In this document: positions 1 through 64,000 of the stretch, piece after piece
How the letters are laid out: each line of letters starts with the position of its first letter
Position numbering within the stretch: the first letter of the stretch is position 1
Virus record (IMG/VR): IMGVR_UViG_3300048502_000185
Span: 1 to 64,000 of that record
Length of the DNA stretch: 64,000 nucleotides
Reading direction: 5' to 3' (one strand)
Source: a virus
Lineage: Duplodnaviria; Caudoviricetes
Position numbers and translations under genes: made by a program
Notes under the pieces: model-generated
Told to the model about the DNA's origin: nothing
Databases searched by the model: none
Seen by the model: the letters and a program-made list of their open reading frames with translations, nothing else

Positions 1-25
1 AAGCAGTGGTATCAACGCAGAGTAC
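1..25 (+). other. Library amplification adapter (SMART / PacBio low-input PCR adapter), not biological
   Basis: Exact AAGCAGTGGTATCAACGCAGAGTAC at the first base of the window. Confidence 0.97.
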
Positions 26-326
26 TAATCACTGCAACATACACTCCATCAACTCCTAATGAACTTTTTACAACCATCGATTGATACATTGTCAGATTGC
101 CAAGACCTTCAATAAACTTTGTTAACTTGACTTGATCTGGTTTTGCTGGCATTGAAACAACTAAATTGCCAAGGTCAACATCATATGATATTGCTTTTGA
201 CATGTTAGAGGTATCTTCTGGAGGAACAGAATAATCTCGTTTTGTAAATCCCTGGTCATTGGTATTTGACTTACAGCCAATTAGACCAGATAAAACAATC
301 CCACACATTAAAATATATTTTTTCAT
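26..326 (-). CDS. Putative lipoprotein, truncated by the contig end/adapter
   Basis: SD GGAGAG then ATG at 326: MKKYILMCGIVLSGLIGC lipobox; the frame runs into the adapter. Confidence 0.6.
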
Positions 327-338
327 AATCTCTCCTTG

Positions 339-1646
339 CAAGGAAACCAACGATTTTAATCGTTGGATGAATTGCAAAAACAAAATAAAAATATTTTTGC
401 AATCTTCGTAAAACTTTAAATATATCTGATATATCTTATAACAGCATGACAAAACAATCTCATATGCGTAGAACAATCTCCACAAAAATCCAAGTTCCCG
501 AAGGCTTCTTGGAATATGTGAAAGTATGCAATGAGATTTTTAATAAATATGTCGATTGGTGTTTCTTAAATAAATCCTATAATAAATATAGTGTCATAAA
601 GATACATATTCTCAATTTAGAACTGATTATCCTGATATACCTTCTGCTATTATTCAATCAATCAGAGACGCTGCCCTTGGCAGCGTCAAAGCATTGAAGT
701 TTAAATATCAAACCTTATAAGAAACCATCATTCCAGCAGTTGCTTATAGCATATTAGATCAGTCTCTTTAATTAAGATGATAAATCTGTCAATTGCTTGG
801 TCAGGATAAGAGATTTAAACAGCAAATTATAATACCAGAGTTCTTTAAGAATAAGATATTCTGGTAAGTGGAAGTTTCAAGCAGCAACAATAGGTTATGA
901 TACTTTAAATAAGTGTTTCATAGCAAACTTAATTTTCAGAGAAAAGATACCTACAAAAATTATCTCAAATAACATTTTAGGTATAGATAGAGGTATCTAT
1001 AACATAGCAACATTATCTGATGGTTTCAAATATCCTTCCCAGCAGATAAGAGAAAACAAGAGAAAGGTTCTGTATAATAAAAGGAATCTCCAGGCAAAAG
1101 GCACTCCATCTGCTAAACGTAAGCTTAAAAAGTTGAGCAGATATGAGAGGCGGTTTAGCTTGAACGTCAATCACAATATAAGCAAGATGATAGTTGAGAC
1201 TTCTTATCGATATTTTTGTTTTAGAAGACCTTTCAGGGATTCGAAAACAAAAATCTAAAGGAAGAAAACTTAATAAACTACTTTCTAATTGGTCATTCTG
1301 GCAATTAGAATTATTATTAGGATATAAAGCAGAAGCATTAGGTAAACAAGTTGTTTATGTTGCTGCTCCATATACGTCTCAAACATGTAGTTCTTGCGGA
1401 GAAGTTAATAAGAAAAATAGAAAAGGTTCTCATTTTTGTTGCGATAAATGTGGCTTGCAGGAACATGCAGATGTTAATGCTTCTCGCAATATTCGCAATA
1501 ATTACATCTTTGCTGCTGCAAAAATACAGAAGGCAAAGCAGGCTGCTGTCAGTCAGCCAAACGCATTGTTGGCTTCGCCAACAATTCAATGTATCGAATT
1601 GAAAGATTCAGATACAAGCCAACGACTTTAGTCGTTGGTCATTGAC
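339..1646 (+). mobile_element. IS200/IS605-family tnpB-only (IS1341-like) element, copy 1
   Basis: Left-end hairpin CCAACGATTTTAATCGTTGG (349-368), right-end hairpin CCAACGACTTTAGTCGTTGG followed by TCATTGAC (ends 1646); about 1.3 kb, same ends as copy 2; no tnpA. Confidence 0.85.
446..1631 (+). pseudogene. tnpB: TnpB RNA-guided nuclease, multiple frameshifts as assembled
   Basis: RuvC motifs GIDRG (LGIDRGIYNIA), VLEDL and HADVNASRNI; Zn ribbon TSQTCSSCG...FCCDKCG. Confidence 0.85.
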
Positions 1647-1947
1647 AGAATTACTTGTAGTAGATGAAAACGTACAATCTGAATAAGTGCTCGTACACCC
1701 ATTAACATCTTCCCCACCTGGACAAGAGATTGCTATCCCCTTTACAGTAATCCTGCCTTTTACTCCAACACCAACAATATCTTCAGGAAGATCCCCACAA
1801 GTGCTGGTACCAACCGTTTGTGAACGTTTGTAGATAAGTTGAACTTGGAGTTGCACAAGAATTTACTACCCCTTTGCTTGCGCCACTTCCACAACCGATT
1901 GCCCCAATAACTAAAGCCGCTGTCAATAACATTATATTTTTAATCAT
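1647..1947 (-). pseudogene. Cys-rich lipoprotein gene cut by the IS right end, with one internal frameshift
   Basis: GGAG + ATG at 1947: MIKNIMLLTAALVIGAIGC...; continues in ORF 1608..1856 up to the IS boundary at 1647. Confidence 0.55.
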
Positions 1948-2008
1948 TTAATCTCCTCATATAGCCTTAATTGGCTTATTCCCGAACAAAATACACTCAA
2001 AAATATAT

Positions 2009-2359
2009 TCAAAGTGGATGATATATCGAACAAAGATCGGCGTCAGTATCCACAAGCGCCTGATTGCATTGATACGCTCCAAAATAAACATATGGTATCT
2101 CACCATAACAAACGCCAGCGGTACAGGTAGAACCGGCGAAGCAATATCCCTTCGGGATAGCCTCCGAAGGACAACAAACGCCAGCACAAAAGCCCGTCCC
2201 AGCCTCTGGCGAGCCGCACAAAACATAACTTGGAAGCGAAGAACAATTTGTTTCATTCATACTTGCATCAGTATGTGATATGTCCTCAGTAAGGAAAGAA
2301 CCATTACCAGCACAACCAACACAAACAATTACCAATGGTAATATATAATATATTTTCAT
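2009..2359 (-). CDS. Cys-rich putative lipoprotein
   Basis: Internal start MKIYYILPLVIVCVGC (lipobox-like); 8 or more Cys. Confidence 0.55.
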   Translation of the reverse strand: MKIYYILPLVIVCVGCAGNGSFLTEDISHTDASMNETNCSSLPSYVLCGSPEAGTGFCAGVCCPSEAIPKGYCFAGSTCTAGVCYGEIPYVYFGAYQCNQALVDTDADLCSIYHPL

Positions 2360-2388
2360 TTGACACAACCCCTTTTGGATTAAAAATC

Positions 2389-3144
2389 TCACAGACACGA
2401 ACAAGTCTCTTGGCTCCAAACTTTTTGGATCGATATGCCATCGATAACAATTGGAACCCAATCACATATATCAGCAATCTCAGACAAAGAAGCGTCATCC
2501 CAATATCCCTGATTATCAGGGTTTGTTGTAGCTTCGTATGTTTCATGAGAAACGACAGAATCAATGGCATCAGTATTTTGATACGATATAACAGCATAAG
2601 CATATCTGCCAGATCCATACGTAGAACTTCCATGATAACCTGCCCAATGATTTTTAATCATATTTGCGGTTACGTTATATGGTGGTAAGAATATAACATA
2701 TAGTGTATCTGTTTCTGGTGTAGGTATAGTTCCTTCCTGAATATCTTTATTTATCTCAGTGACTATTTTGCCATCATCAAATGATGATTGAACATCACTC
2801 GTCGAGTCATTCAAAAAATCTGTATTAACTTTATAATAATTGGCATTTAATATTGGATTACTAATTCCATATTCTGCCAATCTATCAAATACTATATCAG
2901 TAGAATACAAGTTAGTCCAAATATTGTGATAATACAGAGACTCACCAGTATTTTGCCAATATGAACCCCAAAAAATATAAGTAATATTAGGATTCGTCAA
3001 TAGCCAACCAGATTTATCGTGTCTATACACATGGTAAGGACACGAATCAGTTTGAGCAGGACCATCACCTAAGCCCGGTGAAACTATACAGCCACATAAT
3101 GTCATTAATAATAATGACATTGCTAATTTTATATTACGAATCAT
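2389..3144 (-). CDS. Lipoprotein with PHI-1/EXORDIUM-like (Phi_1) motif
   Basis: Lipobox LCGC; SHETYEATTNPD...EIADIC resembles the HExxExxTxP...EIxDxC motif of Phi_1-like proteins. Confidence 0.55.
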   Translation of the reverse strand: MIRNIKLAMSLLLMTLCGCIVSPGLGDGPAQTDSCPYHVYRHDKSGWLLTNPNITYIFWGSYWQNTGESLYYHNIWTNLYSTDIVFDRLAEYGISNPILNANYYKVNTDFLNDSTSDVQSSFDDGKIVTEINKDIQEGTIPTPETDTLYVIFLPPYNVTANMIKNHWAGYHGSSTYGSGRYAYAVISYQNTDAIDSVVSHETYEATTNPDNQGYWDDASLSEIADICDWVPIVIDGISIQKVWSQETCSCL

Positions 3145-3189
3145 TCATTTTCCAGCGTAGTCTCGGAACACCGAGCAATTATACCAGGA

Positions 3190-3217
3190 ACTTTAACCAC
3201 GATCTTAAGCATGTCAA
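3190..3217 (-). promoter_or_regulatory. Putative sigma70-type promoter
   Basis: TTGACA-16 nt-TAAAGT upstream of 2389..3144. Confidence 0.45.
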
Positions 3218-3852
3218 GTCCCTAACGACAAAATAGTGTACTCGCCCAGCTCTGCTGTGGCGGGCAAGTGCGGAAGGTCTTAAACTGCGACTCCGTCAGT
3301 CTGTAAATGGTAGGTTGTACTCTTCCTGCTTAGCCGATGGCAATTCTCGAATGCAAAAATTGTCTCGATACAGCGAAACTCTACCAGCAAAAATCTCGCT
3401 ATTTATAGACTTAGTCTCATCACAAAACTTGGCGTGCAAGTCATAGGCGTACTTCTCGCTTTCACCCTCCCAAACTTTTTCTCCATCAATCAAAACCTTG
3501 AACATCTGAATACAGTCTCCAATACAGGCGTTAAAATTAATAAACTAAATACAAACATTGGCAAAAATACAATTAGCAATATTGCAAACACAAAATATTA
3601 CCTCATTCCCATTACGATTGCCCGAAAATACTTTTCAAATTCTTCCTCTGACATATTCTTTCTTTTTATATAGATTGAAGGGTTTGTAAATGACAACACT
3701 CCAAACAAAATAAAACAACAAATTGCCAAAATCCCTAAAACAATCATCAAAGTGCCAAATGGATCCATAGTATTCACTTCCTTCCGAGCCAAAGCATTTA
3801 GAGTTTGGCTATATTAGATTACTAATTAATACACAACTACAAACATTTTACA

Positions 3853-4308
3853 TCACGATCCCCAAAAAATATGGTATGCCCCACCTTCTATGTGAAGACC
3901 CTCAAAATAGACATGATGGGTGTCAATACCGCCGAACCAAACGGTTTGTGAACGAGTTTGGCGTTCCGTCTCTCTAATAGCGACTATCAGATCACGAGCA
4001 GTAAAATACTTTTTATTAGGTGCTTTGTGTTCAACATCTACATTGGCTCTACCACTCATTTTTAATGAGGGTTGTTTGAGCACAACGGAATCAAGTTCAG
4101 CTTTGGTAGGCTTACGCTGGTCATACTCGCCATGTTCATCTTCAAGATTCACGTAAGCATCAAACTTCACCGATTTGATTTTGGCACCAGGCGCTCCAGT
4201 AGTATTATACATATTGGGTGATATCAATACTGGCTCTTTTGTAAATTTTAGATCAAGAATACCACCGAACTTTTTATTGAAGTCATCAATATTCATATAT
4301 TTTGCCAT
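3853..4308 (-). CDS. Hypothetical phage protein
   Basis: 151-aa ORF in the co-oriented gene array. Confidence 0.65.
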   Translation of the reverse strand: MAKYMNIDDFNKKFGGILDLKFTKEPVLISPNMYNTTGAPGAKIKSVKFDAYVNLEDEHGEYDQRKPTKAELDSVVLKQPSLKMSGRANVDVEHKAPNKKYFTARDLIVAIRETERQTRSQTVWFGGIDTHHVYFEGLHIEGGAYHIFWGS

Positions 4309-5492
4309 GTTATTCCTTTTTTAACTTATCGATGTCATCCTGTCTAATTCGTAAACGCTTCATCTCTTGTTTAGTACATATATCACTGATTATAGTAAGT
4401 ATAATATACCCAACCCACCAAATAATTCCAATAACAAAAATAGCAACCATTGCCCATAAAGTGATGGTAATTAACGATTCCATTTTCCCTCAAATTGATT
4501 TTGATCGAATCTTATCTTCTAAATAATACGAAGAAGTAGTTACCGCCAACATTAGCAGCAAAATAATACAAACAAGTAATGACCTGTTAATTGAAAACAG
4601 CCCTAACATAAATACCCATATTAAGCCAATAATGGCTAAAGTTCCAACGATACTAAATGAACAAAATCTTAACGCTTTAAGAAAAGCAAATAATAACATT
4701 TAGATATTACCAATGATTACCATCAATATAAAAAATACTAATATCGCTATAACTGATACTATAATCGCCATAAAAACACTATCTCTTTCTACTTACAATT
4801 AATGCGAATATTAGTGTGCACACAACAATACCAAGAATGAATCCCATTTAGTTTTTCTTTCTTTCCAAGAATATTACTATGACAATAATTCCTATTATTG
4901 CAAATATCTTATGCAAAGTCGGAAGACCGCCCAATAACTTTGATATGAAACTTATTACCATTACAATCAAAAATAATTGTATAATCTCCCCCTGCTGGTC
5001 CGAGCCAACCTTTTACTTTGGGTATACGAAAAATATTGCCCCCACCAATAGAGATACAGCAATTTTGCCCAACCTTGGGATCAGACATTAAAATTCCGGT
5101 GATAGAAGTTTCATTAGGACGAGTTAGTTCGACAGCAATAGAGCTCATTTTTATTATTTAGTATCCTCACTTTTTGTTTTGGCTTGGCGTCTCTCGCTTC
5201 TGTCGAAAGTATTCACCAATGCATTAGTTCCATAAGACTCAAAATATGCAAGAAAACGATTTATTGGTCCAAAAACAAAATCATAAATTGCATTGAACAA
5301 TCTATTCTTAGGAGAAAGGAATGTATTAACAATTAGCCGATCTTCCTTAGATAGATTTTTGTAATTTTCTTTTGTATTATACATGAGTTTTCCTTGCATA
5401 TAATTCAATTTTTCCACAACCATTCGCAATAAAAGAAAATCAATTTGGGGAAACAATTTTGTTATTATCTCCCCAAATTGAATTTGGTCTGA

Positions 5493-5837
5493 TTAGACCC
5501 TTCGCTTGAGACCGCCGCCCTTTCCCTTCGTAATAACAAAAAGAGAATCTTCTCCCTTGCTGTTATCACGCATGTACTGGAGAGTTAGCTCCTCCAAAGC
5601 GGAGAAGTTTTCTGGCTGAACATTGATGCTATTCAGTGCCATTGAAGCCAACACTGGCATTGCGATGCTCTTGCCGGGATGTGCGTCCAGGATAGAGTCA
5701 ACTGCTGCTGACAGGGTCGCTACTTCAGTCTCATGCTGAGCAATGTAGCTCGCATATTCAGTTTCGAATACGGCAAGCGAAGCGTCGTGATCAATCTTTC
5801 CGTTCTTGTTTACAAGTTCAATAGTAAGTTCATTCAT
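5493..5837 (-). CDS. Putative winged-helix DNA-binding protein, paralog A
   Basis: C-terminal TKGKGGG wing-like motif; paralog of 46001..46357 and 54389..54748; GGAG SD. Confidence 0.65.
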   Translation of the reverse strand: MNELTIELVNKNGKIDHDASLAVFETEYASYIAQHETEVATLSAAVDSILDAHPGKSIAMPVLASMALNSINVQPENFSALEELTLQYMRDNSKGEDSLFVITKGKGGGLKRRV

Positions 5838-5931
5838 TTTAAATTCTCCATTTATTCTCTCTGTTGAGATTTTTTATTCTAAATATACAGAAGCAACATT
5901 ATTGCTGCTACCTGCGTTTTGAGATATCACA

Positions 5932-5960
5932 ATCATACATCGTGTCCGAGTCGATGTCAA
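5932..5960 (-). promoter_or_regulatory. Strong sigma70-type promoter
   Basis: TTGACA-17 nt-TATGAT with extended -10 TG, upstream of 5493..5837. Confidence 0.75.
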
Positions 5961-5999
5961 GGCCCCAGGCGAAAACAACTAAGAAAACGCCTGGGGCCT
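5960..5999. terminator. GC-rich hairpin, possible terminator of the LamG gene
   Basis: Perfect 12-bp stem AGGCCCCAGGCG/CGCCTGGGGCCT; no long U tract. Confidence 0.4.
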
Positions 6000-6045
6000 G
6001 ACACCCAGATAAGAATGACCATACATGACCATACAATTTATATGT

Positions 6046-7590
6046 TTATGGTCTCGGGGGTGCCAATACCCACTGCGTTGTGCCTTGGACGCTTCCAATC
6101 AAACTATTTGGACCACTGTCGTTAGCTACTGTGCCGGTACCTTCGTTCAAGTGCCACAAAGCCAGCGTATCAGACTGCGTTGTCAGTGTGCTAGCGGGCG
6201 TGAAGTTGGTCGGATATTTGTCAGTCGAAGATATACGGACATCACCGATATAGCCGTTGATCGGTGGATGCCAGGAGCCGTCTCTGATAAGTCCGCCAAT
6301 ATTTAGCGAACCCGTTGAATTACCGATGCTAGCTCCGTAAGCGCCCGAACCAGTGGCCACACCATCAACGAAAAGTGTCAATGTTCCATTGCCCAATGTC
6401 GCGGCAATGTGATGCCAAGATTGAATCGCTGGGATAGTAGATGCGCCCTCGCCATCCGAGAAAGATGGACTGAAGATGCCGGGATACCAAAACCAACACG
6501 ATGGTGGCTCCTGCGTGGCATCGGCAAAACCAAGAAACTTGTCTTCAGATCCTTGTGTCCACTTGTTTAGGATCATCTCTCCTCCAAACGAGGTTAGATA
6601 AAACCAAGCTTCCACGGTAGCGGCTGTACCCAAGTTTAATGCGGTAGAATTAGGAACAATTACCTGTCCAGTTCCACTGAACGATAGTGCATTAATACCT
6701 GCTACGCAGGTTCCTGCGTTGCAGACATCGCCAGTGCCACAATCAGCATTTACTGTACAAGTAAAAGTTCTTGCCAACTGAACAATTGGATTTGCACAAA
6801 CTGAACCAGCACTGTTGCCCGTAAGTTCGCACAATTCAGGTATTGCACAATCAGCATTTACTATACAAGTATCATTAATTGCCAATGGCGCAATACAAGT
6901 AGAAGGCCCTGCGCTTGCTCCAAGATCACAATTTATGGACCCAAGCGTAGAATTACACGGGTGTCCAAGACATGTTAAACCTACATCACAAAAATCATTG
7001 CCATAAGAGCCATCAGACTGAATACCAACTGGTGTATTGCAAATACCTCCAAGCTCAGACGGAGATTTACAAGCGAATGGCCCGCCAGATATTCCACCAC
7101 CCAATGCTGCCCCTTCATAAACACAAGTTAGTCCTGGTTGACAAGTGTTGGTATCTGAGCAAATACCATTTAATGCAACACCCGGCACAACAGTAGATGT
7201 TTCTGAAGTACTTGCTTCCGTGCCAGCATCTACAACAGATACTGGATCAACAACTACTGATACGGCAGCATCTTGTAGATTAACAGATACTTGAATTACA
7301 ACGACTACCGTGCCGCCATCAGGAGCGGTTTGAGTCGCAGTCTGCGTACTTGTCGACAAAGCAGTGCTCATACTTGAAGAGGAAGATGATGTAGAAGTAG
7401 ATGTGCTAGTGCTAGTGCTCGTGCCAGTGTCAACACCAGTAGTTTGGGCTACAGTAGAAGAGGTTGATGATGACCTAGTGCCAGAATCAGTTGGATTGGG
7501 ATGGTAAGGATCTCCATTTTCCCCAGGAAACATTGAGCAGCCAGAAGACGCAATCATAATTGCTAAACTTGATACAACATATTTTCTCAT
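6046..7590 (-). CDS. Lipoprotein: Ser/Thr stalk, Cys-rich repeats, C-terminal LamG/ConA-like domain
   Basis: IMIASSGC lipobox; TVEAWF...WHHIAAT...LFVDG...IGDVRIS...LALWHLNEGTG is typical of LamG-like jellyrolls. Confidence 0.85.
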   Translation of the reverse strand: MRKYVVSSLAIMIASSGCSMFPGENGDPYHPNPTDSGTRSSSTSSTVAQTTGVDTGTSTSTSTSTSTSSSSSSMSTALSTSTQTATQTAPDGGTVVVVIQVSVNLQDAAVSVVVDPVSVVDAGTEASTSETSTVVPGVALNGICSDTNTCQPGLTCVYEGAALGGGISGGPFACKSPSELGGICNTPVGIQSDGSYGNDFCDVGLTCLGHPCNSTLGSINCDLGASAGPSTCIAPLAINDTCIVNADCAIPELCELTGNSAGSVCANPIVQLARTFTCTVNADCGTGDVCNAGTCVAGINALSFSGTGQVIVPNSTALNLGTAATVEAWFYLTSFGGEMILNKWTQGSEDKFLGFADATQEPPSCWFWYPGIFSPSFSDGEGASTIPAIQSWHHIAATLGNGTLTLFVDGVATGSGAYGASIGNSTGSLNIGGLIRDGSWHPPINGYIGDVRISSTDKYPTNFTPASTLTTQSDTLALWHLNEGTGTVANDSGPNSLIGSVQGTTQWVLAPPRP

Positions 7591-7691
7591 TTAAACTACA
7601 CCTCATCTTTCTTTTGAATACTAACTATTAACACAACAATCAAATCTTTATATGAAGTTTTCTTTTTCTGTTTTCGTATGATTGTTATAGA

Positions 7692-8057
7692 TCATTTATA
7701 GATATTTTCTTCTGGACAATCATCAATAGCATTTTTAGTCATGTCAATAGTAGGAGGATCTGATATCTCTATTTGGGGGAGCGTCTCTCTATTAACATCT
7801 ACTTCGTCAGGAGTCGGTGCTATGACAGTTTTATTGGAATATATTGGTTGATCAAATTTAATTGGAATAATAGGATCTTTACCATTGGAAAGGAATTGGA
7901 ATGTTGGGAACCTCTCCTTGAACATCTCCAATCCTTGGTTTGCACAATTCTTAGCGGTTATTAGAGCTCCCTCCGGCGAACGAAAAGCTTTAATGCTCGC
8001 ATTTGACATGACTGCACAATAGATTTGTAGCCAAACTTGTTGCTCAAACAGTTGCAT
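7692..8057 (-). CDS. Hypothetical protein
   Basis: 121-aa co-oriented ORF. Confidence 0.55.
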   Translation of the reverse strand: MQLFEQQVWLQIYCAVMSNASIKAFRSPEGALITAKNCANQGLEMFKERFPTFQFLSNGKDPIIPIKFDQPIYSNKTVIAPTPDEVDVNRETLPQIEISDPPTIDMTKNAIDDCPEENIYK

Positions 8058-8130
8058 TTTTTATTTTTCCTTTTTAATTAAAAATTTGATAGAGAATTAT
8101 ATCTCTAAAATGACGAAAACCTCAATGTAT

Positions 8131-9012
8131 TCAATTACTTACGCACGAGCGCGTTGACGTTTCATACCAGGCAAATGTCGGTCCATGAGCCAAAGTAGCT
8201 GGTCTTGATGCCGCTCGTATGTGCCAAATGTGTCCGCCCTTCAAAGCTGATATATATGGATGACCACTTTCATTTACCGTAAACTCATCTACATTGCCTG
8301 CCATATCATAAACGCCATAAGGCGAAACGCATCTCGGTTTGGAACCAGAAGGCACTAACATACTACGCAAAATCTTTGACATTGGAGAATTTGGAGTCGT
8401 AGCCTTGAAAACATCTAATCCCTTGGGCATATGATTGTCAAAATTACATGCTGTTCTATCACGCTTATATCCTTCGTTATATGGAAGTGGATGAATCTCA
8501 GGCCCCTCAGCAGCAAGCGTCCATTCATCCTGCGTACACATTCGCTTACCTAAACTTTTAGCAGCCTTCTGAGCGTCATAAAAACTCATCCAATCTTGTG
8601 GAACTTGCCCTTCTTTATTAGGGAACTCATATTTATCAATGCAAAAATGCATATGAATTCTATGTTCAGAAAGACAGCGAGAAGGATATTTGAACTCACC
8701 ACAAGCCCCATATTCTTTATGGGGACCTGGCAATCGTTTGCCATCAATATCAACATCATATAAACAAATCTCTTCTACCTTTGGACAAAAATCTCCATCA
8801 ATTAATACCATATCTTGAGGACATGTTCCTCTTTTATTATCGGGCAAGTTATCATCAGCAAGTTTAACGGTTTCGCCAAGTTCTTCTTTTGGCACAGAAA
8901 CAATACCTTGATTAGGTATTATGTTTGCTGGCATATTACAATTCGCTAAGGCGAATGCTGACATTATAGTAAATGGTATTACATTAGCAACCAACGACAC
9001 AATATTTTTCAT
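8131..9012 (-). CDS. SUMF1/FGE-sulfatase domain protein, secreted
   Basis: CPQDMVLIDG...FCIDKYEFPN...GKRMCTQDEW...SPYGVYDMAGNVDEF. Confidence 0.85.
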   Translation of the reverse strand: MKNIVSLVANVIPFTIMSAFALANCNMPANIIPNQGIVSVPKEELGETVKLADDNLPDNKRGTCPQDMVLIDGDFCPKVEEICLYDVDIDGKRLPGPHKEYGACGEFKYPSRCLSEHRIHMHFCIDKYEFPNKEGQVPQDWMSFYDAQKAAKSLGKRMCTQDEWTLAAEGPEIHPLPYNEGYKRDRTACNFDNHMPKGLDVFKATTPNSPMSKILRSMLVPSGSKPRCVSPYGVYDMAGNVDEFTVNESGHPYISALKGGHIWHIRAASRPATLAHGPTFAWYETSTRSCVSN

Positions 9013-9074
9013 GAGAAAGCCTTTGAATAAAAGGGAAAGTGGGTTTAAAATAAATTACAAATAACAATGAAAAT

Positions 9075-9110
9075 GCAAAAACCAACGATTTTTAGTCGTT
9101 GGTTATTGAA
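9075..9110 (+). mobile_element. Solo IS605-type end hairpin (left-end/right-end hybrid scar)
   Basis: GCAAAAACCAACGATTTTTAGTCGTTGGTTATTGA: 5' half matches the left ends, 3' half matches the right ends of the two tnpB elements. Confidence 0.6.
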
Positions 9111-9113
9111 TAT

Positions 9114-9767
9114 TTAGAGAGTTTTCTTATAGTTCCCGTCAGCAGAGACACACATATTTAGGTTTGTAGAAAGCGTTCCGTCGGCAACCAATCCACATAC
9201 AGTAGCCAATGAAACTGGATTGTTATTCAACACAGCCTGAACTACAACCGGGCCTGCTTGCAATAAAGATTGAACGTTTGCTGGAGGCAGACTAACAGTA
9301 AAATTCAATTCAGTTGAAGGTCCAGCATCAGTGGCTGAATATGTAGCCAGAACCTGCGAATCTACAGTAGGGTTAGTGCTCGGTGCACCAGTAATATTTA
9401 CATTAACAGTGTTTACGAAACTAAACTCATCATTAGTATTAGCCAATGATAGTTGAGTAATCGCAATATTGAAACTGTTTGACACCTTGTTAATGTCATG
9501 TAGAGCCCCACTAAAATCGAATGTAGCGCTGGTAGAAAGTTGCGGCATTAGAAAAGACAATCCTGCTGGCGCAGAACTTTGATCAGCACAAAGCCCAGTT
9601 AGCGTAGTACCAGTAGGAACTTGATCGGCAAAACCAGACAAAGCATACGAAAGATCATATGAAAAAGCCTGGCTAACACAGGCACTTGGCTCGGAAACAG
9701 AGACATTCACACAAGCAGTGGCTGCTAAAGCAGCAAGAGATAAAGTAATCATACTAATTTTATTCAT
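9114..9767 (-). CDS. Putative lipoprotein
   Basis: MNKISMITLSLAALAATAC lipobox. Confidence 0.7.
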   Translation of the reverse strand: MNKISMITLSLAALAATACVNVSVSEPSACVSQAFSYDLSYALSGFADQVPTGTTLTGLCADQSSAPAGLSFLMPQLSTSATFDFSGALHDINKVSNSFNIAITQLSLANTNDEFSFVNTVNVNITGAPSTNPTVDSQVLATYSATDAGPSTELNFTVSLPPANVQSLLQAGPVVVQAVLNNNPVSLATVCGLVADGTLSTNLNMCVSADGNYKKTL

Positions 9768-9787
9768 TATATAAGTCCTTTCAAATA

Positions 9788-10495
9788 TTAAAATAGAAGT
9801 TCAAAACCAGTACTAAACCCAGGAACCCAGCCAGAAGCATGTGGATTACCGAAAATCACAGTACCAGATGCATTATTACTACTTACAACTGATTGAAAGT
9901 TTGATGTATGAACATTCAGATGTGATTCACCAAACTCAAAGTTCCAACGGAACCCAGTTGCTTTGCCAAGCCTTAAACCACCAAGGAAAGATTCAAAAGA
10001 ATATCCTACACCAGGAACATCAGAATGACCGGGAACCTTTCCTTCTGGGAAAATACCAGCCTGTAAATCTCCAAAGATACCAATCGGAACATCAGGCAAA
10101 AGCGCCAGAGGATCAAGCTTCAAACTAAGTTTTCCACCAAATGGTGCGACATAATTATAATCGAGATATGCTCCAAGCTGGACCCAGTCAAGCTTGGGGT
10201 TTACGACCACGCCCAACGAAGCGCCCGATGGGAAACCGAGACTAAATTCTCCTCCAACGTGCCATGGATGTTCATCCACTTGAACAGTGGTCGTGGCAGC
10301 ATGAGCATTTGCGGCGACCATTGGCGTAGTTGTAGGAGCAACATACGTGTTTGTCACTGGCGCCGTTGCAGTTGCGGGGACATTGGTCGTCGGTGGATCA
10401 GCCATGAGAGACCCAACGGTCTCTTGATCGGCAAGAGCCGAACTACCAATTGTAAGAGAAGAAGAAACAGCAGCAAATATAATATATTTATTCAT
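9788..10495 (-). CDS. Putative outer-membrane beta-barrel protein
   Basis: Signal peptide, Thr/Pro-rich linker, amphipathic beta strands, C-terminal ...GFELLF (aromatic end). Confidence 0.55.
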   Translation of the reverse strand: MNKYIIFAAVSSSLTIGSSALADQETVGSLMADPPTTNVPATATAPVTNTYVAPTTTPMVAANAHAATTTVQVDEHPWHVGGEFSLGFPSGASLGVVVNPKLDWVQLGAYLDYNYVAPFGGKLSLKLDPLALLPDVPIGIFGDLQAGIFPEGKVPGHSDVPGVGYSFESFLGGLRLGKATGFRWNFEFGESHLNVHTSNFQSVVSSNNASGTVIFGNPHASGWVPGFSTGFELLF

Positions 10496-10518
10496 ATAAA
10501 TCCTTTATAGGTTAATTG

Positions 10519-12084
10519 TTATTGCGTAATCTTGACATAATCCACTTGAGTATATTGTGGCCATGGCGAAGAGAGACTGGCACTTGGAAAGAGTGCCGTA
10601 TTGATAATTAAAAACATTGGATGTGATGGGACATAGCTCTTTGCAACGGTACAAGTAGTCTTGCCATCGACCTTCCAAACTACAGTCCCTGGTCCCCAAT
10701 CCACTTCATAGTTATGGAATGAGGATTCGGGATCACCAGTTGGTGCAGAGGCGCCGCATCCATCATTTTCTGTAGACACATTGTTTCCAGGTCCAACATG
10801 AATCTCTTGATTAATTGGTCCTCCTTGAATTAAGATCTCGGTCATATCTATCTCGTCAGAACCAGGAGCAGGCCAATTGCATGTTCCTACATTATTTGCT
10901 GTTATGATATTAGTCTGCTGGCAATTGGCTCCAAGCAACCAGATCGCTGGCCAAGTCGCCGTTCCACCAGCCATCTTGGCTCGATATTGGATTGTCCCGT
11001 AGGTAAAATTGAACGATTGCCACTGAATCATACCTGATGAAAACAAGAAACCACCAGGAGGTTGATCGGCACCGAGCTGAATAGGTGGTATCGCTGGTTG
11101 ACTTGAGATCGACATAAGTCCATTCGAAACTGAAACATTGCTCGGAAGCAAATATTCGCGCTCTCCAGAGGTCGGATCACCTTCACGATTCATCGCAACC
11201 CATTGACTCGTATCAAGAGCCGTTTCATTAAAGTCTTCACAGAATATAACATTGCCGGTTCCAGTGCTCGATTGACTGCAAATGCCGCCATCAGATCCAC
11301 TATCTAAAATGCCCGCTTCTCCACTATCGGAGACACCAGATTCTCCACTATCAAGAACACTTGCTTCTTGAATGCTCGCTTCTCCACTATCTAATATAGA
11401 TGCTTCTCCACTGTCAAAAACACCAGATTCTCCACTATCTAATATACTCGCTTCTCCACTGTCAGGAACGCCAGCATCTACAACACCCGTCCCACTGACA
11501 GCGGACCCGTATGCCATCATTGTCCAATTGGGCCATGATGAACCAGAACTCCAAGTAGAAGAGAAGGTTGTCAGATTTGATTGTCTACTTGATATTGAGG
11601 CTCTACTAATCCCAGTGTTGGTATCATCAAAAAACGGAGTCTTACTTCCAGCCGGGCTCAAAATGGCAATCCAGTATACTGTACCTGCGGTGATTGCGAC
11701 TCCAGGAACTGACACGGAATTCCAAGCGCCAGCAGTAGTAGAAGGAAGCGTACCAGAAGCCAGAAGGGCGCCAGGATTCGACCCAGCGTTGCTATAGAGC
11801 CCCAAACTAATAACCTTTGCGGTATTAGCCGAATCTAAATAAACTGATAGTTGATTCAAAGTTCCACTTACCGTTGCCGTGTATTTAAACGCTTCAGCCG
11901 TTCCAGAATTGGAAGAATCTTGTGATCCGTTATTCTGGTAATTGCCTAATAGTTTAGTTGATATTGTTGCTGCCTGAGCAGGTGAATTATTTGCTGTATT
12001 AACTTCTGGCATAATAGTAGCGACTAAGGCTAAACCTCCAATGGTAATAGAATACGAAGCGGCAAACATTATATATTTATTCAT
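10519..12084 (-). CDS. Secreted GH16 glycoside hydrolase with N-terminal beta-sandwich (DUF4082-like) and DSGE-repeat linker
   Basis: GH16 motifs FCEDFN, WPAIWLLG, EIDMTE catalytic motif, FHNYEVDW, DYVKI. Confidence 0.85.
   Translation of the reverse strand: MNKYIMFAASYSITIGGLALVATIMPEVNTANNSPAQAATISTKLLGNYQNNGSQDSSNSGTAEAFKYTATVSGTLNQLSVYLDSANTAKVISLGLYSNAGSNPGALLASGTLPSTTAGAWNSVSVPGVAITAGTVYWIAILSPAGSKTPFFDDTNTGISRASISSRQSNLTTFSSTWSSGSSWPNWTMMAYGSAVSGTGVVDAGVPDSGEASILDSGESGVFDSGEASILDSGEASIQEASVLDSGESGVSDSGEAGILDSGSDGGICSQSSTGTGNVIFCEDFNETALDTSQWVAMNREGDPTSGEREYLLPSNVSVSNGLMSISSQPAIPPIQLGADQPPGGFLFSSGMIQWQSFNFTYGTIQYRAKMAGGTATWPAIWLLGANCQQTNIITANNVGTCNWPAPGSDEIDMTEILIQGGPINQEIHVGPGNNVSTENDGCGASAPTGDPESSFHNYEVDWGPGTVVWKVDGKTTCTVAKSYVPSHPMFLIINTALFPSASLSSPWPQYTQVDYVKITQ
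11285..11465 (-). repeat. Coding tandem repeat, 24-nt / 8-aa period (DSGEASIL/DSGESGVF)
   Basis: About 7 units visible in DNA (TTCTCCACTATC) and in the translation. Confidence 0.8.
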
Positions 12085-12137
12085 AAGAGCCTTATGGCTT
12101 AATTGTTAATTGACAACAAGAGTTTTATACGAAACAC

Positions 12138-12166
12138 AAAATAATCACGCTCGCCAGCGCTGTCAA
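12138..12166 (-). promoter_or_regulatory. Putative sigma70-type promoter
   Basis: TTGACA-17 nt-TATTTT upstream of the GH16/barrel/lipoprotein cluster. Confidence 0.5.
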
Positions 12167-12211
12167 GGGCACGCCTAATTTATTTTGCTGAAAAACTTCA
12201 AAGCAAAGTTT

Positions 12212-12427
12212 TTACCAGAATGCTTTCAACTTCATTAATCTTTCAAATTGTTCTTGGGATGTGCAAGGTAAATACTGATCATTTATATACCATGCTTTAA
12301 TGCCATCGGCACATTCAATGGCAGGGCCATCGGCTCTATGATATTTGTCATTTAAAGAATAAAATTTATCACCACTAGGATATTCGCGCACTTCTCCGCC
12401 ATTAGGCAATTTGGTTTCTGTAAACAT
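12212..12427 (-). CDS. HREDGPA-repeat (MORN-like) family protein, copy 1
   Basis: LPNGGE...HRADGPA...CTSQEQFERLMKLKAFW. Confidence 0.85.
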   Translation of the reverse strand: MFTETKLPNGGEVREYPSGDKFYSLNDKYHRADGPAIECADGIKAWYINDQYLPCTSQEQFERLMKLKAFW

Positions 12428-12802
12428 TTTTTAACTTACATCAGGTTTAAATATAATTTTTTTGATTGAAGATATTCCGTGAGTTGGACATCCACCATTT
12501 TCTTCTTCAACGGCATATGTACATCCACACACATTACAAAAAATTAAACTAATTTCAGATAGAAACTTTGGTTCTATATGTTTATACCCACATTTGTGGC
12601 AAACAAAATCTTTGGCACTCCGCCAGCCATTCTTTCCACAATTAGGACAATTTGTTTCAGCCATAAAAACCTTTATCTGGTTGAAGAATGAATTGAAAAA
12701 TCAGTGCCGCTTGCAAAGGCTAACCCCAATAAAACTAATGCAAAAACAATTCCAACAATGAATAAAATATTGTTATCTAAAAATAATAAAAACTTTTTCA
12801 TG

Positions 12803-13132
12803 TTAATATCTCACAATCCCACTTGTGTATACATGTGTAATATTCACATCAGCGCCTTCACCAATAGCATGATCATTTGCCCACAGATAATCATGGAAAA
12901 GGCATGCATGCTTTTTAGATTCGTGATTTGACAAATCTATTGTCGGTAACACGGCTTCATTAAGAAAACACATCCCAGCATTCTCTTTATCAGAATTAAT
13001 AAACTTATTGTTTGCTTCTTGCAAAAGATGGCGATATTGGTCTGCAACTGCATTAGGAATGAGATAACAGTCCGTTGTATCTTGAGAAAAATACACCCAA
13101 ACCAAGAGCGAATGCGATTCTATATTAGACAT
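12803..13132 (-). CDS. Hypothetical protein
   Basis: 109-aa co-oriented ORF. Confidence 0.55.
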   Translation of the reverse strand: MSNIESHSLLVWVYFSQDTTDCYLIPNAVADQYRHLLQEANNKFINSDKENAGMCFLNEAVLPTIDLSNHESKKHACLFHDYLWANDHAIGEGADVNITHVYTSGIVRY

Positions 13133-13162
13133 TATACAAATTCCTTACTTCACAAAATTAAA

Positions 13163-13507
13163 TTACTTAGCGTTATGTTTAAAATCTGTTTCATCGTTCA
13201 ATGCTTCTTCATACATCTCTTGAACCTCTTTATACAAATCTTGATATAATTTTTCTGTTTTTGCGTTTAGTCTAATGATATCATTTTCTAATTCTTTATT
13301 TTTATTGAAAAGATCTACAACGGATTGTGCTTTGTCGCGACGACGGTAAGCTTCTTCTACAGATTTTTCTAAAGGACTTTTCTTTTTAGGAAAAGATATT
13401 TTCAATATAAAACTCATTATATTTTCACGAAAAATAAAGAATATTCCTACAGACCACACTACTGGTCCTATAAATATAGTAGGGTCAAATAACATATTAA
13501 ATAACAT
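13163..13507 (-). CDS. Membrane-anchored coiled-coil protein, tandem paralog 1
   Basis: N-terminal TM segment; PKKKSPLE...IIRLN...KE shared with 13516..13782. Confidence 0.65.
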   Translation of the reverse strand: MLFNMLFDPTIFIGPVVWSVGIFFIFRENIMSFILKISFPKKKSPLEKSVEEAYRRRDKAQSVVDLFNKNKELENDIIRLNAKTEKLYQDLYKEVQEMYEEALNDETDFKHNAK

Positions 13508-13515
13508 TTATATCC

Positions 13516-13782
13516 TTATTCACAATAAGATTTTACTTCTTTCTCATCGTCCAAAGTTTCTTTATACATATCATTATATATTTTTTCTGTTGCTTCATCT
13601 AATCTAATAATCTCTGCTTCAGTTTTATTATTTGATATAATAACGTTTGCATCAAATTGCGCTTTGGCAAAACGCCGCTTTGCTTCTTCTAATGGGGTTT
13701 CCTTTTTAGGCATATCGAAAGGTATAAGTGAAAGTAAAATAATGGAATAGATTATAAATAGTGGTAACCAATATATAAACAT
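13516..13782 (-). CDS. Membrane-anchored coiled-coil protein, tandem paralog 2
   Basis: PKKETPLEE...IIRLD...KE; duplicated junction AACATTTATATCCTTATTCAC. Confidence 0.65.
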   Translation of the reverse strand: MFIYWLPLFIIYSIILLSLIPFDMPKKETPLEEAKRRFAKAQFDANVIISNNKTEAEIIRLDEATEKIYNDMYKETLDDEKEVKSYCE

Positions 13783-14549
13783 TTATATCCTTATTCACTA
13801 ATTGATTGATACTTGTTGAGCAAAGATTCTACCTTAGACCCGATCGCCAAGAGGGGACAAATATTCATAGCCTTCATTACCATAACGGATACCGATGGCT
13901 GGCAGCCCAGCAAACCATTGCTTCTTTGGAAGAATATAGGCGTCCAGTTTATCGCCAGATGAACGCCAAATACTCAACATGAATTCTTTCGAAGGAATGA
14001 ATGACATGCCAGAGCTATCCAGACCTTCTTTTCCAAGTCCATAAACACATTCTGCCAATTCTTGAATTGGCACAGGCACTGCCTCAGTCCAAGGATTCGT
14101 CCAATGTGTTTTCATTTGTTAATCCTTTTCTCGCCAACGGCGAGATTCAACCGAACCACGTAGGCGTTTGTCTACGACAATTTGTTCATTGTCCATGTTG
14201 TTTTGAATTGACTCCTTCTCTTCAAAATTATGAGGAGACTTAGGAAACCGTGAATGTCTGTACTTAATTTTTTGTCCCATGACCTTAATCTTTTGTTAGC
14301 TGCGTTAATGATATTATCCAATGATACTAATTATTAGTTATTCTGTATTTTTCTTCCAATACCAAACTTGTCCTCCACGACCATTTTTTGACTCGGGATG
14401 ACCTGGTTCTAAATCTTGAGACCAACCAGATTCATTCCGAAAATATCTATTCTTATCAGTGATAAGAGAATTAATATCTTGTGCCAAAAAACTTTCTTTT
14501 CTATCTTGAATCAACAATAAAACATCAACATATTCCATAACAACCAACT

Positions 14550-14897
14550 CTATTCTTGGAATGATCCAAATGGTAAATCCACAACTTGTGGATTATTTGG
14601 CTCCATGCTTACTGGCTGAAAGCAACACCCGATGGGAATATCGGAAGACGATGGTCCGCATGATGCATTAAAATTCCTTGAAGAGGAAACTGGTGCAGTC
14701 CTATCATAATTTAGTTTTGCTACTACTTTATCATAATGAACAAGTTCTGAATTTGGATTCATGGCAAAATACAAAAAATATTCCCATGCATCACTTTCAG
14801 AAAGATTTTCCAACAAAATTATATTGTCAGCACGAACTGACCATTTTTGATTTTTAACTTTGATCACGAATCTCCTTTCGAATGAATTGGAAACCAT
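14550..14897 (-). CDS. Hypothetical protein
   Basis: 115-aa co-oriented ORF. Confidence 0.5.
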   Translation of the reverse strand: MVSNSFERRFVIKVKNQKWSVRADNIILLENLSESDAWEYFLYFAMNPNSELVHYDKVVAKLNYDRTAPVSSSRNFNASCGPSSSDIPIGCCFQPVSMEPNNPQVVDLPFGSFQE

Positions 14898-15758
14898 TCT
14901 TCATTTTTGTGAACGAAAGAAACTTCCATCTCAAGTTTTGAGAAAAACTTGGCATTGAAAAGATTTTCTGAGTAATCATCTCTTTTGCCAGTCCAAAAAG
15001 TGCCATCTAATTTTCTAATTACATACCAATGCGTGTTCACGAGATAATAATCTCCGCTTGGTTCAGCGCATTGGAAAGATAGGCATTCACATCCATGCCA
15101 CTTGGCGATGTATAGAAACTAAGTGCTGCTCGCATTGCCCGAAGTTCTCGTTCGGTCAACGTAAACTTTACCTGATATGTTTGATTTGAGTCTTTTATAA
15201 TCTCTGATCTGCTGTTCATGATATTCTTTCCGGGCAAATGCCCTCTTTTATTGAGTGTCGTAAGGAATCTCTCTAATCAAACGAATGATATCATCATGCG
15301 ACTGACCATTTATAATGGCCCAAAAGAGCCTTCTTTTAGGCGACCACTGAAGTTCTAATTCTAAAATTGTAGCCATTTACTTCCTTACTTTTTATTTTGT
15401 GCGATTAAATAAATTATTATTCCAATAATAATTATTGCGGATACGATGTTAATATACATTTGTTTTCAGAACAATGGTGCTCTACAATTAGAACAAAATG
15501 CGTCTCCGTCTTTGTCAATTCTAACAGCAGACGATGGATGCTTACAAGATGTATCCATGAACGGAGGAATCTCTAAAACCCTGCCAAGAGACGGGCCCTT
15601 GAGGTGATTTAGATCCCTAACAGATTGTCGCGTGAAACCAGAACGATGATTCTTCATAATAAATCCACTTTTCTTTCTTTCTCAACTTTTAGTTGAGCCA
15701 TTAATAATTAAGAAACACACACCCCCATGTTTTGAACAGACTGCCCGATGGGAACGGC

Positions 15759-15986
15759 TCACCAGAATGATCTCAATCTCATTAGTCTTTCAAATTCTTC
15801 TTGAGTTTTGCAAGATATAAATTCGCCATTTAGATACCAAGATTTATTACCATTAGCCCATTCAATAGCAGGACCATCTTCACGATGATATTCACCTTTT
15901 AGAAAAAAATATTTATTACCACTAATAGCAAATTCGTGCAATTCTCCACCATTAGGTAATACAGTTGTTTGCAATTTATTCTCCAT
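15759..15986 (-). CDS. HREDGPA-repeat family protein, copy 2
   Basis: HREDGPA; CKTQEEFERLMRLRSFW. Confidence 0.85.
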   Translation of the reverse strand: MENKLQTTVLPNGGELHEFAISGNKYFFLKGEYHREDGPAIEWANGNKSWYLNGEFISCKTQEEFERLMRLRSFW

Positions 15987-17088
15987 ATCTTACTTATAAT
16001 AAGTAGTAATTTTATCGTCCTCTAACATATAGTGCCTAATAAAAGTTGCTAAAACAAATATTGCGACGACCCAAATACTAACACTTAAACACGCGTGCTT
16101 TTTGATAGCAACATCCATAGCCAATGTGAAAAAATATCCAATCTTCATCGCCCCAACAAATATGATGAAAATTATTGTTGATATGAAAATAGATGATGCT
16201 AAATACTTCATTTTAATTTAGAGCTTTGGCAGATATTCTAAAACCAATTAATTTGCCATCAACATTAATGTGATATGGGTAATATCGTCCATCAGCACCT
16301 TTGCCGAAGATCCTACCAAAATTATCAAGCATAAGTCCGCCAGGGCCTTGGCAAACCTTGAACCAATGAAGTGTCTCCTTGTGTTTTGGATCCAATCGTT
16401 TTGCTTCTTCTGAATTGAGATCAACCCAACGGTCAATCGAAATCTTGCACTGCAAATCTAATTCTTTAGGGGACAACATTTTATTTACTTTCTTATTAGG
16501 TTAAATTACTGAATAGTATCATGCACTATAATATAACATGTTTTAGAATCAAAATTCATATTATGCCACTGTAATGTTTCTAAATATTCCTTGCGTGCGC
16601 GCATAACCTTTCTATTATTGAGAAAAATAATAACAACTTCAAGTGAATAAAATACAACTACAATAGCAACCAAAATTAATGCACATTTAAAAAAAAACAT
16701 ATTATATTCCTAAAAATTAAAAACGAAACGTTCGCTCTTCACCACATCTGGCACAACGTTTCAGACCAAAATAGCAAACATTATTAGCGGCAAAATATGT
16801 TGCATCGGTCGATTCTTCATGAAGAATGCCATGATGGGTTTCATCAGGCAACCATTTATGAAAATACATGAAACAAATCAATCGGTTAACAACATTTTTC
16901 ATTTTACCCCTTACCATGACAAGAAAATATCTCAATTCCTGACGACCAATCTACTACCGTGAAGACGCCTGGACAATCCAATGCCCCTTCTGAAGCGTAT
17001 CTAAGTGATGCAAGTTTGCTTTTCTTGAGCACACACAAGCGTGATAACTCATGTGGAGGTCTATGATATATAGCATACATTTTGTATC

Positions 17089-17430
17089 TCAATTTGGAGT
17101 AATAACATATTTGCCAGAAGGAATCAACTTTTCAGAACAAAGTCCATTCAAAATAGAATGAAACGAATATTCTTGCTCTTTGTCGCCAGTCTTGAAAGAA
17201 TTCCAAGCTTCCAAATCATATTCTTCAATAGTTCGTTCAACATTATAATTGAGTTCAATATCATTATTCCATTCTTCAATGATAAGGCAATCATATTCTT
17301 GACCAGAAACTAAATGAATAAACTCAATCATATCATTATACTTAATTGTGTGAGTAATATCAGTAATAGATTTAAGTTTAAAACTTTCCATACTTGGCAT
17401 TGTTTCGCTCATAAGATGATACCCTTTCAT
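17089..17430 (-). CDS. Hypothetical acidic protein
   Basis: 113-aa co-oriented ORF. Confidence 0.55.
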   Translation of the reverse strand: MKGYHLMSETMPSMESFKLKSITDITHTIKYNDMIEFIHLVSGQEYDCLIIEEWNNDIELNYNVERTIEEYDLEAWNSFKTGDKEQEYSFHSILNGLCSEKLIPSGKYVITPN

Positions 17431-17465
17431 TGTTGTTAATTTTTAACTGTGCCCGATGGCCAAAA

Positions 17466-17747
17466 TCACCAGAATGCTTTCAACTTCATTAATCGTTCAA
17501 ATTCTTTTTGAGTTTCACAAGGTATAAATTTGTCATTTAGATACCAAGATTTATCACCATCACCCCACTCAATAGCAGGGCCATCTTCTCTATGACGTTT
17601 GTCATTTATAAACCAAAATTTATCACCATCGGCATATTCAATAGCAGGACCATCTTCTCGATGAAGTTTGTCACTTAGATACCATTTTTTAGTACCACTA
17701 CCATATTCATGCAATTCGCCACCATTAAGAAATTTAGTTATTTTCAT
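17466..17747 (-). CDS. HREDGPA-repeat family protein, copy 3
   Basis: 2 repeats; CETQKEFERLMKLKAFW. Confidence 0.87.
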   Translation of the reverse strand: MKITKFLNGGELHEYGSGTKKWYLSDKLHREDGPAIEYADGDKFWFINDKRHREDGPAIEWGDGDKSWYLNDKFIPCETQKEFERLMKLKAFW

Positions 17748-17756
17748 AAATCATTA

Positions 17757-18062
17757 TTATTTAATAATAACAGTTTGAATATCCTGATCAGGAAACGCAT
17801 CCTGCCCGACACCAGAATCATAATAATCAAGTTCATCAGAAGTGGCTGCATCATCAGCAGTTGCAGCATCATCAGCCGAAACATCAGGCGTATTTTCTGG
17901 TGGCGTATGCAATGGTTTCAATGTGATTACACAACCATTGAGGAAAAATACTGATACAATGATCCAAATAGTAATTCCTAATGTAAAAACAATAATAGAT
18001 ACATTCTTAAAATTCATAACCGTTTTCTTTCTATAGGTAGGTTTAGTCATCCAAAGGATCAA
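17757..18062 (-). CDS. Secreted/membrane protein with DAATAD acidic tail
   Basis: Hydrophobic N-terminus, ADDAATADDAATSD low-complexity stretch. Confidence 0.5.
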   Translation of the reverse strand: MILWMTKPTYRKKTVMNFKNVSIIVFTLGITIWIIVSVFFLNGCVITLKPLHTPPENTPDVSADDAATADDAATSDELDYYDSGVGQDAFPDQDIQTVIIK

Positions 18063-18313
18063 CTATGAACACGACCCGATGGGAACCTGTTTTGTTATTT
18101 AGGGATAGGGATGCCCAAAATGGTCATTCGGATCAATTGGGATAGGGCTGCTGAACTCACGTCTATTAGCGTGGTCGGCTTCATTAACACATGCGCTATA
18201 ACATTGACAGGCTTCAATATTACATGTGGGCGCCACAACTGGCGTATTCGGAACTGAACCAGCACAGCCAGTTAATAATAATAGATACAAAAGTTTTTTC
18301 ATCATAATCTCCT

Positions 18314-18597
18314 TTACCAAAATGCTTTCAATTTTAATAGTCTTTCGAATTCCTCTTGATTAGAACAATCTATTCGAATATTATTCCAATACCAAAACTT
18401 CTCGCCATCAAAACATTCAACGGCTGGGCCATCTTCTCTATGTGGATAACCATTTAGATACCAAGATTTATCACCATCACCCCACTCAATAGCAGGGCCA
18501 TCTTCTCTATGACGATTATCATTTAGAAAATAATGTTTATCACCATTATTATATTCATATAATTCATGCCACCATTAGGTAATTTAGTTATTTTCAT
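18314..18597 (-). pseudogene. HREDGPA-repeat family, copy 4 (2-nt insertion after codon 10; absent from the ORF track)
   Basis: MKITKLPNGG, then a shifted frame reading ELYEYNNGDKHYFLNDNRHREDGPA...CSNQEEFERLLKLKAFW*. Confidence 0.8.
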
Positions 18598-18600
18598 ATC

Positions 18601-18891
18601 TCACCAGAATGCCCTTAATCTCATTAGTCTTTCAAATTCTTTTTGAGTTGTGCAATGTATTAATTCGCCATTTAGATACCACCATTTATCGCCATTAGCC
18701 CATTCAATAGCAGCACCATCTTCTCGATGAAGTTTACCATTTAGATACCAATAATTATCACCATCGGCATATTCTTTAGCAGGACCATCTTCTCGATGGA
18801 ACTGACCATTTAGTATCCAAGTTTTGAAACCATTAGGATATTCATGCAATTCGCCACCATTGGGCAATTTTGTTATTTTAATTATTTTCAT
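18601..18891 (-). CDS. HREDGPA-repeat family protein, copy 5
   Basis: 2 repeats; ...EFERLMRLRAFW. Confidence 0.87.
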   Translation of the reverse strand: MKIIKITKLPNGGELHEYPNGFKTWILNGQFHREDGPAKEYADGDNYWYLNGKLHREDGAAIEWANGDKWWYLNGELIHCTTQKEFERLMRLRAFW

Positions 18892-18901
18892 ATTTTTATT
18901 C

Positions 18902-19189
18902 TCACCAGAATGCTTTCAATCTCATAAGTTGCTCAAATTCTTTTTGAGTAGTGCAAGGCCATAATTCTTCACCATGTAACCACCAATATTTAGTGCCATT
19001 AGCAGCTTCAATAGCGGGGCCATCTTCTCGATGTAATTTATCATTTACATACCATTCTTTATCACCATTAGCATATTCAATGGCGGGACCATCTTCTCTA
19101 TGACGATTATCATTTAGAAAATAATGTTTATCACCATTATTATATTCGTCTAATTCTCCACCATTAGGTAATTTACTTATTTTAATCAT
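18902..19189 (-). CDS. HREDGPA-repeat family protein, copy 6
   Basis: 2 repeats; ...EFEQLMRLKAFW. Confidence 0.87.
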   Translation of the reverse strand: MIKISKLPNGGELDEYNNGDKHYFLNDNRHREDGPAIEYANGDKEWYVNDKLHREDGPAIEAANGTKYWWLHGEELWPCTTQKEFEQLMRLKAFW

Positions 19190-19194
19190 TTTAT

Positions 19195-19418
19195 TTACCA
19201 GAATGCCCTTAATTTCATTAGTCGCTCAAATTCCTCTTGAGTTGCGCAGGGTATATGTTGGCCATTTAGACACCATTCTTCTTTAGTTCACCATTAGGAT
19301 ATTCGACAGCAGGACCATCTTCTCGATGCCACTTGTTATTTAAAGACCAAATAGTGGTGCCATCAGGCCATTCACTTAATATGCCATTAGGTAATTTGGT
19401 TCTTTTAATATCTAACAT
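19195..19418 (-). pseudogene. HREDGPA-repeat family, copy 7 (frameshift near 19290)
   Basis: MLDIKRTKLPNG...HREDGPA; shifted frame ends CATQEEFERLMKLRAFW*. Confidence 0.8.
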
Positions 19419-19440
19419 CGTGTATGGCAATACTTTTATG

Positions 19441-20644
19441 TCAATGACCAACGACTAAAGTCGTTTGGCTTGTATCTGAATCTTTCAATTCGATACTTTG
19501 CATTGTTGGCGAAGCCAACAATGCGTTTGGCTGATTGACAGCAGCCTGCTTTGCCTTCTGTATTTTTGCAGCAGCAAAGATATAATCATTGCGAATATTT
19601 TTAGCTGCATTAACATCTGCATGTTCCTGCAAGCCACATTTATCGCAACAAAAATGAGAACCTTTTCTATTTTTCTTATTAACTTCTCCGCAAGAACTAC
19701 ATGTTTGAGACGTATAAGGGGCAGCAACATAAACAACTTGTTTGCCTAATGCTTCTGCCTTATATCCTAATAATAATTCTAATTGCCAGAATGACCAATT
19801 AGATAAGTAGTTTATTAAGTTTCTTGCCTTTTGATTTTTGTTTTCTAATACCTGAAAGGTCTTCTAATACAAAAATATCATAAGGAAGATCTCAACTAAT
19901 CATGCTTGCTGATATTGTGATTAACGTTCAAGCTAAACCGCCTCTCATATCTGCTTATTGATTTTAACTTTCTCTTCGCAGATGGAGTGCCTTTTGCCTG
20001 TAGTTTCCTTTTTAAATACAAAACCTCTCTTTTGTTTTTTCTTATCTGTTGGGAAGGATATTTGGAACCATCAGAACGAGCCGCTATGTTATAAATACCA
20101 CGATCTATACCTACTATATTATTTACATCGTTTACTTTAATTTTCGTTGGTGCTTTTTCTCTGAAAATTAAATTTGCTACGAAACACTTGTATTAAACTT
20201 ATCATAACCTATTTGTGCTGCTTGAAACTTCCACTTACCATATCTTTTCTTAAAGAACTCTGGTATTATAATTTTCTGTTTAATGCGAGAACCAGACCAA
20301 GCAATAGATAAATTATTGTCTTTCAAGCTTACTGATCTGATATCATAACCTACACTGGAATATGGTTTCTTGTATGGTCTATATTTAAACTTTAATGCCT
20401 TGACGCTGCCAAGAGCAGCGTCTCTTATTGATTGAATTATACCAGAAGGTATCTCTGGATATGCAGCACGTAATGTAAAATATGTATCTTTATGACACCT
20501 ATATTTGTTATAGGATTTATTTAAGAAACACCAATCGACATATTTATTAAAAATCTCATTGCAGATCCCCGTATATTCCAAGAAGCCTTCTGGGGCTTGG
20601 ATTTTTATGGGGACTGCTCTACGCATATGATGTTGCTTTGCCAT
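19441..20644 (-). pseudogene. tnpB: TnpB RNA-guided nuclease, frameshifted as assembled
   Basis: VGIDRGIYNIA, VLEDLSG, TSQTCSSCG, HADVNAAKNI spread over shifted frames; homologous to copy 1. Confidence 0.85.
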
Positions 20645-20649
20645 GTTTA

Positions 20650-20679
20650 AATATATAACCACAGATTTGAGGTTGTCAA
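20650..20679 (-). promoter_or_regulatory. Putative tnpB promoter
   Basis: TTGACA-16/18 nt-TATATA/TATATT. Confidence 0.45.
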
Positions 20680-20766
20680 GGGTTTTTAGAATTTTTTAAC
20701 GATCTCCGCAATTCATCCAACGACCAAGGTCGTTGGTTTTCTTGCGGAAGGAATATCATAACATCC

Positions 20767-21168
20767 TTATTTAATGTAATAAACCAATTCTTTACCTACA
20801 ACTTCGGAAAGCAATTCAACACGAGTAATCTCGCACCAATCGCCAAAATCTTCCATTATTCTTTTTTCAGGTTTTGAGAATAAATAGTTTCCAGAATCAA
20901 TCTCCAAATATAGAATTTTAGGTAAGTTTTGCAACAAATCTTTAATCTCGGAACAAGCTTTTTGAAAGCCCGGATATTGACTATGTCCATCACCTGACTC
21001 AGATCCCTGAGAGATTGGACCTAAATATAAATCAGAGTTCGCCTGTTGAATTAAGAATACATTTTCGATTGAAAGATTATTCTTTATCCACACATCTACC
21101 CAGAATCGTAGTGCCTGTTTGCGTTCATTCAAAGCATCAAAATATGATGCATTATTTAAATCAGACAT
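20767..21168 (-). CDS. Hypothetical protein
   Basis: 133-aa co-oriented ORF. Confidence 0.55.
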   Translation of the reverse strand: MSDLNNASYFDALNERKQALRFWVDVWIKNNLSIENVFLIQQANSDLYLGPISQGSESGDGHSQYPGFQKACSEIKDLLQNLPKILYLEIDSGNYLFSKPEKRIMEDFGDWCEITRVELLSEVVGKELVYYIK

Positions 21169-22061
21169 GGAAACTTAAACATTACGCTTTAAATTGTCAA
21201 GTGGGCTTGGTAAATATTTTTTGTCAAAATATTCATTGCCGCCCAAAGACATGAATTTTTCTACTCCATTAACTATGGAATAACTACCGACTGTTGGAAG
21301 TTTCGGGACACTACTCGGAAGATGAATTGCATAAGCATTAATCTCGCCAAGATATAAACACTCGGTATTGTCTTTTGAATTAATTTTCCTATCAGCAATC
21401 TCACGGTTTTCTTGTTCCCAAACCCTAATATAGAATTCGGCTTCTGTATCTCCACCTTCGGCAAGTTCAGTTAGCAAATCAAGTGATATTCTCATTTAGT
21501 TCCTTTCAGACAGTAATTACACGACGAGATGACATATACCAAGCAAGTATGTCTTGAATGGTATCTGGAGCGATGTAAACCGTTTTACCTGCTTGAGTAA
21601 TCTCAAGAATCGGTTCGCCGTTTCCGAAAGACTTATAGCCCTTCCAGTATTTTACAACAGAGACTTCTGGAGAAACCTCCGAACCGCCATCAAATATAGC
21701 ACTTTCACTGATAATTTTCATTAATATACCTTTATTAAAGAGGAACTTTTTTAGTTAGCAATCGTCCGAAGAAAGAAGTCTCACCAATCAATTTACCAGA
21801 TGGTCTTGTTATTTGCCCCTCGCCAAGCAACTTTACAGTTTCATCTTCGCCAATGATTGAAACCTTCTTTCCTTCTACAAGAAAGTCTCCAGCGGCAGTT
21901 TCAACAATGCAATTTTCTATTGCATTGGCTGGATTCATGGTCTCCTTATATTTATCAGTCGGGCGATAACTAACATAGTTCTTACGACGAACAATTACTA
22001 AATACCCTAACAAGACCGCTTCTTCAACAGACATTGAAACGAGATGATCCATTTGTAAATC

Positions 22062-22382
22062 CTAAACTTTGTTTGAGGTTAATACTCCTTGACTTTGATA
22101 TTTATCTTCACCCCAATAATTTTGTGGTTTAACCATTAAACATCCACAAATATGACAGTCTTGCGACTGGGGATAGATATTGCTCCAATATAAAGTAATC
22201 ATTGGATAATTGAAAACATCCACATTACTATCACGCTCGGCACAATATTTGCACCATACCACGAAACCATTCCCTGAACTCGGGAAAACTAAATACCCAA
22301 TATAATCTTTCATGAAAAATTGTGCAAGGAAACCCACGATTTTAATCGTGGGGAATTGCACCCTCTGTTTGGTATATTCCAA
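22062..22382 (-). CDS. Putative Zn-binding protein, tandem paralog 1
   Basis: VWCKYC...CHICG; similar to 22394..22678. Confidence 0.65.
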   Translation of the reverse strand: MEYTKQRVQFPTIKIVGFLAQFFMKDYIGYLVFPSSGNGFVVWCKYCAERDSNVDVFNYPMITLYWSNIYPQSQDCHICGCLMVKPQNYWGEDKYQSQGVLTSNKV

Positions 22383-22393
22383 AGCCCACGATT

Positions 22394-22678
22394 TTAATCA
22401 TGGGTTATTGACTTTACCTCTGGTAAAGGTGGAATAGAATTTGGATATAATTGAAACTCGTTTGGAGATTGTGGCTCTACCATTACTGAATGGCACATAT
22501 GACATTTTTGCCCATAAGGGAAAATATTCCCACGATACAAAGACACGTAGTTATGTGCTAACTCCTGTTGAAGTTGATTAGTTTGACAATTCTTGCACCA
22601 AACAAATAATCCAGTTTGGGTTAGCAACGGTACCGCATATCCTACCAAATCAGTGTCTGAAATAATATCTGTATCCAT
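22394..22678 (-). CDS. Putative Zn-binding protein, tandem paralog 2
   Basis: VWCKNC...CHMCH. Confidence 0.65.
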   Translation of the reverse strand: MDTDIISDTDLVGYAVPLLTQTGLFVWCKNCQTNQLQQELAHNYVSLYRGNIFPYGQKCHMCHSVMVEPQSPNEFQLYPNSIPPLPEVKSITHD

Positions 22679-22958
22679 AATCTTATTCCCTTCTACAAAT
22701 TAGAATTTACTACACATAACACTATATAGTGTGTTCCAAATGGAAACGGCTAATTAAAAATGCATCTGTTCTATTACAGAATATGTAAATGTAATTACAA
22801 TTATCAAAAGAAAAATTGACCACCATAACCAAGCAAAAGCTTTGCTTCTCATTTTAGATTCAGGAATTATTTTAATAAATAGGTTATAAGGATCTTTAAA
22901 ATTTTTGAAACCTTCTGGCTCTTTTTGATAGTCTGGTCTAAAATCACTTGGAATGAAC

Positions 22959-23303
22959 TTATTCATTCGTTTTAGTCAAATACTTTTTGCGTAATTCAAT
23001 TCCAATGACCATAACTTCATTGATGGTCAATTTATCTTCATCATCAAAGGCTCCGATGAAGTCCCACATATCGTTTGCCGAGACTTCGAAACCTAACTTT
23101 TCAGAAACGGCTTTCTCATATTTACGAGAGAATGCCATTTCAAACTTAGTCGGTAGTTCGGGTTCATTAACCAAACAAGCAATTGGGCATAAGCATTTGC
23201 CGTAACCAAAACTGCCAGAGATAAGTTTCCCACCGTTTGCCAAATGAGCCTCAATAGCAAGACTTAACTGGGTCTTAAAAGTTTCAAGTTGTTCTTTGTC
23301 CAT
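22959..23303 (-). CDS. Hypothetical protein
   Basis: 114-aa ORF with CLCPIAC motif. Confidence 0.55.
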   Translation of the reverse strand: MDKEQLETFKTQLSLAIEAHLANGGKLISGSFGYGKCLCPIACLVNEPELPTKFEMAFSRKYEKAVSEKLGFEVSANDMWDFIGAFDDEDKLTINEVMVIGIELRKKYLTKTNE

Positions 23304-23320
23304 TTTATTTTTCCTAATTG

Positions 23321-23713
23321 TTAAAGTTTATTGCCACATCTCCAACACATAACTTCACTCAGCGAACATCTTTCATTTTTACAGGTAGGACAAATATGAT
23401 TGTTTATTATAGCAGAAGGCAATCGATCGCCAATCCAAACTGGCTTTTCCCAACAATCACAATTAGTTTGCAATCCTTCCGTAAGAATAGAAAAACTATT
23501 TGCCATAGCCCAAATCTGGTAATCAGTTGTAAAATCATCCCATTTTACATAAAATTGACCATCGTCCCTGATGTTATGAACATGACCAGTCTTGCCATAT
23601 CTTGGGAAAGATATCGGTGAGGTATTGAAAATACATCTCACACGCACACCTAATTGAATTTGACTATCAGTGGCTGGCGGGTCTGTAAAATACATTGTAG
23701 TAGAATTACTCAT
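23321..23713 (-). CDS. SH3-like plus C-terminal Zn-ribbon protein
   Basis: GVRVR...GHV...VKWDD; CPTC...CWRCG. Confidence 0.55.
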   Translation of the reverse strand: MSNSTTMYFTDPPATDSQIQLGVRVRCIFNTSPISFPRYGKTGHVHNIRDDGQFYVKWDDFTTDYQIWAMANSFSILTEGLQTNCDCWEKPVWIGDRLPSAIINNHICPTCKNERCSLSEVMCWRCGNKL

Positions 23714-24575
23714 TTAAGCAAATCCTTTTTCAATTGCCCAAAAACCTATTTTGCTACCATTAGAATCTAATATATCATGATCTTCTTCCTCAATGGATGA
23801 AGATTCCTCTTCCATTAAAGAAGAAGCCGAAGTAATTAGAATTTGTGCAATAGCACCATAAGATGAAACTGATTCATCACCAACGTTTATTTTAAGAATG
23901 AATCTCATAAATCCTATCCACATGATTCCATGCACGTTTCATTATAACAACTTGGAACGGTCCAAGTGGAATCCACGCCTGACGCCACACAAAAAAGCAG
24001 AATCTATCCAGCGAACTGGAATAGATTCTGCTCATTCGATTAAACATCCGCATCCATTAGTTCAGACGAAGACCTCTTGCCACGCAGGAAGTATAGATCT
24101 CCCCGAACAACAATCGTATATTCCTGACCTGAGCGCAAGAACTTCTTGCTTGGTGCAATTTCAATAGAGATTAGGCGCACAACATCGCTACGACGAGCAA
24201 TTGACTGCTCAAGGGCCAGTTTCTTTTCATCTACTTCAGTTGACGCAAGATCGTAATTACCAATGAGTTCTTTTAGATTCGACATGATACACTTCCTTTA
24301 TTTTTCAAATTAGCACAACATTGTGCGTGCCACGTCAGAGCATGGCTTCATCTATGAACCTTGTCAAGACCCGATGGGAACCTAAGTCAGGGTAATCATT
24401 AAATGATAAGGCCAAATTGAAACTGTTAATCGTTTCAAAAAGATTGAATTATTATTAGCATCATGAATTCTAAATCTTCTTGATCCAAAATAATAATACT
24501 TAATATTCTTATGTGGTCCTACTTTTAGTTCTCCTCCTCCCAACCATAACCTTAATTCTAAATGCATTTTATCCT

Positions 24576-24914
24576 CTATTTGATCTCTTCTCCATCTTCA
24601 GAAGGGAGATATATAATTCTTTGTCCTTCATCATCAAACTCAAAATCATACACAATATCAAACTCTGCCTGAGACATATTGGATATATCTAATAAAGATT
24701 GTTCTAATTCTTCTTTAAAAGAATTAGAAACACAATCTAATGAGTTTGCTGGACCAGTTTCTCTATCTTTCGATCTTTTAGAAAGATCATAAGTTGACTT
24801 CTTAGAAACTTCTATTACTAAATCTTCTACAATTTTTTCTACATAATTCACTGCTTCTGAATAAGAAGCCGCTGGAATGGTAATGATGCATGCTACCTGA
24901 TACTTTTTAGACAT
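24576..24914 (-). CDS. Hypothetical acidic protein
   Basis: 112-aa co-oriented ORF. Confidence 0.55.
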   Translation of the reverse strand: MSKKYQVACIITIPAASYSEAVNYVEKIVEDLVIEVSKKSTYDLSKRSKDRETGPANSLDCVSNSFKEELEQSLLDISNMSQAEFDIVYDFEFDDEGQRIIYLPSEDGEEIK

Positions 24915-24948
24915 TTTAACTCCTTGTTTATATGTTTGAACTTTCTAT

Positions 24949-25362
24949 TCAGCTGGCGGTTGCTCCTACTCCTCGGGCTTCACTGAGGACACGATCGGCT
25001 TCCCCACTCCTTAGCAGGTCAAGAGGCGAACGGTTCTCGAACACCTTCGTCGGCGTTGTGAGCCATCGTGCTTGAGCAAGATGCCCAATCGCCAGCGCTT
25101 GCAATACCTTCGGCAGTCCTGCGACGATTCCATCGGCACCGTTCGCATCGAATTGCCATGAAGGAAACCATAGTTGGTTTTCGTCTTCAATGGCCAACAA
25201 TGTTTTTTGTAAGGCCCGATCCTGCACTGCCTGTAGCGAGACATTCAATAGCAACGCGACATCTGGCGATGTTAGAGCTCCAACAAGTAGGCTCTTTCGT
25301 TCACTGGCAGAAGCTGCAAGAACACGCTTTCGAATCTTGTCATCGTAAATAGACATAATCAA
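24949..25362 (-). CDS. HTH plus Xre/MbcA/ParS-type C-terminal domain (orphan antitoxin-like)
   Basis: LTSPDVALLLNVSLQAV HTH; FPSWQFD; ARWLTTP...SPLDLLRSGEADRV; more GC-rich than neighbours. Confidence 0.7.
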   Translation of the reverse strand: MIMSIYDDKIRKRVLAASASERKSLLVGALTSPDVALLLNVSLQAVQDRALQKTLLAIEDENQLWFPSWQFDANGADGIVAGLPKVLQALAIGHLAQARWLTTPTKVFENRSPLDLLRSGEADRVLSEARGVGATAS

Positions 25363-25523
25363 TTATTCCAGTCTTCAGGAACGAATCCACCAGCAAGTAG
25401 CCAATTATCTAAATCTTTGACCTTATATGCTAATTCAACGCCATCCGTCTCATTAGAACCCCTATCAGCAATAATCTTTTTGATTAGTGCTCGAATGTCT
25501 TTCAATGCCTGATCTGGATCCAT
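25359..25523 (-). CDS. Small phage protein (MDP...LDxWL..GGFxP..W type), below the ORF-track cutoff
   Basis: Manual translation MDPDQALKDIRALIKK...DLDNWLLAGGFVPEDWNN*. Confidence 0.6.
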   Translation of the reverse strand: MDPDQALKDIRALIKKIIADRGSNETDGVELAYKVKDLDNWLLAGGFVPEDWNN

Positions 25524-26095
25524 TTAATTGCTCGACTTTGAGACACTGCCAGTCTTAACAACTTCAGCAGAAGATTTAACAAAAATAGTTAGCTTCTCGC
25601 TGTTTGGATGCTGATCCAACAATGCTTGCATCAAACTTCTCTTGAACATGAAAACATGTCCATCAGAAACAGTGGCACAAACAATTCCTTGTGAATCAGA
25701 TAGTGCCGCCAAGTACGCCGCTTCACCTTCATTAACTTTGTCGTTGCTCATATTAATTCCTTTAATCTTTCTTTTCATTGTAAATTGAACTGCAATAATT
25801 TGTAGTAGCGTCTTCAATTGAGACTTCGTAATATTCATCGATGAACGAATCATCGAGGTTTCTTTCTTCGCCAAGCGAGCACCACACCCACAAAACCATT
25901 TTTGGATTACCTACATCAAAATATGCAATGAGATCTTGTGTGTCTTGATCTTCGCTCATGCTCATGATGCCGCCAACAATAAACTTTATATCAGGACATC
26001 GATAATATTGTACTTTATTTTCGTCTTCAATCAGACGTGCAGTATCAGGAAGCCTTTTGCGAATATCATCCATGCTATGGAATATAGTCGTCATA

Positions 26096-26668
26096 TTATA
26101 TTGATTCCTTTTTGTTAAAAGTATTCTTTGATACGATTTTGTTTTTCTTTTTACAATTTAAAATTGCCAGATCACCACTCCAAGTCAGCCGGTAATCTTT
26201 TATTCTTTGACCCACGGGCCAATTTTCATTGATATGAATGATTCCCTCTTTTGAGTCAATATAATAATTTTTGCGACAAAAAGAATAATGATATTCTGTA
26301 TTATCTTCGTCTGATAATTTACGAACATATACCTTGGGAAGGTCTGATAATTTACGAACCAATACTTTAGGAAACATCTCCTCTGTAATATCTGCATAAC
26401 AATTATTCTTAATTTTATATTTGAATTGTGTAGCAGTTATGTCGTAAATATATTCACTGCTTTCTACCCAACAATGTCCAGCACCAATTATGAACTTGGC
26501 TTGTATGTTTCTTTTACCTGCTTCTTTAACAAGTAGCCAAGAACCAATAGCACAGCCACCTTCTAAATTATGCCAGATCCAGTTTTTATCGGATGACTTT
26601 GCGAAAACTCGCATAGCGTCATGTATTTGTTCGCCCAATTTAATTAGATCAATATTCGGTTTCATCAC
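26096..26668 (-). CDS. Hypothetical protein
   Basis: 190 aa; GGCAIGS...GHCWV...DITATQF. Confidence 0.6.
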   Translation of the reverse strand: MMKPNIDLIKLGEQIHDAMRVFAKSSDKNWIWHNLEGGCAIGSWLLVKEAGKRNIQAKFIIGAGHCWVESSEYIYDITATQFKYKIKNNCYADITEEMFPKVLVRKLSDLPKVYVRKLSDEDNTEYHYSFCRKNYYIDSKEGIIHINENWPVGQRIKDYRLTWSGDLAILNCKKKNKIVSKNTFNKKESI

Positions 26669-26677
26669 AAACTCGTT

Positions 26678-26866
26678 TCAAAGTTGAAAACCTACTGAGG
26701 TAAGGAAAGTATTAATCAATTCTTTCAATTTTACAGCGTCATCATGATCCTCCTGATCAGTTGATTGATCTTCGGCATAATCAGCAAGAGCAAAAAGCAA
26801 AACATAAATTTGACGTTCCGTCAAGTTCACTTTGACTTCAAACAAATCATTATTTTTATTATTCAT
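26678..26866 (-). CDS. Small protein, paralog of 26889..27161 and 15037..15237
   Basis: Shared V.LTE.Q/E...L..A motif. Confidence 0.55.
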   Translation of the reverse strand: MNNKNNDLFEVKVNLTERQIYVLLFALADYAEDQSTDQEDHDDAVKLKELINTFLTSVGFQL

Positions 26867-26888
26867 AATATACCTAAATGGACAAAAA

Positions 26889-27161
26889 TTAACGCGTCAA
26901 AAAATAATCCCCATATGTTTCTTTCAAAGCGGCATAAAATAAATCTTTTAATTCTTTTACACCATTAAAGCCAGCCAAATCAACCGATTGATTAGCGATA
27001 TAGGCATCAATAGCATACTTCAAATCGAAGACTTGAGATTCCGTCAATTGTAAATAAACTTCATATTTTTTAGCCAAATCTAAATTATATTGCCTTGCTT
27101 TAACCTTAGGCAATGAGGGTTTCTTACTAACGACATTTTTTGATTTATTTTTCATAACCAA
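26889..27161 (-). CDS. Small protein, paralog of 26678..26866
   Basis: YEVYLQLTESQV...NQS vs FEVKVNLTERQI...DQS. Confidence 0.55.
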   Translation of the reverse strand: MVMKNKSKNVVSKKPSLPKVKARQYNLDLAKKYEVYLQLTESQVFDLKYAIDAYIANQSVDLAGFNGVKELKDLFYAALKETYGDYFLTR

Positions 27162-27605
27162 CCTAAATTAGTAATAGTGACCGATGGGAAGGCTACCAAT
27201 TACCGCGCAAAATATAAAGACTTCTGCCCTTATACAATCCTGACAAAACGGCTATGTGATCAACATAATCATTATCGTGAGTTAAATATACTTTGGTCCC
27301 ATGACGGAGTAAGGCGAAACCAACTTCCGCAAGACATTGCTTTTCAGACTCGCCAGTTCCCCTGATACATACAAGAAAATCTGTAATTTGACTGCCAGTG
27401 AAAGCCCGTGTGTTTTGCTCCAAAACCAATTCATCCGCACTGGCAGTGATAGTACTGCTCATAATAGCAAGGACACAACCAATTAGAATACTTTTCATTT
27501 ACCACCTACTTAATACATTTGGATAAATGTAGCTAAAAACTATTACTGATAAGGCCATCAAATCCAATAACCCAAATAAAATGGTATAAAAAATTAAAAC
27601 ACTTT

Positions 27606-27947
27606 TCACTTGGAGTCTTCCCAGCATTGGGCAAACAATGTTTGATAGTCGCCAGACTTGCTAAGGTCGCTGTTTTGAATATTCTTATAGCACACCAAAG
27701 CCCTCGCTTCCATCGAATGGAGCTTCTGATAGCTCCAAGAGCCCGTGGCAGACAGCGCCTGAATAGTATCAACGCTGGCTTGCCAGAAGGCACTTGCAGC
27801 CACTTCCGCCTTGTCAGTGGTACACTCGGAGCGCAAGTCTTGCGCATGCGTTTGCTCGTCAGCCATCTGCGCGTGCATGGATGGATTAGCGGCACAACCA
27901 GTGCCTAACATTAGGATACCGACAAAAGATAAAGTTGTAAATTGCAT
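27606..27947 (-). CDS. Lipoprotein, tandem paralog 1
   Basis: LGTGC lipobox; VCYKNI...QC. Confidence 0.65.
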   Translation of the reverse strand: MQFTTLSFVGILMLGTGCAANPSMHAQMADEQTHAQDLRSECTTDKAEVAASAFWQASVDTIQALSATGSWSYQKLHSMEARALVCYKNIQNSDLSKSGDYQTLFAQCWEDSK

Positions 27948-27981
27948 GTATTTATTCCTTGTTATAATATATGTTTGATTG

Positions 27982-28359
27982 TTAATTAGTAAGAATTAGT
28001 TCCAACTTATCTACACATTGAGAGGCAATATTCTTGTAGTCCTGAGTGAATTGAATATTGCTCACCACGATGTTATCGTAGCAAACGCGAAACTTGCTCA
28101 ATGTAATTTTAGGAGATAAGTCCCTTTTATTGGAAATCCAATCCCATGCAACATCTGCTGATTGCATGGTATTCCTTTCAAAGTTCCAATATGAGCGCTG
28201 GTCTTCTTCAAATTTATTTGCGGCTACTTGCTCTTGTCGCCATTCAGCATTTGTTGGAAACTTTTCAGTTTTTGGATGCGATGCAACAGGTGCTTGTGTT
28301 GTCGCACAACCAGAAACAGCAATCAAAATACTACCCAAAGAAAATACAATTGACTTCAT
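27982..28359 (-). CDS. Lipoprotein, tandem paralog 2
   Basis: VSGC lipobox; VCYDNI...QC. Confidence 0.65.
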   Translation of the reverse strand: MKSIVFSLGSILIAVSGCATTQAPVASHPKTEKFPTNAEWRQEQVAANKFEEDQRSYWNFERNTMQSADVAWDWISNKRDLSPKITLSKFRVCYDNIVVSNIQFTQDYKNIASQCVDKLELILTN

Positions 28360-29071
28360 TTTAACTTTCCAACTCCTTTATTAGCAAGACATAAACATCA
28401 TTCCAATTGAGCGAATCTCAATAAGACTTTCAAAATCTAAAAGTGCAACGCTTTTGCTTCAAAGCCACGCTCTTTAAGATCTTCAAAAACAGATTCTACT
28501 GACCTTTCAGAACCCCACACGCTATCTCCCAGCTCTTCAAAATCTGATGGAAGAATATGTGCAATTTGAGGAGTTTGATCATTCAGACATTGATTCTCAT
28601 CATAGAAAGTTTTTTCTACAATACAAATATACACACTGTAATCTACATCACTTTCATCCACATAAACATGAAAATAATAATCTTGTGGCTTTGCTTCAGC
28701 AATTGCATTAGACATTATATTTTCCTTTCACAGACCTCTAAAATCACCATTAACAGAAGACCACTGCTTGAAAACTTCTGGTGAATGACGTCCATTACCA
28801 TTCCTAACAAGTAGGATCGAATCAATCTCTTCTGGTTCCAAACGAGATTCTTCCTTCATATAAGCAAAGACAGTTGCAAGCCTTGCGTTAAAAACAGGGC
28901 GAACAATAATAGTAGTCAAATCAGAACCCGATGGTAAACCAACAATAATTGCAGTAAACATTTTAATGTCCTAAATAAAGTGTTGAATGATATGCTAACG
29001 ATATGATTATCGAAAGCGACTGACTAAAACTAAAAGAACAAGAACGAAACAAATATAAGCGGCTATACTAA

Positions 29072-29269
29072 TCATGCTGGAGAAACATCCTCGGCACGAA
29101 AAGCCGTGCCAATATAATTAAGTGGACGTCTACCAACTAACTTGATACAATAAGATTGAACAGTATCAAATGTTGGTGGAGACATTCGCTTGGATATGAC
29201 TATGCCATAGCCAAGCGTTGTGATGACACGATCACCAGTTTGGAATATCTTTCTCATGTTAGATTCCAC
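29072..29269 (-). CDS. Small SH3-like protein, paralog of 58911..59115
   Basis: FQTGDRVITTLGYG. Confidence 0.6.
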   Translation of the reverse strand: MESNMRKIFQTGDRVITTLGYGIVISKRMSPPTFDTVQSYCIKLVGRRPLNYIGTAFRAEDVSPA

Positions 29270-29272
29270 GAA

Positions 29273-29974
29273 TTAGTTAATCTCTTGCACACAGGTATAG
29301 CCGGGATAGGAGGTACTTGAGACGCCACCTTCTGGAGTTGGATTGCAGGAATAACCAGCCTGGATACAAACGCCGGGGCTACCTCCACAATACAAACCGC
29401 CAGAACAATACCCAGCTCCTTGATACTCAAAAGCAGGATCATTGCTGCAAGGTTGATCCTCAAGAATAGGAATTAGACATTCATACATACTATTTTGATT
29501 AGAATAAACGCAGTTATATCCTTTTTGGCAGGAAGAACTTGCATCACTTGCACCAGCATCAGAAGAAACTGGCGGAATACAAACAGGTGGAGAAGTTCCC
29601 GCTTCAACATCAGTTTGCCAAACAGCAAGAACCGGAGCAGCATCGACAACAACATCGGCAACAACATCGGCAACAGCAGCATCAACAACGTCCGTTGTAT
29701 TAGCGGCGTCAAAAACATCAGAAGTCAAAGCAGCATCAGTGCTATCAGCGGCTTCAACAATATCAGAAGCTTCTGCAACCACACTCGCTTCTACGGGCGT
29801 GATTATAGTTCCTGAGTCTGGAATATCGCCAGAATCTACAGATTCTCCATTAGCGCCAGATTCTCCGTTAGTGCCATCAACGCCATTTTTTCCGTCATGG
29901 CCTTGTCCTGGGAAAAGCGAGCAACCAGATGATGCGATCATTATTGATATCAGAGTTGCATATTTAATATTCAT
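29273..29974 (-). CDS. Lipoprotein of the IMIASSxC-LFPG family, acidic DAA stalk plus Cys-rich head
   Basis: MNIKYATLISIMIASSGCSLFPG; same leader as 6046..7590, 38191..39372 and 39984..40973. Confidence 0.8.
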   Translation of the reverse strand: MNIKYATLISIMIASSGCSLFPGQGHDGKNGVDGTNGESGANGESVDSGDIPDSGTIITPVEASVVAEASDIVEAADSTDAALTSDVFDAANTTDVVDAAVADVVADVVVDAAPVLAVWQTDVEAGTSPPVCIPPVSSDAGASDASSSCQKGYNCVYSNQNSMYECLIPILEDQPCSNDPAFEYQGAGYCSGGLYCGGSPGVCIQAGYSCNPTPEGGVSSTSYPGYTCVQEIN

Positions 29975-30174
29975 TTTGAATTTTCTTATGATAGTTATGG
30001 GTTTAGATACAGTCCTACAATTATTGGCATTTTATTTTGGCAACGCCATAACCAAGCAGTTATTTTCACCTCTACATCTTAGAAAGAGCACGACCCGATG
30101 GGACAGAAAATATGTCGATATTCGCTTAAAATTCAGCCAATCGCTGATATATTATCAGACGGAGGAAAGTTATC

Positions 30175-30871
30175 ATGAAGAAAATTTGTAAGGTAGAAGG
30201 TTGTCAGAAAAAACATTATAGTCTGGGGTATTGTCAAAATCATTTTAGGAACTTCAAAAATAGCGGAGACCCAATTTGGCATGGATATCCAAAATTATCT
30301 TGTAAGGTACAAGGCTGTGCAAGAAAATATAAGGGGCTTGGATATTGTGAGCCACATCTTGATAGATTCAAGAATCACGGCGACCCGCTTGCAGATCAAA
30401 GCATCAAAATTATGAACCAATTTTCAGTTTGCACAATAACAGATTGTTATAAAGAACATTATTCCTTTGGTCTTTGTCAAGCCCATTATGAACTTCAGAA
30501 ACGAAACGGTGATCCAAATATCAGACAAAAAGCAAAAAATGGAGAAGGTAGGTTGGATGCCAAAGGCTATAAACTATTTAAAAAAAAATGGTATTACTTA
30601 TAGAGAACACCGATATGTTATGGAACAGCATATTGGACGAAAATTATTACCATTAGAAAATGTTCATCACAAAAATGGCGTTCGCGACGATAATAGAATT
30701 GAAAATTTAGAACTATGGACTAAAGTTCAGCCGTGCGGAAAACGCCCAAAAGATTTGATTGTCTATGCCAAAGAGATATTCGCCCAATATATGAAACCAG
30801 AAGATTTGGTTTCTTATGCAAAAGCATTACTTGCTAATCATGCATATGAAGAAGACGACCATCTTTGGTAA
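30175..30871 (+). CDS. HNH endonuclease with three N-terminal CxxxxC...CxxH repeats; +1 shift in an A9 run at about 30580
   Basis: EHRYVME...[19 protein letters not shown]; removing one A joins ORFs 30175..30603 and 30467..30871. Confidence 0.85.
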
Positions 30872-30984
30872 GACACTATCTTAGTGAAAATTATGTTGGT
30901 GTTTTCTATTGGAGAACCACCGAACCAAGCAGCCCTATTTTTTTGACTGCCACATCCTATGTTCAGACACACGCACCGATGGGA

Positions 30985-31590
30985 CTATCCACCTGAGAAC
31001 ACTGATTTAGTCTGCTTTGCCTTGACGCCCCAACTAATCGAAGAATTGCTAACGCCCATCTTCTTCATGAACGGGCTCTTACCAGCCTTCAAAATTCGGG
31101 CAAGTGCATCTTGCCTTAAAACGACCTCTGCCATATACTCGCCCTTGATGATAATCTTGGTGGAAAGCAACACGCCAAAGTAATCAGAGGCAGACGAACC
31201 GTCCGCAAGTTGCCGATCCAAGAAGCGCATACCGTCCTGGGGCATATCAAAAGGCTTCTCAATGACAAGATTGCCATCGGCAGAATAAATTGATGCCACA
31301 TAATTCTTTGGAACCTTGTTGGTTTCTTTTGCTTTGTCAGCAAGAATCTTTGCTTCTGCTTTCTTAACTTCATTTTGAATCTGGTAGGAGAGAACAGCGG
31401 CTTTGATGTCTGAAAGAGCGGGGGTGGGCAAAAGTTCGCGAGCATCAAACCGATTGACTATTGAACCAACGACACCGAACATCTCATCATTCATGAGGAA
31501 TGATCTGTGATTGTTAATAAACTCCGAGGCAGAATTTGCTGCCTTGGTTCCAGCCTTGAAAAGAAACTTTTTTACTGACATATTCGACAT
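30985..31590 (-). CDS. Hypothetical phage protein
   Basis: 201-aa ORF with GGAG SD. Confidence 0.65.
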   Translation of the reverse strand: MSNMSVKKFLFKAGTKAANSASEFINNHRSFLMNDEMFGVVGSIVNRFDARELLPTPALSDIKAAVLSYQIQNEVKKAEAKILADKAKETNKVPKNYVASIYSADGNLVIEKPFDMPQDGMRFLDRQLADGSSASDYFGVLLSTKIIIKGEYMAEVVLRQDALARILKAGKSPFMKKMGVSNSSISWGVKAKQTKSVFSGG

Positions 31591-31804
31591 TTGTGGTCTC
31601 CTAAATTGTAAGAGGTACTGCTTGACTACTGATTGGAAGTTCGAACCCGATGGGAACCTTATCGTTTATTTTTCTTGCTAATCTTTATATTTTTTAGATT
31701 GGCTCTGGTTGACTTCAAAGCGGTTTCCAAAAATTGATCAGTCTCTTTTTTTGAGAATTCGCACATAGTAAAAAAATCAAAATTATCTAATTCAGATGTC
31801 TTTT

Positions 31805-32209
31805 TCATTTTGCCGCTCGCATCCGAAGATATTGCATGCCATTATACTCGTCTGGCTTGATATGACCATGCTTCTCCAACCACTGGACATTCCCACAAAC
31901 AATCACACAAAGATTGGCTCGGGCTCGATGAGATTGAAACTCAAGTGGTGTTGTATTTGCCCAGTCGATTACTTCCTGCATTTGCCCAAAAGCAAATTCT
32001 GGTGTCATCGGATTGCCTGGTTCATCGTAATGCTTAATCATCTCCTCAATGGCTTCGGAAAACTTATCGAGATTCATATCTTCTGGCGTAAGGCAAAGTG
32101 CGATGCCGTCAGTAGTATCGGACTTGTAGAATGCTGACATTCTAACCAAACCCGTTTGGATATTGTTGGAGTTATTTGATTTATTTGCCCTGCGTTGATG
32201 TCTGTTCAT
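31805..32209 (-). CDS. Hypothetical protein with N-terminal MNRHQRR motif
   Basis: 134-aa co-oriented ORF. Confidence 0.6.
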   Translation of the reverse strand: MNRHQRRANKSNNSNNIQTGLVRMSAFYKSDTTDGIALCLTPEDMNLDKFSEAIEEMIKHYDEPGNPMTPEFAFGQMQEVIDWANTTPLEFQSHRARANLCVIVCGNVQWLEKHGHIKPDEYNGMQYLRMRAAK

Positions 32210-32699
32210 TTTAGTTCTCGTTGTTTGGGCTGAGCGATGTTGCCCGAGCCATATACTTAGGATCAGTAGTCGCCACGATGGGAACTAAAAAGACTATCTC
32301 GACGAAGACAGCTTCGTATGAATCTTGCCACCAATTCGCCCAATGGCACTGGTCAATCGCATTTGTGCCAGATAAATCGATTCTCGCTGCTGACCAATCA
32401 TTGCATAGCCCATTGCGAATTCAAGCGCCAATTTAGCCTGCTCCAAATCGGCTTTCAAGTCTCTAACCCGTTCGTCTGATACTTTGAGCTTATCCATTAA
32501 ATTGATTCCAATTCTGCCATTGTGCAGGATTGCACAGTAGTGGTTCCCTTGTCGCATTCCGCGCATGGATTATTATCACCCAATTTAGATGGGCTATAAA
32601 CGGCAAACCTTATTCCACAATTAGCACATTCCCATTTGAGGTTTCGTAGTGGCCTAACAACTTTATTTTTCAAAATATTTATTCCTTAATCCTGTTCAA

Positions 32700-33713
32700 C
32701 TACTTCTTAGTATTTATAGCCCGATGGGAAGTCTTGACATTCTTTTTCATTAGTTCATTAAACTCTTTTTCATTTTTACAACGTAAACCATGTATCCAAT
32801 ATTGCTTATGGCCATTTGACATGTAAATGGCGGGCCCATTTGCTCGATGGAACTTACCATTTAGATACCAATATTCATCCCCATTAGCATACTTAATAGC
32901 CGGGCCATCTTTGCGACTATATTTGCCATGTAGATACCAAAGCTTTGTGCCATCAGGATATTCTTGGGCTGGGCCATCTACACGGTGAAGTTTGCCTTTT
33001 AACCACCATTCTTTATAGCCATTAGGCGATTCTTTAGCGGGGCCATCTACCCTATGAAGCTTACCATATAGGTGCCAAAGCCTTGTGCCATCAGAATAGT
33101 TGATAGCGGGAGCATTTTCTCGATGGAGATTTTTGTTTAGATACCAAAACTTGGCGTTAGCATATTCTTGCAATTCGCCACCATTAGGAAGCTTCTTTAT
33201 TTTAACAGTATTTTTCTTCGCTGGCTTAAGACCTTCACCATTTAGGAACCACCACTTTTCACCATTAGCAAACTCAACAGCAGGTCCATTTTCTCGATGT
33301 AATTTATCATTTAAATACCATTCTTTATCACCATTAACTCTTTCAATAGCAGGACCATCTTCTCGATGAATCTTACCATTTAGATAATAAATGGTATCAC
33401 CATGGATATATTTAAAAATCTCTTTGCCATCAGGATATTTATATAATATTCCATTAGGCAATTTACTTATTTTAACTTTTTTCATTTTCTTTTCACCAAC
33501 CTTAAACATCCAAGATTTAAAATCTAGACATTCGCCATATAGCCACCATTCTTTATCGCCTTCAGCAAAGTCTATGGCAGGACCATCTTCTCTATGGAAT
33601 TCACCATTTAGGTAATGAATGGTATCACCATTGGTATATTTAAAAATCTCTATGCCATCAGGATATTTATATAATTTTCCATAAGGGAAATTACTTATTT
33701 TAACTTTTTTCAT
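32700..33713 (-). CDS. HREDGPA-repeat family, copy 8 (fusion of three units)
   Basis: About 9 HRxDGPA repeats; internal MKKVKIS restart; divergent tail CKNEKEFNELMKK. Confidence 0.85.
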   Translation of the reverse strand: MKKVKISNFPYGKLYKYPDGIEIFKYTNGDTIHYLNGEFHREDGPAIDFAEGDKEWWLYGECLDFKSWMFKVGEKKMKKVKISKLPNGILYKYPDGKEIFKYIHGDTIYYLNGKIHREDGPAIERVNGDKEWYLNDKLHRENGPAVEFANGEKWWFLNGEGLKPAKKNTVKIKKLPNGGELQEYANAKFWYLNKNLHRENAPAINYSDGTRLWHLYGKLHRVDGPAKESPNGYKEWWLKGKLHRVDGPAQEYPDGTKLWYLHGKYSRKDGPAIKYANGDEYWYLNGKFHRANGPAIYMSNGHKQYWIHGLRCKNEKEFNELMKKNVKTSHRAINTKK

Positions 33714-33720
33714 TTTCTTT

Positions 33721-33939
33721 TCACCAAAATGCTTTCAATCTCATTAGTCGCTCAAATTCTTCTTGAGTTTTACAAGATAATTTAACTCCATATAAATGCC
33801 ATTCTACAAGACCATTAAATATGACAGCCGGGCCATCGTCTCTATGACGTGCACCATTTAGATACCAGAGTTCATCGCCATTAGTGTATTTATGCCTGTT
33901 GCCACCATTAGGTAATGGAATTATTCTTAATATAGCCAT
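33721..33939 (-). CDS. HREDGPA-repeat family, copy 9
   Basis: Likely start MAILRIIPLPNGG; ...EFERLMRLKAFW. Confidence 0.82.
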   Translation of the reverse strand: MAILRIIPLPNGGNRHKYTNGDELWYLNGARHRDDGPAVIFNGLVEWHLYGVKLSCKTQEEFERLMRLKAFW

Positions 33940-33941
33940 AT

Positions 33942-34298
33942 TTACCAGAATACTTTCAACTTCAATAGTCTTTCGAATTGTTCTTGAGTTGTGCAAGACA
34001 ATTCCTTGCCGGATAGAAACCAGCCTTTATCACCATTAAAAGATTCAAATGCCGGACCATCTATGCGATGCATATTACCATTTAAAAACCAAACTTTGGT
34101 TCCATTACTCATGGACATGGCTGGTCCACCTATTCTATGGTTTTTGCCATTTAGATACCAACACTCACCACCACCACCACTATACTTTATAGCAGGGCCA
34201 TCCTCTCGGTGATATTCACCATTTTTATTAAAATATGATTTATCACCAGAATCATTCTGATGCAATTTACCGCCATTAGATAATTTAATTCTCTTCAT
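33942..34298 (-). CDS. HREDGPA-repeat family, copy 10
   Basis: 3 repeats; ...QFERLLKLKVFW. Confidence 0.85.
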   Translation of the reverse strand: MKRIKLSNGGKLHQNDSGDKSYFNKNGEYHREDGPAIKYSGGGGECWYLNGKNHRIGGPAMSMSNGTKVWFLNGNMHRIDGPAFESFNGDKGWFLSGKELSCTTQEQFERLLKLKVFW

Positions 34299-34303
34299 TT
34301 TTT

Positions 34304-34594
34304 CTACCAAAACACCTTCACCTTCATTAATCTTTTAAATTCTTTTTGGGTGGTGCAAGGTATTTGCACACCATGCAGATACCAACGTTTATGTCCATCC
34401 CAACGGATTACAGCAGGACCGTCTTCTCGATGTAATTTATCATTTAGATACCAAGCTTTGGAACCAGTAGAAAGTTCCAAAGCGGGGCCATTCTCTCGAT
34501 GTAATTTACCATTTAGAAGCCAATGTTTCTCACCATTAGGATATTTGTGTAACTCGCCGCCATTAGATAGTTTAGTTATTTTTTCCATTTTCAT
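34304..34594 (-). CDS. HREDGPA-repeat family, copy 11
   Basis: Start after GGAG in the hairpin linker; ...EFKRLMKVKVFW. Confidence 0.85.
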   Translation of the reverse strand: MKMEKITKLSNGGELHKYPNGEKHWLLNGKLHRENGPALELSTGSKAWYLNDKLHREDGPAVIRWDGHKRWYLHGVQIPCTTQKEFKRLMKVKVFW

Positions 34595-34600
34595 TTTACT

Positions 34601-34638
34601 CACTCCGTGGAATCTTCGAAACGAAGATTCTACCAAAA
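34601..34638. repeat. 38-nt hairpin linker repeat, copy 1 of 3
   Basis: CACTCCGTGGAATCTTCGAAACGAAGATTCTACCAAAA, identical at 35726 and 36269. Confidence 0.9.
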
Positions 34639-34914
34639 CCCTTTCAATCTCATGAGCCTTTCAAATTCTTCTTGAGAATTACAATCCAATCGCTCATCAT
34701 TTAAATACCATTCACCTTCACCATTACCATAATCAATGGCAGGCCCGTCTTTTCTATGACGCTTGCCGTTTATATACCATTCTTTAACACCACGAACACG
34801 ATCCAAAGCGGGGCCATCTTCTCTGTGGCGAAGTCCATCAAAATAATAAAATTTGTTTCCATTAGATACTTCGTGCAAAACTCCACCATTAGGCAGTTCC
34901 GTTACTTTTAACAT
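34630..34914 (-). CDS. HREDGPA-repeat family, copy 12
   Basis: 2 repeats; ...EFERLMRLKGFW. Confidence 0.85.
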   Translation of the reverse strand: MLKVTELPNGGVLHEVSNGNKFYYFDGLRHREDGPALDRVRGVKEWYINGKRHRKDGPAIDYGNGEGEWYLNDERLDCNSQEEFERLMRLKGFW

Positions 34915-34974
34915 TTTTCCTCAGCATAGATAACGAATTATTATCCATGATCGGGGAAACAAAATGGACTCTCA

Positions 34975-35397
34975 TTACCAAAATGCTTTTAGCAGCATTA
35001 GTCTTTCAAATTCTTCTTGAGTTTTACAAGGTATTCGTTCGCCATTTAGATACCAAGATTTTTTACCATTATCCCACTCAATAGCAGGGCCATCTTCTCG
35101 ATGAAGTTTGTCATTTAGATACCATTCTTTATCGCCAGTAGCCCATACCAAGGCTGGTCCATATTTTCGGTGAAGTTTGCCTTCTATACGCCATTCTTTA
35201 TAACCGCTGGTAAAGACTACGGCGGGGCCATCTTCTCTATGAAGCTTACCATCTATATACCAATATGTGGAATTGCCACTGTGAATAGCGGGGCCATCTT
35301 TTCTATGATATTTGTTATTTAGATAATAATATTTAGAGCCATCATTATATTCCCATAGTTTTCCGCCATTTGGTAAATCAGTTATTTTACAATCCAT
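34975..35397 (-). CDS. HREDGPA-repeat family, copy 13
   Basis: 4 repeats; ...EFERLMLLKAFW. Confidence 0.87.
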   Translation of the reverse strand: MDCKITDLPNGGKLWEYNDGSKYYYLNNKYHRKDGPAIHSGNSTYWYIDGKLHREDGPAVVFTSGYKEWRIEGKLHRKYGPALVWATGDKEWYLNDKLHREDGPAIEWDNGKKSWYLNGERIPCKTQEEFERLMLLKAFW

Positions 35398-35428
35398 TTT
35401 TCCCCTATAGTGATTGCAAAATCACAAT

Positions 35429-35710
35429 CTACCAAAATGCTTTCAATCTCATTAGTCGCTCAAATTGTTCTTGAGTTTTACAAGGTATAAGTTTGCCATT
35501 TATAAGCCATTCTTTTTGACCGCTACCCCATTCTATTGCTGGGCCATCTTCTCGATGAAGATTGTCATTTAGAAACCAAAATTTGTCACCATTAGCAAAC
35601 TCAATAGCCGGGCCATCTGTTCGATGAAGAAAGCCATTTAAAAACCAACTTTTGTCGCCACTATCATATTCATATAATTTGCCGCCATTATATAATCTAG
35701 TTATTTTCAT
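35429..35710 (-). CDS. HREDGPA-repeat family, copy 14
   Basis: Start MKITRL; ...QFERLMRLKAFW. Confidence 0.85.
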   Translation of the reverse strand: MKITRLYNGGKLYEYDSGDKSWFLNGFLHRTDGPAIEFANGDKFWFLNDNLHREDGPAIEWGSGQKEWLINGKLIPCKTQEQFERLMRLKAFW

Positions 35711-35725
35711 TTGTTTTACTTTACC

Positions 35726-35763
35726 CACTCCGTGGAATCTTCGAAACGAAGATTCTACCAAAA
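35726..35763. repeat. 38-nt hairpin linker repeat, copy 2 of 3
   Basis: Identical to 34601..34638. Confidence 0.9.
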
Positions 35764-36042
35764 CACTTTCAGTTTCATAAGTCTTTCAAATTGCTCTTGG
35801 TTTTTGCAATATAATTGCACACCATCTACATACCAATATTTATTACCATTGAGACAATCGATAGCAGGGCCATCTGTTCGATGGAGATGGCCATTGATAT
35901 ACCAATAGCGAGTGCCATTTATTAGCTCAACGGCGCAACCATCTTCTCGATGATAATTATGATGCAAATAATAATACTTCTCACCATCAGAATATTCATG
36001 CAGTTCGCCACCATTTGGCAACTGGGTTATCGTTCTATCCAT
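35755..36042 (-). CDS. HREDGPA-repeat family, copy 15
   Basis: 2 repeats; ...QFERLMKLKVFW. Confidence 0.85.
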   Translation of the reverse strand: MDRTITQLPNGGELHEYSDGEKYYYLHHNYHREDGCAVELINGTRYWYINGHLHRTDGPAIDCLNGNKYWYVDGVQLYCKNQEQFERLMKLKVFW

Positions 36043-36255
36043 TTACCAAAATGCTTTCAACTTCAATAGTCTTTCGAATTGAACTTGGGTTGTGCAAGGT
36101 ACGCAAATACCATTTAGCCACCATTCTTTAGAGTCATCACTACGATCAACAGCCGGGCCATCTTCTCTATGGAATCCCTTATTCCGAAAATAATATTTAT
36201 CACCAGAAGAATACTCGTGCATCCAGCAGTCATGAGGTAATTTAATTATTTTCAT
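36043..36255 (-). CDS. HREDGPA-repeat family, copy 16
   Basis: 1 repeat; LPHDCWM variant N-terminus. Confidence 0.85.
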   Translation of the reverse strand: MKIIKLPHDCWMHEYSSGDKYYFRNKGFHREDGPAVDRSDDSKEWWLNGICVPCTTQVQFERLLKLKAFW

Positions 36256-36268
36256 TTTATACTTTATC

Positions 36269-36306
36269 CACTCCGTGGAATCTTCGAAACGAAGATTCTA
36301 CCAAAA
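36269..36306. repeat. 38-nt hairpin linker repeat, copy 3 of 3
   Basis: Identical to 34601..34638. Confidence 0.9.
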
Positions 36307-36510
36307 TGCTTTCAATCTCATTAGTCTTTCGAATTGATCTTGAGTTGTGCAAGGTATTCGAATACCATTTAGCCACCATTCGTTAGTGCCATCAGGATTT
36401 TCAACAGCTGGACCATCATCTCTATGATATGATAAACTACGAAAATAATATTTATAACCAGGAGGATACTCATTCATCCAGCAACCATGAGGTAATTTAG
36501 TTATTTTCAT
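36298..36510 (-). CDS. HREDGPA-repeat family, copy 17
   Basis: Closest to copy 16 (LPHGCWM). Confidence 0.85.
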   Translation of the reverse strand: MKITKLPHGCWMNEYPPGYKYYFRSLSYHRDDGPAVENPDGTNEWWLNGIRIPCTTQDQFERLMRLKAFW

Positions 36511-36791
36511 TTTATACTTTTTTATACTTGCGCTTCCACCAATCTTCAATGGCTATAAACAAACAAGTGTCATTGCCAAGTCCAGCCAAAGCGTCAATGC
36601 AAAAAACAAAGACAATTATATCAAAGCCCATCAAACCTGGATACATACTAAAAAAACTAATAAAATCTTTCATTTATCACTCCCGAATAGTTCAATTAAG
36701 GCATCTATAGCCAGAATAAAAACCAACAATATCATTGCTACAAGAGTGGTAATCATAAGATACTTCATAGGACACCTAATATAATACTAGA

Positions 36792-37139
36792 CTATTCAGC
36801 AACTCCCAAAAGAATGCCTTGCTCTTTCCATTTGTTGGAAACAACAAACGGTTTCTCATCTTCTTCAATTGGAGGATCTTCAATAACCTCGGTCAGAAAG
36901 AAAACTCGTTCGAGATCATTGAGATCTTCAAGAAACGATTCTTCAAAAGAATCAAGGACTTCTTCTTGATTCTGCTCATCATCCTGAAGTTCAAGATACA
37001 ATACGGCTTTTTGATCGTGCAAACACTTGGACAATTCAAGAGTTAGTTCTGGTCTTTTTTCTTGAAGAGCCATCCAAAGGAACGTGTCAATCTCATATTG
37101 ATGAGATGAACCAAAGTCTGTTTCTGTACGGGGTTTCAT
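36792..37139 (-). CDS. Acidic protein, paralog of 59132..59497
   Basis: Shared L.DLERVFFLT[ED] motif. Confidence 0.6.
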   Translation of the reverse strand: MKPRTETDFGSSHQYEIDTFLWMALQEKRPELTLELSKCLHDQKAVLYLELQDDEQNQEEVLDSFEESFLEDLNDLERVFFLTEVIEDPPIEEDEKPFVVSNKWKEQGILLGVAE

Positions 37140-37177
37140 GTAAATAAAATTACCTTTCGTGAGTGCTGGTTATATTT

Positions 37178-37206
37178 AAGTTAAGCATCGGTGCCCGATG
37201 GGTCAA
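37178..37206 (-). promoter_or_regulatory. Putative sigma70 promoter with the CCCATCGGG motif overlapping the -35/spacer
   Basis: TTGACC-CATCGGGCACCGATGCT (17 nt)-TAACTT. Confidence 0.55.
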
Positions 37207-37216
37207 GAGGTCAATC

Positions 37217-37519
37217 TTACTTTCGCTTGGTTCGTTCATGCGGCAGAGCTAACTCAGGATTAGCAGTAATCGCAATTAGTTCGCACGCATTCCAAAGCAA
37301 CCAATCAGATAGTTCAAGAAAAGTAACGATGGACATATTCATCGGAAACTTACCTGCTTGATGCTGGATCAAGCACGAATATTTAATTGGAAACAACGGG
37401 TCATCGACGGCAGCATTTGCTGCCGCGATATCATGATGAAACACAAAATCAACCAGAGTGTTTAGTCTGGTTGGGCAATCTTGGTAATTCGGGAACATTG
37501 TTTTGGTGCGTGATAGCAT
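37217..37519 (-). CDS. Hypothetical protein
   Basis: 100-aa co-oriented ORF. Confidence 0.55.
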   Translation of the reverse strand: MLSRTKTMFPNYQDCPTRLNTLVDFVFHHDIAAANAAVDDPLFPIKYSCLIQHQAGKFPMNMSIVTFLELSDWLLWNACELIAITANPELALPHERTKRK

Positions 37520-37618
37520 TTTCGATCCTGTCGGTGATAATTTTGGTTTCTGCGAGGCTCTTTACTATTTTCAATCTACGAGACGATGGGAAGTTTGATT
37601 GTTTCAACATTGCCAATT

Positions 37619-38218
37619 TTACCTGGATTGCACTTGGCAAAGAATCTCGGGATGACCAGGCGGGTGAGTCATGTAGCTCGGATCAAAGTGCTTGCTCATA
37701 ATTGGAGATATCTCAGCAACATTATCTTGGAGATATTTTATGAATTGTTTCTCAAGCAACTTTGCATCAATTTGACTTGGAGAATAATAAAAGACCTTGC
37801 AATATATCTCCATGTCAGCGATGACACAATTGGGCTGAAGTCCCAAACGAACTTGTTCGGGGCTTCTATCGCATGTAATATCAAATGACATTACGGAACG
37901 ATAACCTGATGGGCCAGCATCATTATAGCCGACTGGCACGCTATGAGGCTTGATTAAGAAACCTTTGCCAACAATTACTGGGATGTCAATGTCATCATAG
38001 ATATGAAGTGATATCATTCCAGTTGTCCAAACTATAGGTGGAGTAGTTTGGACATGTTCGATTGGGGCGATGACAACATTTGTTGGCGTTGTGTGTGCGA
38101 TGCTTTTGCTTGGAGTCACGCTCGCACAGTTGAGCGCGAGCGCAGACAAAGCGATCCCAAAGAGATTAATTGTTTTGTTCATTGTTCCTTTCAAAAAGCT
38201 TGACAAGTTCCGGGACAT
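37619..38218 (-). CDS. Putative lipoprotein/secreted protein
   Basis: MNKTINLFGIALSALALNC lipobox-like (true start probably the internal Met). Confidence 0.55.
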   Translation of the reverse strand: MSRNLSSFLKGTMNKTINLFGIALSALALNCASVTPSKSIAHTTPTNVVIAPIEHVQTTPPIVWTTGMISLHIYDDIDIPVIVGKGFLIKPHSVPVGYNDAGPSGYRSVMSFDITCDRSPEQVRLGLQPNCVIADMEIYCKVFYYSPSQIDAKLLEKQFIKYLQDNVAEISPIMSKHFDPSYMTHPPGHPEILCQVQSR

Positions 38219-39372
38219 CCAGTCTGGTTATTTTCTACGTTTAGTGGACAACCAGCATCACCATGATTACATACATCAGATAGAATCCCAAAGCCTTGAA
38301 TAGTTTGTGCACAATCATTATCTACTAAACAACTTGCTCCAACTGGAAGTGGAGTGATACACGTTGAAGTTCCGGTAGTAGCCCCTCCGGCTATATTATA
38401 TATAGCAATACCAAAACAGATCAAACCAGGAGCACATTCAGCAATTTGGCTGGTGGTACTAAGCGGCGTATTACAAATACCTCCCAATCCAGGACGTGGT
38501 TGACATGTAGCGGTGATAAAAGAACCTGGTGCTGTCGCCAGGCATTGTAGCCCACTTCCACAAGATTCAAGTAGTCCAGCGCTATATGGCCTACTCCCAT
38601 TACAATCGAACGGAACATCACATGTATTGCATATCGATCCTACCAGTCCATCAGTTTGATACTGCTGACATGTAAATGGACCGTTGCTTTCGCCAGGGCT
38701 AATAGATATTACTAAACCAGATTCAGTTAAACACTGTTGGCCACTTCCACAAACAGTAATAAGGTTTGCTGGAACCTGCGAACAATTAGTAGAACTATCT
38801 GGACAACAAAAGGAACCTAATGTAGTATTAGTTGTTGATGCTTCCGTTCCAGCATCAGGAATAGTTTGTGCAAAAATAACTGTGGAAGTTTCTGGTGAAT
38901 TCAAATCTGCCATTCCAGAATCTGCAACGGGCGTTGACGCTTCTGGCAAAACTGCCCCAGCATCAGGCGTAGGATCAACCGTACCAGCATCAGGATCAGC
39001 GGGAGGATCGGCGTTAGGAGCCAAGGCAACAGACACTCCGGCGTCCTCAAGATTGACAGTAACTACGACGGTCACCACGACAACAGTTGGTAGTCCGCCA
39101 TCAGTAGATTCTGACATTGCGGTTTGCGTAGCGGTAGACGCTGCCACAGCCGTGTTCGCAACAAATGCGGATGAAGTTGTGGATGTGTTCGTGCCAGTAT
39201 CAGTTCCAGTATTAGATCCAGTAGAATCTACTTGGACGATTGCCGAAGAAGTTGATCCAGAGTCGTTAGGACTATTAGGATCGTTAGGTTCATTAGCCGA
39301 ACCAGGGAAGAGCGTACAAGAGGAAGACGCAATCATAATTGATAACAGTGTTGCGGAATATTGAATTTTCAT
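38191..39372 (-). CDS. IMIASSxC-LFPG family lipoprotein, duplicate A (S/T/DAG stalk plus Cys-rich head)
   Basis: First about 450 nt nearly identical to 39984..40973; different Cys-rich C-terminus. Confidence 0.85.
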   Translation of the reverse strand: MKIQYSATLLSIMIASSSCTLFPGSANEPNDPNSPNDSGSTSSAIVQVDSTGSNTGTDTGTNTSTTSSAFVANTAVAASTATQTAMSESTDGGLPTVVVVTVVVTVNLEDAGVSVALAPNADPPADPDAGTVDPTPDAGAVLPEASTPVADSGMADLNSPETSTVIFAQTIPDAGTEASTTNTTLGSFCCPDSSTNCSQVPANLITVCGSGQQCLTESGLVISISPGESNGPFTCQQYQTDGLVGSICNTCDVPFDCNGSRPYSAGLLESCGSGLQCLATAPGSFITATCQPRPGLGGICNTPLSTTSQIAECAPGLICFGIAIYNIAGGATTGTSTCITPLPVGASCLVDNDCAQTIQGFGILSDVCNHGDAGCPLNVENNQTGCPGTCQAF

Positions 39373-39588
39373 AGATTTTTTTACCAACTTTCGTTATAGG
39401 TTTATGCTCCCTCGGCAACTTGCTGCTGATGGGAGCGTTTTTTTTCGTCTCATACAGGCGACACGGCATGTGCCCCGATGGGATTACAGGATGTTAGTCT
39501 TGGCAAACTCACCAAAATATTTTTCAGCCGCTTTGTTATATGCTTCGGCTGCCTCAATTTCTGATGCAAAATACCCTAAATGTATTAG

Positions 39589-39987
39589 TTTCTTCTTTAC
39601 AGTAATACGAGCTTTCCATTTTTTTGCCCAACTCACAACGTCCTTCAACTCGTCGAAGCCTCAATAAAGAGAATTGATGATTTAGCACTGTCGGAAAAGC
39701 AGCATTCAACAGAATTAAGAGTAGCAGAGAGCCATCGCCTAAATGCTATTATTGAAAATACAAAAGAACAAACGCTATCACAAGCCGCTATACTAGCCAC
39801 TCAACTCCAAAGTAATACTGATTCTATTAGACTCCAAATCAATAATCTATCTGAACGACTTTCAATTGTTGAGAAAAATAACAATGAAAATGCTGGATCT
39901 CGTAATAAATCGCAACTAAACATAGGTTATATAATTGCAGCAATAACAATCTTCGTTGCTATTATTGGCTATTTTCTTCATCATTAA
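39589..39987 (+). pseudogene. Start-less coiled-coil ORF with a C-terminal TM helix
   Basis: Open frame ...PTHNVLQLVEASIKRIDDL...IGYIIAAITIFVAIIGYFLHH*; no in-frame start, a T7 run lies upstream. Confidence 0.45.
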
Positions 39988-40973
39988 AACTGACAAACAG
40001 GTGTTCCGCCATCCAAAGACGAGCATGACAATGGACCAGCGCTTGATGCACAATCCTGATATACCTGACAGGGTTCTCCTTTGGCTCTTGGAACAATGCA
40101 AGTGGAACTTGGGCTACCTAATAGTATAGGAAACTCCTTCGTATCACAGTCTGTATTGCTTGTGCAAGGCATACCAAAACAAGTTAGTCCGACATCGCAA
40201 AATGGGTTGCCGGCACCGCTGCAAACTCCTCCTAATTCTACCGGTGCTTCACAAACACTCGGACCGCCTACGAGAACGCAGGTTAGTCCAGCTTGACAAA
40301 CACCACTTGATTGTTTTGATACAGGAAAATTACAATCAAGTGGTTGTGTTCCAATACCACAACAATACCCACCTAATCCAACTGGTGGTAATATAGGAAT
40401 AATTGTGGATGCTTCTGAAACGCTTGGAGGATCAGCATCTGGCGAGGCATCTGGCGATCCTGCATCGGGAATGGTATCAGCGAAAATGATTGTAGAAGTT
40501 TCTGACGAGTTAGAACCAGAATCTGCAACAGGCGTAGATGCTTCTGGCAAAACCGCTCCAGTATCAGGCGTAGGATCAGCCATACCAGCATCAGGATCGG
40601 CAGGAGGATCGGCGTTAGGAGCCAAGGCAACAGACACTCCAGCGTCCTCAAGATTGACAGTAACGACGACGGTCACCACGACAACAGTGGGTAGTCCGCC
40701 ATCAGTAGATTCTGACATTGCGGTTTGCGTAGCGGTAGACGTTGCCACAGACGTGTTCGCAACAAATGCGGAAGTAGCTGTAGATGTGTTCGTGCCAGTA
40801 TCAGTTCCAGTATTAGATCCAGTAGAATCTACTTGGACGATTGCCGAAGAAGTTGATCCAGAGTCGTTAGGACTATTAGGATCGTTAGGTTCATTAGCCG
40901 AACCAGGGAAGAGCGTACAAGAGGAAGACGCAATCATAATTGATAACAGTGTTGCGGAATATTGAATTTTCAT
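39984..40973 (-). CDS. IMIASSxC-LFPG family lipoprotein, duplicate B
   Basis: MKIQYSATLLSIMIASSSCTLFPG; Cys-rich head shares the PVELGGVC/FCDVGLTC pattern with 6046..7590. Confidence 0.85.
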   Translation of the reverse strand: MKIQYSATLLSIMIASSSCTLFPGSANEPNDPNSPNDSGSTSSAIVQVDSTGSNTGTDTGTNTSTATSAFVANTSVATSTATQTAMSESTDGGLPTVVVVTVVVTVNLEDAGVSVALAPNADPPADPDAGMADPTPDTGAVLPEASTPVADSGSNSSETSTIIFADTIPDAGSPDASPDADPPSVSEASTIIPILPPVGLGGYCCGIGTQPLDCNFPVSKQSSGVCQAGLTCVLVGGPSVCEAPVELGGVCSGAGNPFCDVGLTCFGMPCTSNTDCDTKEFPILLGSPSSTCIVPRAKGEPCQVYQDCASSAGPLSCSSLDGGTPVCQF

Positions 40974-41012
40974 TTAATGGATAGCCTGCTTTCTTTTTTG
41001 TTAGGTTAATTG

Positions 41013-41333
41013 TCAGTCTGCAAAATCATCACGATCCTCGTCCCATTCACGGGCATACTCATCATCGAGATCGTCATCATCGTCAAGATAATCCATTACT
41101 TTTTCACGGACGCTTGCAACTTCCGATTCCGTTAGTTCATCGCCGAACACTTGCCCATTACATTTTACGCTCAAAATCTCAATGCTGCCAGGATCAGCCT
41201 CATAACAGTTTTCAGGCAAACCATGCGTGCGTGCAGGACTTCCAGGGGAAACTGCACACAATACATCAAGCGTGCAATGATAATACGAAGGAGTCTCTCG
41301 TTCAATACCAATATGAACTGTAATTTTTTTCAT
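41013..41333 (-). CDS. Hypothetical protein with acidic C-terminus
   Basis: 106-aa co-oriented ORF. Confidence 0.55.
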   Translation of the reverse strand: MKKITVHIGIERETPSYYHCTLDVLCAVSPGSPARTHGLPENCYEADPGSIEILSVKCNGQVFGDELTESEVASVREKVMDYLDDDDDLDDEYAREWDEDRDDFAD

Positions 41334-41544
41334 TGAAGTTTCAACTTCTTTCTTTTTGATTATCGAGAGTCTTGCTGTAGCTTCGGCTCGAAACCCCGAT
41401 GGGTAATCGGCTCATCTCCAAAAATATAAATCAAAGTTTTTGCAATCGGCATAATTGTATAAATCACCAAAAGCATTGGCAACTTGTAATCATAGTTTTC
41501 ACGGGTGAACAATTTTCTAATTGACATAACATCATTCCTTTATT

Positions 41545-41835
41545 TTACACGTGCACTGCTAACAACCGCGGAGACATCTGAACACGATAATACCCATGGT
41601 CTTCGTCGGTAATAAAACATCGCTGCCTGCCATTCTTGAAAAACCAAGGAACGATCTTGTTTCTGATGTCCCAGACCGAGTAATGTCGAATTGCCGTCAA
41701 ACTACCAAAAACCATTTTTAATTCTACTGCACCAGTAAGAATCCAATCCTTGGATGGAACCATTTTAATCGAAGGACGACCAATCTGGTTGGCATCATTA
41801 ACAAAATAAGTTTCATTAACAAGAGAAATTTGCAT
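41545..41835 (-). CDS. Hypothetical protein
   Basis: 96 aa; leader AAGTTCAAGGATA shared with 54748 and 55102. Confidence 0.55.
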   Translation of the reverse strand: MQISLVNETYFVNDANQIGRPSIKMVPSKDWILTGAVELKMVFGSLTAIRHYSVWDIRNKIVPWFFKNGRQRCFITDEDHGYYRVQMSPRLLAVHV

Positions 41836-41918
41836 TATAATATCCTTGAACTTTCCTTGAAACGTTGCTAGGAAGAATCTTCCCGCATCATTACTATTGG
41901 CTTGAAGCCCGATGGGAA

Positions 41919-42926
41919 TCAGGCAGCCTTTTCTTCTTTACCAAAATACTTGCACACTTCTTCTGCCGTGGTATATGCAACTTGAAACCGTTCAAGATAA
42001 CGAAAGCCATCCCGAATCAATGCGTCGCCCTTGCCAAGCAAGTTTTCGGCGCCAGTGGCATCCAAGACAACTTTGGAATCAATGTGACTCGCAACCCGAC
42101 AAGCAATGCGAGCAGGAAAGTTTGCCTTTATCGTGCCATTGATAATGTTCGTGCTTGGTCGCTGAGTAGTGAGAATAATATGAATTCGAGCAGCACGACA
42201 CTTCTGAGCAAGTCTACAGATTAGAGTCATAAACTCGTTATCCTTGTCCTGCATAATTAGATCGGCAAACTCATCAATGATGACAACGATGTGTTTCATC
42301 TCAGAAACTGGCTTGCCAACACGAATCAAATCATAGCGTGATTCCATCGCTTGCAATAGATTCTTGAGCAATTGAATTGTATTAGCATACGTATAGCAAA
42401 CTGGAATGTTGCAGGTTGCTTCATACTTCGCGAATTCAATCTGCTTGGGATCTGCCAAGTATAACTCCACATCGTTATACTGAAACAAGTTGGCGATGAT
42501 AGTATGCAACAAGGTGCTCTTGCCCGAACCAGTTGTGCCGGCAATAATCATATGGGGATTCTTGGTAAGATCCATCCACATCTTTTGACCATCAACTGTT
42601 TGACCGAGCAAACAATTAATTGCGCCATTGGGAATATCTTTGTTAGACATGTAATTAAAGAAACTAAGTTCGCTTGTTCTTGGGCCAGCAAATTCCAATC
42701 TAACTAAGCCTTCATTGTGCATGACCTTGACGGAAGGCTTGCAGGGGCTTTTGAGAGCCAAAGAGATCTCGTCGAGATACTTCTTGATCGTATTGACCTT
42801 GGTGCTGGAATGCAGCTTCAGATCATAGAAAAAATAGTTATCGACCTGTTCAAAATTAACGCACTCTGCTTTGATGCCGAATGAGTTCAGGATAGAATCG
42901 AAGTTGGTTTGGTTATCAGTGTTCAT
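41919..42926 (-). CDS. ftsK: FtsK/SpoIIIE-type DNA translocase motor (alpha-beta only; no TM or gamma domain)
   Basis: PHMIIAGTTGSGKS Walker A, VVIIDEFADL Walker B, TQRPS, KANFPARIA, GAENLLGKGD. Confidence 0.9.
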   Translation of the reverse strand: MNTDNQTNFDSILNSFGIKAECVNFEQVDNYFFYDLKLHSSTKVNTIKKYLDEISLALKSPCKPSVKVMHNEGLVRLEFAGPRTSELSFFNYMSNKDIPNGAINCLLGQTVDGQKMWMDLTKNPHMIIAGTTGSGKSTLLHTIIANLFQYNDVELYLADPKQIEFAKYEATCNIPVCYTYANTIQLLKNLLQAMESRYDLIRVGKPVSEMKHIVVIIDEFADLIMQDKDNEFMTLICRLAQKCRAARIHIILTTQRPSTNIINGTIKANFPARIACRVASHIDSKVVLDATGAENLLGKGDALIRDGFRYLERFQVAYTTAEEVCKYFGKEEKAA

Positions 42927-42964
42927 AATAATATGATCCTATGAGGGCCCGATGGGAAACCCTA

Positions 42965-43318
42965 TCAATTGAAATTAATTATACCATACTCGTCGTGATC
43001 GATCGTGTAATAAATCTTCTTAACCTTCTTGCTAATCAAAACTTTGAGACAAGATTTGCAAGGTCGTGCCATTCCAAATTTGCCGTCAATCAGTCTAATT
43101 CTGGCAACATATATAATCGCCCCATAATCAATCTTGGAAGCAACGCGATATTCTGCGTGAACTTGACGGTCAGGTTCTTGAGTAGGAGAATTGAGCGAAC
43201 GGACCATTACTCCATCTTTCCTGATGGCCACGGCTCCCAACATGAAGCTCCTTCCGTCTTGGCGCGAGGTTGCCGTTTTTCCAGCAATCTCAAGAAAATT
43301 GAAAATCTTATTGTTCAT
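42965..43318 (-). CDS. Zn-dependent cytidine/dCMP-type deaminase
   Basis: HAE...PCKSC motif. Confidence 0.85.
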   Translation of the reverse strand: MNNKIFNFLEIAGKTATSRQDGRSFMLGAVAIRKDGVMVRSLNSPTQEPDRQVHAEYRVASKIDYGAIIYVARIRLIDGKFGMARPCKSCLKVLISKKVKKIYYTIDHDEYGIINFN

Positions 43319-43366
43319 GACAACTACTTTGAAAGAAGCGCTGATGGGAACCGTGATAGTAATAGA

Positions 43367-43439
43367 TTAGTTTCCAAGTCCAGGGAATCAAACCCGGCTT
43401 TGACCTGCAACAACACCAGTTATCTTACTTGGAAACTAA
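43367..43439 (-). ncRNA. Inverted-repeat element with a tRNA T-arm-like loop (degenerate tRNA-like)
   Basis: 13-bp perfect IR TTAGTTTCCAAGT/ACTTGGAAACTAA enclosing GGGTTTGATTCCC. Confidence 0.3.
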
Positions 43440-43456
43440 ATCGTTTTGATTTTTAG

Positions 43457-44044
43457 TTAGGCGGTAAATGGCGCCTCAACTTCAAGATCAGTTGGCTGAA
43501 CCAAATAGCCAATCAATGACCAATTTGCTTTATCATCATAACTCGTGCTATCAATAAGAAAATAACGTCTGGCTTTATCGACAATTGAATGACCACCTTT
43601 AGCAGCAGTAATTCCAACTTTGCCAGCAGGCACTTGATGGTGCCAATCACCAACAGCACTAACAGCAATCCAATCATTGATATGCTTCAAAGTATCAGCA
43701 CGATATCTAAGAACATGGCTCTCATCAAGAGAAACTTTTCGCCCAGTAATCAAAGTATATTCATCGGGATACTGATCCTTTGCTATCGCAATGATAGACT
43801 CAATACTTACATCATTTTTGGAACTGATAAAGAACTTTGGGAATGTGAATGCAACGATGACCCATTCACAATCTTCCTCATACCAGCCGGAATCTTTTCG
43901 CCAAGACTGATGAATCAAAACATTCTTAGTTTTGGAAACATGAAAACCGCCATGCCCTGGCGTCGTATATCTCATGATGCCGGGTGCGAGTTTGGTGCTT
44001 GAATCTGATTTGCCCCAAGGGGTTTGCGTAGACATTGTCATCAT
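43457..44044 (-). CDS. Hypothetical protein, DUF7007-like N-terminus
   Basis: TPWG...GI...TPGHGGFHVS...WYEEDCEW. Confidence 0.65.
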   Translation of the reverse strand: MMTMSTQTPWGKSDSSTKLAPGIMRYTTPGHGGFHVSKTKNVLIHQSWRKDSGWYEEDCEWVIVAFTFPKFFISSKNDVSIESIIAIAKDQYPDEYTLITGRKVSLDESHVLRYRADTLKHINDWIAVSAVGDWHHQVPAGKVGITAAKGGHSIVDKARRYFLIDSTSYDDKANWSLIGYLVQPTDLEVEAPFTA

Positions 44045-44114
44045 TCGACTTTCTTATTGAAACGGTTTTAGTTCGTACACAAGAGATTTATGTCTGTGCC
44101 GATGGGAACTTTAT

Positions 44115-44942
44115 TTACAAATTTGCTAATCGTTTGGTTGTTATATTGATTGCCTCTTGACTTTCGTCTATTAGAATATAACCACGATTGTGTTTTATTG
44201 CGGCAGCACCAGTTGTTCCGCTACCACAAAAGAAGTCTAAAATAGTGTCATTTTCATTAGAATGAATCTTCACAAGTCTTTCTAATATTTGAATTGGTTT
44301 CTGTGTAGAATAACCAGTTCGCTCTTTACCATTTGTAGGAACTATTGTTTGCCACCAAACTGATGTTGGAGTCTTACCTCGTGCGGCTTTTTCTTTTCCA
44401 ACTAAGCCTGGCGCCATATAAGGGAGTCTATCCATGGCATCATAATTAAATATATACTTTTTTGGGTCCATAACATACCACAATATGTTATCATGTTTAG
44501 CGGGCCACTTCTTTTTAGAACGAGCCCCAAAATCATAAGACCAAATAATCTCGTTCATAAAATGATCTCTACCGAGAAGGGCGTCTAAAGCCACCTTAAT
44601 ATAGTGAACCTCTCTATAATCTAAATGAACAAACAAACTTCCATTATCAGTCAAACAATGAATACTTGCTTCAATGCGAGACATTAGAAAGTTTTGGTAA
44701 TCATCAAATGAATCATTGTAGCTTGACGAACTAATTTTTGTAGTGTTATATTGTTTACCACCAAAGCCAATTCGATCGCCCTCTTCACCAGAATTAACTG
44801 CAACAGTTTTGATTCGATCCCTTTTCATTTGTTTACCTGAATTAAAAGGTGGATCAATATAGATCATTGTAGATATTTTATCAGGCAACTTTGCCAATTC
44901 TTTTAGATTATCACCAAGCATAATTTGTTTTGTTAATGTCAT
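44115..44942 (-). CDS. DNA N4-cytosine/N6-adenine methyltransferase, beta class
   Basis: IDPPFN (motif IV) N-terminal, YSTQKP, LDFFCGSGTTG (motif I) C-terminal. Confidence 0.92.
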   Translation of the reverse strand: MTLTKQIMLGDNLKELAKLPDKISTMIYIDPPFNSGKQMKRDRIKTVAVNSGEEGDRIGFGGKQYNTTKISSSSYNDSFDDYQNFLMSRIEASIHCLTDNGSLFVHLDYREVHYIKVALDALLGRDHFMNEIIWSYDFGARSKKKWPAKHDNILWYVMDPKKYIFNYDAMDRLPYMAPGLVGKEKAARGKTPTSVWWQTIVPTNGKERTGYSTQKPIQILERLVKIHSNENDTILDFFCGSGTTGAAAIKHNRGYILIDESQEAINITTKRLANL

Positions 44943-45009
44943 TAAGATTTTCTCCTATATTGTATTAATATATACTAAATCAATAATACTTATCTTATTG
45001 ATCTACAAA

Positions 45010-45630
45010 CTACATACATATTAATGCCTGATCAAATGTCAAAAAATAATTCTTTATGAATTCATTCTGAATATAAGCAAGTTTTATATTATCTTGACGA
45101 ATTTTATCCATCCATATTTTCAGATTAATAAACTTTTGATCTTCCAAAGAAGCCTTATCACATTCGGACAAAATATTATCAGGATCAATTTTATAGTTTT
45201 GATAACCTTCCAAAGATTTTAAAGAAAATGATGCAGATATAAACTGACTTGGACAGTGCTGTCCGTTTCTATCAATAAGATGACGCACAATTATATTGCC
45301 TGGAATTACATATATATCTCCAGATGACATATTTACTACTACAATTGGTACATATTCCCAAGCACGAACCTGATTAATAGAAAATGAAGTATTTTCTCCA
45401 CCAATTTTCTTTACTTCACAACAGTTTCCATTTGGCGTTTTTAGATCTCCTGGCTCTTTATGAGCCGATTTACTAAATCCATATTTAACAATTAGATCTT
45501 TTTCTATTTGCTCGCCATCTCTTTTTATGGAGAGACTGGTTTCTTTTTCACTTGAATCTGATTTGCCACAAGATATATCCGTAAACATTTGAATCAATCG
45601 ACTTTCTTTATGAAACATTTTAGGTTGCAC
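45010..45630 (-). CDS. Putative PD-(D/E)xK restriction endonuclease
   Basis: E...GDLKTPNGNCCEVK candidate catalytic motif; adjacent and co-oriented with the MTase; AT-rich. Confidence 0.55.
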   Translation of the reverse strand: MQPKMFHKESRLIQMFTDISCGKSDSSEKETSLSIKRDGEQIEKDLIVKYGFSKSAHKEPGDLKTPNGNCCEVKKIGGENTSFSINQVRAWEYVPIVVVNMSSGDIYVIPGNIIVRHLIDRNGQHCPSQFISASFSLKSLEGYQNYKIDPDNILSECDKASLEDQKFINLKIWMDKIRQDNIKLAYIQNEFIKNYFLTFDQALICM

Positions 45631-45669
45631 CTAAGGTTTCACCTTAGCAGCCGATGGGAACTTTATCCC

Positions 45670-45767
45670 TCAAAAAGTAGATTCAAGAGCTGAACCACAA
45701 CATGTGTCTACTAAGTTTAGTAATTTAGTATAAACAAGCGTCTTATGCTTTTGAATCTACTTTTTGA
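45670..45767. repeat. Long inverted repeat (21-bp arms, 1 mismatch)
   Basis: TCAAAAAGTAGATTCAAGAGC ... GCTTTTGAATCTACTTTTTGA. Confidence 0.8.
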
Positions 45768-45788
45768 AAGACAAAATCATATGATAAG

Positions 45789-45840
45789 AAAAAAATAATC
45801 CCCAAAGTTTTAATCCAAACTGTTTTTCTTGGGGACTATT
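45789..45840 (-). terminator. Possible intrinsic terminator
   Basis: AATAGTCCCCAA/TTGGGGATTATT stem followed by a T tract on the minus strand. Confidence 0.4.
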
Positions 45841-46000
45841 ATCAAATAAATATCTTCGCACACCGACGAAAGAGGCGCGAAAAACTCGCTATTCATTTGA
45901 CGAATGAACGAAAAAGATTGTTTGATTGGGCCACGATTGACTATTCGATCAAACAATCTCTTTCGAGTCACAATGCTAAGCTAAGATAAGTCCTGAAAGA

Positions 46001-46357
46001 TTACTCGGCAACGACGTCAGCAAGGCGTGTAACACCACCATTACGACCCTTGGTAACCGTGAAAAGACCGCCAGCAACTTGGGCGCCGACATAAGCCTTG
46101 ACGCGCTCTTCCATCTTCGCCCAATCAGTGGGCTGAATGTCATGAAGACGCGCAACTGCAAGACTCGCCAGTGTTGGCGTAGTAATCGTTGTTCCCTTGT
46201 ACTGGTCAAAAACCGACTCAACAGCCGCGCCAACGACGTCGAGGTCATTCGCAAACGACGTATTGAAGTGAGTGATTGCGTCGCCCACATTCTTGAGAGT
46301 CGCCTTCACGCTAATCGTTCCATCAGTAGCCAAACACAACGCATCCATTAATATCAA
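46001..46357 (-). CDS. Putative winged-helix DNA-binding protein, paralog B
   Basis: AVESVFDQYKG...LASLA...TKGRNGG. Confidence 0.65.
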   Translation of the reverse strand: MILMDALCLATDGTISVKATLKNVGDAITHFNTSFANDLDVVGAAVESVFDQYKGTTITTPTLASLAVARLHDIQPTDWAKMEERVKAYVGAQVAGGLFTVTKGRNGGVTRLADVVAE

Positions 46358-46482
46358 ACATAATAATTACCTTTTTTCTTTTCTTCGATGCACACCTATT
46401 AGGGTTGTGCGTTTTTTTGTTTTCGAGGGCGCCGTTATTGGAACCCTACATCTTTAGTTCGGGCTAAGTGCCCGATGGGATT

Positions 46483-47031
46483 TTAGTCAAGAAGCTCATC
46501 CGTTGAATATCCATCAACGCTCAGAATATCGGAGACAGTCTCTCCAGTTTCCTCGCCCCACTGCGAACGGTCAGCAAGCAACTGCCCGCTCATGTTATAG
46601 TCAGCCCCGCATCCGCACGTGTTCGTGAAGCCACTAAGTTCGACCTTTGTTCCACACACATCGCACAAGCCGACCGCTGGCTCGTGCTGACTATAATTAT
46701 GAGTTTCGACTCCCTTGAAGAGAATCTTCTTGCGCACAATCATTAGACTTTCAGAATCTATTGACTCGATAAAACCTTCCAGGCAAGAATTAAAATTCTT
46801 GCGCCCTGCAAGTGCCAAAGTGCTTGGTTCAACGCGACCATCTTCATCGCATTCAAAAGCAAATCCAGCACCTGTAATGGCACTGTCTTCAAATTCGAAA
46901 GTAGATAGGTAAGAAACTGAATAACTATGAGTACGTGCTTTAATGATTTGCATTTTTTCTTCTTTAAATGTCAGATGTTTTATCAGAATTAAGGGAACAA
47001 GAATATTCTTGTTCACGAGCGTGCCAAGCAA
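46483..47031 (-). CDS. Hypothetical protein with C-terminal CxxC/CxC Zn motif
   Basis: CDVCG...TCGCGADYNMSGQ (true start probably MQIIKAR). Confidence 0.6.
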   Translation of the reverse strand: MLGTLVNKNILVPLILIKHLTFKEEKMQIIKARTHSYSVSYLSTFEFEDSAITGAGFAFECDEDGRVEPSTLALAGRKNFNSCLEGFIESIDSESLMIVRKKILFKGVETHNYSQHEPAVGLCDVCGTKVELSGFTNTCGCGADYNMSGQLLADRSQWGEETGETVSDILSVDGYSTDELLD

Positions 47032-47055
47032 AATACAACGTTTGTAACTGTAATT

Positions 47056-47529
47056 TTAGTAAGTAAATCCAAGGGCTTCAATGTCTTTTTGAAACTCTGA
47101 CATTAGACCAGGCAAACGCTCTTCCAATGCTTTGCGATCAGCCAGTTGTTCCAACGTAGCATCGGGCCACACAGCCGACATTCTCGCATGTTCAAGATTG
47201 CCCTGTTCTGCCCAATACATAGTATTGTCAAAATAATGCATTGGACCATCAGTAGATGTAAGATGCCACTTGATATAGTTCCTTAGTTCTGGGAAATGTT
47301 TGATGACCAAGTCATGTTGACATCCACATGAACCAAGATATTTTTTATCATTCGTTTTTGCATGAATCCTAAATGGATCACCATTGGCTCTGTTACGATC
47401 ATAATGATGAGCAGTGATAGCAAATGTATTATGCCCATTCTTGCATTCATCGTTATAGCGCACGTGAACAATCAAGATGCTGCCATCGTCCAAGTCCTTG
47501 CGATATTCTTTGACACCTAAAGTATTCAT
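47056..47529 (-). CDS. Hypothetical phage protein
   Basis: DECKNGHNTFAIT...GCQHD...FPEL...KWHL..DGPMHY. Confidence 0.65.
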   Translation of the reverse strand: MNTLGVKEYRKDLDDGSILIVHVRYNDECKNGHNTFAITAHHYDRNRANGDPFRIHAKTNDKKYLGSCGCQHDLVIKHFPELRNYIKWHLTSTDGPMHYFDNTMYWAEQGNLEHARMSAVWPDATLEQLADRKALEERLPGLMSEFQKDIEALGFTY

Positions 47530-47533
47530 TTTT

Positions 47534-47968
47534 TTATTCCCAAACGATTGTATGATTTTGGACAGTGCCAATCTTGGCGCCAGAAACTTGTGCGCGCAAT
47601 AGGCTAATATATACATCAACAGAAACAGAATCGAAACTTGAAAGCCCGACCAAATTCATCACTGTCAAATGTTCGTAAGTCCCACGAAAACCTGGCAGCA
47701 TTCTAATTAGCGTTTCCTGATCCTTGAACGTCCTCACGGTTCCTGATGGGAGGGTAGGAGAACATAGTGGACCCGAAAAAACGAACTTGCTAAACTCTTT
47801 ATAATTGGCATCGTTGCAATCATAAATTGCCGTACCGTCTTCGGCTTCCAGCAAATAATGCTCAAGAGTGCCGCCGCTGGAACTACCAGTGATATCAGAG
47901 CCGTTAGTGGATTGAGCGTGCCATCCGTTTTGGCCTCGACCTATCAAAACCGTCTTCATTGAATACAT
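47534..47968 (-). CDS. Hypothetical protein
   Basis: 144-aa co-oriented ORF. Confidence 0.55.
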   Translation of the reverse strand: MYSMKTVLIGRGQNGWHAQSTNGSDITGSSSGGTLEHYLLEAEDGTAIYDCNDANYKEFSKFVFSGPLCSPTLPSGTVRTFKDQETLIRMLPGFRGTYEHLTVMNLVGLSSFDSVSVDVYISLLRAQVSGAKIGTVQNHTIVWE

Positions 47969-48050
47969 TTTACTAATCCTTTATATGTTTTTTATTTGCA
48001 ACGAAACTAAAATTTGGTGTTTTTATCTATATGAGAAGGTGTTCCACCGA

Positions 48051-48169
48051 ACCTGATTTGTTATGTTTTTTATAGTCTATCATAAAAGACTTTGATTCCG
48101 ACTTTGCTTTCGCTGAGGTTTAGACTAATTGTCTGAACCGTTGTCGGTCTCACACTATACGCATCAGGT
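48051..48169 (-). ncRNA. Candidate multi-stem structured RNA
   Basis: Nested stems ACCTGAT/ATCAGGT, CCGAC/GTCGG, GGTTCAGAC/GTCTAAACC, GC-GAAA-GC tetraloop, AGTCT/AGACT. Confidence 0.35.
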
Positions 48170-48348
48170 CAAAGACCCGATGGGAAAATTATTTTTTTAT
48201 CACGAAAACACGACTTCAAAAGAAGTCAATGCAATCCAACAAAACGAACAAAGACAAACTGCACATTCAAATGTAATCATGATATTTTTCAACACTTGTT
48301 AGGAGTGCTGCTCAACTATTGATTGAGGTTCGTACACGATGGGAATAT

Positions 48349-48630
48349 TTACCAGAATGCTTTCAATCTCATCAATCTTTCAAATTCTTCTTGAGTTTTG
48401 CAAGGTATTTGCTTATCATTTAGATACCAAGATTTATTACCATTAGCCCATTCAATAGCAGGACCATCTTCTCGGTGCCACTTACCATTTACCCACCATT
48501 GTTTATGTCCATCAGGATATTCTATAGCCGGACCATCTGTTCGATGAAGATGGCCATTTAAATGCCAACATTTAACACCATCAATTTCGCGTAATGTTCC
48601 ATCATTAGGTAATTTAGTTATTTTATACAT
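48349..48630 (-). CDS. HREDGPA-repeat family, copy 18
   Basis: ...CKTQEEFERLMRLKAFW. Confidence 0.87.
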   Translation of the reverse strand: MYKITKLPNDGTLREIDGVKCWHLNGHLHRTDGPAIEYPDGHKQWWVNGKWHREDGPAIEWANGNKSWYLNDKQIPCKTQEEFERLMRLKAFW

Positions 48631-48651
48631 TTTATATTAGTCCTTCGGACT

Positions 48652-49083
48652 TCACCAAAACACTCTCAAACTCATTAACCGTTCAAATTCTTCCTGAGTG
48701 GTGCAATCTATTCGTACATCATTTAGATACCAAAACTTATTACCATTAATATCTTCTAAAGCGGGGCCATCTTCCCTGTGAAGCTTATCATGAATATAAT
48801 ATTCTTTATCACCATTAATATATTCAACGGCAGGACCATCTTCTCGATGGAACTGACCATTTAGAATCCAATATTTGACATCATTAGTATATTCAATAGC
48901 AGGTCCATCTTCTCTATGTAACTTGCCTTTTATATACCATTCTTTATCGCCGTTATAGCGTTCTATTGCTGGACCGTCTTCTCGATGAAGTAAATTATTT
49001 AAACGATAAATCTTGGTTCCATCTGACAATTCACACAATTCACCACCATTAGGCAATTTAATTTTTTTAACTATGCCGTTCAT
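48652..49083 (-). CDS. HREDGPA-repeat family, copy 19
   Basis: 4 repeats; ...EFERLMSLRVFW. Confidence 0.87.
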   Translation of the reverse strand: MNGIVKKIKLPNGGELCELSDGTKIYRLNNLLHREDGPAIERYNGDKEWYIKGKLHREDGPAIEYTNDVKYWILNGQFHREDGPAVEYINGDKEYYIHDKLHREDGPALEDINGNKFWYLNDVRIDCTTQEEFERLMSLRVFW

Positions 49084-49085
49084 AA

Positions 49086-49556
49086 TTACCGCTTCAACGA
49101 AAGATTACAACCCGTCGCAACTGCATTAATGCAAACAAGATAGCCCAAACAAATCCAAGCAAGTGGATGGAGACAATCAGGCAGCGGCGAAACCATGACG
49201 CCTTCAATCAGCAAAACCCAGCCCAAGGCCTTCAGAGATGAATTGAAAGCAGCCTTGCACCAAGAATATACCGTAGGTGCCGAGAAGCACAAAGCCCCAA
49301 TCACAAAGTAAGTTGGAACTTGTTCCAACAGATTTGCGTTCATATCAAGTGCATTATGGGCAACCAAAAATGCAGCTGTCGGCACAACGCCACCGAGCAA
49401 AATACCGATTGTGGTAGCACTCAAATACTTGCGAGAGAATGCCATGCGCGTCTGTGCGACAACGCTTTTTGGAGATTGAATATTAACCCGTCTTGCGACT
49501 CGAATACGTTTAGTTGACTCAGGTGCCGAATCGAGAAACTTATGTGCTGTGTTCAT
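49086..49556 (-). CDS. Multi-pass membrane protein
   Basis: 3-4 hydrophobic segments. Confidence 0.6.
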   Translation of the reverse strand: MNTAHKFLDSAPESTKRIRVARRVNIQSPKSVVAQTRMAFSRKYLSATTIGILLGGVVPTAAFLVAHNALDMNANLLEQVPTYFVIGALCFSAPTVYSWCKAAFNSSLKALGWVLLIEGVMVSPLPDCLHPLAWICLGYLVCINAVATGCNLSLKR

Positions 49557-50398
49557 GGTGAATTACCTCTAACTATATTTAGATAAAATGCCTCGATGGG
49601 AGTTTTGGCAACTTCACGTGCGAAGTTATGAGTGTCCCATGCACTTCGCGGATATATCTTTGAGAACTCATAAGAATATGATTGCTTCCGGGCGCTTGCT
49701 CGCAACTCTTCAATCGAAAGATATTCACGATTCAAACGAAGTTTTTCCAAACTTGCCCTAACAATCTTTCCAGACAACAATTTGAATTGAACCGTAGTAT
49801 TCTGTCGATTCGGCTTGTTATAGCCGTTAGCATAGAATTGCCCGAAAGACTTCCAATCAACAACTGATCCAAAAGTGCCAGCAGCAAGTTTCTCGTAAAC
49901 CAACTTACCATTGGCATCTTTTAGTTTGCCGGTGATATGCAGTCCAGTTCCCTTGCAAGAAAAACATTCTCGCTTGTCAGCAGCATTCTTTGGATTGACC
50001 CAATTGCCAGAACCAGAACACTTGATGCAAGGTTCGCTAGTGGTCAACTGATATCGGCAATCTGCCGTAAGTCGAACCGACAGACCTTCGTGCAAGTTTT
50101 CAACATCAGGAGAATCAACTAATAGTTTATCAGCAGCAACCATGCGATTGAAAATATATTCTTCCAACCAAACGCGGGCTGATTCGACAACTTCTCGAGT
50201 CGGCATCAAACAGACTTCATCATCAATGTCAACTGAAGAGACATTATTATTCCAGCCGATCATTGTCGGTGCAGCAAATCGCGTTGTGCCATACGTATGA
50301 GACTTCACCTCTTTGGTGGAATCATCATAATACGTGCACATAAAATCAGAATCGTTGTAGCCGTTAATCTCCCAGTCAGTTAGCAGATACTTTGTCAT
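49553..50398 (-). CDS. Hypothetical protein with DnaJ-type CxxCxGxG Zn motifs
   Basis: CIKCSGSG...CFSCKGTG; GGAG SD. Confidence 0.65.
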   Translation of the reverse strand: MTKYLLTDWEINGYNDSDFMCTYYDDSTKEVKSHTYGTTRFAAPTMIGWNNNVSSVDIDDEVCLMPTREVVESARVWLEEYIFNRMVAADKLLVDSPDVENLHEGLSVRLTADCRYQLTTSEPCIKCSGSGNWVNPKNAADKRECFSCKGTGLHITGKLKDANGKLVYEKLAAGTFGSVVDWKSFGQFYANGYNKPNRQNTTVQFKLLSGKIVRASLEKLRLNREYLSIEELRASARKQSYSYEFSKIYPRSAWDTHNFAREVAKTPIEAFYLNIVRGNSP

Positions 50399-50450
50399 TT
50401 TAATTCTCCGTTATACTTATGTACTTGTCATGCCACCGATGGGAATCGGA

Positions 50451-50732
50451 TCACCAAAATGCTTTCAGTTTCATAAGTCGTTCAAATTCTTCTTGAGTTT
50501 TGCAAGGCACATGCTTGTCATTTATATACCAATATTTATCACCATTAACACCTTCAGACGCTGGACCATCTTCTCGATGAAGTTTACCATTTAGATACCA
50601 CCATTTACTGCCATCATCATTTTCAACAGCAGGACCATCTTCTCGGTGAAGATTACCATTTAAATACCATTCTTTATTGCCATCAGAATCCTCTTGCAAT
50701 TCGCCACCATTGGGTAGTTTAGTTATTTTCAT
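50451..50732 (-). CDS. HREDGPA-repeat family, copy 20
   Basis: ...CKTQEEFERLMKLKAFW. Confidence 0.87.
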   Translation of the reverse strand: MKITKLPNGGELQEDSDGNKEWYLNGNLHREDGPAVENDDGSKWWYLNGKLHREDGPASEGVNGDKYWYINDKHVPCKTQEEFERLMKLKAFW

Positions 50733-50736
50733 ATTT

Positions 50737-50952
50737 TCACCAGAATGCTTTCAATCTCATTAGTCTTTCAAATTGCTTTTGAGTTGTGCAAGGTAAACGT
50801 TCACCATTTACCCACCATTCTTTACTGCCATCATCATTTTCAACAGCAGGACCATCTTCTCTATGATAAATATCATATAGAAACCAACATTTGTTGCCAT
50901 TAGCATATTCTACTAATCGACCACCATTAGGCAATTTAATTAATCTTTTCAT
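50737..50952 (-). CDS. HREDGPA-repeat family, copy 21
   Basis: Likely start MKRLIKLPNGG; shares a 41-nt identical patch with copy 20. Confidence 0.85.
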   Translation of the reverse strand: MKRLIKLPNGGRLVEYANGNKCWFLYDIYHREDGPAVENDDGSKEWWVNGERLPCTTQKQFERLMRLKAFW

Positions 50953-51014
50953 TTTATGCTTTTCATATTGAAAATGCCGCCAAATGCTTTCACATTGGCG
51001 GCACATTCTTTATT

Positions 51015-51428
51015 TTAGTAAGCAATTCCAAGTCGGCGACATTCCGAAAATGTCAGCGTTTTAGTTCCTTCAGGCGCGGTCACAACCGGAGCAACTGGCG
51101 CGACAGTCTTCTTTGCTTGTCGAGCCGCAAGAAGCTTTGCAGTGATATCAGCAAGAGCGTCAGGCTCCTCTTCTTCGTCCTCAGAATCATTCTCGTCCTC
51201 TTCGTCAGAGTCATCATCCGAATCTTCGGAATCGTCCTCTTCATTCGCTTCCTCAGAAGCATCCAAATCAGCCTCAAAGGATCCTTCAACAGTTTCAGAT
51301 TCACTAGGCACATCCTCAAAACCTTCACCAGCGGCGGAAACAAGCTCAACCGCTTCCTCAAGCGAATCAGCTTCAACATTAAAAGTTCCAGTCTGCTCCC
51401 AGAAACACACAACTTTAAAAATAGCCAT
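51015..51428 (-). CDS. Highly acidic protein
   Basis: D/E-rich tract EEANEEDDSEDSDDDSDEEDENDSEDEEEE. Confidence 0.65.
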   Translation of the reverse strand: MAIFKVVCFWEQTGTFNVEADSLEEAVELVSAAGEGFEDVPSESETVEGSFEADLDASEEANEEDDSEDSDDDSDEEDENDSEDEEEEPDALADITAKLLAARQAKKTVAPVAPVVTAPEGTKTLTFSECRRLGIAY

Positions 51429-51684
51429 TTTGATTACCTTATACCTTTTTAGTTTTTTACGATTCCTACAACTATAAATTGAACTTCAAACTCGATGGGA
51501 CTTTGCTCACTTATTGAGATGTTTCGTACTACCAGAACCCATGGTCGCACCCAAATGCAAACTCGTGCCATGTTGATGGCCTGCACTAAATGCAACGCCA
51601 TTCATTTGAGCTTGCGAACGTGTATTTACCTTCTTAAGGTTATCGTTCAACTTATACATTGCTTGAGTAGAATCTTTCATTCTT

Positions 51685-52224
51685 TCAATCAATCTTCACA
51701 ATGGCTGCACTGGTGGCATGCTCTTGTGCTTTTACTCGGCTCGCACTTAGCTGCTCGGCGATTCCCGCAACGAAACCAGTACAATACGAGGCAATAAAAA
51801 CCCGCCCCATACCTTTAGCTTCCAATTGAGACAGGCGCGAACATTCGGCAGACAACCAAGTAAACATAAACCTGGTCAAGCCAATATCAGAACGTTTGCC
51901 CACGAGCTTATATCGCGAAACTTTTCTTCCACCAGAATAACTCGTATCATTCCAATGAGCGCAACCATAGTGGTGAGCGAGCACGCGCACAAGCATCTTT
52001 TTCCATTCGGTCACTTTGCCAGACTCATAGATATATCCGTCGTCTTCCTCGATGGGCTCGGAATGGCCTTCATCAGAAACTTCCAAATCGGCTTCCGACA
52101 AGCGATATTCATCAATTAGTTTGTTTGCCAAACCACTGGCAGCGGCAGCTTCATGAGCATTTGACGCATCACCAGCAAGAGCAAGCAATTTTCGAACCTT
52201 ATCAATAACATTATCAATGGACAT
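51685..52224 (-). CDS. DUF2786-domain protein
   Basis: IDKVRKLLALA...NAHEAAAA...LIDEYRLS. Confidence 0.8.
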   Translation of the reverse strand: MSIDNVIDKVRKLLALAGDASNAHEAAAASGLANKLIDEYRLSEADLEVSDEGHSEPIEEDDGYIYESGKVTEWKKMLVRVLAHHYGCAHWNDTSYSGGRKVSRYKLVGKRSDIGLTRFMFTWLSAECSRLSQLEAKGMGRVFIASYCTGFVAGIAEQLSASRVKAQEHATSAAIVKID

Positions 52225-52772
52225 TTGAATTCTCTTTTCCTAAAACACTAATCAAAACAAACACTTGTGTGCCGATGGGAGCTTTCACTCGGGTAGATAA
52301 TAATCGAACCATGGTCCCAATAAAACCGTTTGGACTTGTGCAATCTTACTTAGACATGAGCGGCTTGATGTTTCGGGGCTTTGACAAAATCTCATTGCTC
52401 CCTCTTCGGAGAAGCCTTTTAGCAAAACAATTCGCGTTCCATTATAAAGGAACCTGACAATCTTATAGGTGTCCATGACGGAACTCGTATGTTAGTGTGT
52501 AAATGTATTATTCTCTATTGATAATCGCCTGTTCACGCGTATGCCAAGAAAAATAAAACTCTTGCAGCCGCTCATGAAACTCATTGAAAAGAATCTGATC
52601 TGATTCTGAAAGTGAATCATCTCTTGATGCAGCATCGAAAGCTCGTTCAACTGCACTAATCAATGCGCTTGCAGAAGTTTCTTTTAGAAACGCTTTGCAA
52701 ATATTAACCATTGCACCTTGGGTCGAGTCTATATCAATTGAAACTTTCATTGTTTTTTTTCTTTCATAGTAG

Positions 52773-52855
52773 TACCGAAGAAGGGATTTGAACCCTTACA
52801 CCCGTGAGGGTAACCGATCTTGAGCCGGTCGTGTCTGCCATTCCACCACTTCGGC
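52773..52855 (-). tRNA. trnL: tRNA-Leu (anticodon CAA), long variable arm, CCA not encoded
   Basis: GCCGAAG/CTTCGGT acceptor stem, GGTGGAATGGCAGACAC D region, ACCGG-CTCAAGA-TCGGT anticodon arm, AAGGG-TTCAAAT-CCCTT T arm. Confidence 0.92.
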
Positions 52856-53894
52856 GTATTTATTCATTTTCTAAATATATCATAGATGATTTAGTTTCTC
52901 GACAATCTATACCAGCGTTGCAGAACGAATGCTGATATAGATAAGCAAGAATACTAAGTTAGTAGATTAGAATCTACTCTTGTCGATGGGCGTTCTTGAG
53001 AGACTCCAAGAGAGCCGTCAATAGTTCTCGTGCCTTATGATGATTTTTGCGTTGAGCAGGATTAAAGCTGGAATACTGCCCAATCTTAGCAGCATCGGTA
53101 AGAGCGGAATTAATCCGCACAACTTCGTCAATAGTGAGCTTAATATTTTTCATGGTATTTTCTTTCTTATAGGAAGACTATAATGTCCTCATTGTATTAT
53201 ACTTGGCTTGTGTGCCCGATGGGATATGCCCGACTTTTCTTTCGACGCTTTGGCGCCCGAATCGGCTATCCTTTTTATTATTACCGACTTTACTTTTGAA
53301 CGCTTTTTGGTTCCGAGTCGGTTTTCTTACTACATGTAGTCCTGACTTTACTTTCGAATGAATACTCACTCCGAGTCAGCCTTTCTTACTGATTATAGAT
53401 TAAGTTGTGAACTCGATGGGAAGGCTTTAAAAGTTGGCGGCACCAATATTGCAGTCATAGCACAAACCATGCCAAGCGCAACCCATATAAAAAACCAGCC
53501 TGATATAAGGCTGGCTTCATACACGCATACATAAGTATATAATGTGTTAATATCCGTTTCTTTCGGCTCTATCAGCGCAATCATCGCACTGATAGCCAAG
53601 TCGCACGTCTGCGGGAGTAAGCCTGTAAGGCTTCTCACAAGTAGGACATGACAAGTTTCTTGGATTGATCTCGGTCGCTGCGCGCAAAGCCGAATGTCCG
53701 CCTGGATCGGCGAAGCCGCAATCAATTCCGAAGTCATCCTCATTGTTCGTTCGAATGATTTATTGTGATTGCTCATGCTAATATCTTGCTTTTAATATCT
53801 GATGGGAATATTCGTGCACACAAGTGTGTGATTGGGACTACTTAAAACTGCTGAATCTTCCGACCCAGCATTAATACTTACACGCACATGATGG

Positions 53895-54040
53895 GAACTT
53901 TACGAAGCTGATATTGCAAGAAGCTCTTGTTAGCTAGAGCAGGCTTCTTAACATTAAAATTATGTTATCTTTTATTAAACAAAGTCCCTAGACCCCTGTT
54001 TTATTAATACAGATATTCCAATATCAGCTTCGTAAAATTC
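53895..54040. repeat. Long inverted repeat (22-bp arms) enclosing internal hairpins
   Basis: GAACTTTACGAAGCTGATATTG ... CAATATCAGCTTCGTAAAATTC; inner AAGAAGC/GCTTCTT and TAACAT/ATGTTA. Confidence 0.8.
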
Positions 54041-54388
54041 GCATCATAACTTACTATAAATAAACCTCGCCAATTACCTGATTGGAACTGTCGAGGCTTT
54101 CACTCGACTACATGCGCGGCATTATATGCCCGCTTCACTTCCGCACGCACATTTAAAAAAGCACTAACAGCCTTGTTATAACGATGATAAAGATCTTCAT
54201 CCATATCAATATAAGAACCGCTATCAACGATATCAAGAATATAAAACGGATATAATTCTTCATGATCAACAAACACTTTAATAGTCGCCATAATAATTAA
54301 ATCTCCTGTAAGTAGAATTACTTATATCTTCTAATGCCTCAACCCCACCAAACCTCGATGGGCTTGGCAGGGTAAGGCTTTCGTGAGA

Positions 54389-54748
54389 TTAGACCGTCGC
54401 AGGAACCGTATCGCTGATTCGTCGCGTTCCGCCGCCACGTCCCTTGGTCGAAACAAACTCCAGGGGATGATTATGAACGTATTCCTTGACGCTGGCACTC
54501 ATTGCAGCGTAATCGCTCAGAGAAACCGTTCCGAGCTTCTGTGCAACATTGGCAGCAAGCGCCGCCATATTGATATTGACACCCTTGTACTGCTCGAACA
54601 CCGCATGAACCGCCGTACCAATTGCTTCCGAGGCAAGCAGATGGGTAGTATTGAAAGCCGCGACCGCTTCCGAAACGCTCGTGAGCGTAGCAGCAAGAGA
54701 AACCGTACCGTCAGACTGAAGAACCACGCACGTATTGAGATCAATCAT
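54389..54748 (-). CDS. Putative winged-helix DNA-binding protein, paralog C
   Basis: AVHAVFEQYKG...ALAA...FVSTKGRGGG. Confidence 0.65.
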   Translation of the reverse strand: MIDLNTCVVLQSDGTVSLAATLTSVSEAVAAFNTTHLLASEAIGTAVHAVFEQYKGVNINMAALAANVAQKLGTVSLSDYAAMSASVKEYVHNHPLEFVSTKGRGGGTRRISDTVPATV

Positions 54749-55176
54749 GTTATTATCCTTGAACTTTCTTGTTTTATATTGTTTGAGAGGTTTTAGTTAT
54801 TGGGGAAGTTTCTTGCTTCCCCGTGATATTCGATTCTACTTGATACCCGATGGGAACTTACTTTAGACGTTAGACTCGTTCGGCGTGAAAATAATTGAAA
54901 CAGTGTCATCGAAACGAGACAGCGACCAACTACCTACAACGACGCCATTTTCGTCCTTCATTCTATTACCGATGAAAAGCTCGCTGTCAGCCAAAGAAAA
55001 TCTTCCGGTATACTGGGCAAAGTTTTTAATCTCGCGCTTAAGGTCTCCACTGTTTTGCATAACTTCGTCTGCAAAGTCGATTGTAATATTAAGTCGCATC
55101 ATGTTATTATGTCCTTGAACTTTCTTGTTTGAGATGATTGCTACGTTATTAGTTTCTATCTGTTGCCCGATGGGAC

Positions 55177-55515
55177 TTATTCTTTCTCTTCAAAGTCCTC
55201 ATCGTTCGAGCCGTCATCGTCCTCGTCGAAAGCATAATCGGCGGGCCATTTGACACTCGAAAAGTAAACGATTGATCCAAGTCCCAATGAATCCTCCGAT
55301 GGGTTTAGTTCCGCAAGATCCGACAAGTCGTCAAAACATTCGTCTTGATTTCCGTCCATAATCGCTTGGGCAATAAGCACGCCAACTTTGAAAGAAGACA
55401 CTCCTCGTTTAAGATTGATGCCAACACATCCACGACCATACATTCCGCGCCCACTATAGTATCGCGCTGTAAAGCCGGCGTCTTCGATTGCCTTGATAAG
55501 TTTCATTGCGTTCAT
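55177..55515 (-). CDS. Hypothetical phage protein
   Basis: YSGRGMYGRGCVGI motif; acidic tail. Confidence 0.65.
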   Translation of the reverse strand: MNAMKLIKAIEDAGFTARYYSGRGMYGRGCVGINLKRGVSSFKVGVLIAQAIMDGNQDECFDDLSDLAELNPSEDSLGLGSIVYFSSVKWPADYAFDEDDDGSNDEDFEEKE

Positions 55516-56063
55516 TTTATTTACCTTGTTCCTTAGTTTTATACTTGTGCCTGATGGGACTTAGACAGTATACCGATGATGGCACACTTGACAGTTATTG
55601 TGTTCAACGTTCGCACTTGTAATCATACTAGCAGGAATCAAACCGCCATGTTCTTTTCCGCCACACTTATGACAAGTGGCGCCATAGCCTTTGTTATGAT
55701 AAAGCGGGTTATGCTTGAGCTTTGCCGCGACTTGTTTGAGCCAATTGCTTGTCATGTTATAATCTTTCTTTTACAGTATCTGATGGGTTATTCATAGCTC
55801 TCTTCGGAAGAAAAACCAGCCGAAAGAACGAGATTCGTATAAATATCGCGACCGTTCTCGGTCAACGACCGCCAACCAAAATTGCCCGATGGGCTAAAGC
55901 CGGCAAGTTCCGCACGACCCATGTAGGCGTATTCCTTAGAGGATTGACCAGCATGGTACAAAGAACCAAACAACCAATACGCAGACAAAATATCAAATCT
56001 ATCAAAATACATTTTGTTATCCAACTTTCTATTATTAGAAAATAAATTAAAACTTGATGGGAA

Positions 56064-56279
56064 TTAGATTCCCAATGCGAGGGCTGCCTCTTCATCGGTG
56101 AGAATCATATCAGTATCGCAGTTAATGTAAGCATGACGCCCAGAAGAAGGCTGATAGCAGTATAACAAGCGATAATTCGTACGTGTGGTGAAAGGAACCT
56201 CGGAGCCACGATTAGCGGCAACCCACGCACCTTGCGACTTCTCATAATCTTTCTTGTCAAGCAGTTCAGTAAGGGTCAT
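56064..56279 (-). CDS. Small hypothetical protein (start revised from the ORF track)
   Basis: GAGGAG SD then ATG at 56279: MTLTELLDKK...; avoids the 120-nt overlap with 56458..56817. Confidence 0.6.
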   Translation of the reverse strand: MTLTELLDKKDYEKSQGAWVAANRGSEVPFTTRTNYRLLYCYQPSSGRHAYINCDTDMILTDEEAALALGI

Positions 56280-56457
56280 ATCAGGAATCTCCTCTTGTTC
56301 GATGGGACTAAATGTCAGGTCCTTGTTTGCTTTCTCAAATAGATTGCCAAGTCCAGATGGGTTTCTAGAACGAACGGATATCTCGACGTCACGAACACCG
56401 GTAAAATTTGCATTGTCATCACCTTCTACGATTAGATTAGTTAATGCCCGATGGGCA

Positions 56458-56817
56458 TTATCGTCTATGTCCGGAGAAACGATTCTCGACAACATGAGAA
56501 AGCTCTTCAGCATACGTGTCACGAAAAGCAATCTGCTTAGGCGTATAGCCCGCAAAAAATTCAGGATCGGTATCGCCAAGTCTGCGAGTAAGGAAAATCA
56601 TCAAACCGTGCATCGTGACATCAGATGTCATTGTATCCCACGATGGGATGCCATAGTCCTCACCGAGAAAGAGAACGTCTGCCTTGTGGGTTAGTACATA
56701 ACGAATCAGGTTATTACCCTTTGAATCAATGCGGTAAGTGTCCCACGTCGTCAAAACGAATCTTCCAGCCGAAGTATCAAAGTAACAACTTCTCAAATAA
56801 CTGCTCATTTTTTTCAA
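56458..56817 (-). CDS. Hypothetical protein
   Basis: 119 aa; GGAG SD; stop immediately followed by the CCCATC motif. Confidence 0.6.
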   Translation of the reverse strand: MKKMSSYLRSCYFDTSAGRFVLTTWDTYRIDSKGNNLIRYVLTHKADVLFLGEDYGIPSWDTMTSDVTMHGLMIFLTRRLGDTDPEFFAGYTPKQIAFRDTYAEELSHVVENRFSGHRR

Positions 56818-56942
56818 TCTCCTATATATAACACAAAAAGTTTACTCGATGGGTCAAGCGAATAATATTCTGTATGTCAATGTAATCTAACATCTCATAC
56901 ATAAGTCTTTATCACGCCTAAGAGTTCATATATCGGTTGTTA

Positions 56943-57386
56943 TCATCCAAAGATCGCGCCACGAAAGTCTGCCCCGTCCGTAATGGTGCTACCGAACGTA
57001 GCACCACGAAGATTAGCGCCACGAAAGTTTGCGCAGGTCAAGTTGGCATAAGATAAATCCGCGCCACGCAAGTCTGCGCTGCTCAAGTCAGCAAACGAAA
57101 GGTTGGCACGCTTGAGCTTGGCCCCAGTAAGGTTAGCACTTGCGAGGTTCGCATGCGACAAGTCTGCTTGCTCCAAGTTTGCGCCTGACAAGTCTGCCAG
57201 CACAAGAATTGCATCGGTCATAACGGCACGTCTTAGGTCGGCACTTCGCAGGTCAAAATCATAAAGATTCGCATCCCGCAGATCAGCACCAATAAGTTCG
57301 CCACGATGGGCGCATTCAAGCAGATCCTGGTCATCCGCGAAACAATCGAGCAAAGTCTGGTCATTCGTGTTTTTGATGATGGTCAT
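56943..57386 (-). CDS. Pentapeptide repeat protein
   Basis: A[DN]LxG repeats: GADLRDANLYDFDLRSADLRRA...GANLRGATF. Confidence 0.9.
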   Translation of the reverse strand: MTIIKNTNDQTLLDCFADDQDLLECAHRGELIGADLRDANLYDFDLRSADLRRAVMTDAILVLADLSGANLEQADLSHANLASANLTGAKLKRANLSFADLSSADLRGADLSYANLTCANFRGANLRGATFGSTITDGADFRGAIFG

Positions 57387-58910
57387 GTTAATGCTAATCT
57401 CTATTGATAAGATGGGAATCTGAAAAGTGATATTCAGCGCCAACGATATTCCATAAAGTGTTCCGATGTAGCATATGTAAGGAAGTCGTTTACCAAAGAT
57501 TCTTGTAGACCAAAATCAAGACAAGCCTTAGGCGTCAGGATCTTATCCGCTGCAAAGCAAAGGCCAGTCAAGATAAACAAGGCGGAACGAGTCGTGCCAC
57601 GAAAATGAAGTCTGGTCGTATGAGTTATGGTCATTGGTTTTTCCTTCTTACAGATATTAGATTAGAATATTTATCGATGGGAATTGGTTTGGGTAGGTCT
57701 GGTCTATAACTTGCTTGAATGCAATTCCTATACCAACTACCCATAAAAGAAAAATTACAGTGTGGGCAAAATCGCCTGTACAGTAAGATATCTAAGATTA
57801 AATATCCCATCAGAGAACTACTTAAAAAATACTGAGATCTCTTCTTCGGTCTCTTTCTCTTCTCCTCTCGGTTTGAAAAAGAAAAAAAAAACTAAAACTT
57901 AAAATATATCGGATTAATTTTCGACTCCTATACGCACGCGTGCGGCTCACCCATCCTTCCTTAGGTTTCCTTCCCAAACTTTTCGGGAGCTTCCCGCATC
58001 CAAGCTCAAGCATAACGGGCCACCTATCCTACAATCTAATTTAAACTTTGCGCGTTTCTAAAAACGGTCTGGCATAGCCAAACGACAGGAAGGTTTGTGT
58101 GAATTATATTCTTATGTCATAGCATCGACGATGGGTTCATCCCGCCGTTGGCGTTTCGCAAAGTTTGGCGTAGATTCTCCGACCGTTGTCGGTCAAAGTA
58201 GTATATGTAAGTCCATCACTCACATAGAACTTGGAGTTGTTTGCACACATTAGCGCACGAACTCGGTCTATGTGAGAGCCCGTAAGGTGATATGCGTCAA
58301 CAATATCAAAGCGATTGAATCTCATTTTTCATCTCTCCAATTAAATCTTGCGATTATTCTTGCGATTTTGCCTGCGATTATGCAAAACAATGGCATACTC
58401 TTTGGCGCTCCAAAGCGTATTGTATTTGGGGGCTAACATTGTTCTGGCTAACTCCCATGATTCGCGATAGCCTTGTGCAATGTAAGCCTTGAAGGTACTT
58501 TCGCCGTCCCATGTGTAAGCGTGGTCGCCATCCATATAGACGAGTGTCTCTTTGAAGTTTATTAGTTGTTCTAGACCTACGCTCATAACTTATTACCTTT
58601 CAAGTAAGTTCGATGGGAACCTCAAGTATATCTAATCTATTAAACTTTATGTTATAAATCTACTTATATATTAGTCTACAACTTTGGAACCCAGCCAAGA
58701 TCTCTTAGAAGAATATTGGCTAATTCATTCATACGATGACGAACATCCTTGTCTTCAGTTTGAGCAAACTCACTTAGTAGTAAGACTATATCTTCAACAC
58801 GAACATAGATAGTGCCGTTCGCACTAACGGTGCGTAATTTAATTACTTCATCTTTTACGATCATATGTTGGCCCTTTCAAGTAAGTTCGATGGGAATCTT
58901 TTATTGTTTA

Positions 58911-59115
58911 TTAAAAATCTAAATCATGCCAAACATCTTTAACAAAAAAAAGCGTTCCGACATAAGTCGGAGACAATTCGGCTTTGGAAAACAACTTAAC
59001 AGAATAAGTTTCCACGGTATTATAATCAGGTCCAGCCATACGCTTAAACACGATTGTCCCGCCCCCCGAAGGGAGTCATAACCCTATCGCCAGTTTCAAA
59101 CATCTTTGTTGTCAT
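58911..59115 (-). pseudogene. Paralog of 29072..29269 with a +1 shift in a G6 run
   Basis: Corrected translation MTTKMFETGDRVMTPFGGGTIVFKRMAGPDYNTVETYSVKL...DLDF*. Confidence 0.65.
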
Positions 59116-59131
59116 GTTAGCCTCTTGCTAT

Positions 59132-59497
59132 TTACAGCAAATTATTATTCTGATGGGAATCAATCATATCCGATATTTTCATCGAAAGCAGTTCGTCAAC
59201 CTCATTGACCTCTGACACGTCATTGTCAGATGGGTAAAAGATATCCGAAGTATCATCCAAGACGCACAATGCAATCGCCTGGCGAATCCACTTGAAAGCC
59301 CGAAAAGAATCCTCGCAAGCTTCCAGCAAACAATCATGCTCGGAAAGCTCATCCGTAAGAAAGAAGACTCGTTCGAGATCTTCCAGACTCTGGAAGAAGC
59401 CGACGTTCTCGACTTCAATGATGGGAAAGATTGTCGTTCCAGATTCAGATTCAAGAATAGAGAAAGAAGTAAACTTGTGAAGGTTTGCAAAGCTCAT
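59132..59497 (-). CDS. Acidic protein, paralog of 36792..37139
   Basis: SLEDLERVFFLTDE. Confidence 0.6.
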   Translation of the reverse strand: MSFANLHKFTSFSILESESGTTIFPIIEVENVGFFQSLEDLERVFFLTDELSEHDCLLEACEDSFRAFKWIRQAIALCVLDDTSDIFYPSDNDVSEVNEVDELLSMKISDMIDSHQNNNLL

Positions 59498-60249
59498 TGT
59501 AATATCCTCTTACTATTATGAAAATAATATTATTAGTCGATGGGAACATCGTTCAGGTCAAGATTATAAAGCAATTTGCCCACTCGTTCGGCACGAGTAG
59601 GATCATGTCTGACAAGCGCCGCCAACACATCATAAGCATGATTCAAAGTCCTACGCTGAACGGATGTCAGCTTGTCCTTACCAATCAAAAAAAGATCGTC
59701 AAGAACACGCTGAATATCTTGCTCAATGAATCGATCTAATGGAAGACGACGATTGTTATTGCTCATTGTTTTTCTCCTGATTATATAAACGTTTATTGTT
59801 CCGATGGGAGGAGTGATTCCAGCAATATAAGTGCTTTATTCAATATCATGATTTGAGAATCAAATAAAGGTAGCGTATTATCCTCTAAAATAGATACAAG
59901 ATCTCTAATCGAAGATTCGATCTCAGTTGATTTAGGTGTTATGATAATCGGTCTCATTATATTAGATCCTTTATTGCCAGATGGGTCTTATATATATTGT
60001 GTAATAATCTTTATTAAAGCAAACCCTTATATGGACCCGATGGGAAACATCTCGGACATTCGCGAAAAGATTCCTGATGACCTTCGTCGGAATGTTCGTT
60101 TTCTTTGCCTGCAATCTCAGCACAAGGTCCGCATAGATGACCAGTGCCACATGATGCCTCTTGCGTGGAACGCTTGCCGCAAACGCGGCAGATAACATTG
60201 GGCTGATTGCGCTTGCTAAACTTTATTTTGTTCATAACTATATAATCCT

Positions 60250-60501
60250 TTATTGCCCGATGGGCTTATCGTTAATAGCGAATGACTCAAGAAACTTTTC
60301 AGCTGCTTTATAGGCTGGCAAATCGCCTACTGGCAGCAAGCAAGCGATTTGAAACTTGTTTTCATCGAAGCGCGGGTTATCATTGCTAAAAAGCAAAATA
60401 AAGGCTTCAATAATTGAAGAGGTAATCATGCCAGTAGTACCTTCAGCACGACAGGTTTTAACAATCTCAGCAGCCTTATTGTAATCTTTCTTGGTCATCA
60501 T
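60250..60501 (-). CDS. Small protein, tandem paralog 1
   Basis: MMTKKDY.KAA.IV...FSNDNP.FD..F..AC. Confidence 0.7.
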   Translation of the reverse strand: MMTKKDYNKAAEIVKTCRAEGTTGMITSSIIEAFILLFSNDNPRFDENKFQIACLLPVGDLPAYKAAEKFLESFAINDKPIGQ

Positions 60502-60546
60502 GATGCACTTCCTTCATTAGGAATTAGAGTTTAATGCTCGATGGGT

Positions 60547-60783
60547 TTATCGCTTCTTATATGAAAGCGATGCTGCAACTTCGCGAGCAAGATTAATGTC
60601 AGTCTTAGGCATGCATGCCGCATCGAACCGAGCACAATCAAACTTCGGGTTATCGTTGCTAAACAGTTCAATAAAGCCCATTCTCATCCAACGTGCGTCT
60701 TCCAATTGTTCGCTAGAACAAGAATTTACACAATATGCCCTAACAATCTTAGCAGCCTTATCGTAATCTTTCTTGGTCATCAT
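60547..60783 (-). CDS. Small protein, tandem paralog 2
   Basis: Same motif; duplicated GAAGGA leader. Confidence 0.7.
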   Translation of the reverse strand: MMTKKDYDKAAKIVRAYCVNSCSSEQLEDARWMRMGFIELFSNDNPKFDCARFDAACMPKTDINLAREVAASLSYKKR

Positions 60784-60829
60784 GACGCACATCCTTCATT
60801 AGTAATTAATTTAGATTATCCGATGGGAA

Positions 60830-61405
60830 TTATTCCTTCGGACCGCAAGCAACGTCAGGAATATTCCTGAGTTCGTTATATTCGTTCACATCACCGCACT
60901 GTATGTCCAATGTAGCGCACCCTTGATCCTTGCACATTACATTCCCAGCGCCCAAGTGCTGTAAGCCCAGTGCATGACCCAACTCATGCCTGGTATCCTG
61001 TACATCAAAGTCGGTTCCAGATGGGACGTAAGAATTGCCCCAACCCTGATAATCGCAATAATAAGGATCCTTTGCTGCTATACTTTTATGCCAGAAAGTA
61101 ATTCCAATGGTATTGGGATTTTCCGAAATGGACTTTATGTCGGCAAGGCTCATTGGATGTATGCTGATGCAATCAATATCCTCGTCATCGCATGCCATGT
61201 TTAGAACCGTGATATTAAAACCTACATTGGTCTTACTTGACCAATCGTCAAGAGCACCAACTACATCGGAGATATTGTCGCCAAAAGCAGGGTCAACGAA
61301 CACATTGTAATTCGTGGGATAAATTCTACCCCCAGCGCACCCAATTGACAACGAACCAATGCCAGAAAGAAGCAAGCAACCCACTGTTAAACTTAATGCC
61401 TTCAT
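60830..61405 (-). CDS. Matrixin-like (metzincin) zinc metalloprotease lipoprotein
   Basis: HELGHALGLQH followed by a Met-turn (NVM); lipobox SIGC. Confidence 0.85.
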   Translation of the reverse strand: MKALSLTVGCLLLSGIGSLSIGCAGGRIYPTNYNVFVDPAFGDNISDVVGALDDWSSKTNVGFNITVLNMACDDEDIDCISIHPMSLADIKSISENPNTIGITFWHKSIAAKDPYYCDYQGWGNSYVPSGTDFDVQDTRHELGHALGLQHLGAGNVMCKDQGCATLDIQCGDVNEYNELRNIPDVACGPKE

Positions 61406-61759
61406 TATCAAACCTCTTGATAACAATCGGCTTTTGATATTCGATGGGAAGCATGTGAGAGATTGTAGGCAAACTACCTATTCCTACCGCATCTATTAGA
61501 GTGCGGTTAGGTTCCCTTACATCAAAACAATAGTAAGTATTATGCCCGTTATGAGCATATTGAAAGACGGCAAGATATCTCCCATTGTGGGATGTGTAGT
61601 CCAAAGTGTTAAGAATTTTTTCCCACATGTTTCCTTTCGAGAAAGTTATTGAAAGATATCCTACATGTGTCCTTACATTCCCACCAAGGAACGGTAAATG
61701 TAAGCAAACCATCACGCAGGCTTTAGTAATTCAAACTACATACCCGATGGGAACATCGG

Positions 61760-62065
61760 TTAGCCTCTAACGAAACCATGTTCCCTAAGCCCTTCTTTAG
61801 TAATGGGATTCGGCAGATCGTTAAAAAAAGTAACGAGGGCTTCTCTTACCATACTTGCGTCATCTTTGGTTACCTTCACATCATATTCCATAGAAGTATC
61901 ATCGGCGCCGCCAACGTGCAATCGAAACATACATGTCTCACCGTTAGCATCAATGTATTCATACATCTTGCACTCAACGCAATTACGCGGAAAGTTAGGG
62001 CTCCAATCATCCGACGTTGGATACATGAAACGCTTGAGTAGGAGAATGTCGTTTTTCTTTTTCAT
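61760..62065 (-). CDS. Hypothetical protein
   Basis: TSDDWSPNF...VGGADD. Confidence 0.55.
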   Translation of the reverse strand: MKKKNDILLLKRFMYPTSDDWSPNFPRNCVECKMYEYIDANGETCMFRLHVGGADDTSMEYDVKVTKDDASMVREALVTFFNDLPNPITKEGLREHGFVRG

Positions 62066-62510
62066 CGCTTGGGCTTCCTGATTAACTTCCCGAACTTATA
62101 ACTATACTTGACTTTTTCAGTATCAACTAAAACTGCCAATTCCTTTTGAACGGTTTCATAGGCTTCGAAAACAGCCCTCCAGCGCTTTACGGTATCGCTG
62201 TCTACATCGGCTTCCCAACCCCTCCCTTTGGACACAAGAATAAATCCAACATCATCCCCAGTAAACGGCGCGTCAATATAAATTTTCATAATTATCTCCT
62301 TGGTTTCTAACACGATGGGAACATGCCAAGGTATACCGTCCTTGGCTTCCCCGTATTGGGGCTGCATCAAAGCAGGAAAGATGCGTGCCGATGGGAAGGT
62401 GCTTGTTGGCGCGAAAGAAGATGGCAGCAATCTTGCGTCATTGCAAAAATCAAACCAACTTCCCCAATAAAATCAAATGCTTACATTGCAGGCAAATGTA
62501 ATCAAAGGAT

Positions 62511-62536
62511 AAAAAATGGGGGACATATGTCCCCCA
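62511..62536 (-). terminator. Intrinsic terminator / perfect palindrome
   Basis: TGGGGGACATATGTCCCCCA (20-bp palindrome, 62517-62536) followed by TTTTTT on the minus strand. Confidence 0.7.
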
Positions 62537-62560
62537 CGTTAGGGCACGCAGTATTCAAAA

Positions 62561-63031
62561 TCATCGCACCACTTCGGGACAAGGGATAATCGCCCTAATC
62601 AAGTCGCACATGGTTACTTTGGCGGAGAAGGAGTTGTCGTCGTAAAATTCAGCGACGACAAAGTGGGTGATGTAGTCGGCGGCATAGTGGACACCAGCGG
62701 CAAAGTGGGCGGCGTGGTCGGCGTAGTCGATGCTGTTGTCGATGCTGACCTGCTCAGTCGAAGGCTCAGCACGACACCATGCTTCTGCGGTTTCGATCGC
62801 GATAAGAGCCTCTGGTCTTGTGGCGAAAGGGATAACCGTCCTAGCGCATGCGCATGCGGCGAGAACGATATCTCGCCGACTAACGCCGGTACGTCCAGCC
62901 AACCAGAAAAGCCAAGCGGGCCTAGTGCATGCAGCGTACGCTTCGGAAAGCGTAGAATAATCCGAGGCAAACTCGATTGCCTCGTCGCAGGCTTTCAGGG
63001 ATTTTAGATACTTGATATGCGTAGCAGTCAT
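62561..63031 (-). CDS. Imm5-like protein, paralog 1, with an NNY-codon C-terminal tract
   Basis: DIVLAACACARTV.PF...ALIAIETAEAWC resembles Imm5-like helical repeat proteins. Confidence 0.7.
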   Translation of the reverse strand: MTATHIKYLKSLKACDEAIEFASDYSTLSEAYAACTRPAWLFWLAGRTGVSRRDIVLAACACARTVIPFATRPEALIAIETAEAWCRAEPSTEQVSIDNSIDYADHAAHFAAGVHYAADYITHFVVAEFYDDNSFSAKVTMCDLIRAIIPCPEVVR

Positions 63032-63085
63032 TGTAATGTTCTTCCTTTATATAGTTTCTAATTGAAGACCTGATGGGTTAGCTAA

Positions 63086-63616
63086 TCACTCAACGCACAC
63101 CACTTCGGGACAAGGGATAATCGCCCTAATCAAGTCGCACATGTTCACACGGGCGTCGGCGTTGGCTGCGTCGGCGGCGTCGGCGGCGTCGACGGCGTCG
63201 GCGGCATAGGTAGCGGCGGCGGCGCGGGCGGCGTAGGCGGCGCGGGCGGCGTAGACGGCGGCAGCGCGGGCGTAGACGGCGGCAGAGGCGGCGGCAGAGG
63301 CGGCGTCGACGGCGCCGTAGGCGCGGACGCGCACTTGTTCAATCGTCGCCTCGCCACGACACCATGCTTCTGCCGTTTCGATCGCGATGAGGGCTTCTGG
63401 TCCTGTGGCGAACGGTAAAGCAGTTCTAGCACATGCGCATGCGGCGAGAACGATGTCCTGGCGACTAACGCCGGTATGTCCCGCCAACCAGAAAAGCCAA
63501 TCTGGCCTAGTGCACGCAGCGTACGCGTCTGAAAGAGACGAATAATCCGAGGCAAACTCGATTGCAGGGTCGCAGGCGCCCAGGTACTGAAGGTAGGTGA
63601 TATGCGTAGCAGTCAT
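63086..63616 (-). CDS. Imm5-like protein, paralog 2, with an Ala-rich NNY-codon tract
   Basis: Same N-terminal domain; GCC-rich tract 63149..63331. Confidence 0.7.
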   Translation of the reverse strand: MTATHITYLQYLGACDPAIEFASDYSSLSDAYAACTRPDWLFWLAGHTGVSRQDIVLAACACARTALPFATGPEALIAIETAEAWCRGEATIEQVRVRAYGAVDAASAAASAAVYARAAAVYAARAAYAARAAAATYAADAVDAADAADAANADARVNMCDLIRAIIPCPEVVCVE

Positions 63617-64000
63617 TGTTATTCTCTTTCTTTATATAGTTTCTAATTGAAGACCTGATGGGTTAGCTAATCACGACTACAAAAGCCGTGCCATTCATTC
63701 GCAATGCTCTGGTGAACGCTTCGGCATGATAAGACGTATAGAAAACTCGAACGGACTTTCCGAAAGAAACATAATAGTGGGTCATTGTCATTCTCTTTCT
63801 GATGTTAAATCTCGATGGGCTACACCACAAATATTTTTTATGGCTTCGTCTTGACGATCACGAAACGCAGCATATCCTACCTTATCAATAATCTGATATC
63901 GAATCTCGTTATATACTCTTAAGCTAGGCTGAAGTAGCGCATCATATATTCTTTTCACTTCAGGAGTCATTGTATGTTCTTTCTTTATATCTTAGTTTCT

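Follow-up and report, generated by a model that had tools for sequence, protein, structure and literature searches.

A strand-locked CCCATC array in a large phage genome, a candidate minimal promoter element

The window analyzed here, a stretch of 64,000 nucleotides from a 91-kb phage record, carries the hexamer CCCATC many times on one DNA strand and only rarely on the other, which raises the question of what process reads so short a word in a single direction. Several kinds of oriented phage sites are known. The T4 late promoter TATAAATA is read with gp55, the promoters of phiKZ and AR9 are read by the non-virion RNA polymerase, and the T7-type promoters are all co-oriented along the genome. 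The mycobacteriophage stoperator is bound by the phage immunity repressor and brings about a polar blockage of elongation, and the start-associated sequences (SAS) of cluster K lie 3-8 nt from the start codon and include the ribosome-binding site. A preliminary description of this DNA proposed a stoperator-like or gene-boundary control system, with the stoperators, the SAS and the T4-type PeSL cassettes as analogues. In this work we analyzed the array in the window and in related genomes. As far as we could find, no described site matches the motif and nothing alike has been described; the preliminary description had not recognized it as a described site either. Our best reading, which rests on sequence comparison, is that CCCATC may form the center of a transcription signal that is specific to the lineage and dependent on orientation.

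The array and its position between genes

Exact counting gives 78 copies of CCCATC on the minus (coding) strand of the window and 4 on the plus strand, the same numbers that had been estimated by eye, and all the motif positions cited in the preliminary description are present. Under a Markov model, about 7 sense and 16-17 antisense copies are expected; the earlier expectation of about 6 per strand was thus close for the sense strand, but it was too low for the antisense strand, where the 4 copies represent a depletion. In the whole record, 130 sense copies are accompanied by 5 antisense copies (23-25 expected). Under a third-order Markov model, no 6-mer exceeds its expectation as strongly as CCCATC (z = 20), and in three genomes the z value of the motif lies between 17 and 20. 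The strand enrichment is real. The consensus in this record is TTCCCATCGGG; the logo of the copies reads T T C C C A T C G G G, with no conservation found further upstream, and the sequences flanking the copies show no conservation. With up to one mismatch, TTCCCATCGG occurs 44 times on the minus strand and once on the plus strand of the window, where 2.8 occurrences are expected on both strands combined. The genes of the window all lie on one strand, a layout from which some strand asymmetry of words is expected.

Full copies mostly lie 0-15 nt past a stop codon and 24 or 36-43 nt ahead of the next ATG (Table 1), and the Shine-Dalgarno (SD) sequence is separate and downstream of the motif; the original description of the motif as placed behind a stop and ahead of the next gene's leader and SD therefore holds in the window. 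ORF stops fall mainly 0-3 nt ahead of the motif. Counted from the first C, the next ORF-opening ATG peaks at +30 and at +42..+49, and an ORF start is found at +27..+49 for 53 copies, compared with 16 in random controls. Of the 78 window copies, 60 have a stop and/or a start close by, and 37 of the 43 copies of the form TCCCATCRR are junctional. The ATG peak at +30 is shared by this record and the relatives G003 and G004; it is the modal class here and in G004, where 32 of 99 copies show exactly this distance.

Table 1. Coordinates of the CCCATC array, of exact copies of the extended motif and of related features in the window
Feature	Position	Strand	Context
CCCATC array, 78 copies, consensus TTCCCATCGGG	3915..63819	-	coding strand
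Exact TTCCCATCGG	10225..10234	-	within 235-aa ORF (9788-10495)
Exact TTCCCATCGG	14629..14638	-	
Exact TTCCCATCGG	15745..15754	-	stop codon 6 nt before
Exact TTCCCATCGG	18076..18085	-	stop 15 nt before; next start 27 nt on
Exact TTCCCATCGG	24371..24380	-	stop 3 nt before
Exact TTCCCATCGG	27181..27190	-	stop 4 nt before; next start 27 nt on
Exact TTCCCATCGG	31647..31656	-	stop 4 nt before
Exact TTCCCATCGG	32721..32730	-	final codons of 337-aa ORF; next start 49 nt on
Exact TTCCCATCGG	41909..41918	-	2 nt past stop of FtsK/SpoIIIE-like gene
Exact TTCCCATCGG	42949..42958	-	ATG of FtsK/SpoIIIE-like gene 24 nt on; conserved at relatives' orthologous loci
Exact TTCCCATCGG	44099..44108	-	in 17-nt direct repeat (ATAAAGTTCCCATCGGC); downstream flank of methyltransferase gene pair
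Exact TTCCCATCGG	45651..45660	-	in second copy of the 17-nt repeat; start codon 22 nt on
Exact TTCCCATCGG	48177..48186	-	
Exact TTCCCATCGG	50436..50445	-	stop 7 nt before; next start 39 nt on
Exact TTCCCATCGG	54847..54856	-	stop 8 nt before
Exact TTCCCATCGG	60037..60046	-	final codons of small ORF
Exact TTCCCATCGG	60820..60829	-	stop 2 nt before; next start 41 nt on
Exact TTCCCATCGG	61744..61753	-	stop 8 nt before
Exact TTCCCATCGG	62388..62397	-	
FtsK/SpoIIIE-like ATPase gene	41919..42926	-	orthologous anchor for upstream footprint
Antisense CCCATC, 1 of only 4 in window	31055..31060	+	16-17 expected
Remaining three antisense CCCATC	starts 36627, 57806, 57950	+	

Lineage variants and the genome-scale gradient

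The same polar motif is present in independent assemblies from other samples, which excludes an assembly artefact. In independently assembled relatives of 430-450 kb, the sense and antisense copies of CCCATC number 246 and 4 (G003), 360 and 7 (G012) and 111 and 25 (G004), and the motif is kept across such genomes although the gene content of the sector differs. This sector holds a multicopy gene family. The extended form of the relatives is TCCCATC-N3-TAACGG, in which the conserved TAA provides an alternative stop. In the sister lineage, G005, the variant CTCCCATTCAC is found in place of the CCCATC motif, and TCCCAT is common to the lineage-specific variants.

Two orthologous loci are informative in this respect. 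Upstream of the gene encoding the FtsK/SpoIIIE-like ATPase, which is conserved in all phages of the group, the arrangement CCCATC-N24/25-ATG is found in this record and in G003, L011, L027, L028, L038, L039 and L051; at the same gene the sister lineage carries a conserved bipartite promoter (TTG-N19-TAnnTTG / GATTATA) without CCCATC. At the tRNA-Leu locus, G003 has CCCATC and G005 has CCCATT, and both words end 1 nt before the mature tRNA.

The extent of 3915-63819 given earlier is correct for the window but incomplete, since the array reaches beyond the window as far as about 77.6 kb of the record. Its start there is abrupt, and the copies in the window make up the middle and the tail of the gradient that sets out from this point. 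Motif density has a sharp onset and then decays over 75-285 kb, and GC content declines alongside it, from up to 61% down to 30%. The antisense word is purged genome-wide, with 0-1 copies seen against 22-30 expected in the strongest cases (0 against 28-30 in G012, P about 1e-12; 1 against 22-24 in G003), and 16 against 45-52 in G004; no depletion was found for the sub-words of the antisense hexamer. The bare hexamer also occurs inside genes of the relatives, in all three reading frames, where it is selected at synonymous sites: for instance, Pro-Ile is written CCC-ATC in 26 of 41 cases, when 3.5 are expected from codon usage. In opposite-strand genes the motif stays on the common DNA strand and never appears in their own sense. 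The minimum gap between copies is about 50 nt (at least 50-80 nt), and at saturation (9 per kb) the spacing between copies peaks at 80-120 nt; the footprint of an RNA polymerase-promoter complex is roughly 75 bp. In the replication and virion module the motif is rare or absent; the genes that do carry it, called early in the preliminary description, are at most candidate early genes. The late module of G012, which includes the DNA polymerase, head protease, baseplate and sheath genes, has 0 sense copies against 9-12 expected (P about 1e-4). The intragenic selection at synonymous sites, the strand lock in opposite-strand genes and the genome-scale gradient contradict the earlier proposal of a device that acts only at gene boundaries, gene by gene.

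RNA structure and candidate readers

No hairpins were found at the motif, where folding energies are weaker than those of displaced controls and equal to those of shuffles; only about half of the minimum-energy folds pair the bases of the motif, and less structure is present downstream of the motif than in controls. An N4-type hairpin promoter, an RNase III site and an intrinsic terminator were rejected because there is no conserved stem-loop, and an integron attC-type cassette boundary, which calls for imperfect inverted repeats (R''/L'' ... L'/R') at each cassette end, was rejected because hardly any reverse-complement copies exist and no local secondary structure was seen. The array resembles the T4-type PeSL in being a repeated regulatory module between small hypervariable early-region genes, in which pairs of copies can bracket cassettes, such as the 17-nt repeat ATAAAGTTCCCATCGGC around the methyltransferase pair. 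However, the PeSL analogy requires a stem-loop, which the motif lacks, and no sigma-70-type -35/-10 pair was found at a spacing compatible with the start codons.

Regarding polymerases, PF00940 gave no match to a T7-like single-subunit enzyme in 5 records, a search that was also empty in control genomes, and PF00562 gave no match to a multisubunit phage enzyme. The words DFDGD, D[FY]DGD and NADFD are absent from every frame of 5 genomes, a search that very divergent enzymes could escape. A T7-like promoter was discarded because no phage single-subunit RNA polymerase was found and the consensus spans 6-16 nt and not about 20 nt; a phiKZ/AR9-type promoter was discarded because there is neither a match to a beta/beta'-like subunit nor a DFDGD loop. 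All complete relatives encode a sigma-70-family protein with a non-canonical -10-reading segment. The sequence of this phage sigma shows 76-77% identity when the CCCATC genomes are compared with the CCCATT genome, and 3 of 15 residues differ in region 2.3-2.4, no more than the average divergence; it might be the reader of the motif, as a candidate only. No enrichment of a -35-like word was detected upstream of the motif. A possible class for the motif is the sigma-70-family -10-only or extended -10 promoter, which can do without a -35 box and has a conserved element, read by sigma region 2, shortly before the transcription start. The words TATA, TAAT and ATAG accumulate at +21..+28, and in the GC-rich relatives the AT rise at these positions is only weak. 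CCCATC itself as the -35 box of a bipartite sigma-70 promoter was rejected, since transcription would start at about +35 and would either hit the SD (+31..+37) or pass the ATG at +30.

Possible promoter elements and alternative explanations

We favor, with confidence somewhat short of even, the explanation that the array consists of minimal promoters located near the transcription start, at which the host RNA polymerase would be redirected by a phage factor. The element would lie within about 0-12 nt of the start of transcription, and specificity would be provided by the divergent sigma-70-family protein of the phage or by a factor not yet recognized. A phage-encoded reader, as the preliminary description supposed, would be the most economical choice because related lineages carry differing variants of the motif. 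In the window, each small gene of the accessory sector carries one copy, placed just past the previous stop and separated by 24 or 36-43 nt from the ATG of the gene; from this location between stop and ATG, the transcript would start just upstream of the SD. A wrong-way copy of so short an element would trigger antisense transcription, which would account for the genome-wide purge, and the shortness of the element would likewise account for the scarcity or lack of copies in the replication and virion module and for the distance of about one polymerase footprint between copies. Supporting this idea are the fixed distances to gene starts, the presence of the motif at the orthologous FtsK-like gene where the sister lineage has a conventional promoter, the purge of the antisense word without depletion of its sub-words, the lack of sense copies in the G012 late module, the spacing near the footprint of RNA polymerase, the variants that share TCCCAT and switch at the orthologous tRNA-Leu, the low structure downstream, as expected of a 5' leader, and a divergent sigma in all complete relatives together with no detected phage RNA polymerase.

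Like the promoters of T4 late genes, phiKZ, AR9 and T7-type phages, the motif is a short phage-specific consensus close to the presumed starts of transcription units; it lacks a -35 partner, points the same way along the genome, shows a distribution suggestive of temporal classes (it is absent from one gene module) and has variants that track the phage lineage. It differs from them in its sequence, which is unrelated to their consensus, in the lack of a detected phage RNA polymerase, in a density of up to 9 per kb with intragenic copies achieved by synonymous codon choice, and in the 75-285-kb density gradient coupled to a GC gradient. Against the promoter explanation, a bare hexamer without a -35 partner would be unusually small for a sigma with region 4. 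Neither the intragenic copies nor the same-strand copies inside opposite-strand genes are needed for expression, so selection for dense co-directional initiation has to be assumed in addition; moreover, most tRNA genes have another upstream element, and the sense depletion of the late module is significant in G012 alone.

A polar DNA track, in which a directional machine would read the hexamer on DNA, double-stranded or unwound, without regard to genes, is unlikely in our estimation. The machine could be a translocase that imports, packages or segregates the genome of about 450 kb, or a RecBCD/AddAB-type nuclease as with Chi, and motif density would peak near where the process starts or ends. 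The monotonic gradient from a sharp onset, the even spacing of the copies, the strand lock even within verified opposite-strand genes and the conserved FtsK/SpoIIIE-like ATPase would fit such a track. As in KOPS/SRS and Chi, the word is short and G-rich on the complementary strand (GATGGG), extremely polar, independent of reading frame through synonymous codon choice and denser towards one point; as in KOPS, the non-permissive orientation is strongly avoided and polarity does not depend on genes. However, the exact distance to start codons and the 10-16-nt extended junction consensus, both foreign to KOPS/SRS and Chi, would be left unexplained, as would the swap with a conventional promoter and the motif abutting an orthologous tRNA. 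Motif density is 10-100 times higher than in those systems, and the G012 late module lacks sense copies although a permissive signal should be neutral there. We know of no purging of Chi sites in the inactive orientation. In Pfam searches the FtsK-like protein (335 aa) contains only the alpha and motor domains, with no match to the gamma (KOPS-reading, winged-helix) domain, and no physical genome end could be placed because the records are circular closures. Less probable again is a directional entry track, that is, packed co-oriented minimal promoters or motor-loading sites at the first-entering end of the genome. RNA polymerase or a phage translocase would then pull in the remaining DNA, in a T7-style transcription-driven internalization a hundredfold larger; the parallel gradients of motif density and GC would record the order of entry and expression, and the ban on the reverse orientation would keep motors from opposing entry.

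Improbable, and ranked below the entry track, is a signal at the RNA level, in which CCCAUC in long co-directional transcripts would be bound or cut by a phage protein, setting 5' ends just upstream of ribosome-binding sites and tRNAs or timing the decay of one class of mRNA; T4 RegB, which acts on early mRNAs, is the model. The motif stands directly before functional RNA units (24 nt to the ATG, 1 nt to the orthologous tRNA), always sense to the dominant direction of transcription and in unstructured surroundings, as this proposal would predict, but cutting at up to 9 sites per kb in coding sequence would destroy the messages, GAUGGG in a sense mRNA would be harmless and hence its purge unexplained, and the promoter replacement at the FtsK-like gene would have no reason. 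Still lower stands a roadblock in which a phage repressor on an asymmetric site would block the elongating RNA polymerase one way and silence the accessory sector genewise. The array shares with the L5/Bxb1 stoperators its asymmetry, multiple copies, co-orientation with transcription and location in short gaps between genes, often in contact with a stop codon. Unlike them, it shows a genome-wide purge of the inactive orientation, which a roadblock does not predict and which is the strongest signal here; its intragenic copies at 5-9 per kb and its gradient are unexpected, the motif does not follow local transcription in opposite-strand genes, it occupies the promoter place of the sister lineage at the FtsK-like gene, and the parts examined showed neither an integrase nor a repressor. 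The stoperator analogy, in the form given in the preliminary description, is not supported. The likeness to the cluster K SAS is limited to an asymmetric motif at a near-fixed distance upstream of many start codons, since the distance here is 24 or 36-43 nt, a separate SD follows the motif, and copies are also found inside genes and before a tRNA.

A functionless by-product of composition, codon usage, gene duplication or restriction avoidance is very improbable. One-strand gene layout predicts word asymmetry, the sector has its multicopy family, and a genome whose sites all face one way resists Type III enzymes, as is the case for phage T7. Yet restriction avoidance would account for depletion and not for a 10-20-fold enrichment or a fixed start spacing, the unconserved flanks leave duplication without explanatory value, and the motif persists across independent assemblies that differ in sector genes; the Markov z-scores and the synonymous choice of CCC-ATC effectively refute this explanation.

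Motif counts and gene-junction geometry

The record is 90,987 bp long and ~20% complete by CheckV, the window covers its first 64 kb, and nearly all of its genes, most of them very small, lie on the minus strand, which is also the sense strand of the motif. Stop-codon recoding was considered as the cause of the many short ORFs and was rejected, since the longest ORF was unchanged under every reassignment. The counts given for the window in the preliminary description (78 copies of CCCATC on the minus strand and 4 on the plus strand) were exactly reproduced, and all the motif positions that it cited were found. Allowing at most one mismatch, the 10-mer TTCCCATCGG matches the minus strand of the window at 44 positions and the plus strand at one, with 2.8 matches expected for both strands summed; the logo reads T-T-C-C-C-A-T-C-G-G-G, and further upstream no conservation was observed. 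In the whole record there are 130 sense and 5 antisense copies of CCCATC, for Markov expectations of ~12.5 and 23-25, respectively; the strand enrichment that had been proposed therefore holds against this background (sense ~10-fold up, antisense ~5-fold down, P ~1e-6). With a third-order Markov model as background, CCCATC ranks first among the over-represented 6-mers (z = 20).

The copies had been described as sitting at gene ends, before the leader and SD of the next gene, and the distances to stops and starts bear this out for this window. The stop codon of the upstream ORF is mostly 0-3 nt 5' of the motif, the ATG opening the next ORF is most frequent at +30, counted from the first C (24 nt past the hexamer), and has a second peak at +42 to +49, and an SD-like purine run lies between motif and ATG. 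An ORF start at +27 to +49 was found for 53 copies, as compared with 16 in random controls; a stop, a start or both lie close to 60 of the 78 window copies, and the fuller matches to TCCCATCRR are junctional in 37 of 43 cases.

Two further observations concern single loci of the window (see table). A perfect motif-built 17-nt direct repeat (ATAAAGTTCCCATCGGC) flanks the gene of the N6/N4 DNA methyltransferase together with the adjacent gene, an arrangement that fits the gain of a cassette through recombination between motif copies. The sole tRNA-Leu (caa) of the record carries no motif in the 120 nt upstream.

Related genomes and lineage variants

The larger proteins are of accessory type (FtsK/SpoIIIE-like ATPase, N6/N4 DNA methyltransferase, GH16, lectin-fold and FGE-sulfatase-like proteins), and a megablast search against known phages gave no match, i.e. 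no close known phage was found. The FtsK-like protein has thousands of relatives with 60-75% identity on contigs of 200-480 kb, which also encode ribosomal protein S21, ClpP, topoisomerase and HU; the source is a lineage of uncultured huge phages. At the locus of the closest relative (L011, 75% identity), TCCCATCG is present seven times on the gene strand, 11-21 nt past stops, and is absent from the other strand. In whole records of related huge phages, the counts of CCCATC on the two strands are 246 vs 4 (G003, 433 kb), 360 vs 7 (G012, 452 kb) and 111 vs 25 (G004, 448 kb), and those of TCCCATCR are 0 vs 55 (G011) and 0 vs 59 (G017). The extended consensus is TTCCCATCGGG in this record and TCCCATC-N3-TAACGG followed by (c)TAAT-ATG in G004, and the extension is limited to (A/T)CCCATC in G003 and G012. 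In G005, which represents a sister lineage, an unbiased scan for strand-asymmetric k-mers revealed the variant gCTCCCATTCACgG (8-mers, 63 vs 3) with a sharp onset and with SD and ATG 30-45 nt 3'. The motif system is family-wide, with lineage-specific variants that have TCCCAT in common; given that the polar motif is also present in independently assembled relatives, it is not an assembly artefact, the possibility that had been named as a refutation.

Regarding the remaining gene content, about 30 members of a multicopy small-protein family match the same one or few loci in two relatives, and some of them match DUF6745. Two paralogous proteins of the window have high coding scores; they match no Pfam family and have no relatives in the viral collection. 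Homing-endonuclease genes (GIY-YIG, HNH, LAGLIDADG) are dispersed in these genomes, often on the opposite strand, as in several ORFs of G012 and G003.

Coordinates of features in this record and in related genomes
Feature	Genome	Coordinates	Strand	Remark
Small-protein family (50-140 aa)	This record	Window 12212-50934; record 78305-85242	Minus	Multicopy
Locus matched by the small-protein family	G003	89.4 kb		
Locus matched by the small-protein family	G004	91.5-95 kb		Joined coordinates
Paralogous proteins (330-380 aa)	This record	Window 38191-39336; 39984-40973	Minus	Shared peptides ANEPNDPN, ATQTAMSE
17-nt direct repeat and flanked genes	This record	Window 44099-45666		
tRNA-Leu (caa)	This record	Window 52772-52855	Minus	
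Homing-endonuclease gene	This record	Record 85965-86762	Minus	
GC-richer, motif-rich sector	This record	48-80 kb		
GC-richer, motif-rich sector	G003	250-280 kb		
GC-richer, motif-rich sector	G012	411-436 kb		
GC-richer, motif-rich sector	G005	420-480 kb		
Onset of the variant motif	G005	419,980		
Peptide chain release factor gene	G012	407194-408282		PCRF and RF-1 domains; just upstream of gradient onset
End repeat	G012	1-254; 451702-451956		
tRNA cluster	G003	401-408 kb		
tRNA cluster	G005	41-52 kb		

Density gradient, strand lock and synonymous sites

In every genome the motif shows an abrupt onset, from which its density declines along the direction of transcription. In this record, the copies per 8 kb downstream from ~78 kb are 16, 34, 30, 20, 8, 8, 5, 2, 4 and 1; in G012 the density peaks at 36 per 4 kb (9 per kb) and falls to zero over ~285 kb. 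GC declines alongside the motif, from 46% to 35-38% here, from 61% to 30% in G012 and from 52% to 30% in G003. The dense zone has a strong period-3 signal and seems to be coding, and the motif-free zone encodes DNA polymerase, head protease, baseplate wedge, and sheath-like and giant structural proteins. The motif divides the genome in two: an accessory sector that is hypervariable, GC-rich and rich in the motif, and a module for replication and virion genes that lacks it. In this late module, sense copies are depleted in G012 (0 vs 9-12 expected, P ~1e-4), and the depletion is not significant in G003 and G004. A full-text literature search found no description of the CCCATC motif or of such a gradient, and so far no genome architecture with paired gradients of motif density and GC has been reported. 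The motif-rich sectors are GC-richer than the remainder of their genomes (in G012 up to 61% vs 32% elsewhere, with a smooth decay with distance from the onset); host codon-usage adaptation of one temporal class, recent gene acquisition and biased gene conversion are possibilities for the cause of the GC gradient.

Outside the sector the antisense word is nearly missing, with 1 copy vs 22-38 expected in G003, 0 vs 28-30 in G012 (P ~1e-12) and 16 vs 45-52 in G004. The sub-words GATGG and ATGGG show no such loss, and avoidance of a BccI-like restriction site (CCATC) was discarded because the 5-mers show no depletion. Synonymous sites are under selection: of the Pro-Ile pairs of G003, 26 of 41 inside the sector are encoded as CCC-ATC, where codon usage predicts 3.5, vs 2 of 233 outside it, down the G012 gradient the fractions are 18/63, 11/94 and 0/137, and Asp-Gly is never written as GAT-GGG (0/342 in G003, 0/420 in G012). 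A verified DEAD/HA2 helicase gene contains 12 copies of the motif in three reading frames. Selection is strong enough to set synonymous codons and to wipe the reverse complement from almost half a megabase; together with the Markov z-score of the 6-mer, the synonymous-codon data rule out a compositional by-product.

Within the G012 gradient, ORFs that lie on the opposite strand have the motif on the common DNA strand, at 0.42 per kb vs 0.43 for forward genes, and none of them has it in its own sense; the verified genes among them encode HNH, GIY-YIG, LAGLIDADG and glucosaminidase proteins. Pairs of copies closer than ~50 nt are absent, for a chance expectation of 13-27; at saturation, copies are most often 80-120 nt from their nearest neighbour, and helical or other periodicity past this exclusion is weak. 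The surroundings of the motif fold less well than displaced controls, and the hairpin signals that were considered (CGAT...ATCG, a CCC-ATC-GGG mini-palindrome, GC hairpins upstream of the L011 copies) are not general.

Candidate promoter function and its alternatives

The most informative comparison is that of the FtsK-like gene, which has CCCATC 24-25 nt 5' of its ATG in this record and in seven relatives (L011, G003, L027, L028, L038, L039, L051), whereas in the sister lineage the same gene has a conserved, bipartite, conventional-looking promoter (TTG-N19-TAnnTTG / GATTATA) without CCCATC; the motif therefore takes the position that a promoter occupies in a relative. At an orthologous tRNA-Leu locus with a common upstream block, CCCATC is found in G003 and CCCATT in G005, and in both the motif ends 1 nt 5' of the mature tRNA. 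These two loci, along with the fixed distance to starts, put the motif directly 5' of functional RNA units. In our preferred reading, to which we give just under an even chance, the motif would be a minimal orientation-dependent promoter element near the transcription start, where host polymerase would be redirected by a phage factor. Such a promoter would account for the junction geometry, for the promoter swap at the FtsK-like gene, for the lack of copies in the late module, for the unstructured downstream region and for the lineage-specific variants; antisense copies would make antisense promoters and be purged, and the copy spacing would correspond to about one polymerase footprint. Promoter function alone does not explain the selection of bare hexamers inside genes, on one strand and in a genome-scale gradient; for these features, selection would have to favour densely spaced initiation in one direction. 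The main rival, which we regard as unlikely, is a polar DNA track that a translocase or a nuclease would read. It accounts for the gradient, the strand lock and the purge, and fails on the exact start spacing, the longer consensus at junctions, the tRNA locus, the promoter swap and the sense copies missing from the late module of G012. An RNA-level processing or decay signal and, only slightly behind it, a stoperator-like roadblock are both quite improbable and fit fewer of the observations.

As for the reader, a sigma-70 -35 box at CCCATC was rejected because a -10 box 17 nt on would place the start in the SD or past the ATG, and no -35-like word was found upstream of the motif. A phage RNA polymerase was looked for and not detected: PF00562 gave no match, nor did PF00940 in 5 records (the control genomes were equally blank for it), DFDGD is absent from every frame of 5 genomes, and the giant ORFs look structural. 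Every complete relative encodes one sigma-70-family protein of ~208 aa, adjoining the ribonucleotide reductase small subunit; in G003 it is located at 213,694-214,314, and G004 and G005 have orthologues. This sigma-family protein is a candidate reader of the motif. Its -10-reading segment is non-canonical (WAHKYIDT vs YATWWIRQ in RpoS), and its differences between CCCATC and CCCATT lineages are no greater than average divergence. The motif resembles the -10 element of RpoH/sigma-32, which we take to be CCCCATnT; this is only a lead, as a CTTGAA-like -35 is missing upstream and the phage sigma is not particularly RpoH-like.

The motif would belong with phage-specific promoter classes, in a highly unusual architecture that includes the coupled motif and GC gradient, selection at synonymous sites and a genome-wide antisense ban. 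To our knowledge, none of this huge-phage lineage is in culture, and for this reason the organisation of transcription in phages of 400-500 kb is essentially unknown; the motif, whose sequence switches between sister lineages, is a concrete and testable handle on it. If it is a promoter, it would define a new class of specificity for redirected host polymerase, and gene starts and temporal classes of genes could be predicted from it in metagenomic genomes of huge phages; a polar DNA track, if true, would be categorically new, with no earlier example from a virus.

Other promoter-like elements were also observed. At loci L015-L045, the conserved promoter of the sister lineage, CCCTTGC-N17-19-(G)ATTATAnTG, lies ~20-50 nt upstream of the FtsK-like gene; it resembles the Bacteroidota sigma-A -33/-7 geometry, yet the genes of the motif sector have strong SDs and the tRNA promoters look TATAAT-like. 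Its CCTTGC word was rejected as an equivalent repeated polar element (49 forward vs 73 reverse). tRNA clusters are present in G003, G012, G004 and G005, phages with 39-57 tRNA genes, among them suppressor-like ones with the anticodons cta and tta. Another conserved element (...CAATAA-N-GATATAAT...) precedes most of the tRNA genes by a few nt, which points to a putative second, conventional-looking promoter class. The terminal repeats of G012 were dismissed as physical ends, being merely a 254-nt circular-closure overlap; in it, a 127-nt unit with a tRNA-Arg occurs twice.
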